Source: Cyanophora paradoxa CCMP329 (taxonomy: Eukaryota; Plantae; Glaucophyta). From it: a stretch of DNA of 64,000 bases. The stretch lies in NCBI GenBank assembly GCA_004431415.1, contig QPMI01000460.1, positions 61,170 through 125,169 of the forward strand, given 5' to 3'. This document shows, piece after piece, positions 1 through 64,000 of the stretch. The translations under genes were made by a program, and so were the position numbers. Below the pieces are notes generated by a model, which worked only from the letters and a program-made list of their open reading frames with translations, was not told the DNA's origin and made no database searches. Each line of letters starts with the position of its first letter. Position 1 is the first letter of the stretch.

Positions 1-12
1 ATAAAGCGTGAC

Positions 13-73
13 ACGGACCACAACTTTGTTTTTGGTGAATTACCGGCCACAGTCTCTAGACGGACCACAACTT
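13..73 (-). mobile_element. Very short retroposed (SINE/5'-truncated LINE-like) insert with A-rich tail and 14-bp target-site duplication
   Basis: ACGGACCACAACTT at 13-26 and 60-73 flanks a T-tract plus GGTGAATTACCGGCCACAGTCTCTAGA; 29-61 is identical (33 bp) to 23812-23844. Confidence 0.7.
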
Positions 74-574
74 GGTCCACAAGGCCTAGGTGAGTATTTA
101 TGCGAGATTAATATTGATCGCGAGGCCGGGGGCCGCGCCGCGGCCCGCGCGGCCCGCGGCCCGCGCGCGCGGGGCCCGCGGGGAGTCGGGGACCCGGTTG
201 ATAAAAAAAAAACAACTGTTGATCATCGCCCCAAACTGAAGAGCAACCCGAACTCAGAAGGCTGATCGATCGTGAGTAATGCATGAGACTCATGTAGGCG
301 TAAATTGCCGACAGGCCAAATTCGGCAATTTAGTACAACGGCAATTGCTTAGGGGGTAGAAATTTTCTTAGTCCGCCATAGGGCACTGCGGCAGAAATCC
401 GGATTTGGCAATACCGGTTTTCGACGGATTCGGCAATTCTACCACGCGGCAATTTAGCTACGTCTACAGTAGTAGCAGGCTACTACCGACGTCTACCGTC
501 GGGCACTTAATTACTCCGGCATCAATTAAATTAACGCAGCCGGCGCCGGAGTCGATGTCCGACGGTCGGTACTC

Positions 575-685
575 AGCCCACTCAGGAGTCAGGAGTCAGG
601 ACTCAGGAGTCGGGAGTCCGAGTCGGGACTCGGGACTCGGGAGTCGGGATTCGGGAGTCGGGACCGTCGGACTCGAGTCGGGAGT
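575..685. repeat. Degenerate 6-7 bp tandem repeat (GGAGTCA/GGAGTCG/GGACTCG)
   Basis: Directly visible imperfect tandem units. Confidence 0.6.
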
Positions 686-1372
686 AGCCTACTAGTAGTA
701 GTAGGGCTCGCAGCCGCCGAGTCGGACGTCGCGATCGACGCTCCGACGACAGACTGTCGACAGTGGGTCCGAGTCGACCGTCGGACGTAAGTATACGCGT
801 CGGGCCGGGCCGTTCACGTTGTCGGCCTACTAGGCAGCTGAGTCTAGGCTACCTGGGAGTCTGGGACCTGGGTAGGCTGGACTCGGCCGGCGCCGCCCAT
901 ATGCATGGCCATGGCCAGTAGCCGATCACGAAGCTTAAGGGAGCGGCGGGTACGCCGGGTACTATAGCTACGGAAGTACAGACTCTAGATCTGAGAATCG
1001 TGTACGTATTTACATGTACAGATGCCATGATGTATACATATGTATACTGGCAGACTGTGCCAGACTCTACTGAGAAATTTTGCCTTGGCCATGGGGACTG
1101 GCCCCAGTGGGGGAGCCGGCGCCGGCGCATGCAAGTTGCGGCAACATGTACAGGTCTGTAAACTGTAGTCTGTTGGGCGGCTACTAGCTATAGGGCCTCA
1201 AGCTCGAAGGGTTGCTTCTGGAATCCTGTATTGGTCGAATTCGACATTCGGAAGCTGCGAAGTTTTATTTACGAACGCAGCGGCCCGGCGGGCAGCAGCT
1301 GAGCAGATCTACGGCTAGATCGTGTCGACGTCAAATATCGTCGTCGACTGTCTTGTGTGCGGATCCCCGAAA

Positions 1373-4300
1373 ATGCGGCTGCAGCTAGTGCACGTGAGCA
1401 AGCCGGCTCCAGCGTTAGCGGCGATCGCGATATGCGCGGTCGTGTGCGCGTGTATCATCGCCCCAGCTGATGGCGCGACGACTGTCGCGACAGTGGTGCC
1501 GACAGCCGGTTGCCTTCTCCCAGTCTCGATCAGCGCGTCGGCGCCGTACACAGACCTGGCGTTCAAACTCGTGTCGGCCGCCAACTCGAGCCTCTGCGTC
1601 GAAGTCGTTGCGAATCCAGCAGGCACCGGAGACCCAATCTGGAAGCTCATGGACTGCAGTGCGCGCAAAATCGGGGGATCCGCTTATATTCGAATTCAAT
1701 ATAAATAATGCAACGCGCATTATCGATCACGAATACGCACGCGTTTGATATACGTACCTATAAAACTTGTCTGCCCGATGCACCATATGCATGGCACTCT
1801 TGATCTGAGCCAGTTTTATTTGCGTATGCGCAATTAACATCGATCACATGAATGAAGAAGCTCAGCGGCTTCCAGCTGCAGGCTGATCGCGTTGAAGAAG
1901 AAGATCGATCTTATCCATCAATCATGCGTATATATGAAGAAGCTGATCGCGCTGAAATGCAGCCAGCGGGATGGATACGTCGGGCACCCAATGGTTCCGC
2001 TCCCGTCAGCTCCCATTCAACGCATCGTACATTGCGCTCCTGGATGCGTACTACGATTACGGCACGGGTTTTGACATCGGATACAACTGGAAAGGCTGCG
2101 ACAACGGCGACTGTTTTCAAGCAGACGAACTGGCGAGCTCCCAGATTAATATTCCTCATAATCAGAGCTGAGAGCGTTCAGCGGCTATCTTACGCTTGTA
2201 TAATATATATAATTACCTCGCCCTTTTATATGCATTAATTTGTAGCGGTTACGCATACATATGAATCGTGATCATGACATGATGACGTCGACTTGAACAG
2301 GTGTTCAGCTTCGAACAACCTTTGTTGGGGGACTCGCCATCAACCGAGGACTTCGAAACAAATTACGATCACATGATTCAATTTACGGTACGGGTTCCAG
2401 CACGCGCGTATGCGCGCGCAAGCTTAAGTGATTCCGGAATTCCCTGCAATTTCATGTGACGTCTCATAATTAGGTACACAACGCGACCGCCGGTGTCATC
2501 ACGATTATATCCCGCGCCGACACCTCTTACGGCGTGGCTGCGCCCATCGGAACCTACGCGTCTGCGGGAAGCGACCAGCTGCTTATGAAGACCCTCCCGG
2601 CTAATGTGCCTGCGGAAATGCAGTGGGGGATGTTCAGCACCTGCAACGTGCCGGTGTGCCCTCGCGATCGCGATCGCGATCGCGATCGCGCGTTTTCGGA
2701 ATTCACGTCGGCTTGCTAATAGTAATTTCAATCTTGCAGACCCCGAGCCCGTCGCCTTCTGCAAGCCCCTCGGCGACCCCGTCCCCCAGCGCGACTCCGT
2801 CCCCCAGCGCTGCGCCCGCTGCGGCGCCGGCGCCGGCGCCGTCGCCGTCGCCGCTGACGGCGCCGTCCTCGAGCTCGCCAATCGTAAGCGCGGCGACGCC
2901 AAGCCCGACGCCCAGCACTAGTGCTGCAGCTGGCGACCCCGCACCAACGCCGACCCCTCTCGCGGCTGCAAGCGCTGGCGACGGTGAGCTCAGCACACGC
3001 GCTGCTGCTGCGGTACATGCATCTGCATCGGTACATGCGTCTTACAGCAGATAACGTACAGATGCGCCGACGGGAGGATCGTGCTCGGTCTCGCCAACCT
3101 CCGTCCAGTCTGGAATCGATAAAGTAACGGTGAGCGCTTGCTCCCATTCGCTTCGATTAATTTTTTATATATAGATTAACAACATTTAACGTTACTCACG
3201 AATGATTGCAACCGGTACCAGGTTACTTGTTCAGGCTGGCAATCGAGCTCGACGCCGTTGAAGTGCGTATCCGCATGTGCAGCGCACCTGCGCATGCAGG
3301 CTGAAAAGAACATTCGCGTTTGCGCGTCCAGGTACACGGTCACTTCCGATGCCTCCAGCGGCCCCCTCGCGCTCGATATTCTGAGCGAGACAATCATCTT
3401 TTTCTTCCCCGATGTGAGCACATGTATATTATACTGAGCGATTCTCATGCTCTCTTCTAGATCTGAGTTTCTTCGGGACGCTTGCAATTGCGCAGCTTGG
3501 GGCGACCGCAACGGCGAAGCTCACTGTGTCCGTGGAGAACGCCAAAAACCGCGCGACGCGCTACACAATCGATACCGCCGTTGAAGTCCGACCTCTCGTC
3601 TCCAACACCGGCAGTGCCGTCGAGAATTTCAATGTGCGTCTCTAGCTCGATCTGATGATGCCAATTGCAAGAGGATGCATTTATATATAATTATTATTTA
3701 CGATTCCGAATCCCCTCCAGAGCGCTGTCGAAGCCGTGAACAAGGAGGTTACTGCCATTCTCAATGTGCGTAAGCGCGCTTGCTAGTGCTCATGATATGT
3801 GCTTTCGAAAAGCTCTAACGATTTAACGGTCGCCCTCAGAGCAGCGATGACTTTGCCACAAAGATGGGCAAGATCCTCGCTCTGGTCAACACGCTCAAGG
3901 ACCGCTACAGCAAGGCGACCGGCCAGACCTTCCGCAGCCGCCGTTCAACCCGCGCGGCGTCCTCGGACCTCCTCCTTTCATTCTCGTCCGCGCTCACCAA
4001 TGTCATGAATGTATGCCGGCGCCTTCACTGCGATGCCGGGGTTGCTGATTCACGTTCAAATTTTCGCAGGCCGTCACGGCGGAAGCCACGAAGTCCGGCG
4101 TGAACCTCAAAGATGCCTCCGTAAGCAACGTTAACCGCGCGCAATATTTAATTAATGCTCATCCATCTTGGTTGAAGTTCTAGATTGCGTAGATCTAGAC
4201 TTGATTAAGTTCTTGACTAATGATAATCTATCTTGATTAAGTTCTTGACTAATGATAATCTATCTTGATTAAGTCGTCGATATCAATCGTATTCGTAGAC

Positions 4301-5914
4301 TGCCGGGGCGCTGGTGACGTTCTTCTCCACGGTTGCCCCTGTCGCTGCCAAGACTGGCGCTGTCTCGGTGAGCATTTCGAGTTCGTGGATCTAGATTGAG
4401 GCCTAGATAAATACATATAGAGCTGCCCTGTCGCCAAAACGCCGATTAAACGCGATTGGTTTTGCAACGTTAACGTTAACTGCAGGAAGCGACGGCGATC
4501 AAGGGGGCGACGCTGCTCATGGACGTCATCAAAGCCAACCCCGTACGCGTACCACGCTTAATTCAATATAAGCTTTAAGTATATGTACTCTCCGATTCGA
4601 ACCGTGACATGCGTTAAACGTTGGGCTCGATCAGAACCTGGCCACCACTCAAGGCATCGACGCCAAGGTACTAGGGCTCCCAGAACTCCGCTTTCGCTGC
4701 CTTGTATTTGGTGATTGCTTAACAACTCCGCGCAGAGCCTCCAGACGAGCCTGTCGGGCCTGCTGGCCGCGATTCCAGCCTCCTCGACGGCGGCGGCCGA
4801 CATCCGATCCGAGACGCAGGCTGCTCTCAACAAAGTGGCCGCTCAGGTAGGAGACGCGATTAAGCTTTAGCTTGTTAATTATAAGCATCACATGTACAAC
4901 TGCAAGACATCGAATTTTCTTAATGTAAGCCGATGTGCAGATTGTGCTCTCCAGCCCGGAGACTCCGTGCGGAAAACAGACCCGGGCCTCGGATATCGAC
5001 CCCTCGGCTTTCAAGGTTAGTTCAGGGCACCCCTCCTTCAGAGCACCCCTCTTAACGGTAACCGCAACCGGCGCCGTTGACGTCCCCATGCCAGATCTGC
5101 ACCGGAGCTGCGACGCGGACCTTCGACAACATCGACAACGCACCCGGCGCCGCGGTGCGCGCGCGCACGTTATATAGTTACACCGCCGTACACTACGCAT
5201 TGCCCGTGCTTCTCCTCCACGGCCATCTGACGCCTGCGGCTGTTGTCGCGCATGCATGCTCAGATCACGTTCCCGACGGATGTCTCGACCTCTAGTTTCC
5301 AGGTCAATATGAATATATCCGGGAATTCGATCGCGATGGGACCTTGAACTGAACCTTTGCTTTCGCCATCAGGCTCTGGTGAACAGGCTCTCCGCCTCCT
5401 CATTCCCGTCGCCGGGAACCGGGTTCCGCCTGGTTTCCGACGTCTACGACGTCTCCGCCACTGGCCTCGACGGCACAGGCAACGCCGTCCCGATCACCAA
5501 ATTCACCTCGGGCGTTGGCTTCCGCCTGCCCACGTCCGTCGCGACCAGCGGGCAGTCGGTGTCCCTCGTATTTTACGACGTAGTCGGGAAGAAGTGGGAG
5601 ACTTGCAGCGCGGCTACTGCTGACGGAGGCGCATACACGGCGACCTGCCCGCATCTGACTCCGGTGCGTCCAAATTAAACCATATGCATGCCCAATTGCA
5701 AGTCCAGCGAAGTGGACGTTAATTTGCGCTTGCGCAGTTCGCTCTCCGAGAGACGGTCGCGGCTACCGCAAACAATGTCCCGTACTGGTACAGTGGCACC
5801 TCGCGGCTTCAGCCCGCCTTGGGCTCGGTGTTCGCGGCGACTCTGGCCGCCGCCTCCGCGCTTCTGCTGCGGCTGGCGATTACTGGGCGGATTTTCGCTT
5901 ACATATTTATTTAA
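1373..5914 (+). CDS. Multi-exon secreted/cell-surface protein: signal peptide, Cys-containing N-terminal region, Pro/Ser/Thr stalk, GPS (GAIN) autoproteolysis-like motif, C-terminal hydrophobic anchor
   Basis: ATG 1373 followed by hydrophobic LAAIAICAVVCACII; TPSPSPSASPSATPSP stalk ~2740-2980; W-E-T-C...T-C-P-H-L-T-P then a GT..AG intron (5664-5737) joins to FALRE..., ending in LGSVFAATLAAASALLLRLAITGRIFAYIFI* (TAA 5912-5914); internal exon boundaries not fully resolved. Confidence 0.65.
4200..4273. repeat. 31-bp tandem duplication (intronic), ~2.4 copies
   Basis: CTTGATTAAGTTCTTGACTAATGATAATCTA repeated. Confidence 0.8.
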
Positions 5915-7648
5915 AGTATTTCAAAGCGGGCGCGGCCCAAATAGACGAATACCGAGTTTCCTCCTCGTTCAACATGCATATGCTGCGATGTAGCGCTACA
6001 ATGTTACCAGGAGTCCTAGTTAATGTTGCTGCGATCGATCCAGTACAAGTGTTCTTTACAACGCATGCGCTCGTAGCTCGGTTCCATGCATTCTGATTTC
6101 GCAGCATTTCTTAAATAGATTTCGAATTTTTTCGCCTTTCGATTTTTCTTTTGATATGTACGCTGTGTCAGGGAATGTCCGAATAAATCACAGCCCTCCA
6201 GTCGCAGAGCGCAGGGGTTGACACATCTCGTGCAATCGTCTTAACTTTAGCTTTTCGCGGTAATTTGCAGGCCGCCCGGCAGTTGGCGCCGTTTCTGGAT
6301 ACCAGTACTGCAGGGGGCACAAATTAAAATCGAAAGCAAGGACCCTCCGACTAAGACAAAAGCAAGAAGAAGACGAAGACGATCATTGGATCGCGAAGAG
6401 CCGAATATGACGAAGATCGCGGCTTAAAACAATCGCAGCCCCCCAGTCGATGTCGCTACCCTCCAGTCGCAGAGCGCTCGCAGAGTGCTGGGACCGACAC
6501 ACTTCGTGTAATCGTCTTTTTTGGTGAATTACGTAAAAGGCCATCGTGGGGGGCCTCCCAGGGGGCGCGAAATCGAACCCGGTGTGAATTCGAAGTTGGT
6601 GTGAAGTTGGTAACTGCAACTGCAGCTGCTGGAACCCGCTGTGAAGTTCAACCGGTTACGCCGCGGGTAGCCTTTCGCAGATCTAGAAGGGGTACGGCGC
6701 GCTTGTCAAAGGGGAGGGCCGGTTCGTCCCCGGAGGCCGATCGCGAGCATCACAGTCACGGGGTCCGAATTCGAAGGGGAAGCTTTAAGACGCGAGGGGG
6801 TTCGACCCTTAGAGAATTAGAAGGCAAGGAAACAAATGACGAGGAGTGGATCCGGACCACCCCCGGCCCTTCAGCTGTCACCCGCCCTCTAGATCTGCTC
6901 GCAACGCGTGTTTTCGACATATGCATGTACAGCTGAAGCTTTAATTCGAGCGCTCGCAATCGGACCGGACCGCGCAGGCCCAAGCTGAAGGCGAGTGCTC
7001 GCGATCGCAATCGCACCGCACCGTACCGTACCCAGGCCTAGGCCTTCTGCCGGGGTGCACGAATGCCGAGCTTCAGCTCGGTGCACGCAGGCCGCCGCCC
7101 TCCTCTCCAAAGCGCCCTAGGCCTCCCCTCGAGCTCGCCTTGAATTAATATTCCGCCTCGACGTGAGCACGGCTGCGCAGGCGCATGAGTGCTGGCAGAG
7201 GCGCCGGCGCCTGACAGCTACGCGCGAGGGGCGCGCGGTACGCCCGACCCGGCGGCCGTCGCAGACTGAAATCCCTCGCGCCGGCCTCGCGCCTCGCGAT
7301 CGGGCGGGCGGGTACCGGTGCCCCGCGCCGCCTCTGGCCCCGCGGCCTCCGTATGTTCCATGTATGTGGGTGTGAAGCGACTCCGGATCCATATTCGAAT
7401 TCGCTCCCCTTTTAAATTTCCGCTCCCTACTGTACTTTTATTTACTGTCAGTCATGAAACTGCTGCTTCGAATTCCAACTGTATATGGCTAATGAAAGTG
7501 GTTCATAGCGGTTGGGAGGGTAGGGGGGGAGGGGCCGGGGAGGCCGGGGTTGAAACTGTTGGAGCTCGCTGTATACTTGAACGCTAACGTGAACCAGTTA
7601 AATTACGCATCTGCAGCGTAGCCCTCGCTTTCGCAGGCTCAGTCGTGT

Positions 7649-10600
7649 TCAGGGGACCCGGCGGGCGGCCTCGCGGGCGATGCGGGCGCCGAGGGCGTCG
7701 CCATAGAGACCGAAGCAGTGCTCAGCGGCCTCCAGCAGCGCGGCCGCCGGCGACGGGCGCGGCTGCGTCTGCGGCTGAGGGGCAGAGGACCCCTTGATCT
7801 GGTCCAAGTCGAAGTCGGGGCCGATCGCGATCGGGAGCGGGGGCGGGGCCGGCGCCGCGCGCGCAGGGGCGCCGGCGGTGTGGAGGGCGGCGAACAGGAG
7901 CCCCAGGGCGCAGTCCCGCGGCCGCCGCGGGGGGCTCGAGCTCGGGCCCGAGCCGGCCCGGCTAGGGAGCCGGCCTCGGATCCGGATCCGGCCCAGCCGC
8001 CGAGGGCCGCCGCCGCCAGGAACCGATCCCGCGCCCGCGCCGCCCGCGCCGCGCGCACGCTGAGCGCGAGTCCCTCCACGAACGCCGCGGCGCCCGCCGC
8101 CTGTCGCGGGGCGCGAAATACCGGTCAGAGCACGGAACCACAAGCTGATAAGGGAGCGCGTCTGCTCGAGTTCTTCTATAGCTACGTAAACGCGCTCGGA
8201 TTTCGATCTACATATATATTCGTTCCACCGTACGCGTTGCGTTCGGATTCGCACCGTCTCGTTCCACCTCGCGCCCAAGCGGGCGGCCGTGTCGAGGATC
8301 TCCGCCAGCTCCCCAGGGGAGGCGTCGACGTCGGTATCGACCCCGGCGCCCCCGGCCGGGCAGGGCGCCCCCGGCGCCGGAGTCGGCGCTTGCGCCGCGG
8401 CGTCCCGAGGGGGCAGGAAGAGGGGGGCGAAGGGGGCGGCGGGGTGGGCGCGGGCGGCGGGGGCGTCGGAGAGGAGCCAGGCGACGAAGAGGACCGTCGC
8501 GGCCTCGCACACGAAGTCCGGCTGCCCGGAATCGAACCCGATCCGATCCGGAATCTAAACTTAGACCGCGACAGCGATCGCGAGAAGCGATGCACAGTGC
8601 AGGGGAAGCCATGTATTCAGCCAGCCATATTTAAAACGAAGCGCGGGGGACGGAAGCTCAAGCCTATTGGGCTATTAATCTAGACATATATCGGACATAT
8701 ATATATGGATAGGTGGCTAAAAATAGCCGGGGGCACGGCGCACCTCGACGACCCCCGAGACCTTGTTCCGGTCGCCCGCGAGGATGCGGATCGCCCGCCC
8801 CGCCGCCTGCCGCGGTCGCGCGGTCAGCCCTCGAGGCGGCCGGCTCGAGGATCGGAGCTCGGATGGAAAGCTTTATGATCATCGATATCATTCTAGGCGC
8901 GCCTAGGGCGTTGTTCGCTGCTGCTGCTGTCTAGATCTATACTTTAAGCCAAGTGCGCTGTAGTTTGGGATCGACGCGCCTGGACGGCGGAGAGGCCGCT
9001 GCGGGGCGCGGGGGCGCGGGGCCCGAGGGCGGCGAGGAGGGCGCGGGCGTGGGCGGCGTGGAAGAGGGCGCGGCCGACGGGCGCCACGCTCGGGAAGCCG
9101 TCCCGCAGGCGCCCCAGGCAGAACTCCTCCGCCGCCTGTCCCGCGCCGCTGATCAAGAGGGCCCGGCCCAGACCTCGAGGGGCGGGCGGACCTGGAGGGC
9201 CTCGCGGGCCCGGCCCTGCATGCTCCGGGCCGAGACCAGCGCCGCCTGCGGCCCCGCTCGCAATCCATCAGCCCCGGCCCCGGAGCGGGCGATCCGCCCG
9301 CGAGCCTCGGAGCGGAACGATCCGTCCCGAAGCTTTAATCGAGGACCAAACCCAAGAGTATAAGGAAGCCGCCCGGCCGACGACGGGCCGGGCACCCATG
9401 AGCCAATTCCAAGGCGCCCGGGGAGGCTGCCCCTTGAGGCAGCCGCGCCGCCCGGCCGGCGGGTGGCGATTGCGGGCGGGTGGGCGGCGACGGATTCGGA
9501 GGCGCGCTTAAGCTCGGGCTTGAGATGGCAGCGGGCGCTAATATAACTATATATGAGCGTGAGATACGTACTTATTATAAGGTAGCCTTCTTAAGGTGGC
9601 TAGCGCTGAGGCGCGCGAGGGGGGCGCGGACGGACCGTGGCGGCGATGGTGACGAGGTCGCCGGAGAGCTCCCCGTCCCGCCCCGTCTTCCCCAGCCCCG
9701 CCTGCGCAAACCGATTAGATTCGCGCCCTAGACTGTTGTCGGATTCTATATATAGTTTTGAATGTTCTTGGATTTAGTTCAGGGTTCCAGGGGGGAGGAG
9801 CGGGGGGCCCGCTCGCCTCCAGGAGGGCCGCGAGTCGCTCGAGGCCCGCGGCGGCCTCGCCGGCGCCTGCGCCGGGGCCCCCGGCCGGGCGCGCGCGCAG
9901 GCCGCTCTGGAAGCGGAACCAGCACGCCTCGAGCACGTCGCGCTGCACGTGCTGCGGGCGCGGGCGCGGGCGATCAGACGGGGCAGATCTAGAGGGGCGG
10001 GGCCAAGGAAGGCATGTTTGAGGGAAATCAAAGCGCGCCACGAGGCAGGAGAAAGTCTTGTAATAACTATGTGTTTTTAATATCAAAATCATGCAGTAGA
10101 TCTTATGATCATGAATAAATAAACAGATACGAGCGCGCCATGCGGAGGGCGGCGTCGGTGTAGAGGGCGCAGGCGCGCCCCGCGGCCTCCAAGTCCCCCG
10201 CGGCCAGCAGCGCGAACGAGGCCGCCCGGAGCACCTCCACGCCCCGCATGCCGGCGCAAACCTCCTCCCGGCCCAGCTCCTGCGCGGGCGGGCCGCTCTC
10301 AGCGAGCGCTCGAGTCGGGTCGGCGCTCTGTATTGCGCGCCATCGCGAACTCGGCGAAGGCGACGGCCTGGGAGCGCCGCTTGGGGAAGAGGAGCGCCAG
10401 GTTCGTGCCCTGCGCGCGTGCACGCATGCGCAGTCAGTCCCGCTCGAGCTCGCGGTCAATCGCAGGGCACGCGTCGCCGGTTGGAGTTCAAATTTTCCGG
10501 GGGTACCGGCCGGGGGAGGACGCTAGGGCGGGGGGGGGGGAGGGGATGCCGGCGCCCCGCCGTGGAAGGCCTAGGGGGGGGGGGGGGGGGGGAGAGAAGG

Positions 10601-13600
10601 GGAAGGGGGGGAGGGGATGGGGGTAAGAAAGGGGTTTGCGAGCTGCTCGGTCGTGGTGCGGTTGAAATGCGATCTGATCGCTGGCCCAACCCCGGCGGGG
10701 CGGGGCGGGCAAGGCGGGGCGAGGCGGAGCGGATCGGAGAGCTGGGCGGGCAGAGGCTGCGGATCCAGGCTATAGCTAAGGGATCCAGGCCTAGGTCTGG
10801 TATCCGTAGCGACAGGCAGCTAATTTAAGCGACGCGGGCGGGCGGGCAGGGCGGGGGCGTGGACGGGGGCGGGGGCGGGGCGCGGGGGCGGGGCGCACCG
10901 CCATGGCCGAGGCGACGGCAAGGAACCCCGGCCCCGGCCCCGGCCCGGGCCCCGGGCCGCCCCCGCCCCCGAGCCCGAGCTCGAGCCTCCGGGCGTGGCG
11001 GTAGAGGGCGAAGCCGCAGTAGAGGAACAGTGCGCCGTCCCCGCCCTGCATGGCCGCCTTGCGCAGCTCCAGCAGCAGGTGCGCGATTTCGAAGGAGGCG
11101 GCGTTCGACTTCGGACTACTTTGAGAGGGGGCCCGGGCCCGGGCCTGGGGGGCGCCCTGCAGGCGGGTACGGAGGGCCATGCACGTCACCGCGGACCAGA
11201 GGCCGAGCCGGCTCCTGAGTATAATATATAAGGCGGAAAGAGTGGGGAGAGAAGTCAAAGGCGCACGTGGGTACTCGGAACCCGAGGAGGGCGAGGGCCT
11301 CGCGGCAGTACCCCGCGGCGGAGGGGTACCGCCCCGTGCGGAGGCACACCTCGGCCAGGCCGGCCAGCCAGGCGGCGCGCGCCGGGGGCGGGGCGCCCGG
11401 GTACAGCGCGAGGAGGCTCCCGTACCCCTCCTCCGCCTCCGCGTTCGCGAAGCGGTCGAGGGCGGCGGCCGCGCAGCGCTCGAGGTAGGGCCGCGCCGCC
11501 GCGGCGTCCTCCGCCGCCAGCCAGTGGTACGCGAGCCGCCCCGCCGCCAGCCCGCCGCCGCTAGCCGCGCCGGGCGCGGACGGGCCGCCGACGCCGGGGG
11601 TCGACGGGTCCGCCGTCGATCCCGAAGACGGCATCGAGCCCGACGGCGGCTCGCGATCGCGGGCCTCGAGGAGCTCGGCAAAGGCCCTGTGCAGGCGGCG
11701 CCGCTCGGCGACGGGCAGCAGGCCCTCCACGACCTCGCGGAGGGGCGAGAGGGCGAACTCGTACGTGTACGCGCCCCCGGGCCCGCCGTCCCATCCGGGC
11801 TCGGGCTCGCCTCCAGAGCCAGAGAGGGTCTCGCGGAGGACGCCGGCCGCGCAGAGGGCGGCCAGGTCGCCCGCGAGGTCGTCGGGATCCGAGGTCGGCC
11901 CCCCGCTCCAGCTGTCCGGCGGCTGGCCGTGCCCGCGGCCGCGGCCGCGGACGCGGGGCACGATGGCGGCGATCTGCGGCGCCGCCGCGATCACGATTGT
12001 GAAGGCCGGCGCCCCGCGCGCCCCCGAATCATGATCTCGACGCACCTCCTCTGCGCTGAATCGCATCCCGACGCAGCTCGCAAGCTGCGGGGCGCTCGGC
12101 TCAGCTCGCAGTTGCGCTCGGGCGGCGGGGCGCCCGCCCGCGGGCCGGGTCCGGGCCGGGGGGGTACAAGGTCGGACCTTGAGGAGGAAGAGCTGGGAGG
12201 GGGCGAGGCGGTCGAGGCGCCAGAGGAGGGCGGAGCGGAGGCCGTCCGAGGGCCGCGGGTGCCTCAGGGCCCTCGGGTCCAGGGCGCAGGCGCCCGTGGC
12301 GGGGTCGACGCGCAGCGCCCCGTCCTGCACGAGCCGCTCAGCCGCGTCCGCCGCGATGAACGGCACCCCGCCCGACTCGTCCGCTGCCCGCGACCGCGAA
12401 AATGTGAAATTAAGCAGATGCCAGCGACGCGAATCGCATGGACGTCGAGAGGCTAGCGAGCAGCGCGGGCGGACCGATGAACTGGGCGGCCTCGGGGGGC
12501 AGCGAGGCGGCGCCGATGCGGGCGCAGGCGAGGCGCGCGGCCGTCGCGCCGTCCAGCGGGAGCAGCTCCAGCGCCTGGTGGCCCGGTACCCCCGCCAGCC
12601 TCTCCAGCAGGCCCGCCCCGGGCCCGGGCCCGGCCCCGGGCCCGCCGCCGCCGCCGCCGCCCCTCCGGCCCGTGACGAGCAGCAGGAGGCGCGCGGAGGG
12701 GCTCGCCCCCGCCTCCTGCGCCAGCAGCAGCAGCGCCGCCTGGCTCTGGCTGTCCGCGTCCGTCGCGTCTGCCGCGAAAAATCAGACATCGTTAACGTTT
12801 TCGCGCCGCGCCGCGAAAATCGATACCGCGAAAAACGCACCCTCGAAGACGACGAGGAGCGGCTGCTGGCCGGCGCCGGCGCCGGCGCCGGCGGCGCGCG
12901 AGAGGACGAGCCGCACGAGCGCCGCGCGCAGCTGCGCGGCGCGCACGTGCGTCGGGAGCGTCGCCGCCTTCGCCGCCGTCGTCGCCGCCGCCGCCGTCGT
13001 CGACGGGGGCGCCGCGGCTTTGCCGGCCCCTCCGCGGCCGGGTCGGGCCCGACGTCACTGGGAATCCAGGGGCGGTGTTTGGAGATGGAGGGCGGGCGGG
13101 TCGGCCCCGTCGATTTCGCGGGGTCGCAGCCGGCGCCGGGGGAGGGCAGGAGCTCCGCGAGGTCCGCCAGGACGCCCGGGTCGACCGCCGCCGCCGCAGA
13201 ATCCTCCGCCAAGAGCGGCTCCGCCTGCACTCGCGATCGCGACCCGGGCTGTCAAGCGCGCGCGAGAGAAAGAGAAACACAGGCTTAAGCTGTTCCGCCG
13301 CTGTTCTATTACTAATTATATCTATTTGGCTTAAGAAACACAGGCTGAATTGTATAAGCTGTTCCGCCGCGCACCTCGGGCATGCCCATGGGGAAGAGGG
13401 CGGCGAGGAGGGGCCGCCAGGCGGCGAACGGGTGCCGCTCGGTCGGGAGCCCCGCGGCGGAGGCCGTGCGCCAGCCCTCGGCCGCCGCCATCGCCGCCGC
13501 CGCCCGCGCCAGGGCCGACTTGCCCAGGCCCGTGTTCCCCGTCACGACCAGCAGCGACGTCGACGCCCGCGCCGGCGCCGGCGCCGGCGCCGGCGCCGGC

Positions 13601-16600
13601 GATCGCGGCTCGCCCACGCCCGCTTGCGGCTGGGGAGGTTGGGGTGGAAGGGGCGCTGGCGCTGGCCGGCCGCGGGCTCGGGCCCTCGCAGTCGTGGCTG
13701 CCGCGGGCCGCCAGGACCCCCGCGATAAACGCCAGCTCCGCCTCTCGCCCCACGAGGGCGGCCGCACGCGATCGGGAGGGACGGCGGCTGGCGCGGCCGC
13801 TGCCGCCGCCGCCGCCGTCGCCGCCGCCGCCGCCGCCGCCGCCGCCTGCGCCGCGTTCGGCCCGCCGGGCCGGCCGCACCCGCAGCGGCCGGAACGCCGC
13901 CGTGGTTCCCGGCATGCCTTTGAGCCTGTACTCCCCCGCCGCCTCCATCTCGACCAGCTGCTCCCTGCGCATGCGCGCCGCGACCGCCGATAAGCGTCCT
14001 TGGCCGCGCTGCGCTGCGCGGGGCGCGGGATTCGGGGGCTCCGACGCACGCGGCGGCGCGCGTCTCGCCGTCCGCGAGGATGCCGGCGCCGGATCCGGAG
14101 CGTCCCGCCTTGCCCATGAGCCGCGCCGCCCTGTTCACCGCGTTCCCGAAGACCGAGAACTCGCTGCGGGCCAGGCTCCAGGCTCGCTCTCGGGGCGGGG
14201 CGGGGCGGGGCCGGGGCCGGGGCCGGGGAGCACCAGCGGGTGGCGGGGTCGCCGACGAAGGCGCAGAAGGCGAGGCCGGTTGCGAGGCCGAGGGCGCAGC
14301 CGACGCCGGCGGCCTCCATCGCCTCCCTCAATTCCAGCGCGCACGCCGCGCACCGCGCCGCGTCCTCTGCAGGCGAGGCGAGGCGAGGCGAGGTGAGGCG
14401 AGCCCGGGACGGGTCGGGGGGCCCTGGCATGGGCCGGGGACCCACCCTCGTGGGAGAGGGGGTACAGGCCGAAGACGCCGATCACGACCAGTCCTTTGTC
14501 TGACGCGCCCGTGGCCGCGGCCGGCGGCACCCGTAATCAGATGCGGGAGGGGGCGGCCGAGGCGGCGAAAGGTGGGGCGGGGTGGGGGAACGTTCACCGT
14601 CGAGGACGATCTGGCGGAGGGAGCCCTCGTGGGCGTAGAGGAGCGACTGGGCCGTCCGCACCGCCGCCCGCACCTCCCCCGGGCCCGTCGCCTTCAGATC
14701 CAGAGAGCCGAACAGCACGGACACCTTCGGATCGGGTCATATCAGATCAGATCAGATCAGATCGGATCAAATCTGAGCGGGGCGCACGGGGCGGAACTCG
14801 GCGAGGTAGCGGGCCGGGTCGACGCCCCCGACGCTTGCGATCTGATCCAGCCTCGCCCGAACCTGTTCTCGCCGACCATCCCGTGCATCAGCGAAGAAGG
14901 AAGACACGCGCAAACCCCTGCAAGCTTTTTAAGAGCTCGTAGGCTAGGCGCGCTCGCCGTGTACGGGACGAAGAGGGAGGCGAGGGCCAGCTGCTCGGGC
15001 GTCTCCAGCGGCGGCGCCGGCTCCCGCAGCCGCCCCGCCAGGCTCCCTGCCGACCGCGGTCGGGTTCGCGAAGCTCAGCGGCTCAGCGGCTCATGATCAG
15101 CGGCTCGGAGCGAGCAGGCGGGCGGGGCGGGCGGACCGGAGGGCACGCCGAGCGTGGAGTGGCAGTACTCGGCGAGGTGCGGGGCGGCCGATCCGTCCAC
15201 GACGAGGAACGCGGCTCTGGAGTGACGCCTGCCCCGATCCCGATCGCGGGGCGAGTCGGGCCCGTCGCGATCGCGATCGCGATCGCGATCGCGATCGAGG
15301 CCGATCACGAGCGGCCGCGGGCTGCTGCGCGCCGACTGCGCCGCCGAGAAGGAGACGGCGGTGTGGACGGAGTAGCCCGGGTCCACGCCCTCGGCGCCCT
15401 CCGTGTTGCTCGCGCTCGCCAGCGGAGGCGGCGGCGAGCCGGACGGCGCTATAGCTATAGCTACGGATCCTAGGCCTCCGCCGGGCGCCGGCGCCGGCTG
15501 CTGCTCCGGATCCCGGTCACGGTCCATGGCCGCGAGGGACGACGCCGAGCTGGAGCGCGGGGGCCTGTGCCGCCGGAAGGACCAGCCGGCTACGAACGAG
15601 AGCGAGCTGCGCCGCCCCACGCTGCTGCGGTTCGTGATCGCGGGGACCAGCGCCGAGCGCGGGATGTGCTGCATCAGCGACGGGCAGAGGGCCACCCGCC
15701 TGCGCGCGCGCGCCCCCCGGGCCAGGCCCGCGGTTAGGTAAGGCGAGACCTGGGGCCTGGGCCCAGAAGCGAGCGGGGCAAAGCTTAATTGTTATATGAG
15801 GAAATCAAAGGGGCGGAAGCTTGACTCTAAATCAGGAAATCAAAGGGGCGGAAGCTTGACTCTAAATCAGGAAATCAAAGGGGCGGAAGCTTGACTCTAA
15901 ATCAGGAAATCAAAGGGGCGGAAGCTAGATTGTAATAAATGGGAATCAGAGAGGCGGGAGCTAGATTGTAATAAAAGGGAATCAGAGGGGCGGCAGCTCA
16001 GCATTGCGGACCCGGGGGCGATCTCCCCCAGGGCCTCCCCCGCCTCCGTCACGGCGGCGCCCTCCGCGAAGAACACCATCCGCCTGCGCGCGCACAAGGC
16101 CGACCCCGCCCCGCCCCGCCCCGGCGTGAGCTCGAGCCGCCGAGGCCCGGCTTGGCACGGAGGGGAGGGGTAGAGGGGGCGCTCGAGCTCGCGCCGATCG
16201 CGACTCACCCGGGCACGTGTGCGTTCGCGTTCGACCGCGGGCCCGGGGCGCCGGGGGCCCGCCGGGCGTCGCCCTCCGGCTCGCCCCAAAGGAACGAGCT
16301 CGAGGCGGGCCGGCCCTGGCCCTGGCCCTGGGCCCCTCGAGCGCGGTCGGGCCCCAGGTACGGGTCGGCGTCAGCGTCGGACGGCTTCAAGCCCGGGCCT
16401 GGGCCCAAGCCGCCGACGTGGAGCCGGAGGGGCCCTGCGGAGAGGGCGATCCGCAGCCTCATACCCCCCGCCACCCCCGCCGCGAAGCGCTCCTGAATCT
16501 GGTACCCGGCCCGCGTGGGCCGGCCGGCCGCGGTGGAAGGCTGTGTTGAAGCCAGAGCCAACGTACGCACCCGCAGGGCACACTCGACGGCGGCGGCGGC

Positions 16601-17516
16601 CCGGAGCGAGAGGGCGGCCGCGAGCCGCCCCGACCCGTGCTCGCTCCGGTCCGCCTCCGCGTCGCCGTCCTCTGCCGCGGCCGCGCCCACGAGAGGCGTC
16701 GTCCCGTCCGCCTCCGCGTGTGCGTACGGCTCGACGGGCCAAATTGCTGCGGTCGCGATCGATATCGGAGCGCCGGCACGAGCCCGCGCGACTCGACTGG
16801 CGCGGGGCGGGGCGGGACGGGGCGGGGCGGGGCGGGGCGAGGGCGGACCGAGGAGCCCGTCCCCGAGGAATGACTGCACGTCAGCCCCGTACTCTGCGCG
16901 GGGGCGCGCGTCCGTCGACGTCAGGCCGCGGCCGCGCGGCGGACGCAGCCACGTGCACGAAGGCCTAAGGCCTAGGCCTATAGCTAGGCCGCGGGCTGGG
17001 CCGGCCGCGGGGCGCGCCTGTGAGAAGCTCAATCTCGGCGCGGAAGCAGCTGTTGATGGCGTCGTGGAGCTGCTCCATGTCGCTCTCGCCGGCGCTGGCT
17101 CTCGCCACAAGATCGCTGAAACCGGCCAAATCGAGGAGGGCGACCACCGCATCGCACGACTCCCGCAGCCGTGCGCCGCGACAGTGTGCCAAAACCAACC
17201 TGCGCAGGTGCGCGCTCGCGCGCTCGCGTCAGCTGCAGGCGCCGGCGCCAACGGGCGCCCCCGGAGCGGCCGCGACCGCGGCCGGTCGCGGCCCGAGCGG
17301 CCGCGACCGCGGCTGGCTGGCCCTTGAGCTCTCTGCGGCTATATGCTTCTTATCTCGAGCTCCCGGCCCGCTTAAAGCTTGCAACGAAAGAATGGCGACG
17401 TCGACGCACCGCGGGCAGAACGCGGCGCACGCGGCGGTCAGCGCCCGCGTCGCCTCGAGCACGAGCTCGGGCTCAAGAGCTTCGACGCGGCCGGCCGCGG
17501 ACGAAGCGAGCTCCAT
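7649..17516 (-). CDS. Soluble adenylyl/guanylyl cyclase, ADCY10-like (C1+C2 class III cyclase, STAND P-loop NTPase, helical/TPR-like C-terminus), multi-exon
   Basis: C1 motifs LLDLAGFS and YGADVQSFLGDGLL; C2 motifs DKGLVVIGVFGL, GLATGLAFCAFVG, NRAARLMGKA, YRLKG; LVGREAEL; Walker A VTGNTGLGKS; RLDRL..LLK..ASCVGMRF; LAYHWLAAE. Assigning the 7.6-10.5 kb exons to the same gene is inferred. Confidence 0.85.
15799..15997. repeat. 35-bp minisatellite in a cyclase intron (3 perfect + degenerate copies)
   Basis: AGGAAATCAAAGGGGCGGAAGCTTGACTCTAAATC tandem. Confidence 0.85.
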
Positions 17517-18486
17517 ACCTACGGGGCTTCAAGGCTTCTGCATTTGCTCAATTTTGCTGCCACGTATGCGCTCGGTCCTCGCGATTCGGCGAATTCTCCG
17601 CGCGCGTTCGCGCACGCATATGCTGCCGGCGTGCCGGGACCATCAGACGCCACCGTAGCTACGGCGCCGGCGTTGCTTCTCCGAGGGTCAGCAACCGGCC
17701 GGGCGAAGCGCGCGTTTTTCGTATACGGTACCCAGCGACACTGGCAGACGTCGCCGTCACCGTCGACTGTGCGAGTCTTTTTTTTGTACGTACGTTTCCC
17801 TCCCAAAAGCTTGCAATTGAAGCCTTGAAGTCCCTTCGGTGAAGTTCGGTCGGCCCGGATCGCGATCGAAGACAGCCTCGAGCTCGGAGCCGCACGCGCG
17901 CGGGTCGACCGTCGCGCGCTCAGCGGCTCGATGCTAGTGACTCAGTGACGCGCTAGCGCTAGCGCTGCATGATCCGATGATCCTTCGAAGCTCGCACTGC
18001 GGCATGCATATGCCGCACGGCTGCGCACTGCGGCATGCATATGCATGTCGCAGACTCGCAGCTGCAGTGCGCATGCGCATGCGACGTGCGGCCGCGGGCC
18101 GCGCGCGGCCGCGGGCGCGGCGGCTGCGGTCCGCGGTTGAATTCGAATTCGATTGTCCGGATCGATATCCCGGGCCGGATCCGATCCAAAACTTGGACCA
18201 AAAGTTGGAAGCTTCAAGGCTTCAATTCGAATTCGAATTCGCGAGATTACGCGCGCGCGCGCGCCAAATAGAACGTACGATCGCTCGCCTCGGGTAGCGA
18301 AGTCTTAAATTAAAGCCGCGTGGCGCGCTCTCTTAAGCTTAAGCTTGTCGGTTGCTGCGCCGCTGTGCTGCGCGGTTCGAACTGCTGCTTCCCTGTACCC
18401 GTCGCGGCGGAACCATCCGGGCAGCTCGTCTATGTAGACCAGCTAGGAAGCGCTCGCGCGCTTCTCCTTCATAGTAGCAGCGTTCG

Positions 18487-21400
18487 ATGCCTCGGCAGCG
18501 GGACCCTCTCTGGGACAAGTACGCGCCCGCTAACGTGGTGCGGGATGCGCGGGCGGAGGAGATGCTTGCAGCCCTGGAGGCGTTCTTCAACACGAAAGGA
18601 AGATCTGCAGTCGAGCACGTGCGCTCCCGCGCTCCCGGCCTCGAGCTCCCGCGCGCCGAGCGCTTATGCCTTCCGCGGCTGCAGCACCTTCAGGGCCAGC
18701 CGGTGCAGTTCGAGATCAACAACCTTTCGAAGCTCTGCTCTCTCAGTGGCACCACCTTGGCCGAGGAGCTCCGCATCCGCCCGGACACCGTTCTCGCTTG
18801 CATACGCGTCGCCGTGGAGCGGGTGAGCGCGCGTGCGCGGCGATGCGGGCAGGCGCGCGTGTGCTAAGATGCCTCAGGCCGCCTCCCGCGGGAATGCGGG
18901 CCCGCCAGGACAGCGCGTTAGGCTGCGGGTGCACGATGACTACATCGAGGAGTCGCGGATCGCTGACCTGCGGTCCTCGGCGCTCGGTAAGCTCTCCTTC
19001 CCATCCCTATCCGATCTTCCCGATTCTCCGTTTCCAGATCAGTTCGTGGCTATCCGCGGGACCGTGATTCGCACGGGAACCATGGAACCCTGGATATTCT
19101 CGATGAATTTCACCTGCAGGTGCGCTTCAAAAAGCTCCTCTCCGATGCCCTTTCCGCTTCCGCTTTGGAACCAACTGACCGTCTACCAGCCGGTGTCGAA
19201 AGCCTGTCCGGCAACCATTCCCGGACGGCAAGTGGCGGGCCCCGTCCTCGTGCCCCGCGACCGGCTGCACCAGCCGTTCGTTCGTGGCGGACCGGTCGAG
19301 CGCGGAGCTGATAGACAGCCAGGAACTCCGGTGCGCCGCCTGCGTCCGTCCTTCCGGGTACTTGCCCCACGCGAAGGCCCACCCCCTCCCAGGGTACAGG
19401 AAGTGCACGTCTCGGGCGAGGACGACGCCGGCGGGGTACCCCGCTGCATCGAGTGCGTCGTGTTCGACGAGCAGGTGCGCCGAAAACAAGCAAGCGCCCC
19501 CAGCGCCTCCGGCTAGAGGGGACGCCGGCGCGCCTAGAGCTCCCGGCCGCCCTTCTCACCTTCGACCCCGGCAATTAGGTGAACCAGTGCGTACCCGGGG
19601 ACGTTCTTCGTGTATACGGCATCCTCCGCACGCGAGACGAGAGCGGTCCGGATCCGCGGCCGTCGGCGCCGCGCAGAATTTGATCCGAAAAGTCGACCCG
19701 CGCGAGCAACGCAGACGCGCCCACGGGCTCGGGCAAGCAGCGGTCGGCCTCGTTCGCGGCGGGGCGGGGCGTCGGCGGCGGCGTCGGCTCCGAGCGGCAG
19801 CTGGAGGCGGCGCACGTCGTCGTCGAGAAGAAGGTCTCGGTGCAGGGCGACTCGCTGGCCACCAGCGGGGAAGACATCGTATGGATACGGCGCATCGCCG
19901 CCCACCCGAAATGTGCCGCTTTAAATTTCAGTCGTTCTCTTCTCGCCCCCGCCAGCCTCTCACCCCGTCTGTCCCCGCAGGCTTCGAGCTGGTGAGCCGG
20001 TCGCTGTGCCCGCAGATCATCGGGCACGAGACGGTCAAGGCCGGGCTCGTGCTGGGCCTCATGGGCGGCGTCCCCAAGTTCGCCAACTCCTCCAGCAAGC
20101 TCGCCCTCCGCGGCAGCTCCCACGTGCTCCTCGTCGGGGACCCCGGCGTGGGCAAGAGCCAGCTGCTCAAGGCCTGCGCGGCGGCCGCCCCGCGCGGCAT
20201 CTTCGTCGCCAGCAACATGTCCACGGCCTCGGGCCTCACCGTGGCCGTCGCCAAGGACTCCAACGGCAACTTCGCCCTGGAAGGTCCGAGGGGCCTCGAG
20301 CGCCCTCCCCCCCTCTCCCACCCGCTCCTGAGTGTTTCGCGCCTCAGCGGGAGCGCTGGTCCTCGCCGATCAGGTCCGCCCCCCGTCTTCTCTCACGCTG
20401 GACGCCTTCTCGCGCTGTCTGACCTGAGTGTACCCCAGGGCGTCTGCTGCATCGTGCACCCCCCCCTTCCCCTCGCTTACGATGCGCCAGCGGCCGCTGA
20501 CTGCGGCGGGGCCGCGTGGCGGGGCGGGGCAGGACGAGCTGGACAAGAGCAGCACGAGCGAGCACGACGCCCTCCTCGAGGCCATGGAGCAGGCGCGCGC
20601 GCGCTCTCGTCCCTTGGGATTGGAGCCGCTCGGGCCGCCCTCTCTGAAGGCTCCCCAGCAAACCGTGTCGGTGGCCAAGGCCGGCATCTCCGCCTCCTGC
20701 ATGGCCCGGACGACCGTCATCGCCGCCGCGAACCCCGTCTCCGGCTCCTACAAGTGAGTAAACTGTCTTGCTTAATCTCGCCGGGCCGCGCCGGGCCGCG
20801 CCGGGCCGCGCCGCGCCGGCCTGGGCTTCTGGGCTGGAGCTGAAGCGGTCTCGGGCGCGCAGCAAGGCTAAACCAGTCTCCGAGAACCTCAAGATCTCCC
20901 CCGCCATCCTATCCAGGTCCACATCCAGAGCCGTCCTTGGCATTACTCTAACAGAACGTAATCTCATTAGCTCTCATTAATCTCAAGATATAGTTAACCG
21001 CGACGTACGATCTCGAAGACGATTAGAAGCCCCCATCGCTTAAACACGTCCTCGAAGACAGACGAGCCGCGCGCGCGCGGCAGTCCGAGCTCCCCCGCCA
21101 TCCACCCTCTCCAGGTCCTCGGCGTAGCTAGCTCTAAGAGAACCACCCCCGCTGCTTCTTTAGCTAGCATAACCTCGGGGACACCCATCACTGCAAGCCT
21201 CAAGCCGCCGGCGCCTGCGCTCGCTGACCTTCGCGGCAGGTTCGACCTGATCTTCCTGATGGAGGACCTGCACGACCAGGGCAGGTCGGCCCATCCCGCC
21301 CCGCCCCGCCCCGCCCCGCCCCGCCCGTAGCCCCGGCCTCGGCCCCGGCCTCGGCCTCCCTGCTCACGTAAGGTGTGGGCCGATAGGGACGAGGCGCTCT

Positions 21401-22926
21401 CGCGTCACCTCCTTCGCAAGCGCGCGCTGGAGGCCGGCCCGGCGCCCTCCTCCGCCCCCTCCTCCTCCTCCTCCGCCTCCGCCTCCGCCTCCTCCTCCGC
21501 CCCCTCGGAGCTGGTGCCGCACGGGCTCCTCCGCGAGTACTTCGCGTACGCGCGGCACGCCTGCAAGCCCACGTGCGACCGCCCCGCCCCTCTCGCCGCT
21601 GAGGCCTAGGCCTAGTAGCAATAGCTTAGGAAGCTCCAGGCCCCCACGCCCCTCCTCCAGGCCCAGGCCGCCCCGCCCGGGCCTCCCCCTCCTCCTGACC
21701 CCCCGCCGCGGGCCGGGCAGGCTCTCGGACGGGGCGATCCGGCAGCTGCAGGACTTCTACGTCGAGCTCCGCCGCGGCTACCGCGACGCCGGTGCGTGCG
21801 CCCCCCGTCGGAGCTCGCATATATTAAGGGCAGGATGAAGCCTGGGCATCCCGGGCGCTCCTCTCGCGCCCCTCGCCGTCTGAAGATCGGGCGCAGAGGG
21901 CTCGCCGGTGACGTCGCGGCAGCTGGAGTCGCTGGCGCGCCTTGCGGAGGCCCGCGCCCGCTGCGAGCTCCGGCCCGTCGCCACCCTCGAGGACGCCCGC
22001 GTTCGCCCCGCCCCGCCCCCTGCCCTCGTTCAGTGAGAATTTCTTAGTCGAACTCGAACGTACAGTGAGAACGAACGTTAGTCGAACGTTATAATTTGCT
22101 TCCGCTTCCGCCCCCCTTTCCTTCCCCCCTTGGCCCCCCCCCCTCGCCCCTCCCCCCCCTCCCTCCCCCCTCCCCCCCTCCCCACCCACCCACTAAGTCA
22201 CTCAAAGCTCCCTTGCCCCCCACCCACCCCCTCCCCCGCCTCCCCCTAACCCCGAGCTTCGAATCCGCCAGGAGGTGATCGGGATCGTGAAGGCGACGCT
22301 CCTGACGGGCTTCGGCTTCGGCGAGGGGCCCGCAGGCTCCTTCGCCTTCCCGATCGCCCCCGGCCCCGCCGGCGGCGGGGGCGGCAAGAGGGCCCGCGGT
22401 CCGCCCCGCCTCCTCCCCCGCCTCCTCCGTCTACTAAGCTTCTCTTCTTCTGACAGGCTCGCGGGGGCGGCCGGAGGAGGTGCTCGAGCGCATCGCGCGG
22501 GAGGTCCTCCCCTCCCGCGACAAAAAGCTCTTCTCCGAAGAGGTCCGGGGGCCCCCCCTGAAATTTAGCTTTGGTTTCTTAGCGATCTAGATCTCGTCTA
22601 CCTCGGCTGAGCTCGGCGTGAAATTAATTTGGTTTATCTAGCTAAGCTCGGCGTTTTGATAAAGCACGCCAGCTCGCGATCGGCTAATTAAATATTCTTC
22701 AGACGACCACGAACAATTACCTTCCCCTCTATCTCCTTTTAGCTCGGCTCATAGAACGCATATATAGTTACCTCGTCTTCTGACGGGCTCCCAGGAGCTG
22801 TACCACGAGGCGCGGCGGCTGCGCGAGTTCAAGAGCCTGCTCGAGTTCCAGCGGCTCGTGGGCGCCTGGAACGAGCAGGGGCTCCTCCTGAGGGCCCCCG
22901 GCGGCCTCCTCCGCATCAACGTCTGA
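18487..22926 (+). CDS. MCM8: DNA helicase MCM8 (multi-exon)
   Basis: [23 protein letters not shown]; [16 protein letters not shown] (Walker A); GVCCI|DELDK; EAMEQ|QTVSVAKAG; [27 protein letters not shown]|FDLIF; [18 protein letters not shown]. The KAKxVSENLK segment is typical of MCM8. Confidence 0.9.
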
Positions 22927-23790
22927 CGCCCCTAGCTATAGGCCTCTGATCCAGGTCTGGATCTGGAGCCAGCTATAAGAAAGCTAAGCTAATCTAGGAC
23001 ATCAAAACTATCTAGGAAATCAAAACTATCTATCTGTTACGTAGGCGCCGGTGCACTGCGTCGTGATCACGAGGGGCGCGGCCCGGGGTGGGCCCGGGCC
23101 GGCCGGGGCCGCCCGGCGCCCCGGGTGCGGGTCTTGCACGAGGGCCCTGCAGGCTGCAACTGCGCCTGGCCTTGGGCGCCGGGCGTCGTCGGCTGTGGGA
23201 GCCCGGCCCTACGGGCCACGGCCCACGGGCCACGGGCCATGGCCCATGGCGCCTGCGCCGCCTGGCCTGCTGGCGCCGGCGCCGGACCGCTCGAACTGCG
23301 GCACGCGAGTCGACGCGACGCCGGGCGCCGGCGCCGCGAGCAGCGAAATCTGCCCGAATTCTGCCCGGAATTCGAATCTGCCGTGGCCCGTCACACAACG
23401 GCGTGGGCCGTGGCCCGTGGCCCGTGGGGTTACACTGGGGTACGCGACGATTTGCGACGGTTGATCGAAGTCACGTGCACGCTGCGGTCGCGGGACTCGC
23501 GGACCAGAGTCGCGGTCCAGAGTCGCGGACCCACGAGCTCGCGCGCGGACCCTCGCGGTTGATCATGTATCAATGATTCCGAAGCTCATCATGATCGAAA
23601 GTCACGCGGTCAGGCCGATTCGCGGACGGGCGATGTCACGCCGGTGTGCTTTTCTTTTCAACCCTGAAAGCTTTCAAGTGTCCCACTGTTTTCTTCTACA
23701 GCCTAAGTACAGGAGCAACTCCGCAAGCTTGCCTGTAACGTTAACGGCTTACCCCCCAGTGGGCCCCCACGCGTCGGCTACCACCGGCTT

Positions 23791-23860
23791 AAGCTTAAGC
23801 TTCTTTTTTTTTTTTTGGTGAATTACCGGCCACAGTCTCTAGACACCAAGCTTAAGCTTC
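23791..23860 (-). mobile_element. Second copy of the short retroposed insert, with poly(A) tail and 13-bp TSD
   Basis: AAGCTTAAGCTTC at 23791-23803 and 23848-23860 flanks a poly-T tract plus GGTGAATTACCGGCCACAGTCTCTAGAC. Confidence 0.75.
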
Positions 23861-24188
23861 TGCCGCAGTGCACATCCGCGGCCGCGCCGGCCCGCGCGCG
23901 CACCGCCGGCCCGGCGCCGGGGGCTAAGCTCGCGGAGCTTGCACGGTTGAGCTCCAGGCAGCGCAGGCTGCAGGAACGCGAGCGGCGCCGCGCCGGCGAG
24001 CCTCGGAGCTCGCGATCGGGCGCACGCGTACGGCCCCTGAACTTCGCGGCCGCGGGGTGCGCGCGCGCGGCGGCTGCAGCTGCAGCCCCTTCCGGTCGGA
24101 AATCGTAATCAAAGCGCATGCAGCGAAACTTTGAAACGAAAGCTTTGCGCCGTACAGCCGCGGCATGACATGATCATGGCCAGGTGAC

Positions 24189-27100
24189 ATGCACATGCAG
24201 CTGCAGGCGGGCGCGTCAGATCTAGAGGCTTTCCAGGAGGAGGAGGGGCGGGATGCGGAGTCGTCGCGCCCCGCCGGCGCCCTCTCTCCCCTCCACTTCC
24301 TGCCCGACCTCGCCATCTGGGCTTGCTCGCCAGCGCACGCCGGCGCCGGCGCCAGCGCCCGCGAGGGCCCCCTCCGCGTAGCCGGCTCGCTCCTCGACGC
24401 GCCCTCGTCGACCCGCTTCGAGGCGGCGGCGGTGCTCGTCGACGTCGCGGGCAGCGTGAAGGCCGCGCAGCGGCTCATCCAGCCGGCTCGCGGGGCTGAC
24501 GCCGACCCCGAGAGCCTGCGGAGGGCCGCCCGCCAGGTGCCCAAGCACGCCGGCGCCCCAGAGGCGCTCTTTGACCACGGGCCTCCGTTTCAGGGCGCGG
24601 AGGCGCTGAGCCGGGCCCTGAACGCCTGCTTTAGCCGTGCCATCCAGAGCGCGCGGAACCACGGCGGAGACGTCATCCGGTTCCTTGGTGAGAGCGGATC
24701 GGAGCAGCCTTCGATTTCCGCCCTTCGCCGATCTCATTCGATGTGCGCAGGGGACGCGATCCTGGTCCTGGTGTACGCGGAAGGGCCGGGCGGGCTCGCG
24801 GAGGCGTGCCGGGCGGCGCGGCGCATCGCAGCGGAGGCGGCCGAGGGGCCGGCGCGGGAGGAGTGGGGCGGCGAGGGCGGGGTCGAGCCGCCTCGCAGCC
24901 CGCGAGGGGCCACCTCCGCGTCAGAAGACGACACCCGCAGCGGCCGCGGGTCCGTCGACGTCCCAATCCTCTGCTCTTGAAACCCCTTCCGGCTCGCACC
25001 GGTCCGACGCGGGCCGGGGCGGGGCGGGGCGGCGCAGGCTGCGGCTTCGGGTGCATGTGGCGGTCGCCGCCGGCGATTTCTACGCCCTTCGCCTCGGGGC
25101 CGGAGACGGCGAGGCCGGCGGGGGCGGCGGGGCCGGCGGGGCGGCGCCGCGCTCGGAGCTGGTGGTGGTGGGGGACGCCCTGCCCCGCCTCGCGGCCGGC
25201 CTCGCCCTCGCCGGCGCCGGCGAGGTCGCCCTGGCTCCGGAGGTTGCCATCCACGCCGCCGCCCCGACCCGCCCTCCGGATCCGGGCCCGGCCCCGCCCG
25301 AAGCCGAACCCGCGTCTCCGATGGCTTCCTCCTCTTCGGCCCCCCGGCAGCGTCCCCCGAGCCCGAGCCGGAGCTCCCGGGCACGCCCAAGTCGTTCGAC
25401 GATAGGGCCGCCCGCTCCCGCTCCATGCGAGCCATCCTCTCGCCGACCCTGCGGTCGCGGCAGCTGCAGCCGGCGTCGACGGCGGCGGCGCCGGCGCCGG
25501 CGCCGGCCGGCGCCCGGCCCAAGATCCACGTCTCGATCCCCTCGGGCTTGCAGCTGCATTTGCGGTCGGGGCCGCAGAGCGGCGCGGAGGGGAGCGACGC
25601 GGAGGGCAGCCCGCGATCGCCGGCTCGATCCGCGTCGCCCTCGCCCGGCCAGTCGCCGTCGGCCGGGGCCGGGCAGAGCCCGCGGCGCCCCGCCTCCTGG
25701 TCGGCTCGGAGCAGCAGGAGCCCAAGCGGCAGAAGCGCCAGCGGCCGGAGCGCGAGCGGCGGCGGGCTGCTGCTCGGGCCGCGGCGCGCCGTCCTCGCCC
25801 GCAGCTCCAGCTCAGATCTGAGGCTCGGATCTGATCACCCTCTCTGGAGCCTGCTCCCCGACGACGTGGCGGGGCAGCTGGAGTGCGCCGGCCGCTTCCT
25901 CACCGAGCTCCGCATCATCTCCTGCGCCTTCGTGCGCGTCGACGCCTTCGACATGGCCGCCATTAACGTTGGCGCCGGGAATTCGAGGGAATTCCCGCCC
26001 GAGGCCCTCGCCTCGCTCCACAGGGCCGTCTCTGTCGTCCTCGACGCGGCCGCCAACACCGAGGCCCGCCCCGCCCCGCCCCGCGCCGCTCGCCGTCGCT
26101 CTCATCTAAAATTAGAGCTAGAACTAACTCTTGAGCCCGCCTCGCTTCTAGAAGCTTCTAGAATATTTTCCACCTAACTCTAGAGCAAGAATTTAATCTG
26201 ATCATGATCGCGCTGCGCACGCAGGGCGTCGTCCGGTCGTGTTTCTGCGACGACAGTGCGCCGCCCGGCCCCTCTCTCCGCCTCCTTCGGATTACCAGCC
26301 CACTTTGTTTGTTTCGCTTGCAGAGGGCTTCATCTGCCTTTTGACGTGGGGTCTGGTTGGAGCGGCCCACAGGTTCGAGCCGGCGGCTGCCTTCTTAATC
26401 ATCGTAAGCTGAAGGCCGGCCACCCAATCCAACGCCCCGGCCCGCAGCGACGATCCGGCGCGGGCGTGCCTGGCGGCGCTGCACATCCGGGAGCAGTTCG
26501 CGGCGCAGAAGTGCGGGCCTGCCTCTATCGGCATCACCACCGGCCGGTCCGCCGCCGCGCCGCCGCCGCCGCCGCCGCCATCGCGCCGAATCTCCGGATT
26601 TCTGAATTACCGCAGCGTCTTCGCGGGCTTGATCGGCGACGAGCAGCGCTGCGACTACAACGTGCTCGGGCACCCCTGCAACATGGTACCCCCCTCGCTC
26701 CGCCCCAGCCTTAGGCTACCGCTTGTACCCCTTCGATCCTGATCCTGAGCGACTCGCGCGCCCAGGCCGCACGGCTAATGGCCAAGGCGCAAGGTCCGTT
26801 ATCTTCTTTAGTTTCCGCGGAACAACAATCTTAAATTACATAAGCTCTCTTGATGACACGATCTTTAATTAAATTAAGCGCTCTCGCTGACGCGGGCATG
26901 TGTGTGCGCGCGCAGGCGCCATCTGGGTGGACGAGGCGACGGCGGAGGGGGCCGGGGAGCGGCTGCGGCTGGAGGCGCTGCCGCCGCTGCAGGTCAAGGG
27001 GGCGGAGGGGCCGTTCGCGGCCTACGCGCTGCGGGGGCGCGCGGCGCGGCCGGAGCCGGTGGGGCGCGCCCTGCGCCGCGCCGTCACTGCAATGTTCTCG

Positions 27101-30100
27101 GCTCCGGCGGAGGGGCCCATAGCCGGCGATCCCGAAGCGGGGGCGGGGCGGGGGCTTCGACCGGGGCGGAGGAGGGGCGGAGGCGGCGGCGGCGGCGGCC
27201 GGGCGCGGGCCGGGCGCCGGCGCCGCTGGCTCCCCGTGCCGCGCCGTCCGTGACGCACTCGACGGGGCGTCGGCGGCGCCGGAGAGGGCCCTGCTGTGCC
27301 GGCGGGAGGCCGTGGAGCGCCTCTCGTCCTTCCTCGCGGCCGCGCACTGCCGGCAGGGCGGGCGCGGCGCAGGCGTCCTCTTCGTCGAAGGGGACGCGGG
27401 GGCCGGCAAGTCGCTCCTGATCTCGGAGGCCCTGCGGCTCGCCGAGGCGGCCGCGCTGCCCTGCCTGCTGCTCGAGGCCGACCCGCTCGCCCCGCACGCG
27501 TACCAGCCCTTCCGCCAGGCACGCCCGCCCTCCCTCCCTCCCGCATGGCAGACGGGGCTAACAGCGCCTGCAGCTTCTTCGTGCGCTTGTGCCGCGGGCG
27601 CACGGCGGCGGCGGCGGCGGCGCGCGGAGGCGGTCCATATTGAGCCCGCCTGACAGCTGGGGCAGCGTCGCGGAGGCTCCGGCGCCCACCGGCTTCGGCG
27701 GGGGCGGGCGGCGGCGCTCCGTGGTCAGCCCGCCCGGAAGCTGGGTCGGAGCGCCAGAGCCGCTGGCGCCCGGCGCCGCCGGTGGGCGGAGGCGTTCCTC
27801 CCTGGTCAGCCCGCCCGGAAGCTGGGTCAGAGCGCCGGAATTCGATCCTCTGAATCCGGCGCCCGGCGCCGCCGGGGGGCGGCGGCGTTCCTCCCTGGTT
27901 AGCCCGCCCGGGAGCTCGGTCGACGCCAGCGCTATGGAACACGAGCCGCCGTGCGCGCCGCCGCGCGCACCAGACACCTGGCTGCACAGCGGCTTCGCGC
28001 TGATTGTGCCGCCCCGCGACGCGCAGAACCGCCGCCGCCGCCGCCACAGCCTCCGCGCCGAAGGCTCCGGAGATCGTCATCCCGTGCGGCGCCCCGCTCT
28101 ACTCCCCCGCCCGCCCCGCCCGGCCCTGCCCGTGACGCGGGGGCAGGCGGCGGGCCTCGCAGCTGGGGCCCTTCCTGGCCGGCCTGGGCGTCGGGGGGCA
28201 AGAAGAAGCCGCCCTCCTCGCCGCCTTCCTCGCCGACGGCCGCGGCCGGGGCTTCAGCGTCTCCAGCGCCGCCAGCGCCGCCGACGCCGCCGCCGATGCC
28301 GCCGCCGACGCCGACGCGGCGGCCGCTGGCGGCGGCGGCGGCGGCGGTGGCGGCGGGGAGGGCCCCTCGTCCTCGATCCCCACCGCCCGCGACTCGGAGG
28401 CCGCCTTCGAGGCCACGGTCCGCTCCGATCCAAATCCATCGAACTTTGTGAGAAATTACTTTAAAGCTGCTCTTTAAGTCAAGGGGCCTCGGCTTTAAAG
28501 AGAAAGCCTTGATCTAGATCTTTGAGAGCCTTGTTATTATTGAGAGAAAGGCCCCGAGAGGCCTTTTTCTTATATGAGAGCCTCTCGGGGCCTTTCTCTC
28601 AATAATAACAAGGCTCTCAAAGATCTAGATCAAGGCTTTCTCTTTAAAGCCGCTCTTCAATTCAAGGGGCCTCGCTCTTAGAGCTCTGAAGAAGGAAGGC
28701 CCCTCAGGGCCTAAGGCTCTGACGTCGACGCTAAGGCCCCTCAGGGCCTAAGGCGCTTTATAATATTGACTTAAAGTTTTTGTAAGGTTCGTATAATTGA
28801 AAATCTGACGCGAACGCTGCCTGCCCCGCGCGCGCGCAGGCGCTGCCGGAGGACGCGGCGGGAACGGAGGGCGCGGCGCCGCGCCTCCTGCGCCTCCTGG
28901 AGGCCCTCCTGGCCGCCGTCGTGGCCCGCTCCGGAGCCGCCCTCCTCGTCGACGACCTGTGCGCCCGCCCGCCCGCTCCGCTCCGTTCCGTTTAGAGCTT
29001 GAGCTTACAGCTCCTAGCGAAACCTCTGTGTTGTGAAGCCCTGCAGCTGACGAGATGCGATAGAACGCCCCGCCCCGCGCGCCGCCGCCGCCGCCGCGCC
29101 CTCAAGCGTTCGCCCGCCGCGCCCGCAGGCACGCCTTCGACTCGGCCTCGCAGCAGCTCCTCGCCCGCCTCGCATCCGACCCGTGCGCCCCCGCCCCTCC
29201 CTGGCGCCCCGCGCCTCCAATTCGAATTCGATCTCACCTGACGCGCGCCTCACCTGGCAGGGCCGCCTCCCTCCTCGTGACCGCCCGCCACGTACCCCGC
29301 CCCGCCGCCTCCAACGAGGCGTGTACCCCGCCCGCCCGCGATCCGCCGCCGACGCCGCGCGCCGCTGACCGCCCCGCAGTTCCGGCGCCTCCGCGCACGG
29401 GCCGCCGCCGCCTCTGCCTCCGAATCCGGCCCTGCCGGCGTTCTCGAGCTGGGCCCCCTCGACGCGGCGGGTGCGCATGCGCGAAACGCGGCGCCGCCCC
29501 GCCCCGCTCCCACTTATTCGCGATCGCGATCACGATCGCGATCGCGACAGAGGTCCCAGAGTTCGTCGCGCGCCTGCTGGAGCTCGACGCGGAGCGCGTA
29601 CCCCCCTGGCTCCCCGCCGCGCTCGCCGAGAAGTCCCACGGCAACCCATTCGCCCTAAAGGAGGCCCGCCGCCGCTCACCTGAGCTCTGAGCCGAGTTCT
29701 CACCTGAGATCTGAGCCCGGGCTCAGATGGTGGCGTACCTGAAGGCGAGCGGGTGGCTGGCGTCTGCCCTCGCCCCCAGCGCCCCCAGCTCCATCGCGGG
29801 GGGTACCCCCGCCCGGCCCGCGCACATCCCCCTCCCCGACAGGTACCGTCCTCGCCCCTCTCCCTTTCTCCGACCGACTCCGCCTCCTCCCCGCCCCTTC
29901 CAAGCCTGGAGCGCCTCATCGTCGCGCGGCTGGACCGGCTGCCGCCCACGGCGGCCCTCGTGCTCAAGCTCTGCTCGGCGCTGGGCCCCCGCTTCGAATG
30001 GGGGCTCGCCGCCTTCGCGCTGGAGGGCTACGCCGAGGGCCGCGAGGTCGCGGCCGCGCTGCAGGTGCAAACGAATCGAAGCTCCTGAACTTAAGCTTCT

Positions 30101-33100
30101 CGTTGGGCTTGCGAGCCGCTTGGCGTGCTCGATCTCGCCTTTTATCACAGTTTAGATTGAGATCCCTCTCGCTTCTAATGTATGGTCGCGGCAGGTGCTG
30201 GAGGGGGCGGGGCTGCTGGCCGCCGGGGAGCGCTTCGAAATCCGCTTCCTCCAGTCCGCCGTCCGCGACGTTCTTTACTCGGTGCGCCCATTCTCTCAAA
30301 TCTTTCCTTGAGCTTCTTGTCGAGATGAGCTGCCTGGTATCAACATGTTGCGCTTGAGCTTCTTATCGCATGCCGCAAGCTTGAGCTGCTCCTACTAAGC
30401 TTCCCCTCTCTTCCTGAGCTGCCATGCTGACTCGCGCGCGCGCGCGCGCCCCGGCCCCAGCTGCTGGCGAGCGAGGACCGGGAGCGCGTGCACCGGCGCG
30501 CCGCCGAGTTCCTCGAGCGCGCCGCCTCCCACGAGGTGCGCGCAAGCGAGAGAACGGGGCGCCGCTTCTAGAGCGGAAGCTCGACCAGCGCCCAGCTCCT
30601 AGAACGGGACCTAGCTCCCTCCCTCCCCCGCCGCCCCCATCCATCCTACAGCGCGCCGCGTCGCCTAGAGCGGGAGCTTGCCCGGCGCCTAGCCGGAGAC
30701 CTAGCTCGAATTCCCCCGCCTCCATCCATCCTACAGCGCACCGCCTCGCAGGAGGGCGCGGCGGCGGCGCGCGTCGCGCTGCCCCTAGCGCCTAGCTGCC
30801 CCAGCTAGGAACTAGGAACTAGCGCCTCGCATTCCTGCGCCTCGAGAACGGGGGACGCCGCCGCTTCTAGAGCGGGAGCTCGCCTGGCGCCTAGCTGGGG
30901 ACCTAGCTCGAATTCCCCCGCCTGCATCCATCCTACAGCGCCTAGCCCGCCTAGCCCGGCGCCTAGCTAGAGCACTCGCCTAGCCCGCCGGAAGCTCGCC
31001 TAGCGCCTAGCCGGGGACATAGCTCGACCTAGGTCGCCTCGCAGGAGGGCGCGGCGGCTGCGCGCGTCGCGCTGCACCACGTCGCGGGGGGCCGGCCCGC
31101 CCGCGCCCTGCCCCACCTCGACGCCTGCGGTCCGCATCCTTGAGCTTTCTTTGCTCCTCGCTTCCATTTCATTTCTTCTAAGCTTCGAGGCAGCGGCCGC
31201 GGCGCTGCTCGTGGGGGCCTACACCGAAGCGCTGGAGCTCGCCCAGGTCCGCCCTCCCTTCCCCCGCCCCCCCTGGAACCGGTACCCGGGCCGCCACCTT
31301 TCTGACTGGCGTGCGCCGCGTCGCAGCGGGCGCTGGCGCTGGAGGCGGCGGAGGAGGGCGGGGAGGAGGCGCTGGCGGTGGCGCGGGCGCGGCGCTGGCA
31401 GCTGGCGGCGCGCGCGCTCTTCTCGCTGGGGCGCGCCTGGGAGGCCGGGGAGGCGCTCGAGCGCTGCCTGCGGCTGCTGGGCCTGCCCCTCGCCCACGAG
31501 TCGCCCAAGTCCAAGGCCCTCGCCGTCGTCATGCAGGTCAGATCTAGACCGCCCTGAGCTATTTATAGATGCAGACGAGGCCCTCGGATAAACTGACCGA
31601 CGGTGTAGGTCCTCCGGAAAGCGCGCGCCGGGCCGGCCGTCCCCGCGTGCGCCCCTGACCCCCGCCCCCCCCCTCCTCCTCCCCCCCCCCCCATCTCCCC
31701 CTCCCCCGCCTGTTTGACGCCCCTGCCCTCCCGCCAGCGCCGGGCCGCTGAACGCGAGCAACGGGCGCGACCGGGACCGGGCGGGGGCGCGAGCCTGGCG
31801 GAGCAGCGGCGGGCGGTGCTGGCGGGCGCGCTGACGACCTACTCGCACCACCTCATCCACACCGGCGACGCCTTCACCGCGATGTACTACGGTCCGCCCC
31901 CCCCCCCCCCCCCCCCCCCCCCTTCTCCCCCCTCCTTACAAATGTAATTTGATCACTGGGCGCAGCCTTTCTGAACTGCGACGTGGCGGCCGCGGACCCC
32001 TCCTCGCCCCTCTACGTCGACGCGTGCGCCGAAAGCCCCTCTACCCCCCTACCTCTCCCCCCTTCGTCCAGGCCTACGCTAGGCCTTTTTGGCGGAAGGC
32101 TGATCGGCCCCGCCCCGCCGCCCCGCCCCGCCCGCGCAGCTGCGCCCACATGTTCGCCGTTCTCTCGGTCCGCCCCGCCGCCCCCCCCCCCCCCCCCCCC
32201 CCCCCTCCTCCTCCCAACCCTCTCCCCCAACGCCGGCTCTGAGCCGCTAAACCGCCCCGCCCCGCCCGGTGCACAGGTGGCGCGAGTCCCGCAGAAGCGC
32301 TCCCGCGAGTGGCTCCGCCGCGCCGAGGAGCTGTGCGCCCGCCCGCCCCCGCCCGCCCCCACGCCCCGCCCCGCCCCGCCCCGCCCCGCCCCGCCGAGGC
32401 CTTGGGGCGCGCGCAGGTGCCAGACGAAGCGCTGCGAGCGGTCCTTCGGGTACCTTCGCTCCGAGCAGCTCGCCGTGCGTGCCCGCGGCCCCGCCTTGTT
32501 ACATAGAGAGAGCATAGAAGTTTATTCACTTCATAGAGCCGGGCTTCATAGAGAGCACGGATCTAGAAACTGACGTAGTGATAAATGTACAACAAATCAG
32601 ACAATTCGCGCCTGCATCTTTAGCTGCTGAGCGCGCGGGCAGGTGGCGGTCATCTTCTGCGACTTCGAGGCGGGGGCGGCCCTCGCCGAGGCCGAGGCCC
32701 CCAGGGCGCGCGCGGCCCCTCCTCCCTCCCCTCCCCCCCCCTCCCCCTCCGCTTCCCCCCCCCCTTCCCCCTCTTGATCTGAATCGGTGCCGGGCGGGTG
32801 CGCAGTTGCGCGCCATTGGGACTACCGGGCCCTGGGCGAGGTCCGCCCCCCCCCCCCCCTCCCCCCCCCGCCAGCCCCCTCTATGCCACCCCACCCCACC
32901 CCCCCCGCGCCCCTCCAACACCCCCCCCCCCCCCCGGCCCCCCTTCCCCGCCCCGCGCGCGCCCCGAAGAAGCTCCTTGCTCTACCCGCCCTACTAGACC
33001 TGGATTTCTTAGCCTGGATCCGCAGCCTCTGCCCGCCCAGCTATAGATACGCCCCGCCCCGCGCCGCCCCGCCTTGAGCTCGCCCCGCCCCGCCCCGGCC

Positions 33101-34917
33101 CCCCTCGCCCTGCCCCGGCCCGAGCTCGCTCTTATGCGCCGCCCCTCAGGTGCAGGCCTTCGCGGCGCTCCTGCATCACCTGAGGGGCGACTTCGGACGC
33201 GCCCAGGAGTCCTACCAGCGCGCGGTCAGATCTAATCTGATCTGATCTGATTCGATCTGATCTGATCTGATCTGATCTGAGCAGCTGGACGACGCGCGCG
33301 AGTCGAACAACGCGATGCACATGTGCGTCCAGTCTCCTGCGGCCCTCGAGCTTAAGCTTGAGCATAGATTAAAAACTTGAGGATCCCTTGATATTTTAAA
33401 AGCTTTACGTGCACCTTAGCTTGCGCGTGCCCTCGAGGCTCGGAACTCGAAGCTTCGCCATCTTCGGTCCCTTCTGATAAGCTCACAACCCGGGCCGGCC
33501 GGGCCGCGCAGGACGTGGGCACTCCTCGGCTGGGCCTCGAACCGCCTCTGGGCGGGCGTGTGCGACGCCCCGGCCGCCGCCGCCGTCGAGGAGGCCTGCA
33601 CCATCTTCCCCCAGGAGGCCCGCCCGCCCCTCCTCCTCACAGATCTGATCTGATCTGATTGATCTGATCTGATCTGATCCGATCTGATCCGATCCGATCC
33701 GATCCGATCTGATCCGATCTGAGCCGCGCCGGGGCGCAGTCGTACCGGATGGAGATGCTGTCGAAGCGGGCGGCGCTCGCCCTCCTCCGCCTACGCCAGG
33801 GCCGCCTCGAGGTCCGCCCGCCCGCCGGCTTCGAGGCTTCGAGATCGCCGAGTCGACTGCTTTAGCTCTGCTTCGAATCAGTTTACTAGTTTGATTAGAT
33901 TAGATTAGATCCAGGGCCGCCCCGAGGTCCGCCCGCTAGCGCTGCACGATCACCGAGTCGACTGAGCCCTAATAGAAGAATAAAAGATCAAATTGAGGGC
34001 CTATAGCTTCGATTCACGTCGTAGCTAAGGCGCCCCTTCAGGAGTCGCGGCTGGCGGCGGCGGAGGCGGCGGAGGCGCTGCGGGGCCACCGGCGCCTCCC
34101 CGTCGCCGGCCGCGTCCTCGTCTGGTACCCCCCTTTTGTTCTCCCCCCCCCCGCCCCGCCCCGCCCTTCTACGTCTTACCGCCGCGTTAGGTGCTTCGCG
34201 ATTCAGCCGCTCTGCACGCTCGCAGGCGTCCTGTTCGGCCTTCTGGACCGAGGCGCACCCGGCCCGGGCGCCGGCCCCGGCGCCGGCCTCTCGCGGGCCT
34301 GGCGGACCCGCCTCGAGTCAGCCCTGGAGGACGTGCTGGGGGACCTGAAGCGGGGCGCCCGCACGGCGCCCATATGCGGTACCCCCGCGCTCTACCTCGA
34401 GGGCCGCTGGCACGCCCTCCGCGGCTCGCCGGGGCGCTCCCGGCGGCGCTGGGCAGAGGCGGCCGAGGCCGGGCGCCGCACGGGCATGCGCCTGTTCGAG
34501 GCGCGGGCGCGGGCGGCCCTGGGGGGGCCCGAGGCCGCCCCGCACCTCGCGTTCCTCTCCGGCCTCGCGGATCAAATCGCGTCGAGCGCCCCTCCGCCCT
34601 CCCTAGGCCTCGGCCCGCCGCTCTCGCCCGTGTCCAAGAGCTTCCGGCGGGACGCGGACCCGGAGCCGGAGCCGGAGCCGGCGTCGGCGTCGGGGGCGGG
34701 CATGAGCCTGAGCCTGAGCCTCGGCAGCCCGCCGATGTCGCCGGCCGCGTGGGATGGCGGGCGCGGGCCCGAGCGCGATCGCGAGGACGAAGGCGGAACG
34801 CACCTGGAGGGTCCCCTGGTGGTCTCCGATCGGCCCATTCTGCCCCTCTCCCCCGACGCGAGCGCCCCGCACAGCCCTTGCCGGTCCCCGCACGCCGGCG
34901 CCTGGCTCCAGCTTTAG
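24189..34917 (+). CDS. Second ADCY10-like soluble adenylyl/guanylyl cyclase (cyclase x2 + STAND NTPase + helical repeats), multi-exon
   Basis: VLVDVAGS, GAEALSRALNACF, HGGDVIRFL|GDAIL; LTELRIISCAFV; CDYNVLGHPCNM|AARLMAKA; LQVKG; Walker A FVEGDAGAGKS; KSHGNPF; IVARLDRLPPTAALVLKLCSALGPRF; ends AWLQL*. Confidence 0.85.
28491..28651. repeat. Perfect 72-bp inverted repeat (foldback) with 17-nt loop in an intron
   Basis: 28491-28562 is the exact reverse complement of 28580-28651. Confidence 0.95.
33227..33722. repeat. Two (GATCT/GATCC)n pentamer microsatellites in introns (33227-33280, 33641-33722)
   Basis: Directly visible; a similar tract occurs at 14741-14770. Confidence 0.85.
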
Positions 34918-35742
34918 TTATGCATCACGGCCCGTCCCAGTGTTTCATATTTATTTGCATTCTTAGGCCTCGGTAGTTCATGATCAGGTTACGCCTCGGT
35001 AGTTGCGTTTGCGCCAGATTGGTTTAAATTTGCTCTTAGTTTCAATTGCAGTTGTTTTCGCTCTTTGCGCAGTGCAACTTACTGTATATTCAGTAATGCG
35101 TAGTGCATCGTATCCAGTGCCACTATGCTTGTGCTTGCAGTGTTTTTCGTCCAGTGCATCGTATTCAGCTTCTCATAACCTCTGAAGTGACATGGTGACG
35201 CTTAAGTGGCGCAGATGGCAGACGCTTTTAAGGCTTGATAAGTTGTTTTGATTTAAAGATTGTAGCGATCGCGAGTTGCGATCTGCGGCCGTAAAATCGA
35301 ACTTCTGAACAGTCTCCCGAACTTCTGCGGCCGGTGCTTATTTCCCGCACTTAATTGTAACTCAGTAGCCTGTGACTTCGTCCTTTAATTAATTTGAGCT
35401 TCAGGGCTTTGTGCAAGTCGCGGCTCCCGCCAGAAGACTCGAATCTGATCCCACGTATACGAATTTCCGATATTGCAATTAAAACTGGTGTCGCGGATCC
35501 GCACAGGATGAGATCTAGAGTTGAATTGAAGGCGTAGGGGCACAGATCTAGACTCCGGGATGACACTGGGCGATAAACCTCTAGTCCCTTCCACCCGGCT
35601 CCGAGCCCCCCAGGCCCCCATGGCCACGACCGCGCTCCCCTCGCTTCCCAGAGTCCCAGCGCTGAGGAACGAGCCGCAGACTGCTCAACAACACTTCGGC
35701 TTGTTAAAAGTAGTAGTATTCCATAACGTCGACTATAACCGT

Positions 35743-38700
35743 TTAAGTATACGTATTCCATAGATTGCGCCCCGCCGGAAGCTTAAGGGCGCCGCTGAGC
35801 GCCCCTCGAGGCGGACCTCCCAACGACCGGCCGCCGTCACGACATCGTGATCGAGGCGCCCTGGAGGAGGATCCCCGCCCCCTCCGTGATCTGCCGGACA
35901 AGGCGTCGAGGCACGTTTCAGTCACAGAAAGAAAGAAAGAAAGAAAGAAAGATAGGGGGGTGGAGCGCACGGAGATCTGGCTGGCCTTCGGGGCGACGCG
36001 GTACGCGAAGAGGCCGCGGCGCTCCACGACCGTCCGGCCCCAGATCGCGTAGAGGAGGCCTGGAGGGGGTGGGAGGGGCGGGGGCGGGGCGGGGGGGGGG
36101 GGGGGGGGGGGTAAGATACGGCGAGGCACCGGAGGGCGGGGGTGGGGGGGGGGGGGGCGGGGGCACCGTCCGGGGTGGAGGCGGTGATACCAATGTTCCT
36201 GCATGCGCGCGGGGCAAAGGTGGTCATGATCCGGGATGGAACGGAACGGGCAGGCCGGGTGGGGGCAGCGTTAAGAGGCCGGGCCGCGAACCAGCAGCCG
36301 TCCGTGGTCCAGTCCTCGACCCCGCCGGCCATGGCCGGGCAGATCTCGGGGGGCGCCCAGGGCAGGAGGCCGCCCCCCGGCCCGGGCCCGAACGCGTTGC
36401 CGTCCCTGTCCAGCGCGTACCTGCGTGCGGGGGTACCGATATCAATGTCGGGCCGGGCGGGCGAGGAGCTTAAGCGTGAGAAGGGAAGAGCGGAGGGAAG
36501 AGAGCAGACTCTGAGCTGCTCCGACTCTAAGCTTTGGCAGAGGGCAGAGAGAGGACGGAGGAGCGCAGCCAGGCTTAGGCCGGGCTCAGCTAGGTAAGCC
36601 GGGAGGAGAGCCGATATTAATCGTAAGCCAGGCCCTGGCGATTGGCTTAGGCCAGGCTACGCTATCTACGCCGGGAGGAGAGCAGCTGCAGCGGGAAGCC
36701 GATCGTAAGGCGGGCCCCGGCGCACATGTAGGACTGCGCCGCCTGGCCCCAGGGGTTGCCCGCCGCCACCACCACCGTCCCGAAGCGGCCCCTGCGGTCG
36801 CCGTCGCCGTGAGGGGCCGCGAGGCGCCACGCCCCGCCCCGCCCCGCCCCGCCCCGCCCCGCGCGAGCGAGCTCTAGACCTCTATAGAGCTAAGCGTCGG
36901 AGCGCTGCGGAAATTGCGCTCCGATCCCTGGGATGCTCTAAGCCGGCTATGGGGCTTCCTTCGCGCGAGTTTATCTAATGCTCGCCGTTATCTATCTTTA
37001 TCTAATTATAATGCTCGCCGCTAACTATCGTTATCTTATGCTCGCTGCTATATATCTATCTTTATCTCTTGCCTCGCCCTCTAGAACGCCGTTCGCGCGC
37101 GCGCACGCGGCGTTCTGGGCGAAGTCGATGCCGTAGGACCAGGAGCCGTAGGGCAGCGCCGCGATCTCCAGCACCGCGTAGGGCGCCACCGTCGAAATCT
37201 GCGTGCGGGGGGTATCGAATATGATCGGTGCGCGGCTGCGGCTGATGCCTTCGGGGCGCGCCGCCGCGCCACGCCGCGCCGCCGCACCTTGTGCACAAGC
37301 AGGTTCTTCGTGACGGCGTACACGTACGGCTGCGAGTGGTCCAGCGCGATGTCCATGTACCCTGGGAAGGGGGAGAAGGAGGGAAGCCTCAGTCGGGGGG
37401 GGGGGGGGGGGGGGGGGGGTAGGGGTCGTCGAAGGCGCACCGGTCCCGCCGACGCCGGTGTTGCGGGCTGCCACGACCAGAACGTCGCTCCCTGCCAAGA
37501 CGTCAGAGGTGCGCGGGGCTTCGAGGCGCACGGGGCGCGTGTGCGGGCGGGCGCACCGTCGAGCAGCATGCTCCAGATCTCGGAGCGCTGGTCGCCGTTC
37601 CCGAACCAGTTGAAGTAGACGCGCCCGTCCAGTTTCGAGTACCCCGCCCCGCGGATGTTCCCCGTCACCATCCGGCCCCCCGAGAGGCCCGGAGGCGCCC
37701 CCACCTGCCGCCCCGGCCGGGCTTGAACCCGTGAAACGCGAGGGGGGGCATGATCGCGGGGTACCGTGTTGAGGGGGGTCGCGTCGGCCTGGCCCATGCA
37801 GCCGCCGTCGTACCCCCCGACCGCCCCCAGGTTGCTCCCCGGGCCCTCGAGGGGGGATACCGTATTCGCGAAGGGGTCGAAAAGGCGCACTGCGCGGCGG
37901 GCCGGGGGTGGCGGTGAGCGCGCCGCAGCGGATGCATCTTTTGTGCGGCGCCGGCTCCGCTCACGCCGGCAGTTGAACTGAGGGGCTCGCGTCAGGGGCT
38001 CGTCGGGGCGGGATGCGGGGCGTGGGGGTACGCGCACGTCTCCGATGACGACCTTCCCGTTCGGGAGCGCTGCGGGGCGGGGGGGGGGGGGGGGGGGAGG
38101 GGGGGGTTAGGCGCGCAGCGAAGCGGGTGGGGATTGGGGGGGGGGGGGGGGGTTCAGGGGAGGGGGGGTAGGCGAGGAGAAGCAAAGCGGAAAACAGACT
38201 CACGCGCGAACGAGGTCAGCAACCTGCGAGGGGGTATGAGTGACATCGTCAGAAGGGGAACCCCGGCGGGGCGGGGCCGGTTCATCAAACGGAGGGGGTA
38301 CACGTGCACGCCTGAAGCTCGCGCCGGTGGTTACAGTGGCGTCGCCGTCCGCGTTGCCCGTGTACGTCTGGCCGAGGAGCTTCTTCATTATGCACGTCTT
38401 CGGGTCGATCTGCACGGGGCGGGGGGATACGGAATCAGCGATCTCCCGGGGGGTACAGTCGTCTAAATCACTCCAGTCTGGTACCCACCTTGTACAAGCC
38501 GACAGCTGCGGAACGGGGGCGTCAGTGGCGCGTCTCCACGCAGCGTGAGCGGGCCCCGGGGTACAGGCGCACCCGAGCCATACCAGAGGACCTGGTGGTA
38601 CTGCACGGCCCCCGGGGGATCGATCGCGGTCAGGTGAGAGAGGGGAAGGGTACCAGCGGCCGGCGCGAGGGACTCGCCTCGTCGTACGCAAGGCCGGCGA

Positions 38701-39085
38701 CCTCCTGCAGCACAGCGTTCGTCCCCTGCACGAAATCTGCGAACGAAGCGGGGGTTGGGTTGGGGTGGGGGCGTGCTCGGCGTCGGCGCCTGCGGAGGGG
38801 TTTCGGCCCTACGCCGCGCGCGTACGCACCGTCGGTGGGTGTTGGCGCGGTTCCTGACGTCTCCACGTGCCCGAGACAGTGCGCACTGAAGGGGCAAGCA
38901 CGCATTCGTCAGCTTCCGCCGGCCACACAGCCGGAATTCGAAGGGCGGGCGGAGCGCGCGACGCACTACTGCCCGACAGGTAGGTCGAGAATGTTCGGCT
39001 CAGCGCCGGGCGGCAGGCCAGGCACGACGACGGTCGCGTGGACAAGGACGCGGCCGCCGCACAGCGCCATGGCCAGCAGGGCCAT
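35743..39085 (-). CDS. Multi-exon putative secreted protein (possibly beta-propeller-like), function unknown
   Basis: Signal-like start MALLAMALCGGRVLVHA; protein-like exons (LDGRVYFNWFGNGDQRSEIWSMLLD, YMDIALDHSQPYVYAVTK, WSYGIDFAQN) separated by CCCCG-rich introns; 3' end uncertain. Confidence 0.5.
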
Positions 39086-39852
39086 GCGCCAGCAGCCAGA
39101 GCGCTAGCGCCCCTCCCGGCATCTCGGGGGCGATTTCAACCGCGCTGCGGGCTCGATCTAAGCGCCATGTCAAAGCGTAGGGCGAGGGCGGACCGCGAAC
39201 CTCCAGCTTGCAGCTGGCAAGCTTAAGTTTCCGCAGGCCTTGAAGCAACGTTAACTGATCCCCGGGCTCGCCGCCTTCGCCGTTCCGATGTGCACGTTCA
39301 GCCGCACGTATCAAGCGATACGCGTGTGCGGTAGCTCGAGCGCGGCCGCTTGGGTAACCAGTGCTACCTGGCAGCTGAAACGTTGTCTCCGCGGCCGCTC
39401 AACGAGACGTGCTGTATAAGCCTGTAACGCCTTGCTAGCTATGGCGAAGCAGCGCAAAGGCGCAAGCTGCTGAGACGCCGCGAGGCCCGTCACGCAAGCA
39501 CTGCGCATGCGCAAGCTTCGTCAAATTGGTGTACCCGTCTGGCGAGCTCCGAAGCGAACAAACCGGTACCGCCCGCGCCGCCGGCGCAGCCCCAGCGCCC
39601 GAGATGCTTCCCTATAGCTAGGCGGCAGCTCCGGCACTAGAGCCGTTTTCCTAGCCGGTTTCGCGCGGCCGGACCGCCCGATCGCGAGCATCGATATATC
39701 GAATTCCCTGCCCCATGGCCATGCCACCCCGCGCGCGCGGCCGGCGCCAGCGCCGCTCTCATATGCATCATGATCTTGGCGTCGACGTCGGATTTAAGGA
39801 TTCATTCTCGGAGTCTCACTGCACTGCACGGTCTGCACCCCGCTGCAGGGGC

Positions 39853-40370
39853 TCAGGGCGCGGGGATGTCGCCCCCTTCGGGGTCCCCGCCGCCCCCGCC
39901 CCGGCTGCCCCCGATCACGCCCCCGCCCTGCTGCAGGTCCGCCAGCAGGTCCTGCGCCCCGGCTCGGCCCCGGGGGGAGGAGCCGGCGGGCGGGGGATAC
40001 CTTGATCTGGCTGGAGAGGTCCTCGAGGTCGTCCGAGAGGCGCGTCGCGTTCTCCGCCTCCCTGTGGGGGGGATCAGGCGGGGAGGGGGGGGGGAGCGGG
40101 CACGGGGTACCGGTTGTCGAGCTCCTTGAGCTTCGTCTCGAGCTCGTCGACGCGCCGCCGGAGCGCCGCCGCCTCCTCGGGCGTACCCCCCGCCGGCCGC
40201 CGGCCCCCGCCGCCGCCGCCGCCGCCCCGCCCGACTCGGGCCGGCGGCGGGGCCCGGGCCCGGGCCGGCCTCGCCGGAGAGGCGCGCCTCGTCGACGGCG
40301 GCGCGCAGCGTCTCGAGGTCCACGCGCAGCCGCGCCACGTCGCCCCGCAGGATCGGCAGCGAGTGTTGCC
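39853..40370 (-). CDS. Host gene fragment (coiled-coil-like); its 5' part is not found before the foreign DNA
   Basis: LRGDVARLRVDLETLRAAVDEARL exon with host-type GC content and introns; no start codon identified. Confidence 0.35.
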
Positions 40371-41042
40371 GATAGGGTTTCCTAGCCGTTAGTGCTTCGT
40401 TTGCACTTCGTTCGCAGTAGTACCGTGACTTGACCCGCGGCTTCTCGCGATTTCCTGAGTCACTGTACCCCTGTACGAAGATGCGACCCTAGCTACTTTT
40501 TCTGACTCTAGCTTGATACTTTCCGGTAGCCGTGTCCTAGGGTACACAGTAGTCTGTGATTAGCAGCTTTCTCTTGCAACGTGACAGCCTGCTCGCCTGC
40601 TGCTGGTACGCTACGGGAAGGTTGCTAAGGTCTACTGGGACGTATAAAACCTCCTAAAACATCCTCGCCGGGACCAGCGCACGCCAGCTGACGGACTTGC
40701 TGCGCACGTCCGTTGGCCGCGAGCGTGAACCCGCTGGACTACGAGGAGGCGAACGCTTGACGCTTTCGGAGAGCACCGCTACTGGCGGACGCACTCCGCT
40801 GACCCGCCTCGCCGCCGACGCTTCCCTTCTCGAAGCTTCGGACGCGCCTCCGCCGCTCACTCGCGCAGTTGGGGAGCAGCCCGCCGTACCGCGGCATCGG
40901 CTAGCTCCCTGGCTCATCGTTCGTGCCGCGCGCGCATCGGGATCGGTTGCGGCGGTCCGACTCGAACGACGGTCACGGGCCAGCTCGCGTACCGTACTGC
41001 GGTCGCGGCCCGACGGCAACGTCTACGTCGAACGACCGCGTG

Positions 41043-41696
41043 ATGGAGCGCGAAGGCATGACTTCCGGCGAGATGGCCCGACCTTCCCCCGGCCAACTGA
41101 CAATGCTCAACCGCACGGCCCGAGTCGCAGCGGCGCACGCCGAGGAGATCGCGCGCCGGCGGGTCATGGGCGCGGAGCCGCCGCAGGCGATCAAGATGGA
41201 GGACGGCAAGATGGGCCACACCACCGGGATTCCCGTCTCGCCCAACGGCGTCTTCCAACATCACAACGCCATCCGTTCGGCTACTCGCGGAGACAAGAAG
41301 TACTCCCTGCTGGACGACGGTTCGCAGGCGGCGTACCACGCCGTCGATTTCGGTGTCCGTTCGCTGCCGGCGGGACTAACGGAAGTCTACCGTTCGACGG
41401 TCGAGTTGCACCGGTCTCTCGTCGAAAACCTCGTCGACGCAGAGAGCGAGCTCACGAAGGCGAAGGCGACACTCGCGACGGCTACGGAGGAGGCGGCCAA
41501 GGAGGCGGCGCAGAAGGCCGTCCAGACGCGACAGGCCGTCGTCGACAAACTCCGGGCTGAGATGCCCTCGGACATTATTCGCGGCGTCCCCTCGTACATT
41601 AAACACATAAAGAAATACAAATTTAAATCCCTCCGCTACGCGCTTCGCGCTTCGCTCCTGGATTTAAATTTGTATTTCTTTATGTGTTTTTCTTAA
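41043..41696 (+). CDS. Intronless hypothetical protein with C-terminal coiled coil, at the element boundary
   Basis: Open frame MEREGMTSGE...ESELTKAKATLATATEEAAKEAAQKAVQTRQAVVDKLRAE; TATAAAA near 40643; may extend upstream via a frameshift. Confidence 0.45.
   Translation: MEREGMTSGEMARPSPGQLTMLNRTARVAAAHAEEIARRRVMGAEPPQAIKMEDGKMGHTTGIPVSPNGVFQHHNAIRSATRGDKKYSLLDDGSQAAYHAVDFGVRSLPAGLTEVYRSTVELHRSLVENLVDAESELTKAKATLATATEEAAKEAAQKAVQTRQAVVDKLRAEMPSDIIRGVPSYIKHIKKYKFKSLRYALRASLLDLNLYFFMCFS
41601..41689. terminator. Perfect 30-bp stem / 29-nt loop hairpin (terminator/polyadenylation or terminal structure)
   Basis: AAACACATAAAGAAATACAAATTTAAATCC (41601-41630) pairs exactly with 41660-41689; function inferred. 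Confidence 0.55.
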
Positions 41697-41699
41697 ATA

Positions 41700-41935
41700 A
41701 ATTTGTATAATTAATCGATAAATATGTATTTTCATGTTAATAAATATGTATAAATTAATCGATAAATATGTATTTTTATATTAAATTTTAATAATCTCGA
41801 TTAAACAATTGATATAATATCGATTAATTTATTGATATAAACGCGATTAATATGTATTTTATGCAAATTTGATATAATCTCGATTGAAGGAACATAAATT
41901 TATGATATAATCACGATTGATATAATCACGATTGA
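41700..41935. repeat. Very AT-rich degenerate repeats (AATCGATAAATATGTATTT; GATATAATCNCGATT)
   Basis: Directly visible. Confidence 0.7.
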
Positions 41936-41981
41936 AGTAGTCCACCGCCCATTCTATCGGAAATCGCAAAAATTCACACAG

Positions 41982-42764
41982 AGTTGCATTATGTCCAATT
42001 GAACAATCGATGAAATATCGGTTGAAAATAATTCACTCGTTACTGCATTATGTCCAATTAAACAATCGATGATATATCGGTTGAAAATAATTCACTCGTT
42101 ACTGCATTATGTCCAATTGAACAATCGATGAGATTGCAGCGTATTTTGTTGGAAGAGATGGTTACTGCATTATGTCCAATTAAACAATCGATGATATATC
42201 GGTTGAAAATAATTCACTTGTTACTGCATTATGTCCAATTAAACAATCGATGAGATATCGGATGAAAATAATTCACTCGTTACTGCATTATGTCCAATTA
42301 AACAATCGATGAAATATCGGATGAAAATAATTCACTCGTTACTGCATTATGTCCAATTAAACAATCGTTGAGATTGCGGCGTATTTGTTGGATTAGATGG
42401 TTACTGCCTTATGTCCAATTAAACAATCGATGAGATTGCGGCGTATTTTGTTGGAAGAGATGGTTACTGCATTATGTCCAATTAAACAATCGATGAGATT
42501 GCGGCGTATTTTGTTGGAAGAGATGGTTACTGCATTATGTCCAATTAAACAATTGATGAGATTGCGGCGTATTTTGTTGGAAGAGATGGTTACTGCATTA
42601 TGTCCAATTAAACAATCGATGAGATTCGGTTGAGATTTTTACTGTATCAAAAATGACCCCAGAGTTGCATTATGTCCAATTAAACAATTGATAAGATTGG
42701 ATTCTGTTTTTTACTGTATCAAAATTGTGTTTCAAGTGTAACATGTCCAATTAAACAGTCGATA
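41982..42764. repeat. 13-unit array: constant core GTTACTGCATTATGTCCAATTAAACAATCGATGA with three recurring spacer types (59/63-bp units)
   Basis: Core starts ~41985, 42039, 42098, 42161, 42220, 42279, 42338, 42400, 42463, 42526, 42589, 42664, 42743; spacer order A A B A A A B B B B C C'. Confidence 0.9.
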
Positions 42765-42770
42765 ATCAAT

Positions 42771-43047
42771 GTGTAACAGGTGAATCCCAAGGTGTAACGG
42801 GTGTAACAGGTAAATCCCAAAGTTTTGGATTTTCATCTCCTATGAGGAAAGTTTGGGAAACACCTGTTACACCTGTTACATGACACTATAATCAATGTAA
42901 GGAATCGAATATATTAATGCTTTGTTTGATAGATGTAACAGGTGAATCCCAAGGTGTAACAGGTGTAACAGGTAAATCCCAAAGTTTTGGGTTTTTGGCC
43001 TCCCTAGGAGCGAAGTTTGGGATTTACCTGTTACACCTGTTACACCT
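42771..43047. repeat. Two tandem iteron-containing palindromes (AGGTGTAAC units), candidate replication origin
   Basis: Second copy has a perfect 32-bp stem (42952-42983 / 43016-43047); first copy 42771-42880 is imperfect. Confidence 0.8.
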
Positions 43048-43301
43048 GACGATATTCAATAAGACATGTTATATTTCTTCAAAATCTCAGTGTGATTAAC
43101 TCGGAAATCGCGCTGCTATCTGCTTCTCCGCTTTCTCCAACCCTGAAAAGATCTCTGTTATTCTCTCATCTATCAATTTAGATATTACGGAGGTCTTACT
43201 TTCAAAAAATGATGCTCGTGGGCAACCCAAAATGATTTAAGGAAGAAGCGACAGTATAGAGTAAACCGGGTAAAAGATTTTCTCAGACGTAATTCAGTGT
43301 C

Positions 43302-43919
43302 ATGGCGTATCTCTTCGAAGGTGAGCCGATCTTCTCGGTTCCGATTGCTGAAATGCGATTTGGTGTGAAGGATATTCTTGATCTTGCTGAAACTATTGAG
43401 GTTTTGCATCGAAAGATTGGAACATACTCTTATCCTGGAATGGATCAAATGGTTTGTTTTGGTTATTTTCGGAGAAATTCGGATCGGATTTGTGCGAGAA
43501 CTCGCGATGATCGGTTCTTCTATAATCATGTGAATTATAATGATCATGGTAAGTTTAGCCATCTTAATGAAGTGCGTAATGCTGAACTTGATTTCATCGT
43601 TGTTGTTAATTTTCATGATCTTCTTTTCAACACTACAAAGACTCACGATGACGTAATTAATGCAATTGGGATATGCTATGGACAAGAAGAACATCGTGAA
43701 CGTTACTATTTCCACATTCCAAGAGATCTTCGTGCTTATCATGCTAAGTTTGAAGAGCATGGATGGAAGATTGTGAACCGAGCGACTCTACGTAAATACC
43801 TTAAACAAAATGGCGCTCGTTGGGTTCGCGAAAACAACAGATGGTATACAGAGGATCAGAATGGTGTTGTCGCTGATATCTTCAAACCATATATCCCAAT
43901 AGCTAATCGTTTCCAATAG
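43302..43919 (+). CDS. Viral hypothetical protein (205 aa)
   Basis: Intact ATG-stop ORF with viral composition; no recognised motif. Confidence 0.7.
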   Translation: MAYLFEGEPIFSVPIAEMRFGVKDILDLAETIEVLHRKIGTYSYPGMDQMVCFGYFRRNSDRICARTRDDRFFYNHVNYNDHGKFSHLNEVRNAELDFIVVVNFHDLLFNTTKTHDDVINAIGICYGQEEHRERYYFHIPRDLRAYHAKFEEHGWKIVNRATLRKYLKQNGARWVRENNRWYTEDQNGVVADIFKPYIPIANRFQ

Positions 43920-44805
43920 CTACAAACTCCAACTGAAACGAATTATCGATACCATTCATATCTACAAGATCACCAAAATAATCACGAAATTCAACTGTTA
44001 ATTCACGAATAACAAGGTTTTTGTCTGTTATTTTTATGTATTCACCATGCTCTCCGCTATGGTAAACATACTTCCCGATGTCCTGACTCAATTGTAATCG
44101 CAAGATCGCGCCTTGATTCTGCGGTTGCGATTTCGGGACTATATTGTGGTTGGATGCAAAAGAAGAGAGTTCTTTGATGTGCATATACAAGTATTGCTCA
44201 GCGTTCATATCCGCCATCTTTGGACTTGTTGCTTTGTGTTGCAACGGCACTGGATCTACACCTTCAAACGTAATTCCCCATTGTGGGTGATCAGGTGTTA
44301 TTGGTCTTCCTGCATACGATAAGAAATTCTCAGGAGCGAATACAGACCTGTTATCTTCTAAATTGTGTTGCTGGCTTACCAATAATGCAGAACTCAGACC
44401 AAGTAGTTTGGCGATTCTATTGTTTGACGCTGCTATTTCGAATGGAACGCTGCTATAAAACTCTAACTTGTATGTTGTCGGGTTGTAGTATATCTTAAAG
44501 AATGTATTTTCAAGAACTTCGTAGTTTAAACCGTAATTATATGGTTGAGTAACTCCAAAGTGTCCTTGGTTTATGTAACCACTTGGTAATGGGAATACTT
44601 GCTGATTAAGGATGAAACCACCAATGTTATAACGAACTATAATATAATCGGTTCCAATCGAATTATAAATGCTGTTGGGAATCTCTGCATATAAGATACG
44701 ACACTGTCGCGGTCTGGTTATTGGTGTGGTAAGTGAGACCTTGTAAGCATTTTCTTTCTGTCCATCTAATCGATCTCTACTATCGACATTGACAAGCCGA
44801 ATCAT
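43903..44805 (-). CDS. Minor capsid (penton, single jelly-roll) protein 1
   Basis: N-terminal VNVDSRDR..YKVSL..ILYAEIPNS and C-terminal LTVEFRDYFGDLVDMNGIDNSFQLE, typical PLV/NCLDV penton pattern. Confidence 0.85.
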   Translation of the reverse strand: MIRLVNVDSRDRLDGQKENAYKVSLTTPITRPRQCRILYAEIPNSIYNSIGTDYIIVRYNIGGFILNQQVFPLPSGYINQGHFGVTQPYNYGLNYEVLENTFFKIYYNPTTYKLEFYSSVPFEIAASNNRIAKLLGLSSALLVSQQHNLEDNRSVFAPENFLSYAGRPITPDHPQWGITFEGVDPVPLQHKATSPKMADMNAEQYLYMHIKELSSFASNHNIVPKSQPQNQGAILRLQLSQDIGKYVYHSGEHGEYIKITDKNLVIRELTVEFRDYFGDLVDMNGIDNSFQLEFVAIGND

Positions 44806-44833
44806 TTTATTATATGGTTATAGATAAAAGAAG

Positions 44834-45838
44834 ATGCCTGTGGAATACGTTGAAGTGTCTTCCTTCAAAACAATACCTAATCTGGATGCTCCAACATCAC
44901 GATTTGTTGCGGATCTTCCAAAGACGTATGAGAATGTAAGAGCGGTTCGCCTCGTCTCCGCTGAATTCTATAACTCCATCCCACTCATTAGCGGTGAAAC
45001 AGAACCTGGGGATGCAACAATAGAGGATGCCTTTATTATCAATTTCAGCCAAAAGTCCACATCCACCGGTGCAAATGCTCCTGAGATTCTATATGATAGT
45101 TGGCGTTCTATTAGACCTGGTGCAGGTCTAAAAACCCCAATCAATACTCATCAGCAACTCGTTGCCCGAATCAATAACCGTTTTGAGAATCTCTCGCCTC
45201 CTTCTGCAATTCGCTGTGGTTGGGATGTAACCGCAAAAAGAGTTATCTTTTATGCTCCTGTGGAATTCTATATTTGCTTCTCATATGCAAAAGATCCTTC
45301 TGTTTCCGCAATCGAGAAAGCGCTACGACACGCTCGAATCTTGGGTCTGGATGCTGGACGCTGGGGAAACAAGTTTATTAAATCACAAGTCTATGGAACA
45401 GATACAAGTTCCGTTTTTACAGGTGCAAATGTAAACGGTATTATCTCAACATTCCCCACAGAGACCTGTAAAGATAACGTCTTTTTCGTGAGAGTAAAAG
45501 AACTTGGTGACCTCGTCCAATGTGCCGATGGTCTCCTTACTGGATACTTCCATAAACTCACGGTTCAAGATAAAGACTTTGCGGAACACGTTGTTTACAA
45601 TTCGACGGAAGCAAATCCGCTGTATAAATACTTTAATAAGAAACTATCACTATCGCAATTCTCGGTAGATGTAGTGAATAGTCAAAATGAATTAATCGAT
45701 TTCGAAGGTCAACCTGTGCATCTGACATTCGAGATCCGGTATGGTGACGAACCCGCCGGTGATCCAATTTATGAGTATTTCAAAATGAGAATGAGAGAGA
45801 CCCACCCCTTCTATCCAAATATTGCCGGATTCGCGTAA
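44834..45838 (+). CDS. Minor capsid (penton) protein 2
   Basis: FVADLPKTYENVRAVRLVSAEFYNS and LSQFSVDVVNSQNELIDFEGQPVHLTFEI. Confidence 0.8.
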   Translation: MPVEYVEVSSFKTIPNLDAPTSRFVADLPKTYENVRAVRLVSAEFYNSIPLISGETEPGDATIEDAFIINFSQKSTSTGANAPEILYDSWRSIRPGAGLKTPINTHQQLVARINNRFENLSPPSAIRCGWDVTAKRVIFYAPVEFYICFSYAKDPSVSAIEKALRHARILGLDAGRWGNKFIKSQVYGTDTSSVFTGANVNGIISTFPTETCKDNVFFVRVKELGDLVQCADGLLTGYFHKLTVQDKDFAEHVVYNSTEANPLYKYFNKKLSLSQFSVDVVNSQNELIDFEGQPVHLTFEIRYGDEPAGDPIYEYFKMRMRETHPFYPNIAGFA

Positions 45839-45892
45839 ATTAAGGATCATTCACAGAATTTTTATATTTTTGTATAGTAAAAGCAAAACAGA

Positions 45893-47292
45893 ATGGATGT
45901 TACCTCGACCCTTCAACGTCTTTCTCTGAAAGAGGCGCTTACAACGCCCGAGGAAGCCAAAGCGTTCTTCCTCGATAACTCGCTTATGCTTGGTCTTGAA
46001 TCGAAGACGAAACCCGTTCTGGTAACCGTTAGTCCATCGACAACCTACGATAACAACGTTGGTCAACGCGTTTCTTTCAAACTTCCCCGCTACAACTTTG
46101 TCGGTAAAATCGAACTCGCTTTCGATCTTCCCGAACTAACTGCTTTTACTGGTGATGACGACCTGGTGCGAAATGGTTACACTCGTCCCGTCGGTGCGCT
46201 TGTAGAGCGTCTTGAATTCTCGTATGGCTCGTATACCTACCACGTGCCGTCTGATTTCCTGGCGATTTTCCCACTGGTCTACTATTCTGAGGATCAACTG
46301 GCGAAAAAGAAGCGTTCAATGGGAATGCTTCATGGTATCCCCGCTCACGGAACCAACCGTAAAGGTGGCGCTTTCTTCGTCGAAATTCCGGTGCCGTGGT
46401 TGAACCATTATCTACCACTTGGCGCTCTCTCGGGTGAAGCCGTCATCACTGTGTGGTTTAAGGAAGCTAACAAGGGATACCTTGAAACTTCTTATGGTGG
46501 TCGCTCTCTTCCTGTTGTAGGAAGCACTGCTGCTGATAAATCATCAGATGATGGACTTGGAAATGCTACGAGCGTTACACTTGCTAATGTTGGTCAAAAC
46601 ATCACCACTGGCGGTATTACTGGGTTCGAAGTTGCTGGAACTGTTCCACCAATGACCCATTACATCTCCATTAAAGCACCTCGTCTCTACATGCATGCTA
46701 TCAACGTTTCTGATGAACTGTTTGCAACTGTTATTGAGAAGGTTAAGACCACAGGGATGGCTATTCCGCTCTCGACATCGGTTTCGTCGATTCTATCGCT
46801 GTTGCTGCAAAAGGTAACACTCAACCCAACCGAATTAATCTTAGCCAAATCTCCGGTCTCGTTTATGCTCTTCTTGTCTCTGTTCGTGATGCTGATGGTG
46901 TCGATACCTCGAATGGTTCTCACAGCGTCCTTAAAACGCTTGCGAATGCGAAGGATATCACGATGACTTGTGAGATCAACGGACAGCGTCTTTATTCGAC
47001 GGAGCCGATCCCGCTACTCAAAGGTGCGGAACTCATCGCCGATGCCTTCAAATGCTCGAATATGGACAAGGAAGCAAACCGTTACGTCCTTACTGGATTC
47101 CCATTCTGTGTTGATGGTGAGAAGGCGATTCGCAACATTGCCCAATCTGGATATGTTGACCTTACGAACTCGTCTTCATCATTCCTCACTCTATATCTTC
47201 CTGCTGATCGCACAATTACTGTTAACGTTCGCGCTCTCATGCATTCGTTCATTATTGTCGATAAGGACGGAATTCGCCGCATTAATCTCTAA
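45893..47292 (+). CDS. Major capsid protein (double jelly-roll), ~466 aa after repairing one -1 frameshift near 46770
   Basis: GQRVSFKLPR..KIELAFDLP; GALVERLEFSYG; VEIPVPW..YLPLGAL; C-terminal GYVDLTN..FLTL..VNVRALMHSFIIV..G; lies between the pentons and the ATPase. Confidence 0.8.
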
Positions 47293-47353
47293 ACCATTAT
47301 CAGTAAGATTTCGTTATTTTTATCTATCTTTATTAAGAAGAATCTACTACGCC

Positions 47354-48250
47354 ATGTCTGACGTTCCCGAATTTAATGCTGGTGAGATGATAAACCCACC
47401 ATTCCGTGTCTTAGCAATTGGAAAATCTGCGACGGGTAAAAGCGAAGCGGTCAAGTATTGGCTAAAACAGCTACATGATGCGAAAAAGATAGATGTGGTT
47501 CTCGTTGTAAGTGGGACGAGTTTCAATCATTTCTGGGATAAAGTAGCAACATTGCAACTCGGTAAATGGGATGCGCCTTACATCGCTAAACTTCTCGATG
47601 AAAGACAAGAGAAAATTGAGAAAGGAGAACCCGTTAACCAGTTATGTGTCGTTCTCGATGATCTTATAGACAATGAGATAGTCGATCTAACCCGTGATAA
47701 AATTATTGGAAGTCTTTACAGCCGTGGAAGACATTCGAAAATTTCGATTATCTGCATAACTCAGAAACTGCGTAAGGTTTCTTCAACCATTCGCGTTAAT
47801 TCGGATTATGCAATGTTCCTTAGTGCCGCCAATCGCAAAGAACTGGAAGCCATTGAAGAAGAATACAATATCATGCGGGATAAAGACGCTTTCTATAAGA
47901 TGTTTGAGGAATACGTTCACTCCTATCAGTTTCTCATTTGGAGTTCTGCGAATTATTCGGTGGAATACTATGTTGATAAAGCGGAACTCGTTAAAGAGTT
48001 TGGGTTTCCTCGGTTTCACAGAAAGCCCAAAAAGAAAGAAGACGAATTAAAACCACCCGAGAAGGAGGAAGCGCCGAAAGAGATAAAGAGCGCTGTTCAC
48101 ACGAATAAGTTGATGCGATATAAGAGGGATTGTAAAATTATCTCTGTATGTTATAATATACAATGCCGCCGAAACGTAGAGGTGTTCCCGCTGGTGCTAT
48201 GTCATATTCCGGCGGTGAAAGTCATGGATCTCTCAACACCACACCCATGA
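47354..48250 (+). CDS. A32/FtsK-family genome packaging ATPase
   Basis: Walker A GKSATGKS, Walker B LCVVLDD, SRGRHSKISIICITQ, IRVNSDY; true stop possibly ~48135. Confidence 0.92.
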   Translation: MSDVPEFNAGEMINPPFRVLAIGKSATGKSEAVKYWLKQLHDAKKIDVVLVVSGTSFNHFWDKVATLQLGKWDAPYIAKLLDERQEKIEKGEPVNQLCVVLDDLIDNEIVDLTRDKIIGSLYSRGRHSKISIICITQKLRKVSSTIRVNSDYAMFLSAANRKELEAIEEEYNIMRDKDAFYKMFEEYVHSYQFLIWSSANYSVEYYVDKAELVKEFGFPRFHRKPKKKEDELKPPEKEEAPKEIKSAVHTNKLMRYKRDCKIISVCYNIQCRRNVEVFPLVLCHIPAVKVMDLSTPHP

Positions 48251-48893
48251 AATTCAACGGAATGAGCGAAGTGAAACCATCACAACAGGAAGAAGACCCT
48301 TAAATGCCGCTTATGAAGAAGCGCCCGGTGATAAAGCGCCGCAAACATCCCAAAGTGAGCAATTGAACATCTCGCCGGAAGTCTCGAAGATGAAGGCGGT
48401 CGGTGAAGGCGCCCGTCGGATTATCGGTGCTGCCGATGATCGTGAACTCGGTCTCAAAGATCTTTCCCTCGCTCGCAAGGGTGAAGGTGTTTCCAAAGAA
48501 TCCGACAAGGTAATTCAATCGATGGCTGGTGAAGTTACTTACAAGGTTGCGCCAACTCAAAACATCCACCGAATCCCGAAAGCGCAATGGGATGAGATGA
48601 CCGCTAAATTAAAGGATCTGGAAGCAAAATCAAGCGCTCTTGAACAGTATGTAACTGAGAAGAAGGAGCGATCGAAAATCAAGGAAATGCTGCGCAAAGA
48701 GGTATTCCGAATGGGTATTACTGGTGTTCCTGATAAGCAGTTTATTGGTAAGAAGGAGACCCAAATTGACGAACAAGCGGTAGATGAGTTGAAGACAAAG
48801 ACCCAAAAGGGAACTGTTGAACCTGGTGCTACCAAAGCGGAAGTCGACAAAGGTGTAGCTCCCACAGCATACAAGCGGAGAGTTTGGCTTTAA
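48163..48893 (+). CDS. Charged hypothetical protein with basic termini (MPPKRR...YKRRVWL), one -1 frameshift at ~48300; possible core/DNA-binding protein
   Basis: ORF 48163-48303 continues into ORF 48363-48893 in the -1 frame. Confidence 0.55.
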
Positions 48894-48919
48894 TTATATA
48901 TTGTTTAAAGAGGGAATCA

Positions 48920-49138
48920 ATGGAGTTTCTGAAAAAGATCATTGAGATGTTTGAGATGCATTGCGTAACCGATTGTCACAATGACTGCTGCGATACGAAA
49001 TTCGAAATGGATTTCTCAGATGGTGGAAGCAATGGAGGGCGAAGGCAATCGCAAGATTCGATAACAACTGAGACAGTCACCGTTACGGAAACTGAGACTG
49101 TCCGTCGCCGATCGTTTTCGCATAACGATCATAAATAA
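48920..49138 (+). CDS. Small Cys/His-containing hypothetical protein
   Basis: MEFLKK...HCVTDCHNDCCD. Confidence 0.45.
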   Translation: MEFLKKIIEMFEMHCVTDCHNDCCDTKFEMDFSDGGSNGGRRQSQDSITTETVTVTETETVRRRSFSHNDHK

Positions 49139-49346
49139 TATCTTTGGTTATGGTATCAAATGTCACTCGAAGAGATCTACGACATCATACTATCGAAACG
49201 AAGGATTTACGCCGTTAAATCTGCAATTGAAGAACGTAGACACCAACTGGCTTTGGTCAACAAAAAATGACACCATAAAATACTTAAAGACATCAGGCAT
49301 AATACAGAGTGGTAAAACATTTTCTCAACTACATATAAAGGGGAAC

Positions 49347-49583
49347 ATGGCGACTGTAATTCATATAACCGAAGACATGATTAGCGTTGTCGAATTCGGC
49401 GATGAAGAAGAGGAGACCCGCGCCAATTACAAGATGAGAGATGCTCTAAGGAAGCGAACGCTCTACAACGAAGACCCCGTTTATCGGGAGTATAAGAAGG
49501 CGCAATCGCTCGCTTCATATTATCGTCGTAAGGAGCGGGAGGGAATCGAAAACAAGTCACGGGGACGTCCACGAAAGTATTGA
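49347..49583 (+). CDS. Small basic protein with C-terminal AT-hook
   Basis: Ends ...KSRGRPRKY*; preceded by TATAAAG. Confidence 0.65.
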   Translation: MATVIHITEDMISVVEFGDEEEETRANYKMRDALRKRTLYNEDPVYREYKKAQSLASYYRRKEREGIENKSRGRPRKY

Positions 49584-49789
49584 GGGAAATACCCATTTGA
49601 CCGCTGAACCCAATTACTCATTTTTCGAGCGGTCTATCGATATGCTTCGATAGATCCGTAACCATCTCCCGATTGCCGTTTTTGGTAATTGAAGAGATAT
49701 CAACCACTTAAAGGTTAGCCGCCAAAAAATGACAGGAATCCGGAGAAACTCTTTTCTCCATCATAGATAAGACACCCCCGATTATCGAA

Positions 49790-52128
49790 ATGAACGCTGC
49801 CGCCAAGAAATCCCTGAAACGCCTTGTTGATTGGCTTCGTGAAGACGATGTCCTGTCTGAGAATATCGTAATACCCGTTGATCCCGATACCAAAAAACCC
49901 TTTTCGCCCATAAAGACGGATCGTGGACTTGGGATAAATTCGATGAAGCCCTGAAATCCGGTAAGTATGTTGCTTGGGGCATTCTCGCTCGCAATATCGT
50001 GGTTATCGACTTCGACCAAGAGGAGGATTTCACCAAATTCGAGGAGCAATTCCCCGATGATTTCGGTGGTGTCAATCCTCTTGCTAAAACCAAAAAAGGA
50101 TATCATGTTTACTTCTCTCGTCCTTCTGACTTCGATGCTGTGAAGATCTGGGATAAAGCGGGTGCTTTCAAAGGTTATCCTAAGATCGACTGTAAGACAA
50201 TTGCGTCCACTGGAACTGCTGGGTTGATCAACGTTTCCCCAAGCCCCGGTAAAACTTGGATCAGAGAACCATGGGCGGAAGGCTGTGAGTTGATCGAACC
50301 GAGTGCTGAACTCCAAAAGTGGATGATTGACAACTACCTTTTTCCGAAAGGCGGACACTCTTCTATTGATAGGAGCATTGAAGAGGATTTGCAGAAACAC
50401 ATTCTCCGGAAACTTGAAGAATTTGGTTTCATCTTACCCACAATCATTAATGAGACCGAGAAGGGTTACAGTTTCACTGCTGAGAACAAAGGTCTGATTT
50501 GTCCCTGCTGCAAGGGAAGCCATGACTCCAACAATTGGTATATACTTCAAGGGAACGAGAAAGACAAGTATATTGTTTCAAGTTATAGCACCAATTGCAA
50601 GAAGCGAGTTATGACGGTTCGCGTTCAAGCTGATACCGATGTTCAGATTGAAAAGCTAATTGATCGGTCGATTGGATCTGATGGCGGACATTATGATGTT
50701 GCCCAGGTTGCTTTTCTTGTTCTGCGAGACAGCTACAAGTATTCAAACAAGACGTGGTTCAAGTTCAACGAGGCTTACGGAATCTGGGAGATGGATGAGA
50801 CCGGGAAACGAATCTATCTGTGTTTGAGTTGCAGGGTTTGCCCGGCTTATCTTCAACGTGCTGTGCAATTCGCTCAGAGAGCGCTTCGTGATGAAGAGAA
50901 TCGTGCATCTTTGGAGGAGAGATCACAGGTTCTTCTTGGTATCGCAAAGAAACTCAAACAGACTAATTACCGAACTTCTCTTCTGTCTGATCTCACAGTT
51001 CTGATGAACGATAAGACATTCTTCGAGAGACTTGATACTGTTACCAATGTGATTGGATTCACAAATGGCGTATTTGATCTGAATTCTATGACTTTCCGAA
51101 GGGGACTCCAGAAGACATGATCAGTAAGACTGTTGGTTATGATTATTGCCCCGAGGTGGATTCTGTGAAAGTCACCAAGATCCTTTCCATCTACTCTGAC
51201 ATCATCGAAGAGGAAATTGAGCGCAATTTCGTGATGGGTTCGATCGCTTTCTCTCTGAGTGGTCGCACAGATATTCAAAAGTTCAATTTCTGGACTGGAA
51301 TTGGAGCCAATGGTAAATCTCTCGTTCAGGAGATGGTCAAGCAAACATTCGGACAGTATTTCGGAACAATCAATATGTCATATTGGACGAAACCGAAAAG
51401 AATGCATCAGACGCTACACCTGAACTTGCGGATATTCTGGGTCGTCGCATTATCTTTTCAAATGAAGCGGAAGATGGCGACAAGCTTCAAATTAGCAAGA
51501 TCAAAGAGATTACAGGTGGTAACGAGATGAAGGTTCGCGCCCTGTTCAAAGATCCTGTTACCTACATTCCTATGGGTCAAATCTTCTTATCGACGAATGA
51601 GAACCTGGGGATGAGTAAACCCGATGCTGCGATTTACCGGCGACTCTCTTACTATCGTTTCTCTTGCGTCTTCAAGCCCAACCCTCAACCTGGTGAGAAG
51701 AAAGCGGATACTTCACTTATGTCCATCATGAATGACGACGAATACAAGATGGCTCAAATGTCGATCTTCTTGGACATGTGGAAGAAACAGGATCTTGCAC
51801 AGCTGCTGATGAATCCGCCACAGTCTATCATCGATCAGGGACTGGAATACTTCAATGATAACGATAAAATCGGGAGTGGCTCCGCAGCACTTATGAGAAG
51901 ACTGGAAGCCGAAACGATTTCATTAGGAGTGAAGCTATCATTACTGGCTATCGTTCTGTTGATGATAAAACCGATGCCGCCAGTATTGGAAAGCGAGTCC
52001 GCGAAGTCTTTAATGTGAAGTCTGAAACTGTTCGAGAAAGAGGTCAGGTGAAGCGTGGTTACTTCGGACTGAAAAAGAAGATTATGATTGAGGACGACGA
52101 TGACGACGACGTAGAGGCTCCCAACTAA
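49790..52128 (+). CDS. Prim-Pol (AEP) primase / Zn finger / D5-like SF3 helicase fusion, four -1 frameshifts
   Basis: KKP..GIL..VVIDFD..KTKKGYHVYF (Prim-Pol); CPCCKGSH; IGFTNGVFDL (D5_N); Walker A TGIGANGKS; IIFSNE; IKEITGG; FLSTN; acidic tail ending TAA 52128. Confidence 0.9.
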
Positions 52129-52195
52129 TTACAACAAAACATACTATTCTTACTGATAATTCATACTTTTTTTATAACCTTACTGAAAACAGTAA

Positions 52196-52288
52196 GTGTA
52201 ACAGGTGTAACAGGTAAATCCCAAACTTCGCTCCTAGGGAGGTGAAAATCCGAAAACTTTGGGATTTACCTGTTACACCCGTTACACC
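52196..52288. repeat. Third iteron palindrome, inverted relative to 42952-43047, just downstream of the primase-helicase
   Basis: GTGTAACAGGTGTAACAGGTAAATCCCAAACTTCGCTCCTAGGGAGG...TTTGGGATTTACCTGTTACACCCGTTACACC; the loop matches the reverse complement of the earlier loops. Confidence 0.85.
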
Positions 52289-52301
52289 GAATAAAAAATA
52301 A

Positions 52302-52328
52302 AAAATTGACTGGTGATTTAAAAATTGA
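52302..52328 (+). promoter_or_regulatory. Two AAAATTGA motifs (mimivirus-type early promoter motif) upstream of polB
   Basis: AAAATTGA at 52302-52309 and 52321-52328; function not shown. Confidence 0.35.
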
Positions 52329-52505
52329 ACGTGTGTCTCAGTTGAAAATGAATAGCGTCAAAATGAACCAATCGGTTGTGGAAGGTGATTTGGAAGAGGT
52401 TGCAAAGTTCATAAAGTATAATTGTGGTATCAATAACAGGCGGAAGAGAAACTATGTTACTATATATATTCCAAAGGAAACAACGGTGAGAATCATTAGA
52501 ACTTA

Positions 52506-55500
52506 ATGCGTTCAAAATCCAAAATAAAAATGTTCCTTTATAGCAAAGATGCCCGCCAAACGAACAGACTGATCAAAGAAAAGAAAAATGAAATACTTGG
52601 ATTGTTAGGAACTCTCTTAGTTACAGGTGAGATCACCGAAGCGGAATACGATAGAGAAGCCGCCATCTTAGATAGACGACCGCGATTAGGTCAACTCACT
52701 GAGATTGCAAATGACCTCTACGATCGCATGCAACGAATGGAGGAATTTATGGGTGAAGGACAGAGATTAGGAGCAATTGAACCGGATATCGAAGATGGAC
52801 AAGCGATGAATCAAGCGTATTCGTGGTTGACCTATCGCGCCCGAAATGAAGTTGTCGTGGATGCTATCGAATTCCTCGAAAGAATCGCACCAAGTCTACC
52901 GCAACGCATTAAAACCTGCTTAGAGCAACTGAGAGCCGTTAAAGTCCGTCTGACTTTCGTTTGCAAATTTACCAAAGTAGGTAATCCGCGCATCTATATC
53001 ACCAAATTCATTTACAGCGATTATTTCGTAATTACCCGATCCCGCAACATAGACACAGAAGTTCGCAAAGCGTTACAGAAAATGCAAGAGGAAATGACGC
53101 AAGTGGATAGTTACCGTTTGGAGAAGATCGAAATACTTAGAGGCATTATCATGTCTTATGCACCTGTGGGAGGATGCTATTTCGCAACTCCCGAATGGAT
53201 CGCATCCAAGAAAGCGACGGTGAATGTTAAGAATATCGACGGGCAAGATTGCTTCAAGTATGCGATTTTGGCTTACCTGCATCGAAAGGACATCAATAAA
53301 CACAAGAGTAACGAACCGAGCCAATACCGCCGATGGTTAAATGAACTCAATTTCGATGGTATTCAGTTTCCCGTTGCCTGTGATGCTGAGGTAATCGATC
53401 GATTCGAAGAACTGAACCCCGAACTCTCTATTAACATTTACGGAGCCGATAACGCCAAAGAGTGTTTCTATCCTCTCCATCAATCAAGTAACCCAAGAAG
53501 AAAGACCAAGATTAATCTTTTACTTATCGAAAACACCGAAGATGATCGTGGACACTACATTACTATCATGTCTTTTAGTCGTCTTCTGAAAACTACGTTT
53601 GATAAAGCATGTGATGGTCGCATTTATTACTGTGAAACCTGCTTATCGCGTTTCAGAACTCAGGAGAAATTAGACCTGCATGTTGAAGCAAATCGCTGCA
53701 TTGATTGGAGGGAGAGCAAAGGCAAATGCCCGAAAGTGGGAAGCGCAATTGAATTCGGTCTGCAACATCTACGTAAAACCGTGTGGCTTCCTGTGATCTG
53801 TTATGTTAAAGTTGAAGATCATTCAGTTGCTATCGATGCTCAGAGAAGTAAACGTGAGATTAAAGCGGTTTCACTGAGAGTGGTAATGGGAGAAGAAGTG
53901 AGAGCATACCGTTTTGAGGGAGCCGATCCCCTTGGTTCTCTCTTTGTTACTCTGCAAGATATTAGACCCGAAATCGTTGAGACGCTGTTTAGAAATATTC
54001 CGATGCATCCACTCACAGATGATCAGAAGGCGGAATACAAGGTAACAAAACACTGTTACATTTGCTCTCAGAGATTCACCCACGAAAACTTCCCGGTTCG
54101 AGATCATTGCCACCAATCCGGCGATTTCATCGGAAAGGCATGCCGAAACTGTAACCTCCACCGGCGAATTTCGAAGCAAACCAAAGTAGCTATCGTGGTG
54201 GATCACATGGATGAATGCGGACACGGAATATTCCGCAAGATTGCACAGCAAGACGATAAACTTCGTGTTGAGATTCTGAGCAAGAATTTCGATCAATACC
54301 TATCGCTTCAATGGGGCATGTGGAAGTTCATTGATGCTTCCCATTTCATGGATTTCCAATCTGTGGATGTGGGCGATTTAATGAGAAAGTTTGAAGCATT
54401 CCGCAAATTGGCGTTTTCTCAATATGGATTGGATCCCGCACATTATGTTAGCGCACCAGGTCTCTCTTGGGACGCTATGCTCAAACATACGAAAGTTAAG
54501 ATTGAACTTATCGATGATGTAGAGAAATACGAATTTGTTGAGAGAGCCATTAGAGGTGGATTTGCTACCATGCCCACACGATACGCAAAGGTAGAGAATG
54601 CTGACGATCATATAGTTTTGTTGGACGCAAATAATCTTTATGGGTATGCTCTCAGCCAACCACTACCTATCGGAGATTATCGATGGGAAGATGTCACAGA
54701 GGCACTTAAAGAGGTAGAGGGTCGAAGCGCATTTATTGAAGTTGACCTTGAATACCCCACATCGCTTGAAGAACATTATGATTTCCCACTGATTGTGAAT
54801 AAAGAAGTGATCACCAATGAGATGCTTGGTGATTATCAACAGAAACTATTAGATCTGACGGGCGAAAAGATCAGCAAAGACCCCAAACTTACAGCGACAT
54901 TTACACCCAAGAATAAATACGTGATTGCTCGACCTCTTCTTAATTACATCGTTAAGAAGGGTGTTGAAATCAAGAAAATAAATAAGGTTCTCTCTTTCGC
55001 TACTTCCCCATTCATGAAGTCTTACATTGGTTTGAATACTCTTCTCAGGCATGAATCTACTAACCATTTCGAAAGCGACTTCTTTAAACTCATGAACAAT
55101 GCAATTTACGGTAAATGCTTGGAATCTTGCAGGGGTCGCTCAACTGTCAAGATCGCTAACAGTGAGAAACTCTGTAAGAAATACGCAGCAAGTCCGCTTA
55201 TCAAAGCGACCAATGTATTAAACGAGAATGCCGTTGCCTTTGAGATGTATTCGAAGCATGTGAACTAGATAAACCCGTAGCAATTGGCGCTTTCGTTTTG
55301 GATTTTGCGAAACTACATAACTATCGGTTCTTCTATGATGTAGTAAGGAAGAAGTGGGAAACCGCTAAATTACTGTTCCACGATACCGATTCGTTCTGTC
55401 TTTTCCTGAAAACCAATAATCTGAACGAAGATATGAAAGAGATAGGTGAGTATCTCGATAGGAGCAATTACGATAAATCCCATCCTCTCGTGAGTATCAA

Positions 55501-55828
55501 AAACCGCATGGTTCCAGGTAAATATAAAAATGAGTTCCCAAATGCAAAGATCATGGAGTATGTGGGTCTGAGATCGAAACTCTATGCTTTCAGAACTGAG
55601 ACCAACGAAAGAGTAAAGATGTCGGGGACTTCCTCGAAAGAGGTTCATTTTGATGATTTTAAGAGATGTCTGTTCGAAGGCATCATAAAAACAGTATCAG
55701 TAACAAACAAGCGAAGGCAAGACCACAACTTATATGACTTGGAGAGCAGAAGGGTCGCTCTAAACCAACTCGATAGCAAACGGAAGATATCAGCCGACGG
55801 CATTCACAGCATTCCATTTGGTCTTTAA
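52506..55828 (+). CDS. polB: Protein-primed family B DNA polymerase (Polinton/adintovirus type) with OTU-like protease region, Zn finger and EndoVII-like insert; one -1 frameshift at ~55263
   Basis: KKATVNVKN..DCFKYAIL..GHY; CETC..H; VRDHCHQSG..CRNCNL; YGLDPAHYVSAPGLSWDAML; IRGG; DANNLYG; KLMNNAIYGK; HDTDS; GLRSKLY. Confidence 0.93.
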
Positions 55829-56013
55829 TATACTTGCTCAATACTTCTCTTTTTATTTTTTCGATCTCCAAGTAGCAGCAAACCACGGATCAGATGCAGC
55901 AACCATATGCACCTTAAACCGGGGTCATTTGGATCGATCGCAAAGTAGTTTGGTTTCGGGTGTTCTGTCCAAACCGGCTCGTCCATTATTAATATATTGA
56001 AAATAAAGTAAAG

Positions 56014-57384
56014 ATGCCCTCAGCACAGATAGGATTGCGACCCATTCCTAAAATCGTAAAGAAGAGCATGAAAGAAGACCAAGGGAACATGCTACCGATA
56101 ACCATTCCGGTCGAAGAGAAGAACACACGAATCTTAAAGAAGTCGGAGATGGTTAAACAACTGATCCCGGAGGCATTGCCTACTGAGACTGTAACGAAGA
56201 ATCGAAGATCGCGAAGAAGTTTTACGATCCGCGCACAGGTTACAAAGGTTTCGGGGCAATGAGAAAGGAACTACCAGAGGAAGACTACAAGAAGATGAGA
56301 GAATGGTATGATAAACAGGAAGTCGTTCAGATAAACGCACCGACCCTTTCAAGAAAGAGAGATCCGATGATTCCGATTCGGCAACCTCTCGATACCTACG
56401 TAATCGATCTGCTCTTCTTCCCAGCATACAAGAACCAAAACGACGGATACGATACGTTCATGTCCGCGATGGAATCTACCTTACGCACGGGTTACATCAT
56501 TCCGATGAGAGATAAGAGCGCTCTTAGGGCGCTTGCGGCGTTTGAACAGCTACAACGAAGAGTTCCTCGACCTATCGCACGCGTTCAGAGTGACAGCGGA
56601 AGCGAGTTCACAAATAACATGTTCACGAATTACCTTGCTAAGAAGTTCATAGACCATCAGATAAGCGATGTCGCAGATCATCGAAGCAAGGTAGAATCGA
56701 AGCGTTTAACAAGCAGATCAAACGATTGATCACGAACTATTGCATAGCAAACAACACAGCGCGATTCTTCGATGTATTGGGAGACATTGAGTATAACTAT
56801 AATAATACCATCCACTCAGCAACCAAGAGAAAACCAGCAGAAACGACGGAAGATCATTACCGTGAGATTATCGGATTAGAAGATGAGAGGTTCAAGAAGT
56901 CGATTGCTTACTTGGATGGTATCAAACAGGGTATGTTTGTGAGAGTGAGAATAGAAAAGAACCCATTCGCTAAACAAGGTGTCAATTGGTCGCGAATCGT
57001 CTATACTGTCGAAGGGAGAGAGGGTTTCAAGTTCAGGTTGCGAAATCCGAACGGCGAAATGGTCGAAGGAGATTCGCTTTCCACGAACTGTTACCTATCA
57101 AAGGTGTTGAGTATCACGAAGCGCCCACAGTGGATGCACTTGAACAAGCGAAAGAAGAAGCCCGGGTCGATTCGGCAATTCGCAAGGAAGGCATCGAAAA
57201 AGCGGATGACGTCCCAGAAGAACCGTTAACACAAGCCAGAACCAAGAAGAAAGGTAAGGCGGAACGTGAATTAAAGAAGTTAACCATAGCAGGAACCCAG
57301 AAACTATCAGAAGTCAACAGTCAGAGATGGTATACAGACTTTCAGACCTCAAAAGAGACATATTCAGCCCACAAACCCGGGTAA
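56014..57384 (+). CDS. Retroviral-like (rve, DDE) integrase of Polinton type, three -1 frameshifts
   Basis: FYDPRTGYKG..WYDKQE; YVIDL..NDGY; VQSDSGSEF; (GR)IEAFNKQIK after repair; YNNTIHSATKRKP; GMFVRV..NWS..YTV. Confidence 0.9.
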
Positions 57385-57522
57385 ATCTAAGATCCAGTTC
57401 GCGAAAGTAGCATAGATGTGTAGAGGATGCAAAGAGGATTCCGGCGATGGTCGCGGTTTCGAAAATGGATGAGTTGGTGAAGAGTTACAGCAGTGTGTAT
57501 GAATTTCTTGGAATTTTGGGTT

Positions 57523-57740
57523 CAGTTATCATATCATACCTCTCCCCCGGTTATCATATCATATCATACTTTCCCCCCCAGTTATCATACTTCTCCCCCA
57601 GTTATCATACTTCTCCCCCCAGTTATCATACTTCCCCCAGTTATCATAATTAATCCCCCAGTTATCATAATTCATCCCCAGTTATCATATCATACTTCTC
57701 CCCCCCAGTTATCATACTTCATCCCCCAGTTATCATATCA
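57523..57740. repeat. ~10 copies of CCCCAGTTATCATA(CTT) between the convergent integrase and patatin genes
   Basis: Directly visible, unit 18-29 bp. Confidence 0.85.
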
Positions 57741-57934
57741 CACTTCTTCCCCAATGACGTCACGACATATATACCGCATATATACACGTGACGTCACGAC
57801 ATATATACACTATATATACCAAAACCTCCGTATGCCGGTTGACCAAGAAAAAATGTTTGGAAAAAATGTATATATACGTATACATATACATATATATAAT
57901 CAAAAAAATCGGAAAAAATTCCCTCTCTTTTCTA

Positions 57935-59457
57935 TCGTATAAATGCGCCGTCACATCGACTCTCATGGTCGGGGCATTTATATATACCAGCGGATATATT
58001 CGTATATATCTTGTTCTCAGTGGGAAACCTATATAGAAAACATCGTTTATTGCAAGCGGAAAGCCCCGTTATATGATACATCCCCAGAATTATGTGCATT
58101 ATTTATATTCTCACATACAAACATTCTATTCACACCTTCATACTTGATATATGACCATGAAACCCCATCTTGCGATGTTGCAACATTGAAAGTCTTAATA
58201 AACGCAGTTGTTATACCTGACCCATAAGCAATTATCGAAGCGATCTCATATGTATATGGGAATGCTATTTGCAGATATTCTGTTGGCGTTTCCCATACTC
58301 CGTTAATGCGGATGCATTCGCTTCCATCCAGTTAATGATGGCGGGCTTTAAATGCCTCCTTTCCAAATTTCGCAGACGAAGCGGTAAACGCATTATCAGG
58401 TAGAAGATACCAATTAGCATCAATGGGAGGTATGTTATTAAGAGTGGATGATACATACGATCGGACAGGGTTCTTAATCTCATAGTTTGTTACCAGCAAA
58501 TCACAGAGTCTATTAATCATATTGTCGTTTGCTTCTATATACGATTCGGTCGCAGCTATCATTTCAGGAATCTTAGAGTATCATCAAGGGAGTTCAATAT
58601 ATCTTTCGGAAGCGGCACAGAGAGTCTATAATATCTTGCATATCCTTGGTCATCGTTATATGGTAGAAACTCATGCATCTTTTCAAGAGCAGACAGTTCA
58701 CTTGCAGCCATAAGCATATTGATTAATGGACTTCCAGAGGTCGAAGCAATCCATGAGAGAATACCCCAGGTATTCACGTTCTCATAAGATAACCGACGGT
58801 TGATGCATCGGTTTCGTTAACCTCACCACAAGAGATGCTAATAACTATAATGTCGTCGTCGTTATCATATATCTTTTTCGCGTGACTGTAACCACAAACG
58901 CTTGGGTTATTGTTACCAGATATTGCACCATCAATTAGACACATGCCGTCGTAATCGACAGGAGCGAAATATGTAGGAGCGGCAGAAGTAGAACGTGCTG
59001 CAATCTTACTTGGTATGGTCTTGTAATCGTTGTCGTTTGCTATAAAAATGGGTTTCATGCTTACAGTGTCGAACGTCGTAATCACCACGTCTTTCAGGGA
59101 ATCTTTATGAGAGCTTCCCCAGTCACAGAGAGAATGGCGGTCTCTAATGGTGTTACGTCGTATTTCGTATTAAAAAGGGCATTCTCTATGATGTTTCGTG
59201 GATTCGCAAAGATCAGAGGGAGATGATAGAGGTAAGTATCGTGAAGGTCGGTTGCAGTTAGTTTAGGTTCATTTGGAAATTCGGGTTTTTCACATTGAGA
59301 CCGATTGCAATAATACCGCCTGTGGATGTTCCACTTACGAGATCTACAAGATCGATCACGCGTTTACCGGTTCTTGTTTCGATCTCTTTAGCAATCTTGT
59401 TATGATGATACCACGAGCGCCACCTCCGGACAAAGATAATACGACTTTTAGGGGCAT
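57935..59457 (-). CDS. Patatin-like phospholipase with C-terminal discoidin (F5/8 type C)-like domain; multiple frameshifts
   Basis: ATG 59457 MPLKVVLSLSGGGARG; GTSTG; ARSTSAAPTYF; IDGAI..NNP; downstream AFTASS..FIKTFNVATSQDGVSW..PLRTRYIRIYP..MRVDV. Confidence 0.75.
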
Positions 59458-59505
59458 CTTTACTTATCTTAAATTTAATAAATCTGTATAAGTAGAGCAA
59501 GCAGG

Positions 59506-62500
59506 ATGAGTTTCAATTATCCAGCAAATTTACAGACAGTATCAGGTGGTGGTAAAGGGAACCCAAAACATGTGAACTTTGATAATATCACCATTAAAGG
59601 GTCGGCTTCTATTGATCAGAGCGCGGATAAACCCTCGAAAACTCATCCCCGGTTCATGCTTTATCGGTGAACCAAACGGATCCTGATAAAGAAGATGTTA
59701 GCATTGCTTTCAGTTTGGGCAATGTTAAAAAAACGCTGTTGCAGAGATCAAGGCAACCAGAAGGAGACCACGGAAACTTAAAACCAGTGGAACGCATCCC
59801 GATATTCCCACACGATTCGATAGCGGACGTTTGGTTTTCAACGTCCAGGATGAGAAGGGAGTTCATCGTAGCGGTTTGAGAATTTATAATGAAGGATCAA
59901 ATACGATTGCACAAATTCCCCAGATTTTACAGGTAGCCCCACATGGCGAAGAGAATCAGATTCGCCACACCAACAGTATTTATCCGAAGGACATCGTCGA
60001 AATGCAGAAACTAATGCACTGTTTGGTTTCACTCTTCCACAGGATACTTCCAAAGAAAAGATTCAATCACGGTCGACAGTAGCCCCAGTCAACCAGTAGC
60101 CATTCATTTACACCCCGACCTTGTCGAAATGGATAGGCATTTACTACCTTTGAAAACAAATACCAAAGACCTTGGTATTAGAACCCGACAGTGGCGAAAT
60201 ATTCACGGTAGCAACGTGTATGCAAACGGTGAGAAACTTGTAGCGAGAAAACTATCAGAGAAATATTCGAACATTACGGACCTGTTCCGGTTCCGTTTCC
60301 TCTACCATGGGATCCGCCAGATCTTACACCAAAGAAGCAACCAGGAAGAGAGTATACAGCAGAAGAGAACGTTGCTTTGGGCAACATATCGTGAGTTGGG
60401 AAAGTTCGAAACAAACCAGTATTTACAGTGTATCAACCACCAACAGAAGAGCTTCTTGCACCAGATGTGAACGTTATACCTCTTGAAGATCGACGATTCG
60501 AAGAAGATAATGAGTTACCTGATGGTTTCGATCCAACTTATAACATACGATCGCTACGAACCATATGATGAACAGCTTTTACCTGATGGATTCGCACCGA
60601 TCTATTTGATTTCATTGTTGATTGGGAGGACATCCGAAATAAACCCAAACATATCCACCTGATCCCCATGCTCACGATTGGGACGAAATAGAGAACAAAC
60701 CTGATAGATTCCACCTGTGGATCATAGACACGATTGGGAGGATATCGATGGAATACCAGAAGAATTTCCACCAGAAGACATAGACACACTTGGGATCAAA
60801 TCGATGCACCAGAAGAGTTTCCACCAGCACCACATAGACACAATTGGAACCAAATCGACCAGCAACCTACATTCGCATCAGCAGGTGATGCTGTCAATGA
60901 TGGGCTACATGGTGTGAGTCTCTATAAGAATATAGACACAGAGGAAAGATTAATGTTAGATACGTATTACGTCAATCGTCACGGAATAAATGCAGGCACC
61001 ACAATGGAAGGCGAATTATATATCAGACCACCTACACGAGTTAATTTAGTTGCAGCAGGTGGAGGTATTGGAGTAATGCAGAATAAACCGGGCATCTATC
61101 TAACAAGTTACTACCCAGATGACATCCGATGACAGTTACATTACCACCTATCCCATCTCTTCCAGCCGATCCAATTAATTTGTAGACAAAGATGCAGCAA
61201 TCCAAATTAACGTTACTGATGTAAGCGCTCTGATGGATCAAGACCAAAGTTAATATTTAGTCGAGATCGGCTCTTACCTGATGATTTATTGGAGATCGAG
61301 ACGATTATAAGCAATGTGAGATAGGGTGGATTAAAACCAATTATAATGATGTTGATAAGCAAGGGGTCTTGGAAATCAATCAGAGAGCAGCAGCAAAAAC
61401 ATACACAACGAAACAATATCACGAGTGGTCACAGAGGATTATTTAGAAAACAAGAATTACATAGATGGAACCGAATTAGCTACGGCTTTGCTTCCTTTGG
61501 CGGCAGTTTCAACTGTCCAATCTTGGTTAGGTAACTACCTTCCCTCACAGGTGGAACCATAACAGGTAATCTGACAGTCAATGATACATTGAGTGTAGGT
61601 AAGAGATACACCTAAGTGGAAATCAGTTCGAGAGAGGATCCAAGATTTCTCTACATATAATCCAAGGGAAATAGCAGATTGCCTACTTCACTTTAACGCA
61701 AACTCTGATAATTGGAAGAGTGGAGCGCTTGTTTATGAACTAAAAATTACGCAAGGGGCGGCTCAGTTTGGAATTATATTAATGTAGTTAACACTCTTGT
61801 TAGTTACGGCAGTGTTACTTTCAGCTTCCTCGGTCCAAATAGTAAAAAGTTCTACCAGTGGCTACCACAAACACATTTTCATTCATCAATTATCAATATC
61901 AAACTTCTACTCTTTATGATACTATCCTTTCAGCGGAATTACGTCTCATTTGTCATTCGATTTAAACCAAGCGTTCCAAATGAAACAGTTTTACGAATCG
62001 ACGGCTCAACACATGTGAATGGAAACAATCTCAGTTGGTTGATTACTAAACAAGCGGTATTTGAATGTCAATAAGAATGGCTACGATTTAGTGAGCATTC
62101 CAATATCAACAACAGAAGGGATTCTTGGACAATGTTCGATATTCGAGTAACAAGCACAACTGTTCATTTTGAGTTAATGGAATTCATCGAGATACAATAT
62201 CTGTTCCGCCGATTCAAGATATCCACGCCAAGATGTCAATAAAATACATGTGGGTGATAGCGTTTCGAAATTTGATCTATGTGAACTCCTTTGTTATGGT
62301 AGAACCCTTTCAGATACAGAACTACAAAATATTAGATGGTATTTACAGCAAAAATACGGTTTTTCGGAAGACCCTTTAAATCCATATCCATTGGATAACA
62401 ACAAGATTCTTGTTAGAACCAACGAGTTTAAAGTAACCGGCACACTCTTGGCGACGAATGTTGTTATGACTTCATCAACCTCAGGCACAGTATCGACTGT

Positions 62501-64000
62501 GAGCCTTCAAGAAAAAACAAATAGTTTGGAAGAGAGTATTTATACCCAACAAGAGGCAATTACAGCACTCCAAACTGAGGATGCCGCACTTGCAACGAGA
62601 ATAACTACCATAGAGAGTGATTATACTTCTTCTAATGTGGTTCAAGAATGGATGTCAGATTACTTACCCCTCACAGGAGGGACACTGTCAAGTAATCTTA
62701 CCATTTCCGGTAATCTCAAAGTGTCAAGCAACATTCAATTAGGAACTCATGGGACAGTTTTAGATGTGACTTATGACACACCCTATTATCCTGTTACTTC
62801 CAACACCGACCCTGCATTTACGATTCCGAATTGTGTAATGGCTGCAAAACCATCTGGCTATGCCCATTTACAGAATGCGTCTCAAACTACTATAAATAAC
62901 CGAGCAACATCGGCTGTCCCATTCATCCCAAATTTTTCTCCTGGTGTGTGGACTACCGGTTCATATTATAAAATCAATCCTTTAATTAATAATCAACTTA
63001 CTTTCAAAGCACCGGATAACCCTAATGTTGCTATCGAATTATTAACAAAGAGAGTAGATACTATCGATTGGAGTGCTGGATTAACATTTTTCTTTGTAGG
63101 TAGTGTTAGGTCAACTGATTGGACGCAGAATATGTTAAGCATATTAAATACCAATGTGCATGAATGTTCCTATGGGACTTATTTGGATACCTTTGTAAAT
63201 CCAATCGTTTGTAAATGGGGCATGAATAAATATTTAAATGCTGCTGCTGGAATTAACATGCAACGCGGAACACCAACATATAGTAACCTTCCAAATGTCC
63301 TTCTGCCTTATGAAGACTATGCGAATTTCAAATTTGCATACTGGGACACTACTGTTACTTCAAATAGCATATCATATTCAATAAACGGAAATCATCATGG
63401 AACTGTTGCGGGTAACTGGCTTCCGCCATCAACATTTAATAATATGATGATACGATTTAGTTTGGGAGAGTTTGCAGAACTACTTGTTTTCAATAGGGCC
63501 TTGTCCGAGATTGAGAAGCAACAAGTGAGATTTTATATTCAACAGTTGTATGGATTTCCTATAACTCAACCTCTTTACTATCCTGATAATATGCGAATAT
63601 CAGCAAATTATCTCTATCTAAACAACTTACACATTGGTTCAAATGCTATCATTCCAAACTATACAACATCAAATGTGGTTCAAGGTTGGATACAGAACCA
63701 CACACCTGCGTGGTCAAATATCACAGACAAACCATTAACTTTTGCTCCTGATGCTCATACTCACTCAAAAGACCAAATAACAGATTTCGCCCATTCTCAT
63801 TTATGGTCGGACATCACAGATAAACCGTTGACATTTGCACCTGATGCCCACACTCACACAAAATCACAAATAACAGATTTTGCCCATTCTCATACAAAGT
63901 CAGAGATTACAGATTTCGCCCATTCTCATACAAAGTCAGAAATAACAGATTTCGCCCACACTCATTTATGGGCTGACCTCACTGATAAACCATTAACATT
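59506..64000 (+). CDS. Long fibre/adhesin-like protein with phage-tail-fibre HxH repeats and two LamG/ConA-like domains; frameshifted to ~62.3 kb, then open to the window end (partial)
   Basis: HRHDWEDI/HRHNWNQI repeats ~60660-60860; YLPLTGGT motifs at ~61535 and 62661; ELLCYGRTLSDTELQNIRWYLQQKYG and ELLVFNRALSEIEKQQVRFYIQQLYG; terminal (AHSHTKSEITDF)/(WSDITDKPLTFAPDAHTH) repeats. The 62280-64000 frame is missing from the ORF track because it has no stop. Confidence 0.7.

What the first reader, a model, noticed from the sequence alone, without database searches (positions are those of the whole stretch)
40416..64000. Apparently intact endogenous Polinton-like virus with an unusual gene set
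Seen: an intron-free AT-richer block inside GC-rich intron-dense host DNA, encoding 2 pentons, MCP, packaging ATPase, Prim-Pol/SF3 helicase, pPolB, rve integrase, patatin-discoidin and a phage-like fibre. Known: MCP+penton+ATPase+pPolB+rve integrase defines Polintons/PLVs. No adenain-like maturation protease is visible in the window, which is more PLV-like. Inference: this combination may represent an undescribed lineage able to form virions.
Basis: partly seen in the sequence, partly recalled or inferred. Interest (0 to 1): 0.9.

Follow-up and report, generated by a model that had tools for sequence, protein, structure and literature searches.

The report
Multicopy algal Polinton-like virus, proofreading lost
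This is a real, roughly 22-kb-plus piece of a small DNA virus, likely integrated in many near-identical copies in the genome of what is likely a glaucophyte alga; its capsid family was already catalogued, its many broken genes are likely assembly errors, and its DNA polymerase lacks the proofreading residues that nearly all close relatives keep.

Summary
The viral block is real: double jelly-roll capsid (shown through a 56-63% identical relative), A32 ATPase, PrimPol-SF3 helicase, pPolB, rve integrase, patatin-discoidin and fibre. The two pentons rest on motifs only. Three corrections. (1) It starts near 41601 at a 30-bp hairpin; 40364-41602 is a separate multicopy LTR element. (2) The window is not intact: seven of nine named genes are frameshifted. 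Short-read contigs carry an extra letter at nine coding places shown, so the family is probably intact, but this copy is unproven. (3) The lineage is not unseen: its closest capsid relative is a Cyanophora paradoxa protein listed by Bellas et al. 2023 (366 capsid genes, two unnamed clusters), and patatin-discoidin and fibre domains of glaucophyte PLVs are in print. Depth is 12-22 times single-copy host DNA in three runs. Not found in my searches: the Polinton-type pPolB has lost its proofreading motifs (kept by 118-119 of 119 other relatives) and sits beside a second replicase flanked by palindromic repeats. No junction-spanning contig was listed and the right end lies outside the window.

The parts
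40364..40661 (.). 298-nt TG..CA long terminal repeat of a host LTR element (not viral; holds the AGTAGT taken for a Polinton end)
   Evidence: depth 1.9-2.2 times that of the adjoining internal part in 3 of 3 DNA runs; covered by RNA-labelled runs
40662..41602 (+). Internal part of the LTR element with a coiled-coil, possibly gag-like ORF (41043 on), cut off by the viral block
   Evidence: a 2.4-kb contig at 15-16 times single-copy depth matches to 41602 and then runs on unlike the window; gag-like is inference, no family hit above cut-off
41601..41689 (.). Terminal hairpin: 30-bp perfect stem, 29-nt GC-rich loop; likely left end of the virus
   Evidence: -32.5 kcal/mol, z -10.6, 0 of 200 shuffles as good
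41696..42765 (.). AT-rich subterminal tandem arrays (22-23, 44, 59, 63, 72-nt units)
42772..43060 (.). Two copies of a ~100-nt palindromic repeat; candidate replication origin
   Evidence: z -5.1 and -9.2; origin role inferred
43302..43919 (+). 205-aa ORF of unknown function, unbroken
   Evidence: no hit in Pfam, NCBIfam, PHROGs
43903..44805 (-). Penton-like protein 1 (300 aa), unbroken
   Evidence: terminal motifs; fold inconclusive
44834..45838 (+). Penton-like protein 2 (334 aa), unbroken
   Evidence: unnamed Nucleocytoviricota/Preplasmiviricota proteins, 0.98; C-terminal motif like protein 1
45893..47292 (+). Double jelly-roll major capsid protein, one frame break near 46768
   Evidence: fold of relative P0121: PBCV-1 capsid Z 16.0, rmsd 7.8, 309 aligned
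47354..48250 (+). A32-type packaging ATPase; break at 48125 affects only the tail
   Evidence: (P0123, 84%, 261 aa)
48390..49583 (+). Three small ORFs (167, 72, 78 aa), unknown; the last has a faint HNH-family hit (E 0.024)
49733..52128 (+). PrimPol (AEP)-D5-SF3 helicase in five frame pieces
   Evidence: contigs over 50078-51843 match with 0-2 other letters and 2 gaps
52179..52288 (.). Third palindromic repeat, inverted to the left pair, just after the helicase
   Evidence: 90% over 111 nt; z -10.3
52506..55828 (+). Polinton-type pPolB (vOTU, zinc finger, endonuclease-VII-like insert, palm) with dead, partly deleted exonuclease; one break near 55265
56014..57384 (+). rve (DDE) integrase in frame pieces; breaks at 56196 and 56686, a third inferred near 57050-57100
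57527..57819 (.). Short internal tandem arrays between integrase and lipase
57943..59512 (-). Patatin-like phospholipase fused to an F5/8 discoidin domain, six frame pieces
59506..64000 (+). Long fibre-like gene with phage tail repeats, heavily frame-broken to 62178, open at the window end

Best explanation
The block from about 41601 to beyond 64000 is a Polinton-like virus genome, likely integrated by its own rve integrase into an LTR retrotransposon of a likely glaucophyte host, one of likely 12-20 near-identical copies of a family whose genes are probably intact. Shown: the gene set, the motifs, the hairpin, the three palindromes, the depth, the loss of exonuclease motifs. Inferred mechanism: on activation the element would be excised at its ends; the PrimPol-SF3 protein would load on the palindromic repeats, unwind and prime, and the proofreading-less pPolB (protein-primed after vOTU cleavage, or primed from the terminal hairpin) would copy the genome; the A32 ATPase would pump it into an icosahedral capsid of MCP and two pentons carrying the fibre, and the discoidin-patatin protein would bind sugars and breach a membrane on entry. 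No RNA polymerase or capping gene is seen, so it would need host nuclear transcription or a helper giant virus. The two replicases likely record acquisition of one replication module by an element that already had the other.
For: Gene set and motifs. MCP fold of P0121 nearest PBCV-1 (Z 16.0, 13.6), faustovirus 13.6, above mavirus 9.8 and Sputnik 7.8; 87 viral matches at E<=0.001, led by capsid proteins. Depth of gene 43281-44151 is 16.5, 22.2 and 12.2 times a single-copy host contig in runs X1, X8, X14; near-identical contigs of capsid, helicase and polymerase parts all lie at 660-1023 in X1. Of 12 indel rows shown, 11 are letters missing from the window (the 12th is half of a compensating pair) and 9 fall at frame breaks or gene ends; 3 of 3 go the same way, one inside the LTR element, while single-copy host contigs match with 0 gaps. 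Relatives P0121, P0123, P0001 read through the breaks colinearly. Exonuclease loss is shared with the 45-49% identical P0001, so it is a lineage trait, not decay. Krupovic et al. 2024 link exonuclease loss to helicase gain.
Against: No listed contig bridges 41602/41603 (932 rows not shown). Right end, TIR and target-site duplication are outside the window, and no genome is held. Contigs collapse copies, so a break private to this copy cannot be told from an error; at several places only 42-78% of depth shows the extra letter. The MCP model is weak (pLDDT 51) and is of a relative. Pentons unproven. The virus/host depth ratio varies 12-22 between runs (GC bias is the likely cause, untested). No virion, excision or helper virus is shown.
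Confidence: 0.66

Rival explanations
1. The block is a composite: a PrimPol-driven capsid element bounded by the palindromic inverted repeats (42.8-52.3 kb) lying in or beside a transpoviron-like pPolB-integrase element, each mobile on its own.
For: Inverted repeats bracket capsid plus PrimPol-SF3 and exclude pPolB-rve. Barth et al. 2026 describe such repeat-bracketed second replicases, with an element of the C. paradoxa assembly read as three elements.
Against: Both sides have the same GC and similar near-identical contig depth (660-1023 in X1); fibre and lipase lie right of pPolB but serve the capsid on the left; the bracketed part has no integrase.
Confidence: 0.14
2. This copy is a decayed provirus: the frameshifts are real mutations, and the intact letters in short reads come from other copies.
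For: More than 20 frame changes in 22 kb, dense at 58-62 kb; contigs drop rare variants; at some places the extra letter is in only part of the depth.
Against: Differences are almost all single letters missing from the window, also in the neighbouring LTR element, with none in single-copy DNA; long contigs match with no substitutions (1514 nt, 0 other letters, 2 gaps); MCP and pPolB need no stop codon to be read through, only a frame change. Bellas et al. report the same artefact in other protists.
Confidence: 0.14
3. The viral DNA is a free, hairpin-ended linear element in the culture and was joined to the chromosome by a misassembly at a repeat.
For: The join falls inside a 15-16-copy repeat; no bridging contig is listed; the end is a hairpin; depth ratio to host varies between runs.
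Against: Present in 14 DNA runs of 14 listed studies at 0.70-0.73 word share; the ratio stays within a factor of two in 3 of 3 runs tested, from 2019 and 2024; many diverged relatives sit at about single-copy depth; an integrase with a full DDE triad is encoded; 366 capsid genes are recorded in the C. paradoxa assembly.
Confidence: 0.06

Closest known systems
Cyanophora paradoxa endogenous viral elements, MCP clusters 21 and 29 of Bellas et al. 2023 (PMC10120064, Tables S2, S4)
   Same: P0121, the best MCP relative (56-63%), is a row of Table S2; another row (465 aa) differs from the window's MCP at about 30 of the first ~190 residues (counted by eye). 272 + 94 capsid genes, both clusters labelled 'new' with no group name (columns counted by eye).
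   Different: Only catalogued: the main text never names the species. I could not tell which of the two clusters holds this MCP, nor see the per-locus table (file cut). No genome map, copy number, ends or polymerase anatomy seen there.
Maverick/Polintons (Polintoviricetes; 'alpha adintovirus-like' PolB + integrase noted in C. paradoxa by Starrett et al. 2021, PMC8502044)
   Same: pPolB with vOTU and endonuclease-VII-like insert, 32-43% to 119 Polinton-type polymerases, the two named ones cnidarian; rve integrase hitting 15 of 80 pPolB loci; A32 ATPase.
   Different: Exonuclease dead; capsid, penton, ATPase, helicase, lipase and fibre hit 0 of those 80 loci; no maturation protease seen; second replicase; hairpin instead of an AG-type end.
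Mavirus-like virophages (Maveriviricetes/Lavidavirales)
   Same: rve integrase, exonuclease-less pPolB plus a separate SF3 helicase; multicopy AT-rich insertions in a GC-rich protist, associated with retrotransposons (recalled).
   Different: MCP is closer to NCLDV than to mavirus; no protease seen; the pPolB keeps a recognisable exonuclease remnant and Polinton-type sequence, so the loss looks independent (not tested with mavirus in a tree).
Halocafeteria seosinensis PLV subtype 4 and virophage subtypes with terminal palindromes (bioRxiv 10.64898/2026.07.28.741278)
   Same: Palindrome at the very end of an integrated element, proposed to prime replication; rve integrase.
   Different: There linked to non-pPolB replicases; here a pPolB and a PrimPol-SF3 occur together. 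No sequence comparison made.
NCLDV-like PLVs (Zoravirus, Zephyrvirus, VC218) and Mriyaviruses (bioRxiv 10.64898/2026.06.19.733378)
   Same: PLV-size genome with NCLDV-like MCP; rve common in Zora and VC218; primase-SF3 or pPolB and lipase in Zephyr.
   Different: No HUH, VLTF or Mriya48 detected by Pfam/NCBIfam; that preprint does not name Cyanophora or glaucophytes; its HMMs were not available to place this MCP or ATPase.

Membership tests
Polinton-like virus (broad sense: DJR MCP + penton + A32 ATPase, 15-45 kb) | Double jelly-roll major capsid protein | tested here: met
   (Z 16.0, rmsd 7.8, 309 aligned, for relative P0121)
Polinton-like virus (broad sense) | A32-like packaging ATPase | tested here: met
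   (E 1e-10, above cut-off)
Polinton-like virus (broad sense) | Single jelly-roll penton | tested here: inconclusive
   motifs and Atlas for; weak model, no specific fold match
Polinton-like virus (broad sense) | Integrated, with TIRs and target-site duplication | tested here: inconclusive
   multicopy depth and sharp left junction; no bridging contig listed; right end absent
Polintoviricetes (Maverick/Polinton) | Protein-primed PolB with TP-vOTU-palm | tested here: met
   the terminal-protein domain itself was not tested
Polintoviricetes (Maverick/Polinton) | Exonuclease domain in pPolB (TP-vOTU-EXO-PALM) | tested here: not met
   5 of 6 catalytic positions lost, spacer 34 aa against 122-439
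Polintoviricetes (Maverick/Polinton) | rve integrase | tested here: met
Polintoviricetes (Maverick/Polinton) | Adenain-like maturation protease | tested here: inconclusive
   none among 38 pieces or by motif, but the right end is missing and four ORFs are unassigned
Polintoviricetes (Maverick/Polinton) | Mavpol- or Gossevirus-type MCP and ATPase clade | not testable with these tools
   reference HMMs not held; clusters 21 and 29 carry no Mavpol label in Table S4
Virophaviricetes | Virophage-type MCP | tested here: not met
   mavirus Z 9.8 and Sputnik Z 7.8 rank below PBCV-1 16.0 (weak model); C. paradoxa MCPs fall outside the virophage columns of Table S4
Mriyaviricetes / Zoravirus | HUH endonuclease, VLTF2/3, Mriya48 | tested here: inconclusive
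   no such family hit; the 205-aa ORF stays unassigned; right end missing
LTR retrotransposon (40364-41602) | Two TG..CA LTRs per element | tested here: met
   ends; LTR depth 1.9-2.2 times internal depth
LTR retrotransposon (40364-41602) | RT/integrase genes, primer-binding site | not tested
   the rest of the element is not in the window

The most novel reading that the evidence does not exclude
A recently amplified, still competent virus lineage specific to glaucophytes, with an NCLDV-type capsid nearly without relatives outside its host, in which an animal-Polinton-type pPolB lost proofreading independently of mavirus and the pPolB-S1H viruses after pairing with a PrimPol-SF3 module, and which replicates from hairpin ends and palindromic origins. 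It would be a third, recent case of the exonuclease-for-helicase trade, caught with the dead domain still recognisable, and an inducible virus of a lineage for which I found none described.
Probability: 0.33. Interest if true: 0.7.

Novelty: new variant of a known kind. Interest (0 to 1): 0.4.

Why it matters
Endogenous PLVs in protists are common and this family is already counted, so the headline is ordinary. What remains useful: the lineage is very isolated (2 MCP relatives among 1.84 billion representatives, none in IMG/VR or JGI metagenome scans) and unclassified; it sits at 12-22 near-identical copies in a cultured alga with many public runs, so activation is directly testable; and its polymerase offers a test of the proposal that helicase gain compensates for loss of proofreading, and of hairpin-primed versus protein-primed replication in these viruses.

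Tried and rejected
No whole genome is held, so the right end and other copies could not be read. MCP word search: 0 hits among 3249 candidates. IMG/VR scans with MCP, ATPase, penton 1, helicase and the palindrome core: 0 relatives each. JGI metagenome scan with P0121: 0. Penton fold searches gave nothing specific; PDB sequence searches nothing. The 205-aa ORF was considered as HUH nickase or adenain from recalled motifs; no family hit, and its Atlas look-up did not complete. No RNA holder on record was listed; RNA-labelled run X19 had no cover from 41706 on and X15/X20 only short, partly diverged pieces at depth 2-8: no evidence either way on expression. An IQ-TREE run did not finish; FastTree on 121 palm domains puts window + P0001 on a long branch (support 100) with no firm sister and no outgroup, so no donor is claimed. 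No tRNA in the window. Three look-ups of earlier findings returned nothing. AGTAGT at 40416 as Polinton end: rejected. DUF5901 paper search: 0 papers.
Full report
Observation. GC drops from 0.70 in the flank to 0.41 from 41603 on. The flank is genuine host DNA: single-copy contigs match it without differences and an RNA-labelled run skips introns there. The capsid gene has two relatives among 1.84 billion representatives, P0121 (56%) and P0122 (37%); its second piece is 63% identical to the C-half of P0121. A weak model of P0121 (pLDDT 51) matches double jelly-roll capsids, PBCV-1 first (Z 16.0, rmsd 7.8, 309 aligned), mavirus and Sputnik lower; the Atlas gives Capsid_N for the window's own piece. 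The two pentons are supported only by motifs and an Atlas match to unnamed viral proteins; fold tests were inconclusive.

Left boundary. The AGTAGT at 40416 is inside a 298-nt TG..CA repeat (40364-40661). In three DNA runs this repeat has 1.9-2.2 times the depth of the adjoining 40632-41602, itself 15-16 times single copy, and the contig holding that part runs on unlike the window after 41602. That is an LTR element cut at 41602. The viral DNA begins there with a 30-bp perfect hairpin (z -10.6), then 1 kb of tandem arrays and two ~100-nt palindromes; a third, inverted, follows the helicase at 52179-52288.

Integration and copies. Fourteen DNA runs hold 0.70-0.73 of the words of 39000-48900 (the best may be the source sample). 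Gene 43281-44151 stands at 16.5, 22.2 and 12.2 times a single-copy host contig; summed contig depth is no true copy number and GC bias is uncorrected, so I read this as 12-20 near-identical copies, with diverged relatives besides (806 of 1696 records laid at under 95% in X1).

Intact or not. In the window MCP, ATPase tail, helicase, pPolB, integrase, lipase and fibre are split over frames. Of 12 indel rows shown (61 not shown), 11 are letters missing from the window and 9 lie at breaks or gene ends (48125, 55265, 56196, 56686, 57947, 58323, 58339, 59285, 59503); contigs across the helicase show 2 gaps and 0-2 other letters; 3 of 3 rows go the same way, one in the LTR element. This one-way pattern, confined to repeats, is what unpolished long-read consensus gives (established knowledge; Bellas et al. 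report it). It shows the family, not this copy, to be intact.

Polymerase. The two pPolB pieces align end to end with P0001 (45% and 38%). The other 119 best relatives are Polinton-type. Among them the vOTU Cys/His, ExoI D/E, ExoII N/D, ExoIII Y/D and palm residues are kept in 118-119 of 119; the window and P0001 keep vOTU and palm but lose five and six of the six exonuclease positions, and the stretch holding ExoIII is 34 residues against 122-439. Krupovic et al. 2024 (passages and section 10) describe exonuclease loss with helicase gain in mavirus and pPolB-S1H viruses; here a PrimPol-SF3 gene lies next door. My paper searches listed no report of this loss in a Polinton-type pPolB; independence from mavirus was not tested by tree (one search has no outgroup).

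What is in print. P0121 is a Cyanophora paradoxa protein, so the host is likely that glaucophyte or a near relative (inference). Bellas et al. 2023 (passages, supplement rows and parts 28-29; file cut, per-locus table not seen) count 366 MCP genes in that species in two unnamed clusters and list P0121 and a closer 465-aa MCP, without naming the species in the text or in the PDF supplement. Starrett et al. 2021 (one passage) note adintovirus-like proteins there. A 2025 Microbiome paper (passages, supplement search) reports PTR fibre and discoidin, alone or fused to patatin, in glaucophyte PLVs. Barth et al. 2026 (abstract, sections 10 part 1, 11, 13; figures and supplements not seen) describe repeat-bracketed second replicases, with one element from that assembly. 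A Halocafeteria preprint (passages) describes terminal palindromes; Barth et al. 2024 (passages) propose inverted repeats as primase-helicase origins. Bellas and Sommaruga 2026 (parts 1-3 of 5) define NCLDV-like PLV groups and do not name glaucophytes; their supplements were closed and could place this family.

Verdict. A real endogenous PLV of a catalogued but, in my searches, undescribed family; probably intact as a family; gene set less unusual than claimed. The new points are the proofreading-less Polinton polymerase, its pairing with a palindrome-flanked PrimPol-SF3 module, and the hairpin end. New variant of a known kind; interest 0.4.

Noticed in passing
window 40364-41602: A 15-16-copy LTR element, covered by contigs of three RNA-labelled runs at depth 11-50, is the target site of the virus; here the virus sits in the retroelement rather than the reverse.
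   Followed up: partly
window 28490-28652: Perfect 73-nt inverted repeat with a 17-nt spacer in an AT-richer patch of host DNA; MITE- or foldback-like.
   Followed up: no
window 1-7000: GC 0.51-0.60, below the 0.63-0.80 of most host DNA further right; no ORF identified.
   Followed up: no
window 18478-21400 and 24170-33600: Host exons that read by eye as an MCM8/9-like helicase gene and an adenylate-cyclase-like gene (names recalled, three pieces had no NCBIfam hit).
   Followed up: no
window 43302-43919: Unbroken 205-aa ORF with no family hit; a diverged single-copy relative differs across most of it (joints).
   Followed up: partly
window 54100-54160 (pPolB residues 514-551): Endonuclease-VII-like insert is kept inside the otherwise dead exonuclease domain.
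   Followed up: partly

What the first reader, a model, noticed from the sequence alone, without database searches (positions are those of the whole stretch)
41982..42764. CRISPR-mimicking repeat-spacer array near the provirus end
Seen: 13 copies of a ~34-bp core beginning GTT and containing ...CAATTAAAC, separated by 25-45 bp spacers of only three types (A A B A A A B B B B C C'), next to an AT-rich leader-like tract that shares the AATCGAT motif. Spacers recur and no cas gene is present, so it is not a canonical CRISPR. Inference: a protein-binding iteron array, a TIR-internal variable repeat, or a small-RNA source. The interleaved spacer order implies recombination through the core rather than simple slippage.
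Basis: partly seen in the sequence, partly recalled or inferred. Interest (0 to 1): 0.7.

Follow-up and report, generated by a model that had tools for sequence, protein, structure and literature searches.

The report
Compound minisatellite at algal provirus end
The CRISPR-looking array is a real block of 13 repeats sharing a 29-base core, lying between the hairpin end and a likely replication origin of a multi-copy DNA virus integrated in a likely algal genome; its few, recurring 'spacers' are likely reshuffled halves of the repeat itself rather than captured foreign DNA, so it is probably a fast-evolving viral end repeat, not an immune memory.

Summary
The array is real: 13 copies of a 29-bp core (12 near-identical) and the order A A B A A A B B B B C C' are confirmed. 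It is not a CRISPR: spacers recur, no credible cas gene, no Rfam CRISPR repeat, no convincing protospacer. It lies 0.3 kb inside the left end of a multi-copy Polinton-like provirus, between an 89-nt terminal hairpin and two palindromes of a 9-bp repeat. A third such palindrome follows the D5 helicase gene, and the same repeat follows helicase-type genes in 8 IMG/VR loci, so these are likely origins. Other copies in same-species sequencing runs join the core to at least five further variable halves that look like mosaics of one another. Five tandem duplications of 'AB' reproduce the order, so interleaving alone does not need special recombination. Best reading: a compound subterminal minisatellite, like poxvirus end repeats and unit-built PgVV TIRs; a protein-binding role is plausible but untested. 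The right end lies outside the window. The scan noted this hairpin type on other DNA of this genome (e1-10595593), not the array. Interest 0.3.

The parts
40403..41602 (+). Multi-copy GC-rich host-side element (LTR-retroelement-like, inferred) whose ORF 41043- is interrupted by the provirus at about 41602|41603
   Evidence: Contigs of 40632-41602 (depth 1378 in X1) run on into other sequence beyond 41602 in 5 laid runs; 40403-40640 has about twice that depth
41601..41689 (.). Terminal palindrome/hairpin, 43-nt arms, at the left end of the provirus
   Evidence: Inverted repeat I3; ssDNA fold -32.2 kcal/mol, z -11.9
41696..41940 (+).
   Evidence: polymorphic among copies (joints 41859->41831, 41954->41919, 11-nt deletion at 41913)
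41945..41984 (+). A-like half-unit ('unit 0') before the first core
   Evidence: global alignment to spacer A, p 0.006 (0.001 after trimming ends)
41985..42765 (+). The array: 13 copies of a 29-bp core (starts 41985, 42044, 42103, 42166, 42225, 42284, 42343, 42405, 42468, 42531, 42594, 42666, 42737) with variable halves A A B A A A B B B B C C'
42766..43090 (.). Two 162-bp direct repeats, each holding a palindrome of the 9-bp GGTGTAACA repeat (42790-42880, 42952-43047); likely helicase origin; array unit 13 runs directly into the first
   Evidence: (z -6.4, -11.0)
52196..52288 (.). Third GGTGTAACA palindrome, 68 bp behind the stop of the D5 primase-helicase gene; likely origin
   Evidence: (z -9.7); same repeat lies 67-411 bp behind helicase-type genes in 8 IMG/VR loci
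43903..45838 (.). Two divergent ORFs (43903-44805 on -, 44834-45838 on +), likely minor capsid proteins (resemblance recalled; no Pfam hit)
   Evidence: RNA-type contigs show GT..AG joints in the second
45893..47292 (+). Double-jelly-roll major capsid protein, split over two frames in this sequence
   Evidence: 2 relatives among 1.84e9 representatives (57%, 36%); model of the 57% relative matches PBCV-1 capsid protein, E 5e-14; atlas capsid clusters
47042..48250 (+). A32-like packaging ATPase
   Evidence: Pox_A32 E 2.1e-10
49882..52128 (+). D5-like primase-helicase, in several frames
   Evidence: D5_N E 4.5e-4, DUF5906 E 2.5e-6
52506..55828 (+). Likely family B DNA polymerase, in pieces (motifs seen by eye; no Pfam hit)
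56259..56729 (+). rve-type integrase fragment
   Evidence: rve E 7.3e-5, below the curated cut-off

Best explanation
The array is a compound (two-part) subterminal minisatellite of a hairpin-ended Polinton-like provirus, lying between the terminal hairpin and palindromes that are likely the helicase origin, and its 'spacers' are likely diverged halves of the repeat unit that are duplicated and swapped by misaligned copying or unequal exchange through the shared 29-bp core. Shown: the anatomy, the recurrence of spacers, extra spacer types in other copies. Inferred: once two unit types differ in their 3' halves, only the core can pair between them, so exchange keeps the core uniform while the halves drift and recombine, which by itself gives a repeat-spacer look. 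Inferred and untested: the ATC..GAT dyad repeated from the AT-rich tract through every core likely gives binding sites for a replication or packaging protein in the end region, while the halves act mainly as spacing DNA with A/T tracts.
For: Position 0.3 kb inside the element end, between hairpin and 9-bp palindromes. Only 4 spacer types for 12 positions; AABAAABBBB reduces to AB in 5 tandem duplications. C and C' are homologous (p 0.0005) and unit 0 is A-like (p 0.001-0.006). The upstream 23-nt repeat resembles core 3' half plus spacer-A start, so the 'leader' and the array share one repeat family. Other copies join the core to at least 5 further halves (joint 42377->42662; loose ends at 42011, 42013, 42042, 42504, 42660, 42699; tables cut, so a lower bound); by eye these begin like B/C' (GATTG...), carry the same T- and A-tracts and end ..CAC like unit 0 and A, and one reads as B-like body plus the start of A. 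Variant depths in X1 (2024) and X3 (2012) are proportional, ratio 2.2-2.8 in 10 of 11 single-contig pairs (by hand). Precedents: vaccinia ends have hairpin then 70/125/54-bp repeats of variable number (PMC5825015, passages); PgVV TIRs are built of units that differ between isolates (10.1101/2022.07.28.501842, figure legend); compound minisatellites with a shared 5' part and different 3' parts (PMC2566889, passages).
Against: Homology of A to B could not be shown (p 0.05, 0.71 after trimming), nor B to C/C' (p 0.08-0.51) or, firmly, A to C (p 0.09, 0.03), so a foreign origin of some halves is not excluded. The likeness of the run-derived halves was judged by eye from cut fragments only. Four X1 variants (42471; contig 42468-42557; joints 41954->41919 and 42728->42143) are not listed for X3. 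The core is more uniform than neutral drift alone would suggest, which also fits selection. No binding protein was identified (78-aa ORF 49347-49583 has only a weak AT-hook hit, E 0.094, and no homologue). RNA-type runs hold contigs on parts of the array, so an RNA role is open.
Confidence: 0.62

Rival explanations
1. The core is a selected protein-binding site (iteron or transcription-factor box), and the array is a loading platform or a sponge for an element-encoded or helper-giant-virus protein; copy number and spacing would tune replication, packaging or interference.
For: Core nearly invariant while halves differ; CAATC-N5-GATTG or longer dyad at the core/spacer junction in B, C' and A units, and related ATC-N-CGATT dyads in 6 upstream repeats; directly abuts likely origin palindromes; in the phage satellite PLE one repeat beside another was the bound iteron (PMC7145576, passages).
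Against: Spacing is irregular (59-72 bp); the recognisable iteron is a different 9-bp motif; no enrichment of the giant-virus early-promoter pattern WWWWWTGW (5 observed, 5.2 expected); exchange through the core explains its uniformity without selection.
Confidence: 0.22
2. The array is transcribed and processed into small or guide-like RNAs that silence the provirus family or act against a co-infecting giant virus.
For: 3 of 3 laid RNA-type runs have contigs on parts of the array and on 42663-42981; two of them also show GT..AG joints at 44935->45003 that 2 of 2 DNA runs lack. One 21-nt exact match of spacer A variant, antisense to an ORF of an AT-rich (23% GC in the 621 bp held) viral contig.
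Against: Neither strand folds better than shuffles (z +2.1, +1.0); single units z -1.0 to +1.1. The 21-nt match does not extend and is near chance (about 1e-3 to 1e-2 per Gb; core words gave similar lone hits); B and C gave 0 hits. Contigs show neither strand, ends nor level, and read-through from the neighbouring genes would give the same cover.
Confidence: 0.08
3. A cas-less CRISPR-like memory: spacers are captured from foreign DNA by an element-encoded integrase and inserted at the core.
For: Core (29-35 bp) and spacer (24-43 nt) lengths fall in or near CRISPR ranges (PMC4869251, passages); about ten spacer types family-wide; A versus B unalignable; the element has an rve integrase.
Against: Spacers recur five times each; no credible Cas among 69 frames; no Rfam CRISPR repeat; core pair absent from 185,579 prokaryote genomes; no full-length protospacer in window or IMG/VR; run-derived spacers look like mosaics of each other.
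Confidence: 0.03
4. Assembly artefact: a short repeat expanded or scrambled by long-read assembly.
For: The element has many frameshifts and holder runs share only 0.68-0.70 of its words; unit 7 differs by one base from the run contigs.
Against: Core-spacer junctions of A, B and C types are covered by contigs of 3 of 3 DNA-type runs, and unit-specific variants are ordered along the array. Exact unit number and order in this copy are not independently confirmed.
Confidence: 0.03

Closest known systems
Orthopoxvirus terminal repeats (vaccinia hairpin, then 70-, 125- and 54-bp tandem repeats; PMC5825015 passages; Baroudy and Moss 1982 seen as a title in its reference list only)
   Same: Terminal hairpin followed by blocks of 50-70 bp tandem repeats of several related lengths, variable in number; virus of the same capsid lineage with a D5 helicase.
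   Different: Here unit types are interleaved in one short array with a sharply conserved core, the element is an integrated Polinton-like virus, and origin-like palindromes adjoin the array.
Unit-built TIRs of the Polinton-like virus PgVV/Gezel (10.1101/2022.07.28.501842, Extended Data Fig. 1 legend; figure not seen)
   Same: PLV ends made of near-identical units whose set differs between ends and isolates.
   Different: Unit sizes and sequences not seen; no constant-core/variable-half design is described in the legend; TIR status of this array untested.
Compound minisatellites (Candida glabrata; PMC2566889 passages)
   Same: Two or three motifs of different length intermingled irregularly, sharing the 5' part and differing in the 3' part (10 of 15 cases there); explained by slippage and gene conversion.
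   Different: Those are coding and in multiples of three; this one is non-coding and viral.
Virophages/PLVs with terminal palindromes in Halocafeteria seosinensis (10.64898/2026.07.28.741278, passages)
   Same: Palindrome at the very end of an integrated element, proposed to prime replication; insertion into host transposable elements.
   Different: No internal repeat array is mentioned in the passages seen (0 occurrences of 'array'); there the palindromes go mainly with non-pPolB elements, whereas this element has both D5 and a likely family B polymerase.
CRISPR arrays (criteria from CRISPRDetect, PMC4869251 passages)
   Same: Near-identical 29-35 bp repeats with 24-43 nt intervening DNA and an AT-rich flank.
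   Different: Recurring, partly homologous spacers; no cas; no known repeat family; no protospacers; eukaryotic virus end.

Membership tests
CRISPR array | Near-identical direct repeats of about 24-37 bp | tested here: met
   29-bp core, 2 or fewer differences in 12 of 13 copies
CRISPR array | Mostly unique, mutually unrelated spacers | tested here: not met
   A x5, B x5, C and C' homologous, unit 0 A-like
CRISPR array | cas genes in the element | tested here: not met
   69 of 69 frames of 75 aa or more in 41600-64000 scanned: only a weak Cas5d hit (E 0.0028) on the capsid frame and a weak CARF hit (E 0.0023) antisense to the polymerase; the element's right part is outside the window
CRISPR array | Repeat belongs to a known CRISPR repeat family | tested here: not met
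   Rfam: 0 matches at gathering score in the window, no CRISPR family among 10 matches to E 5; two-copy core pattern absent from GTDB genomes
CRISPR array | Spacers match foreign protospacers | tested here: inconclusive
   Exact 20-21-mers in IMG/VR: A 1 non-extending hit near chance, B 0, C 0; exact search only, run-derived spacers not searched, the host's own giant viruses may be unsampled
CRISPR array | Polar spacer acquisition at a leader | tested here: inconclusive
   AT-rich flank is itself repeat-derived; variant depths proportional between a 2012 and a 2024 run in 10 of 11 pairs, but these may be one cultured lineage
CRISPR array | Processing into unit-length RNAs | not testable with these tools
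   only assembled contigs were available
Polinton-like virus / Polinton (the carrier element) | Double-jelly-roll major capsid protein | tested here: met
   (via a 57% identical relative; model pLDDT 55.8)
Polinton-like virus / Polinton (the carrier element) | A32-type packaging ATPase | tested here: met
   Pox_A32 E 2.1e-10
Polinton-like virus / Polinton (the carrier element) | Replication and integration genes (family B polymerase or primase-helicase; rve or tyrosine recombinase) | tested here: met
   D5_N, DUF5906 and rve hits, two of them under the curated cut-off; polymerase motifs by eye only
Polinton-like virus / Polinton (the carrier element) | Terminal inverted repeats and target-site duplication | not testable with these tools
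   right end outside the window, no genome held; contig depth beside the array (1384-1538) is like that of capsid-region contigs (913-1458) in X1, 400 versus 223-311 in X6: inconclusive
Compound minisatellite | Tandem units of two or more lengths intermingled without regular period | tested here: met
   59/63/72-bp units interleaved
Compound minisatellite | Units share one part and differ in the other | tested here: met
Compound minisatellite | Unit number, order or type varies among alleles or copies | tested here: met
   further unit types and junctions in same-species runs; whole arrays of other copies not seen
Iteron array (replication-protein binding sites) | Specific binding by an initiator and need for replication | not testable with these tools
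   needs binding and replication assays

The most novel reading that the evidence does not exclude
A family of eukaryotic Polinton-like proviruses carries a shuffled cassette of about ten spacer types on a constant core that is transcribed from an active copy and yields guide-like RNAs, or acts as a protein sponge, against a co-infecting giant virus: a cas-less CRISPR analogue in a eukaryotic virus.
Probability: 0.07. Interest if true: 0.85.

Novelty: new variant of a known kind. Interest (0 to 1): 0.3.

Why it matters
It shows how a virus end can come to look like a CRISPR array without capturing foreign DNA, a caution for scans of eukaryotic and viral genomes. It also maps a compact end region of a divergent PLV family (hairpin, dyad repeats, core array, 9-bp palindromes) that makes the open question of how PLVs start replication testable; the match of the 9-bp palindromes to repeats behind helicase genes of prokaryotic viral elements may be the more useful lead. 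If the array instead made guide RNAs or titrated a giant-virus protein, it would be a new antiviral mechanism.

Tried and rejected
Whole host genome: none held, so no right TIR and no full arrays of other copies. Related free viruses: ATPase search in IMG/VR found none (41 pattern hits, 0 confirmed); word-based MCP search found none; core words gave lone single-copy hits only (2 IMG/VR contigs of one locus, 1 metagenome contig); a three-copy 8-mer pattern gave 46 loci, 43 of 46 in open frames, best 18 of 29 identity to the core, no blastn hit. tblastn of the window's D5 pieces against the 80 palindrome-motif loci gave 0 hits, so the helicase link rests on Pfam calls for 38 of 89 candidate ORFs from 27 of 49 non-redundant loci; many other motif hits are coding (collagen-like) repeats. 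Coding role of the array: longest frames 78-81 aa, only repeat-driven weak Pfam hits. Sigma-70 promoter scan near chance, 14 versus 9.8 expected, and not relevant to a eukaryote. Giant-virus early-promoter decoy: no enrichment. The record holding the spacer-A hit could not be searched further. Candidate binding proteins: 78-aa ORF has no homologue; the ORF beside the array was not analysed in the atlas. Literature: searches listed no paper describing a CRISPR-like array in a PLV or virophage end (listings only, open-access library); bioRxiv supplements and the PgVV TIR figure were not visible and may show similar units; Baroudy and Moss 1982 was not held.

Full report
Observation. The array is as described. 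Thirteen copies of one anchor lie on the + strand from 41991 to 42743 at spacings of 59, 59, 63, 59, 59, 59, 62, 63, 63, 63, 72 and 71 bp. A 26-nt core pattern matches 12 times with up to 3 mismatches and never in 100 shuffles. The constant part is 29 bp: 6 of 13 copies are identical, 5 differ at one base, one at two and the last at five. The order of the variable halves is A A B A A A B B B B C C'. Only units 2-11 begin with GTT; those five bases vary with the preceding spacer and belong to it. An A-like half-unit precedes unit 1 (p 0.001-0.006).

Setting. GC drops from about 68% to about 40% near 41.6 kb. The low-GC part encodes a double-jelly-roll capsid protein (two relatives among 1.84 billion representatives, 57% and 36% identical; a model of the closer one, pLDDT 55.8, matches the PBCV-1 capsid protein at E 5e-14), an A32 ATPase, a D5-like primase-helicase, an rve integrase and a patatin, plus a likely family B polymerase recognised by motifs by eye. 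Several genes are split over frames. This is a Polinton-like provirus whose right end lies outside the window. The host side has an MCM8 gene 97% identical to a EukProt protein; a glaucophyte alga is likely, from a recalled naming style and from earlier scan notes, not verified here. Contigs of same-species runs show that 40632-41602 is itself multi-copy and continues into other sequence elsewhere, so the provirus begins at about 41603 inside another mobile element. Contig depths of about 900-2100 on the provirus against a lowest variant of 93 in run X1 suggest roughly 10-20 copies (inference; the tool warns that depth is no copy number).

End anatomy. From the junction inward: an 89-nt hairpin (41601-41689, z -11.9); an AT-rich tract of 44-, 23- and 15-nt repeats; the array; then two 162-bp direct repeats each holding a palindrome of the 9-bp repeat GGTGTAACA (z -6.4 and -11.0). 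Unit 13 runs straight into these. The 'leader' is thus not a CRISPR leader but older-looking members of the same repeat family: its 23-nt unit resembles the 3' half of the core plus the start of spacer A, and an ATC..GAT dyad recurs in 8 upstream repeats and in the cores.

The 9-bp palindromes. A third copy lies 68 bp behind the D5 gene. A 20-nt word of this repeat occurs in 96 IMG/VR stretches; 80 were fetched with flanks, 49 were non-redundant, and 38 of 89 nearby ORFs from 27 loci were scanned. Many hits are coding collagen-like repeats. Of 18 loci where the word is outside or at the edge of a long frame, 8 have it 67-411 bp behind a DUF927/Cch, VapE-like or DUF3987 gene (helicase-type, recalled), mostly with inverted copies nearby, and 2 lie beside a small terminase. 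The window's D5 itself gave no tblastn hit to these loci. The palindromes are therefore likely origins of the kind used by primase-helicase satellites such as P4 and SaPIs (their initiators are described in PMC7145576, passages; the origin layout is recalled). A role as transcript-end hairpins is an alternative (recalled from mimivirus).

CRISPR test. Repeat and spacer lengths are CRISPR-like (PMC4869251, passages), but A and B each occur five times, C and C' are homologous (p 0.0005), and no credible Cas was found among 69 frames: the only Cas-named hits were weak, on the capsid frame (Cas5d, E 0.0028) and antisense to the polymerase (CARF, E 0.0023). Rfam has no match at gathering score and no CRISPR family to E 5. 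A two-copy core pattern is absent from 185,579 prokaryote genomes. Spacers have no match above 12 nt elsewhere in the window. In IMG/VR, exact words of B and C gave 0 hits and A gave 1: 21 nt, not extending, antisense to an ORF in AT-rich DNA that resembles a giant-virus gene (recalled; no Pfam hit). A Markov estimate is 1e-3 to 1e-2 per Gb, near chance for a collection of this size, and core words gave similar lone hits. These were exact searches, and the host's own giant viruses may be unsampled.

Other copies. Five DNA- or RNA-type runs (X1 in both; X3, X6; X15-X17 makes six in all) show the same core joined to at least five further halves (joint 42377->42662 in 3 of 3 DNA-type runs; loose ends at 42011, 42013, 42042, 42504, 42660, 42699), a degenerate core between C' and a B-like half (42728->42143, X1), and variants of the upstream tract. 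The tables were cut (158 and 73 loose-end rows not shown), so this is a lower bound. By eye the new halves start like B and C', carry the same T- and A-tracts, and end in ..CAC like unit 0 and A; one reads as a B-like body followed by the start of A. That is what mosaics of one repeat family look like, not captured fragments, but the comparison was not computed. Variant depths in a 2024 and a 2012 run are proportional (ratio 2.2-2.8 in 10 of 11 single-contig pairs, by hand); four X1 variants are not listed for X3. Against my reading, A could not be shown homologous to B (p 0.05; 0.71 trimmed), nor B to C.

Order of units. AABAAABBBB reduces to AB by five tandem duplications, so interleaving does not require a special recombination system. 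Units 1 and 3 share a core variant yet carry different halves, which hints at exchange within the core or recurrent mutation.

RNA. Three of three laid RNA-type runs have contigs on parts of the array and across 42663-42981, and two show GT..AG joints at 44935->45003 absent from two DNA runs, so at least one copy of the family appears transcribed and spliced. Contigs give no strand, ends or level. The array folds no better than shuffles on either strand (z +2.1, +1.0).

Mechanism. Most likely the array arises and changes by misaligned copying and unequal exchange near the hairpin end. Once two unit types differ in their 3' halves, only the core can pair between them, which keeps it uniform while the halves drift and recombine (inference). 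The repeated dyad may bind a replication or packaging protein; this is untested and no candidate protein was identified. Confidence 0.62; selected binding array 0.22; small-RNA source 0.08; spacer capture 0.03; artefact 0.03.

Comparison. Vaccinia ends have a hairpin followed by 70-, 125- and 54-bp repeats of variable number (PMC5825015, passages; a 1982 title in its reference list ascribes such repeats to unequal crossing over, text not seen). PgVV TIRs are built of units that differ between isolates (10.1101/2022.07.28.501842, passages and legend). Compound minisatellites with a shared 5' and different 3' part are known from Candida glabrata (PMC2566889, passages). Terminal palindromes are reported for Halocafeteria virophages and PLVs (10.64898/2026.07.28.741278, passages). 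Passages of PMC12220804 and PMC8547959 mention TIRs but no such array. Searches listed no report of a CRISPR-like array in a PLV end; unseen supplements and figures may hold one. No related array was found in IMG/VR.

Verdict. Observation confirmed; interpretation partly supported. It is a new variant of a known kind, a compound subterminal repeat of a hairpin-ended PLV. Whether it is mirrored at the right end, bound by a protein or processed into small RNAs remains open. Interest 0.3.

Noticed in passing
window 42790-42880, 42952-43047, 52196-52288; loci L010, L017, L025, L027, L034, L035, L049, L072: Palindromes of the 9-bp repeat GGTGTAACA, one right behind the D5 gene; the same repeat follows helicase-type genes in 8 IMG/VR loci, suggesting that a eukaryotic PLV shares an origin motif with prokaryotic primase-helicase elements.
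   Followed up: partly
   Followed up: partly
window 44935-45003 and 45420-45472: GT..AG joints (67 and 51 nt) in RNA-type contigs inside a likely minor capsid ORF of a diverged copy; 67 is not a multiple of three, so splicing would shift the frame.
   Followed up: no
window 43310-43903: The 205-aa ORF beside the palindromes is replaced by a different 623-nt cassette in the copy seen in RNA-type runs: a variable gene slot next to the end region.
   Followed up: no
window 40403-41602: The provirus sits inside a multi-copy GC-rich element with a 238-bp part at twice the depth (LTR-like); the uninterrupted ORF appears in RNA-type contigs.
   Followed up: partly
window 57511-57820: A second, internal non-coding minisatellite (about 21-bp units around CCCCCAGTT) and two 34-bp repeats with a TGACGTCA palindrome between the integrase and patatin genes.
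   Followed up: no
window 49347-49583: 78-aa basic ORF ending in an AT-hook-like RGRP motif (Pfam E 0.094), no homologue found; a candidate binder of the AT-rich end.
   Followed up: partly
window 28490-28652: Perfect 73-nt inverted repeat with a 17-nt gap in the host part (MITE-like).
   Followed up: no
window 15799-15998: Host-side 35-bp tandem repeat, 5.7 copies, 91% matches, AT-richer than its surroundings.
   Followed up: no
window 58332-59512 (-) and 62466-64000 (+): Patatin-like phospholipase in pieces and a tail-fibre-like repeat protein in the provirus.
   Followed up: no
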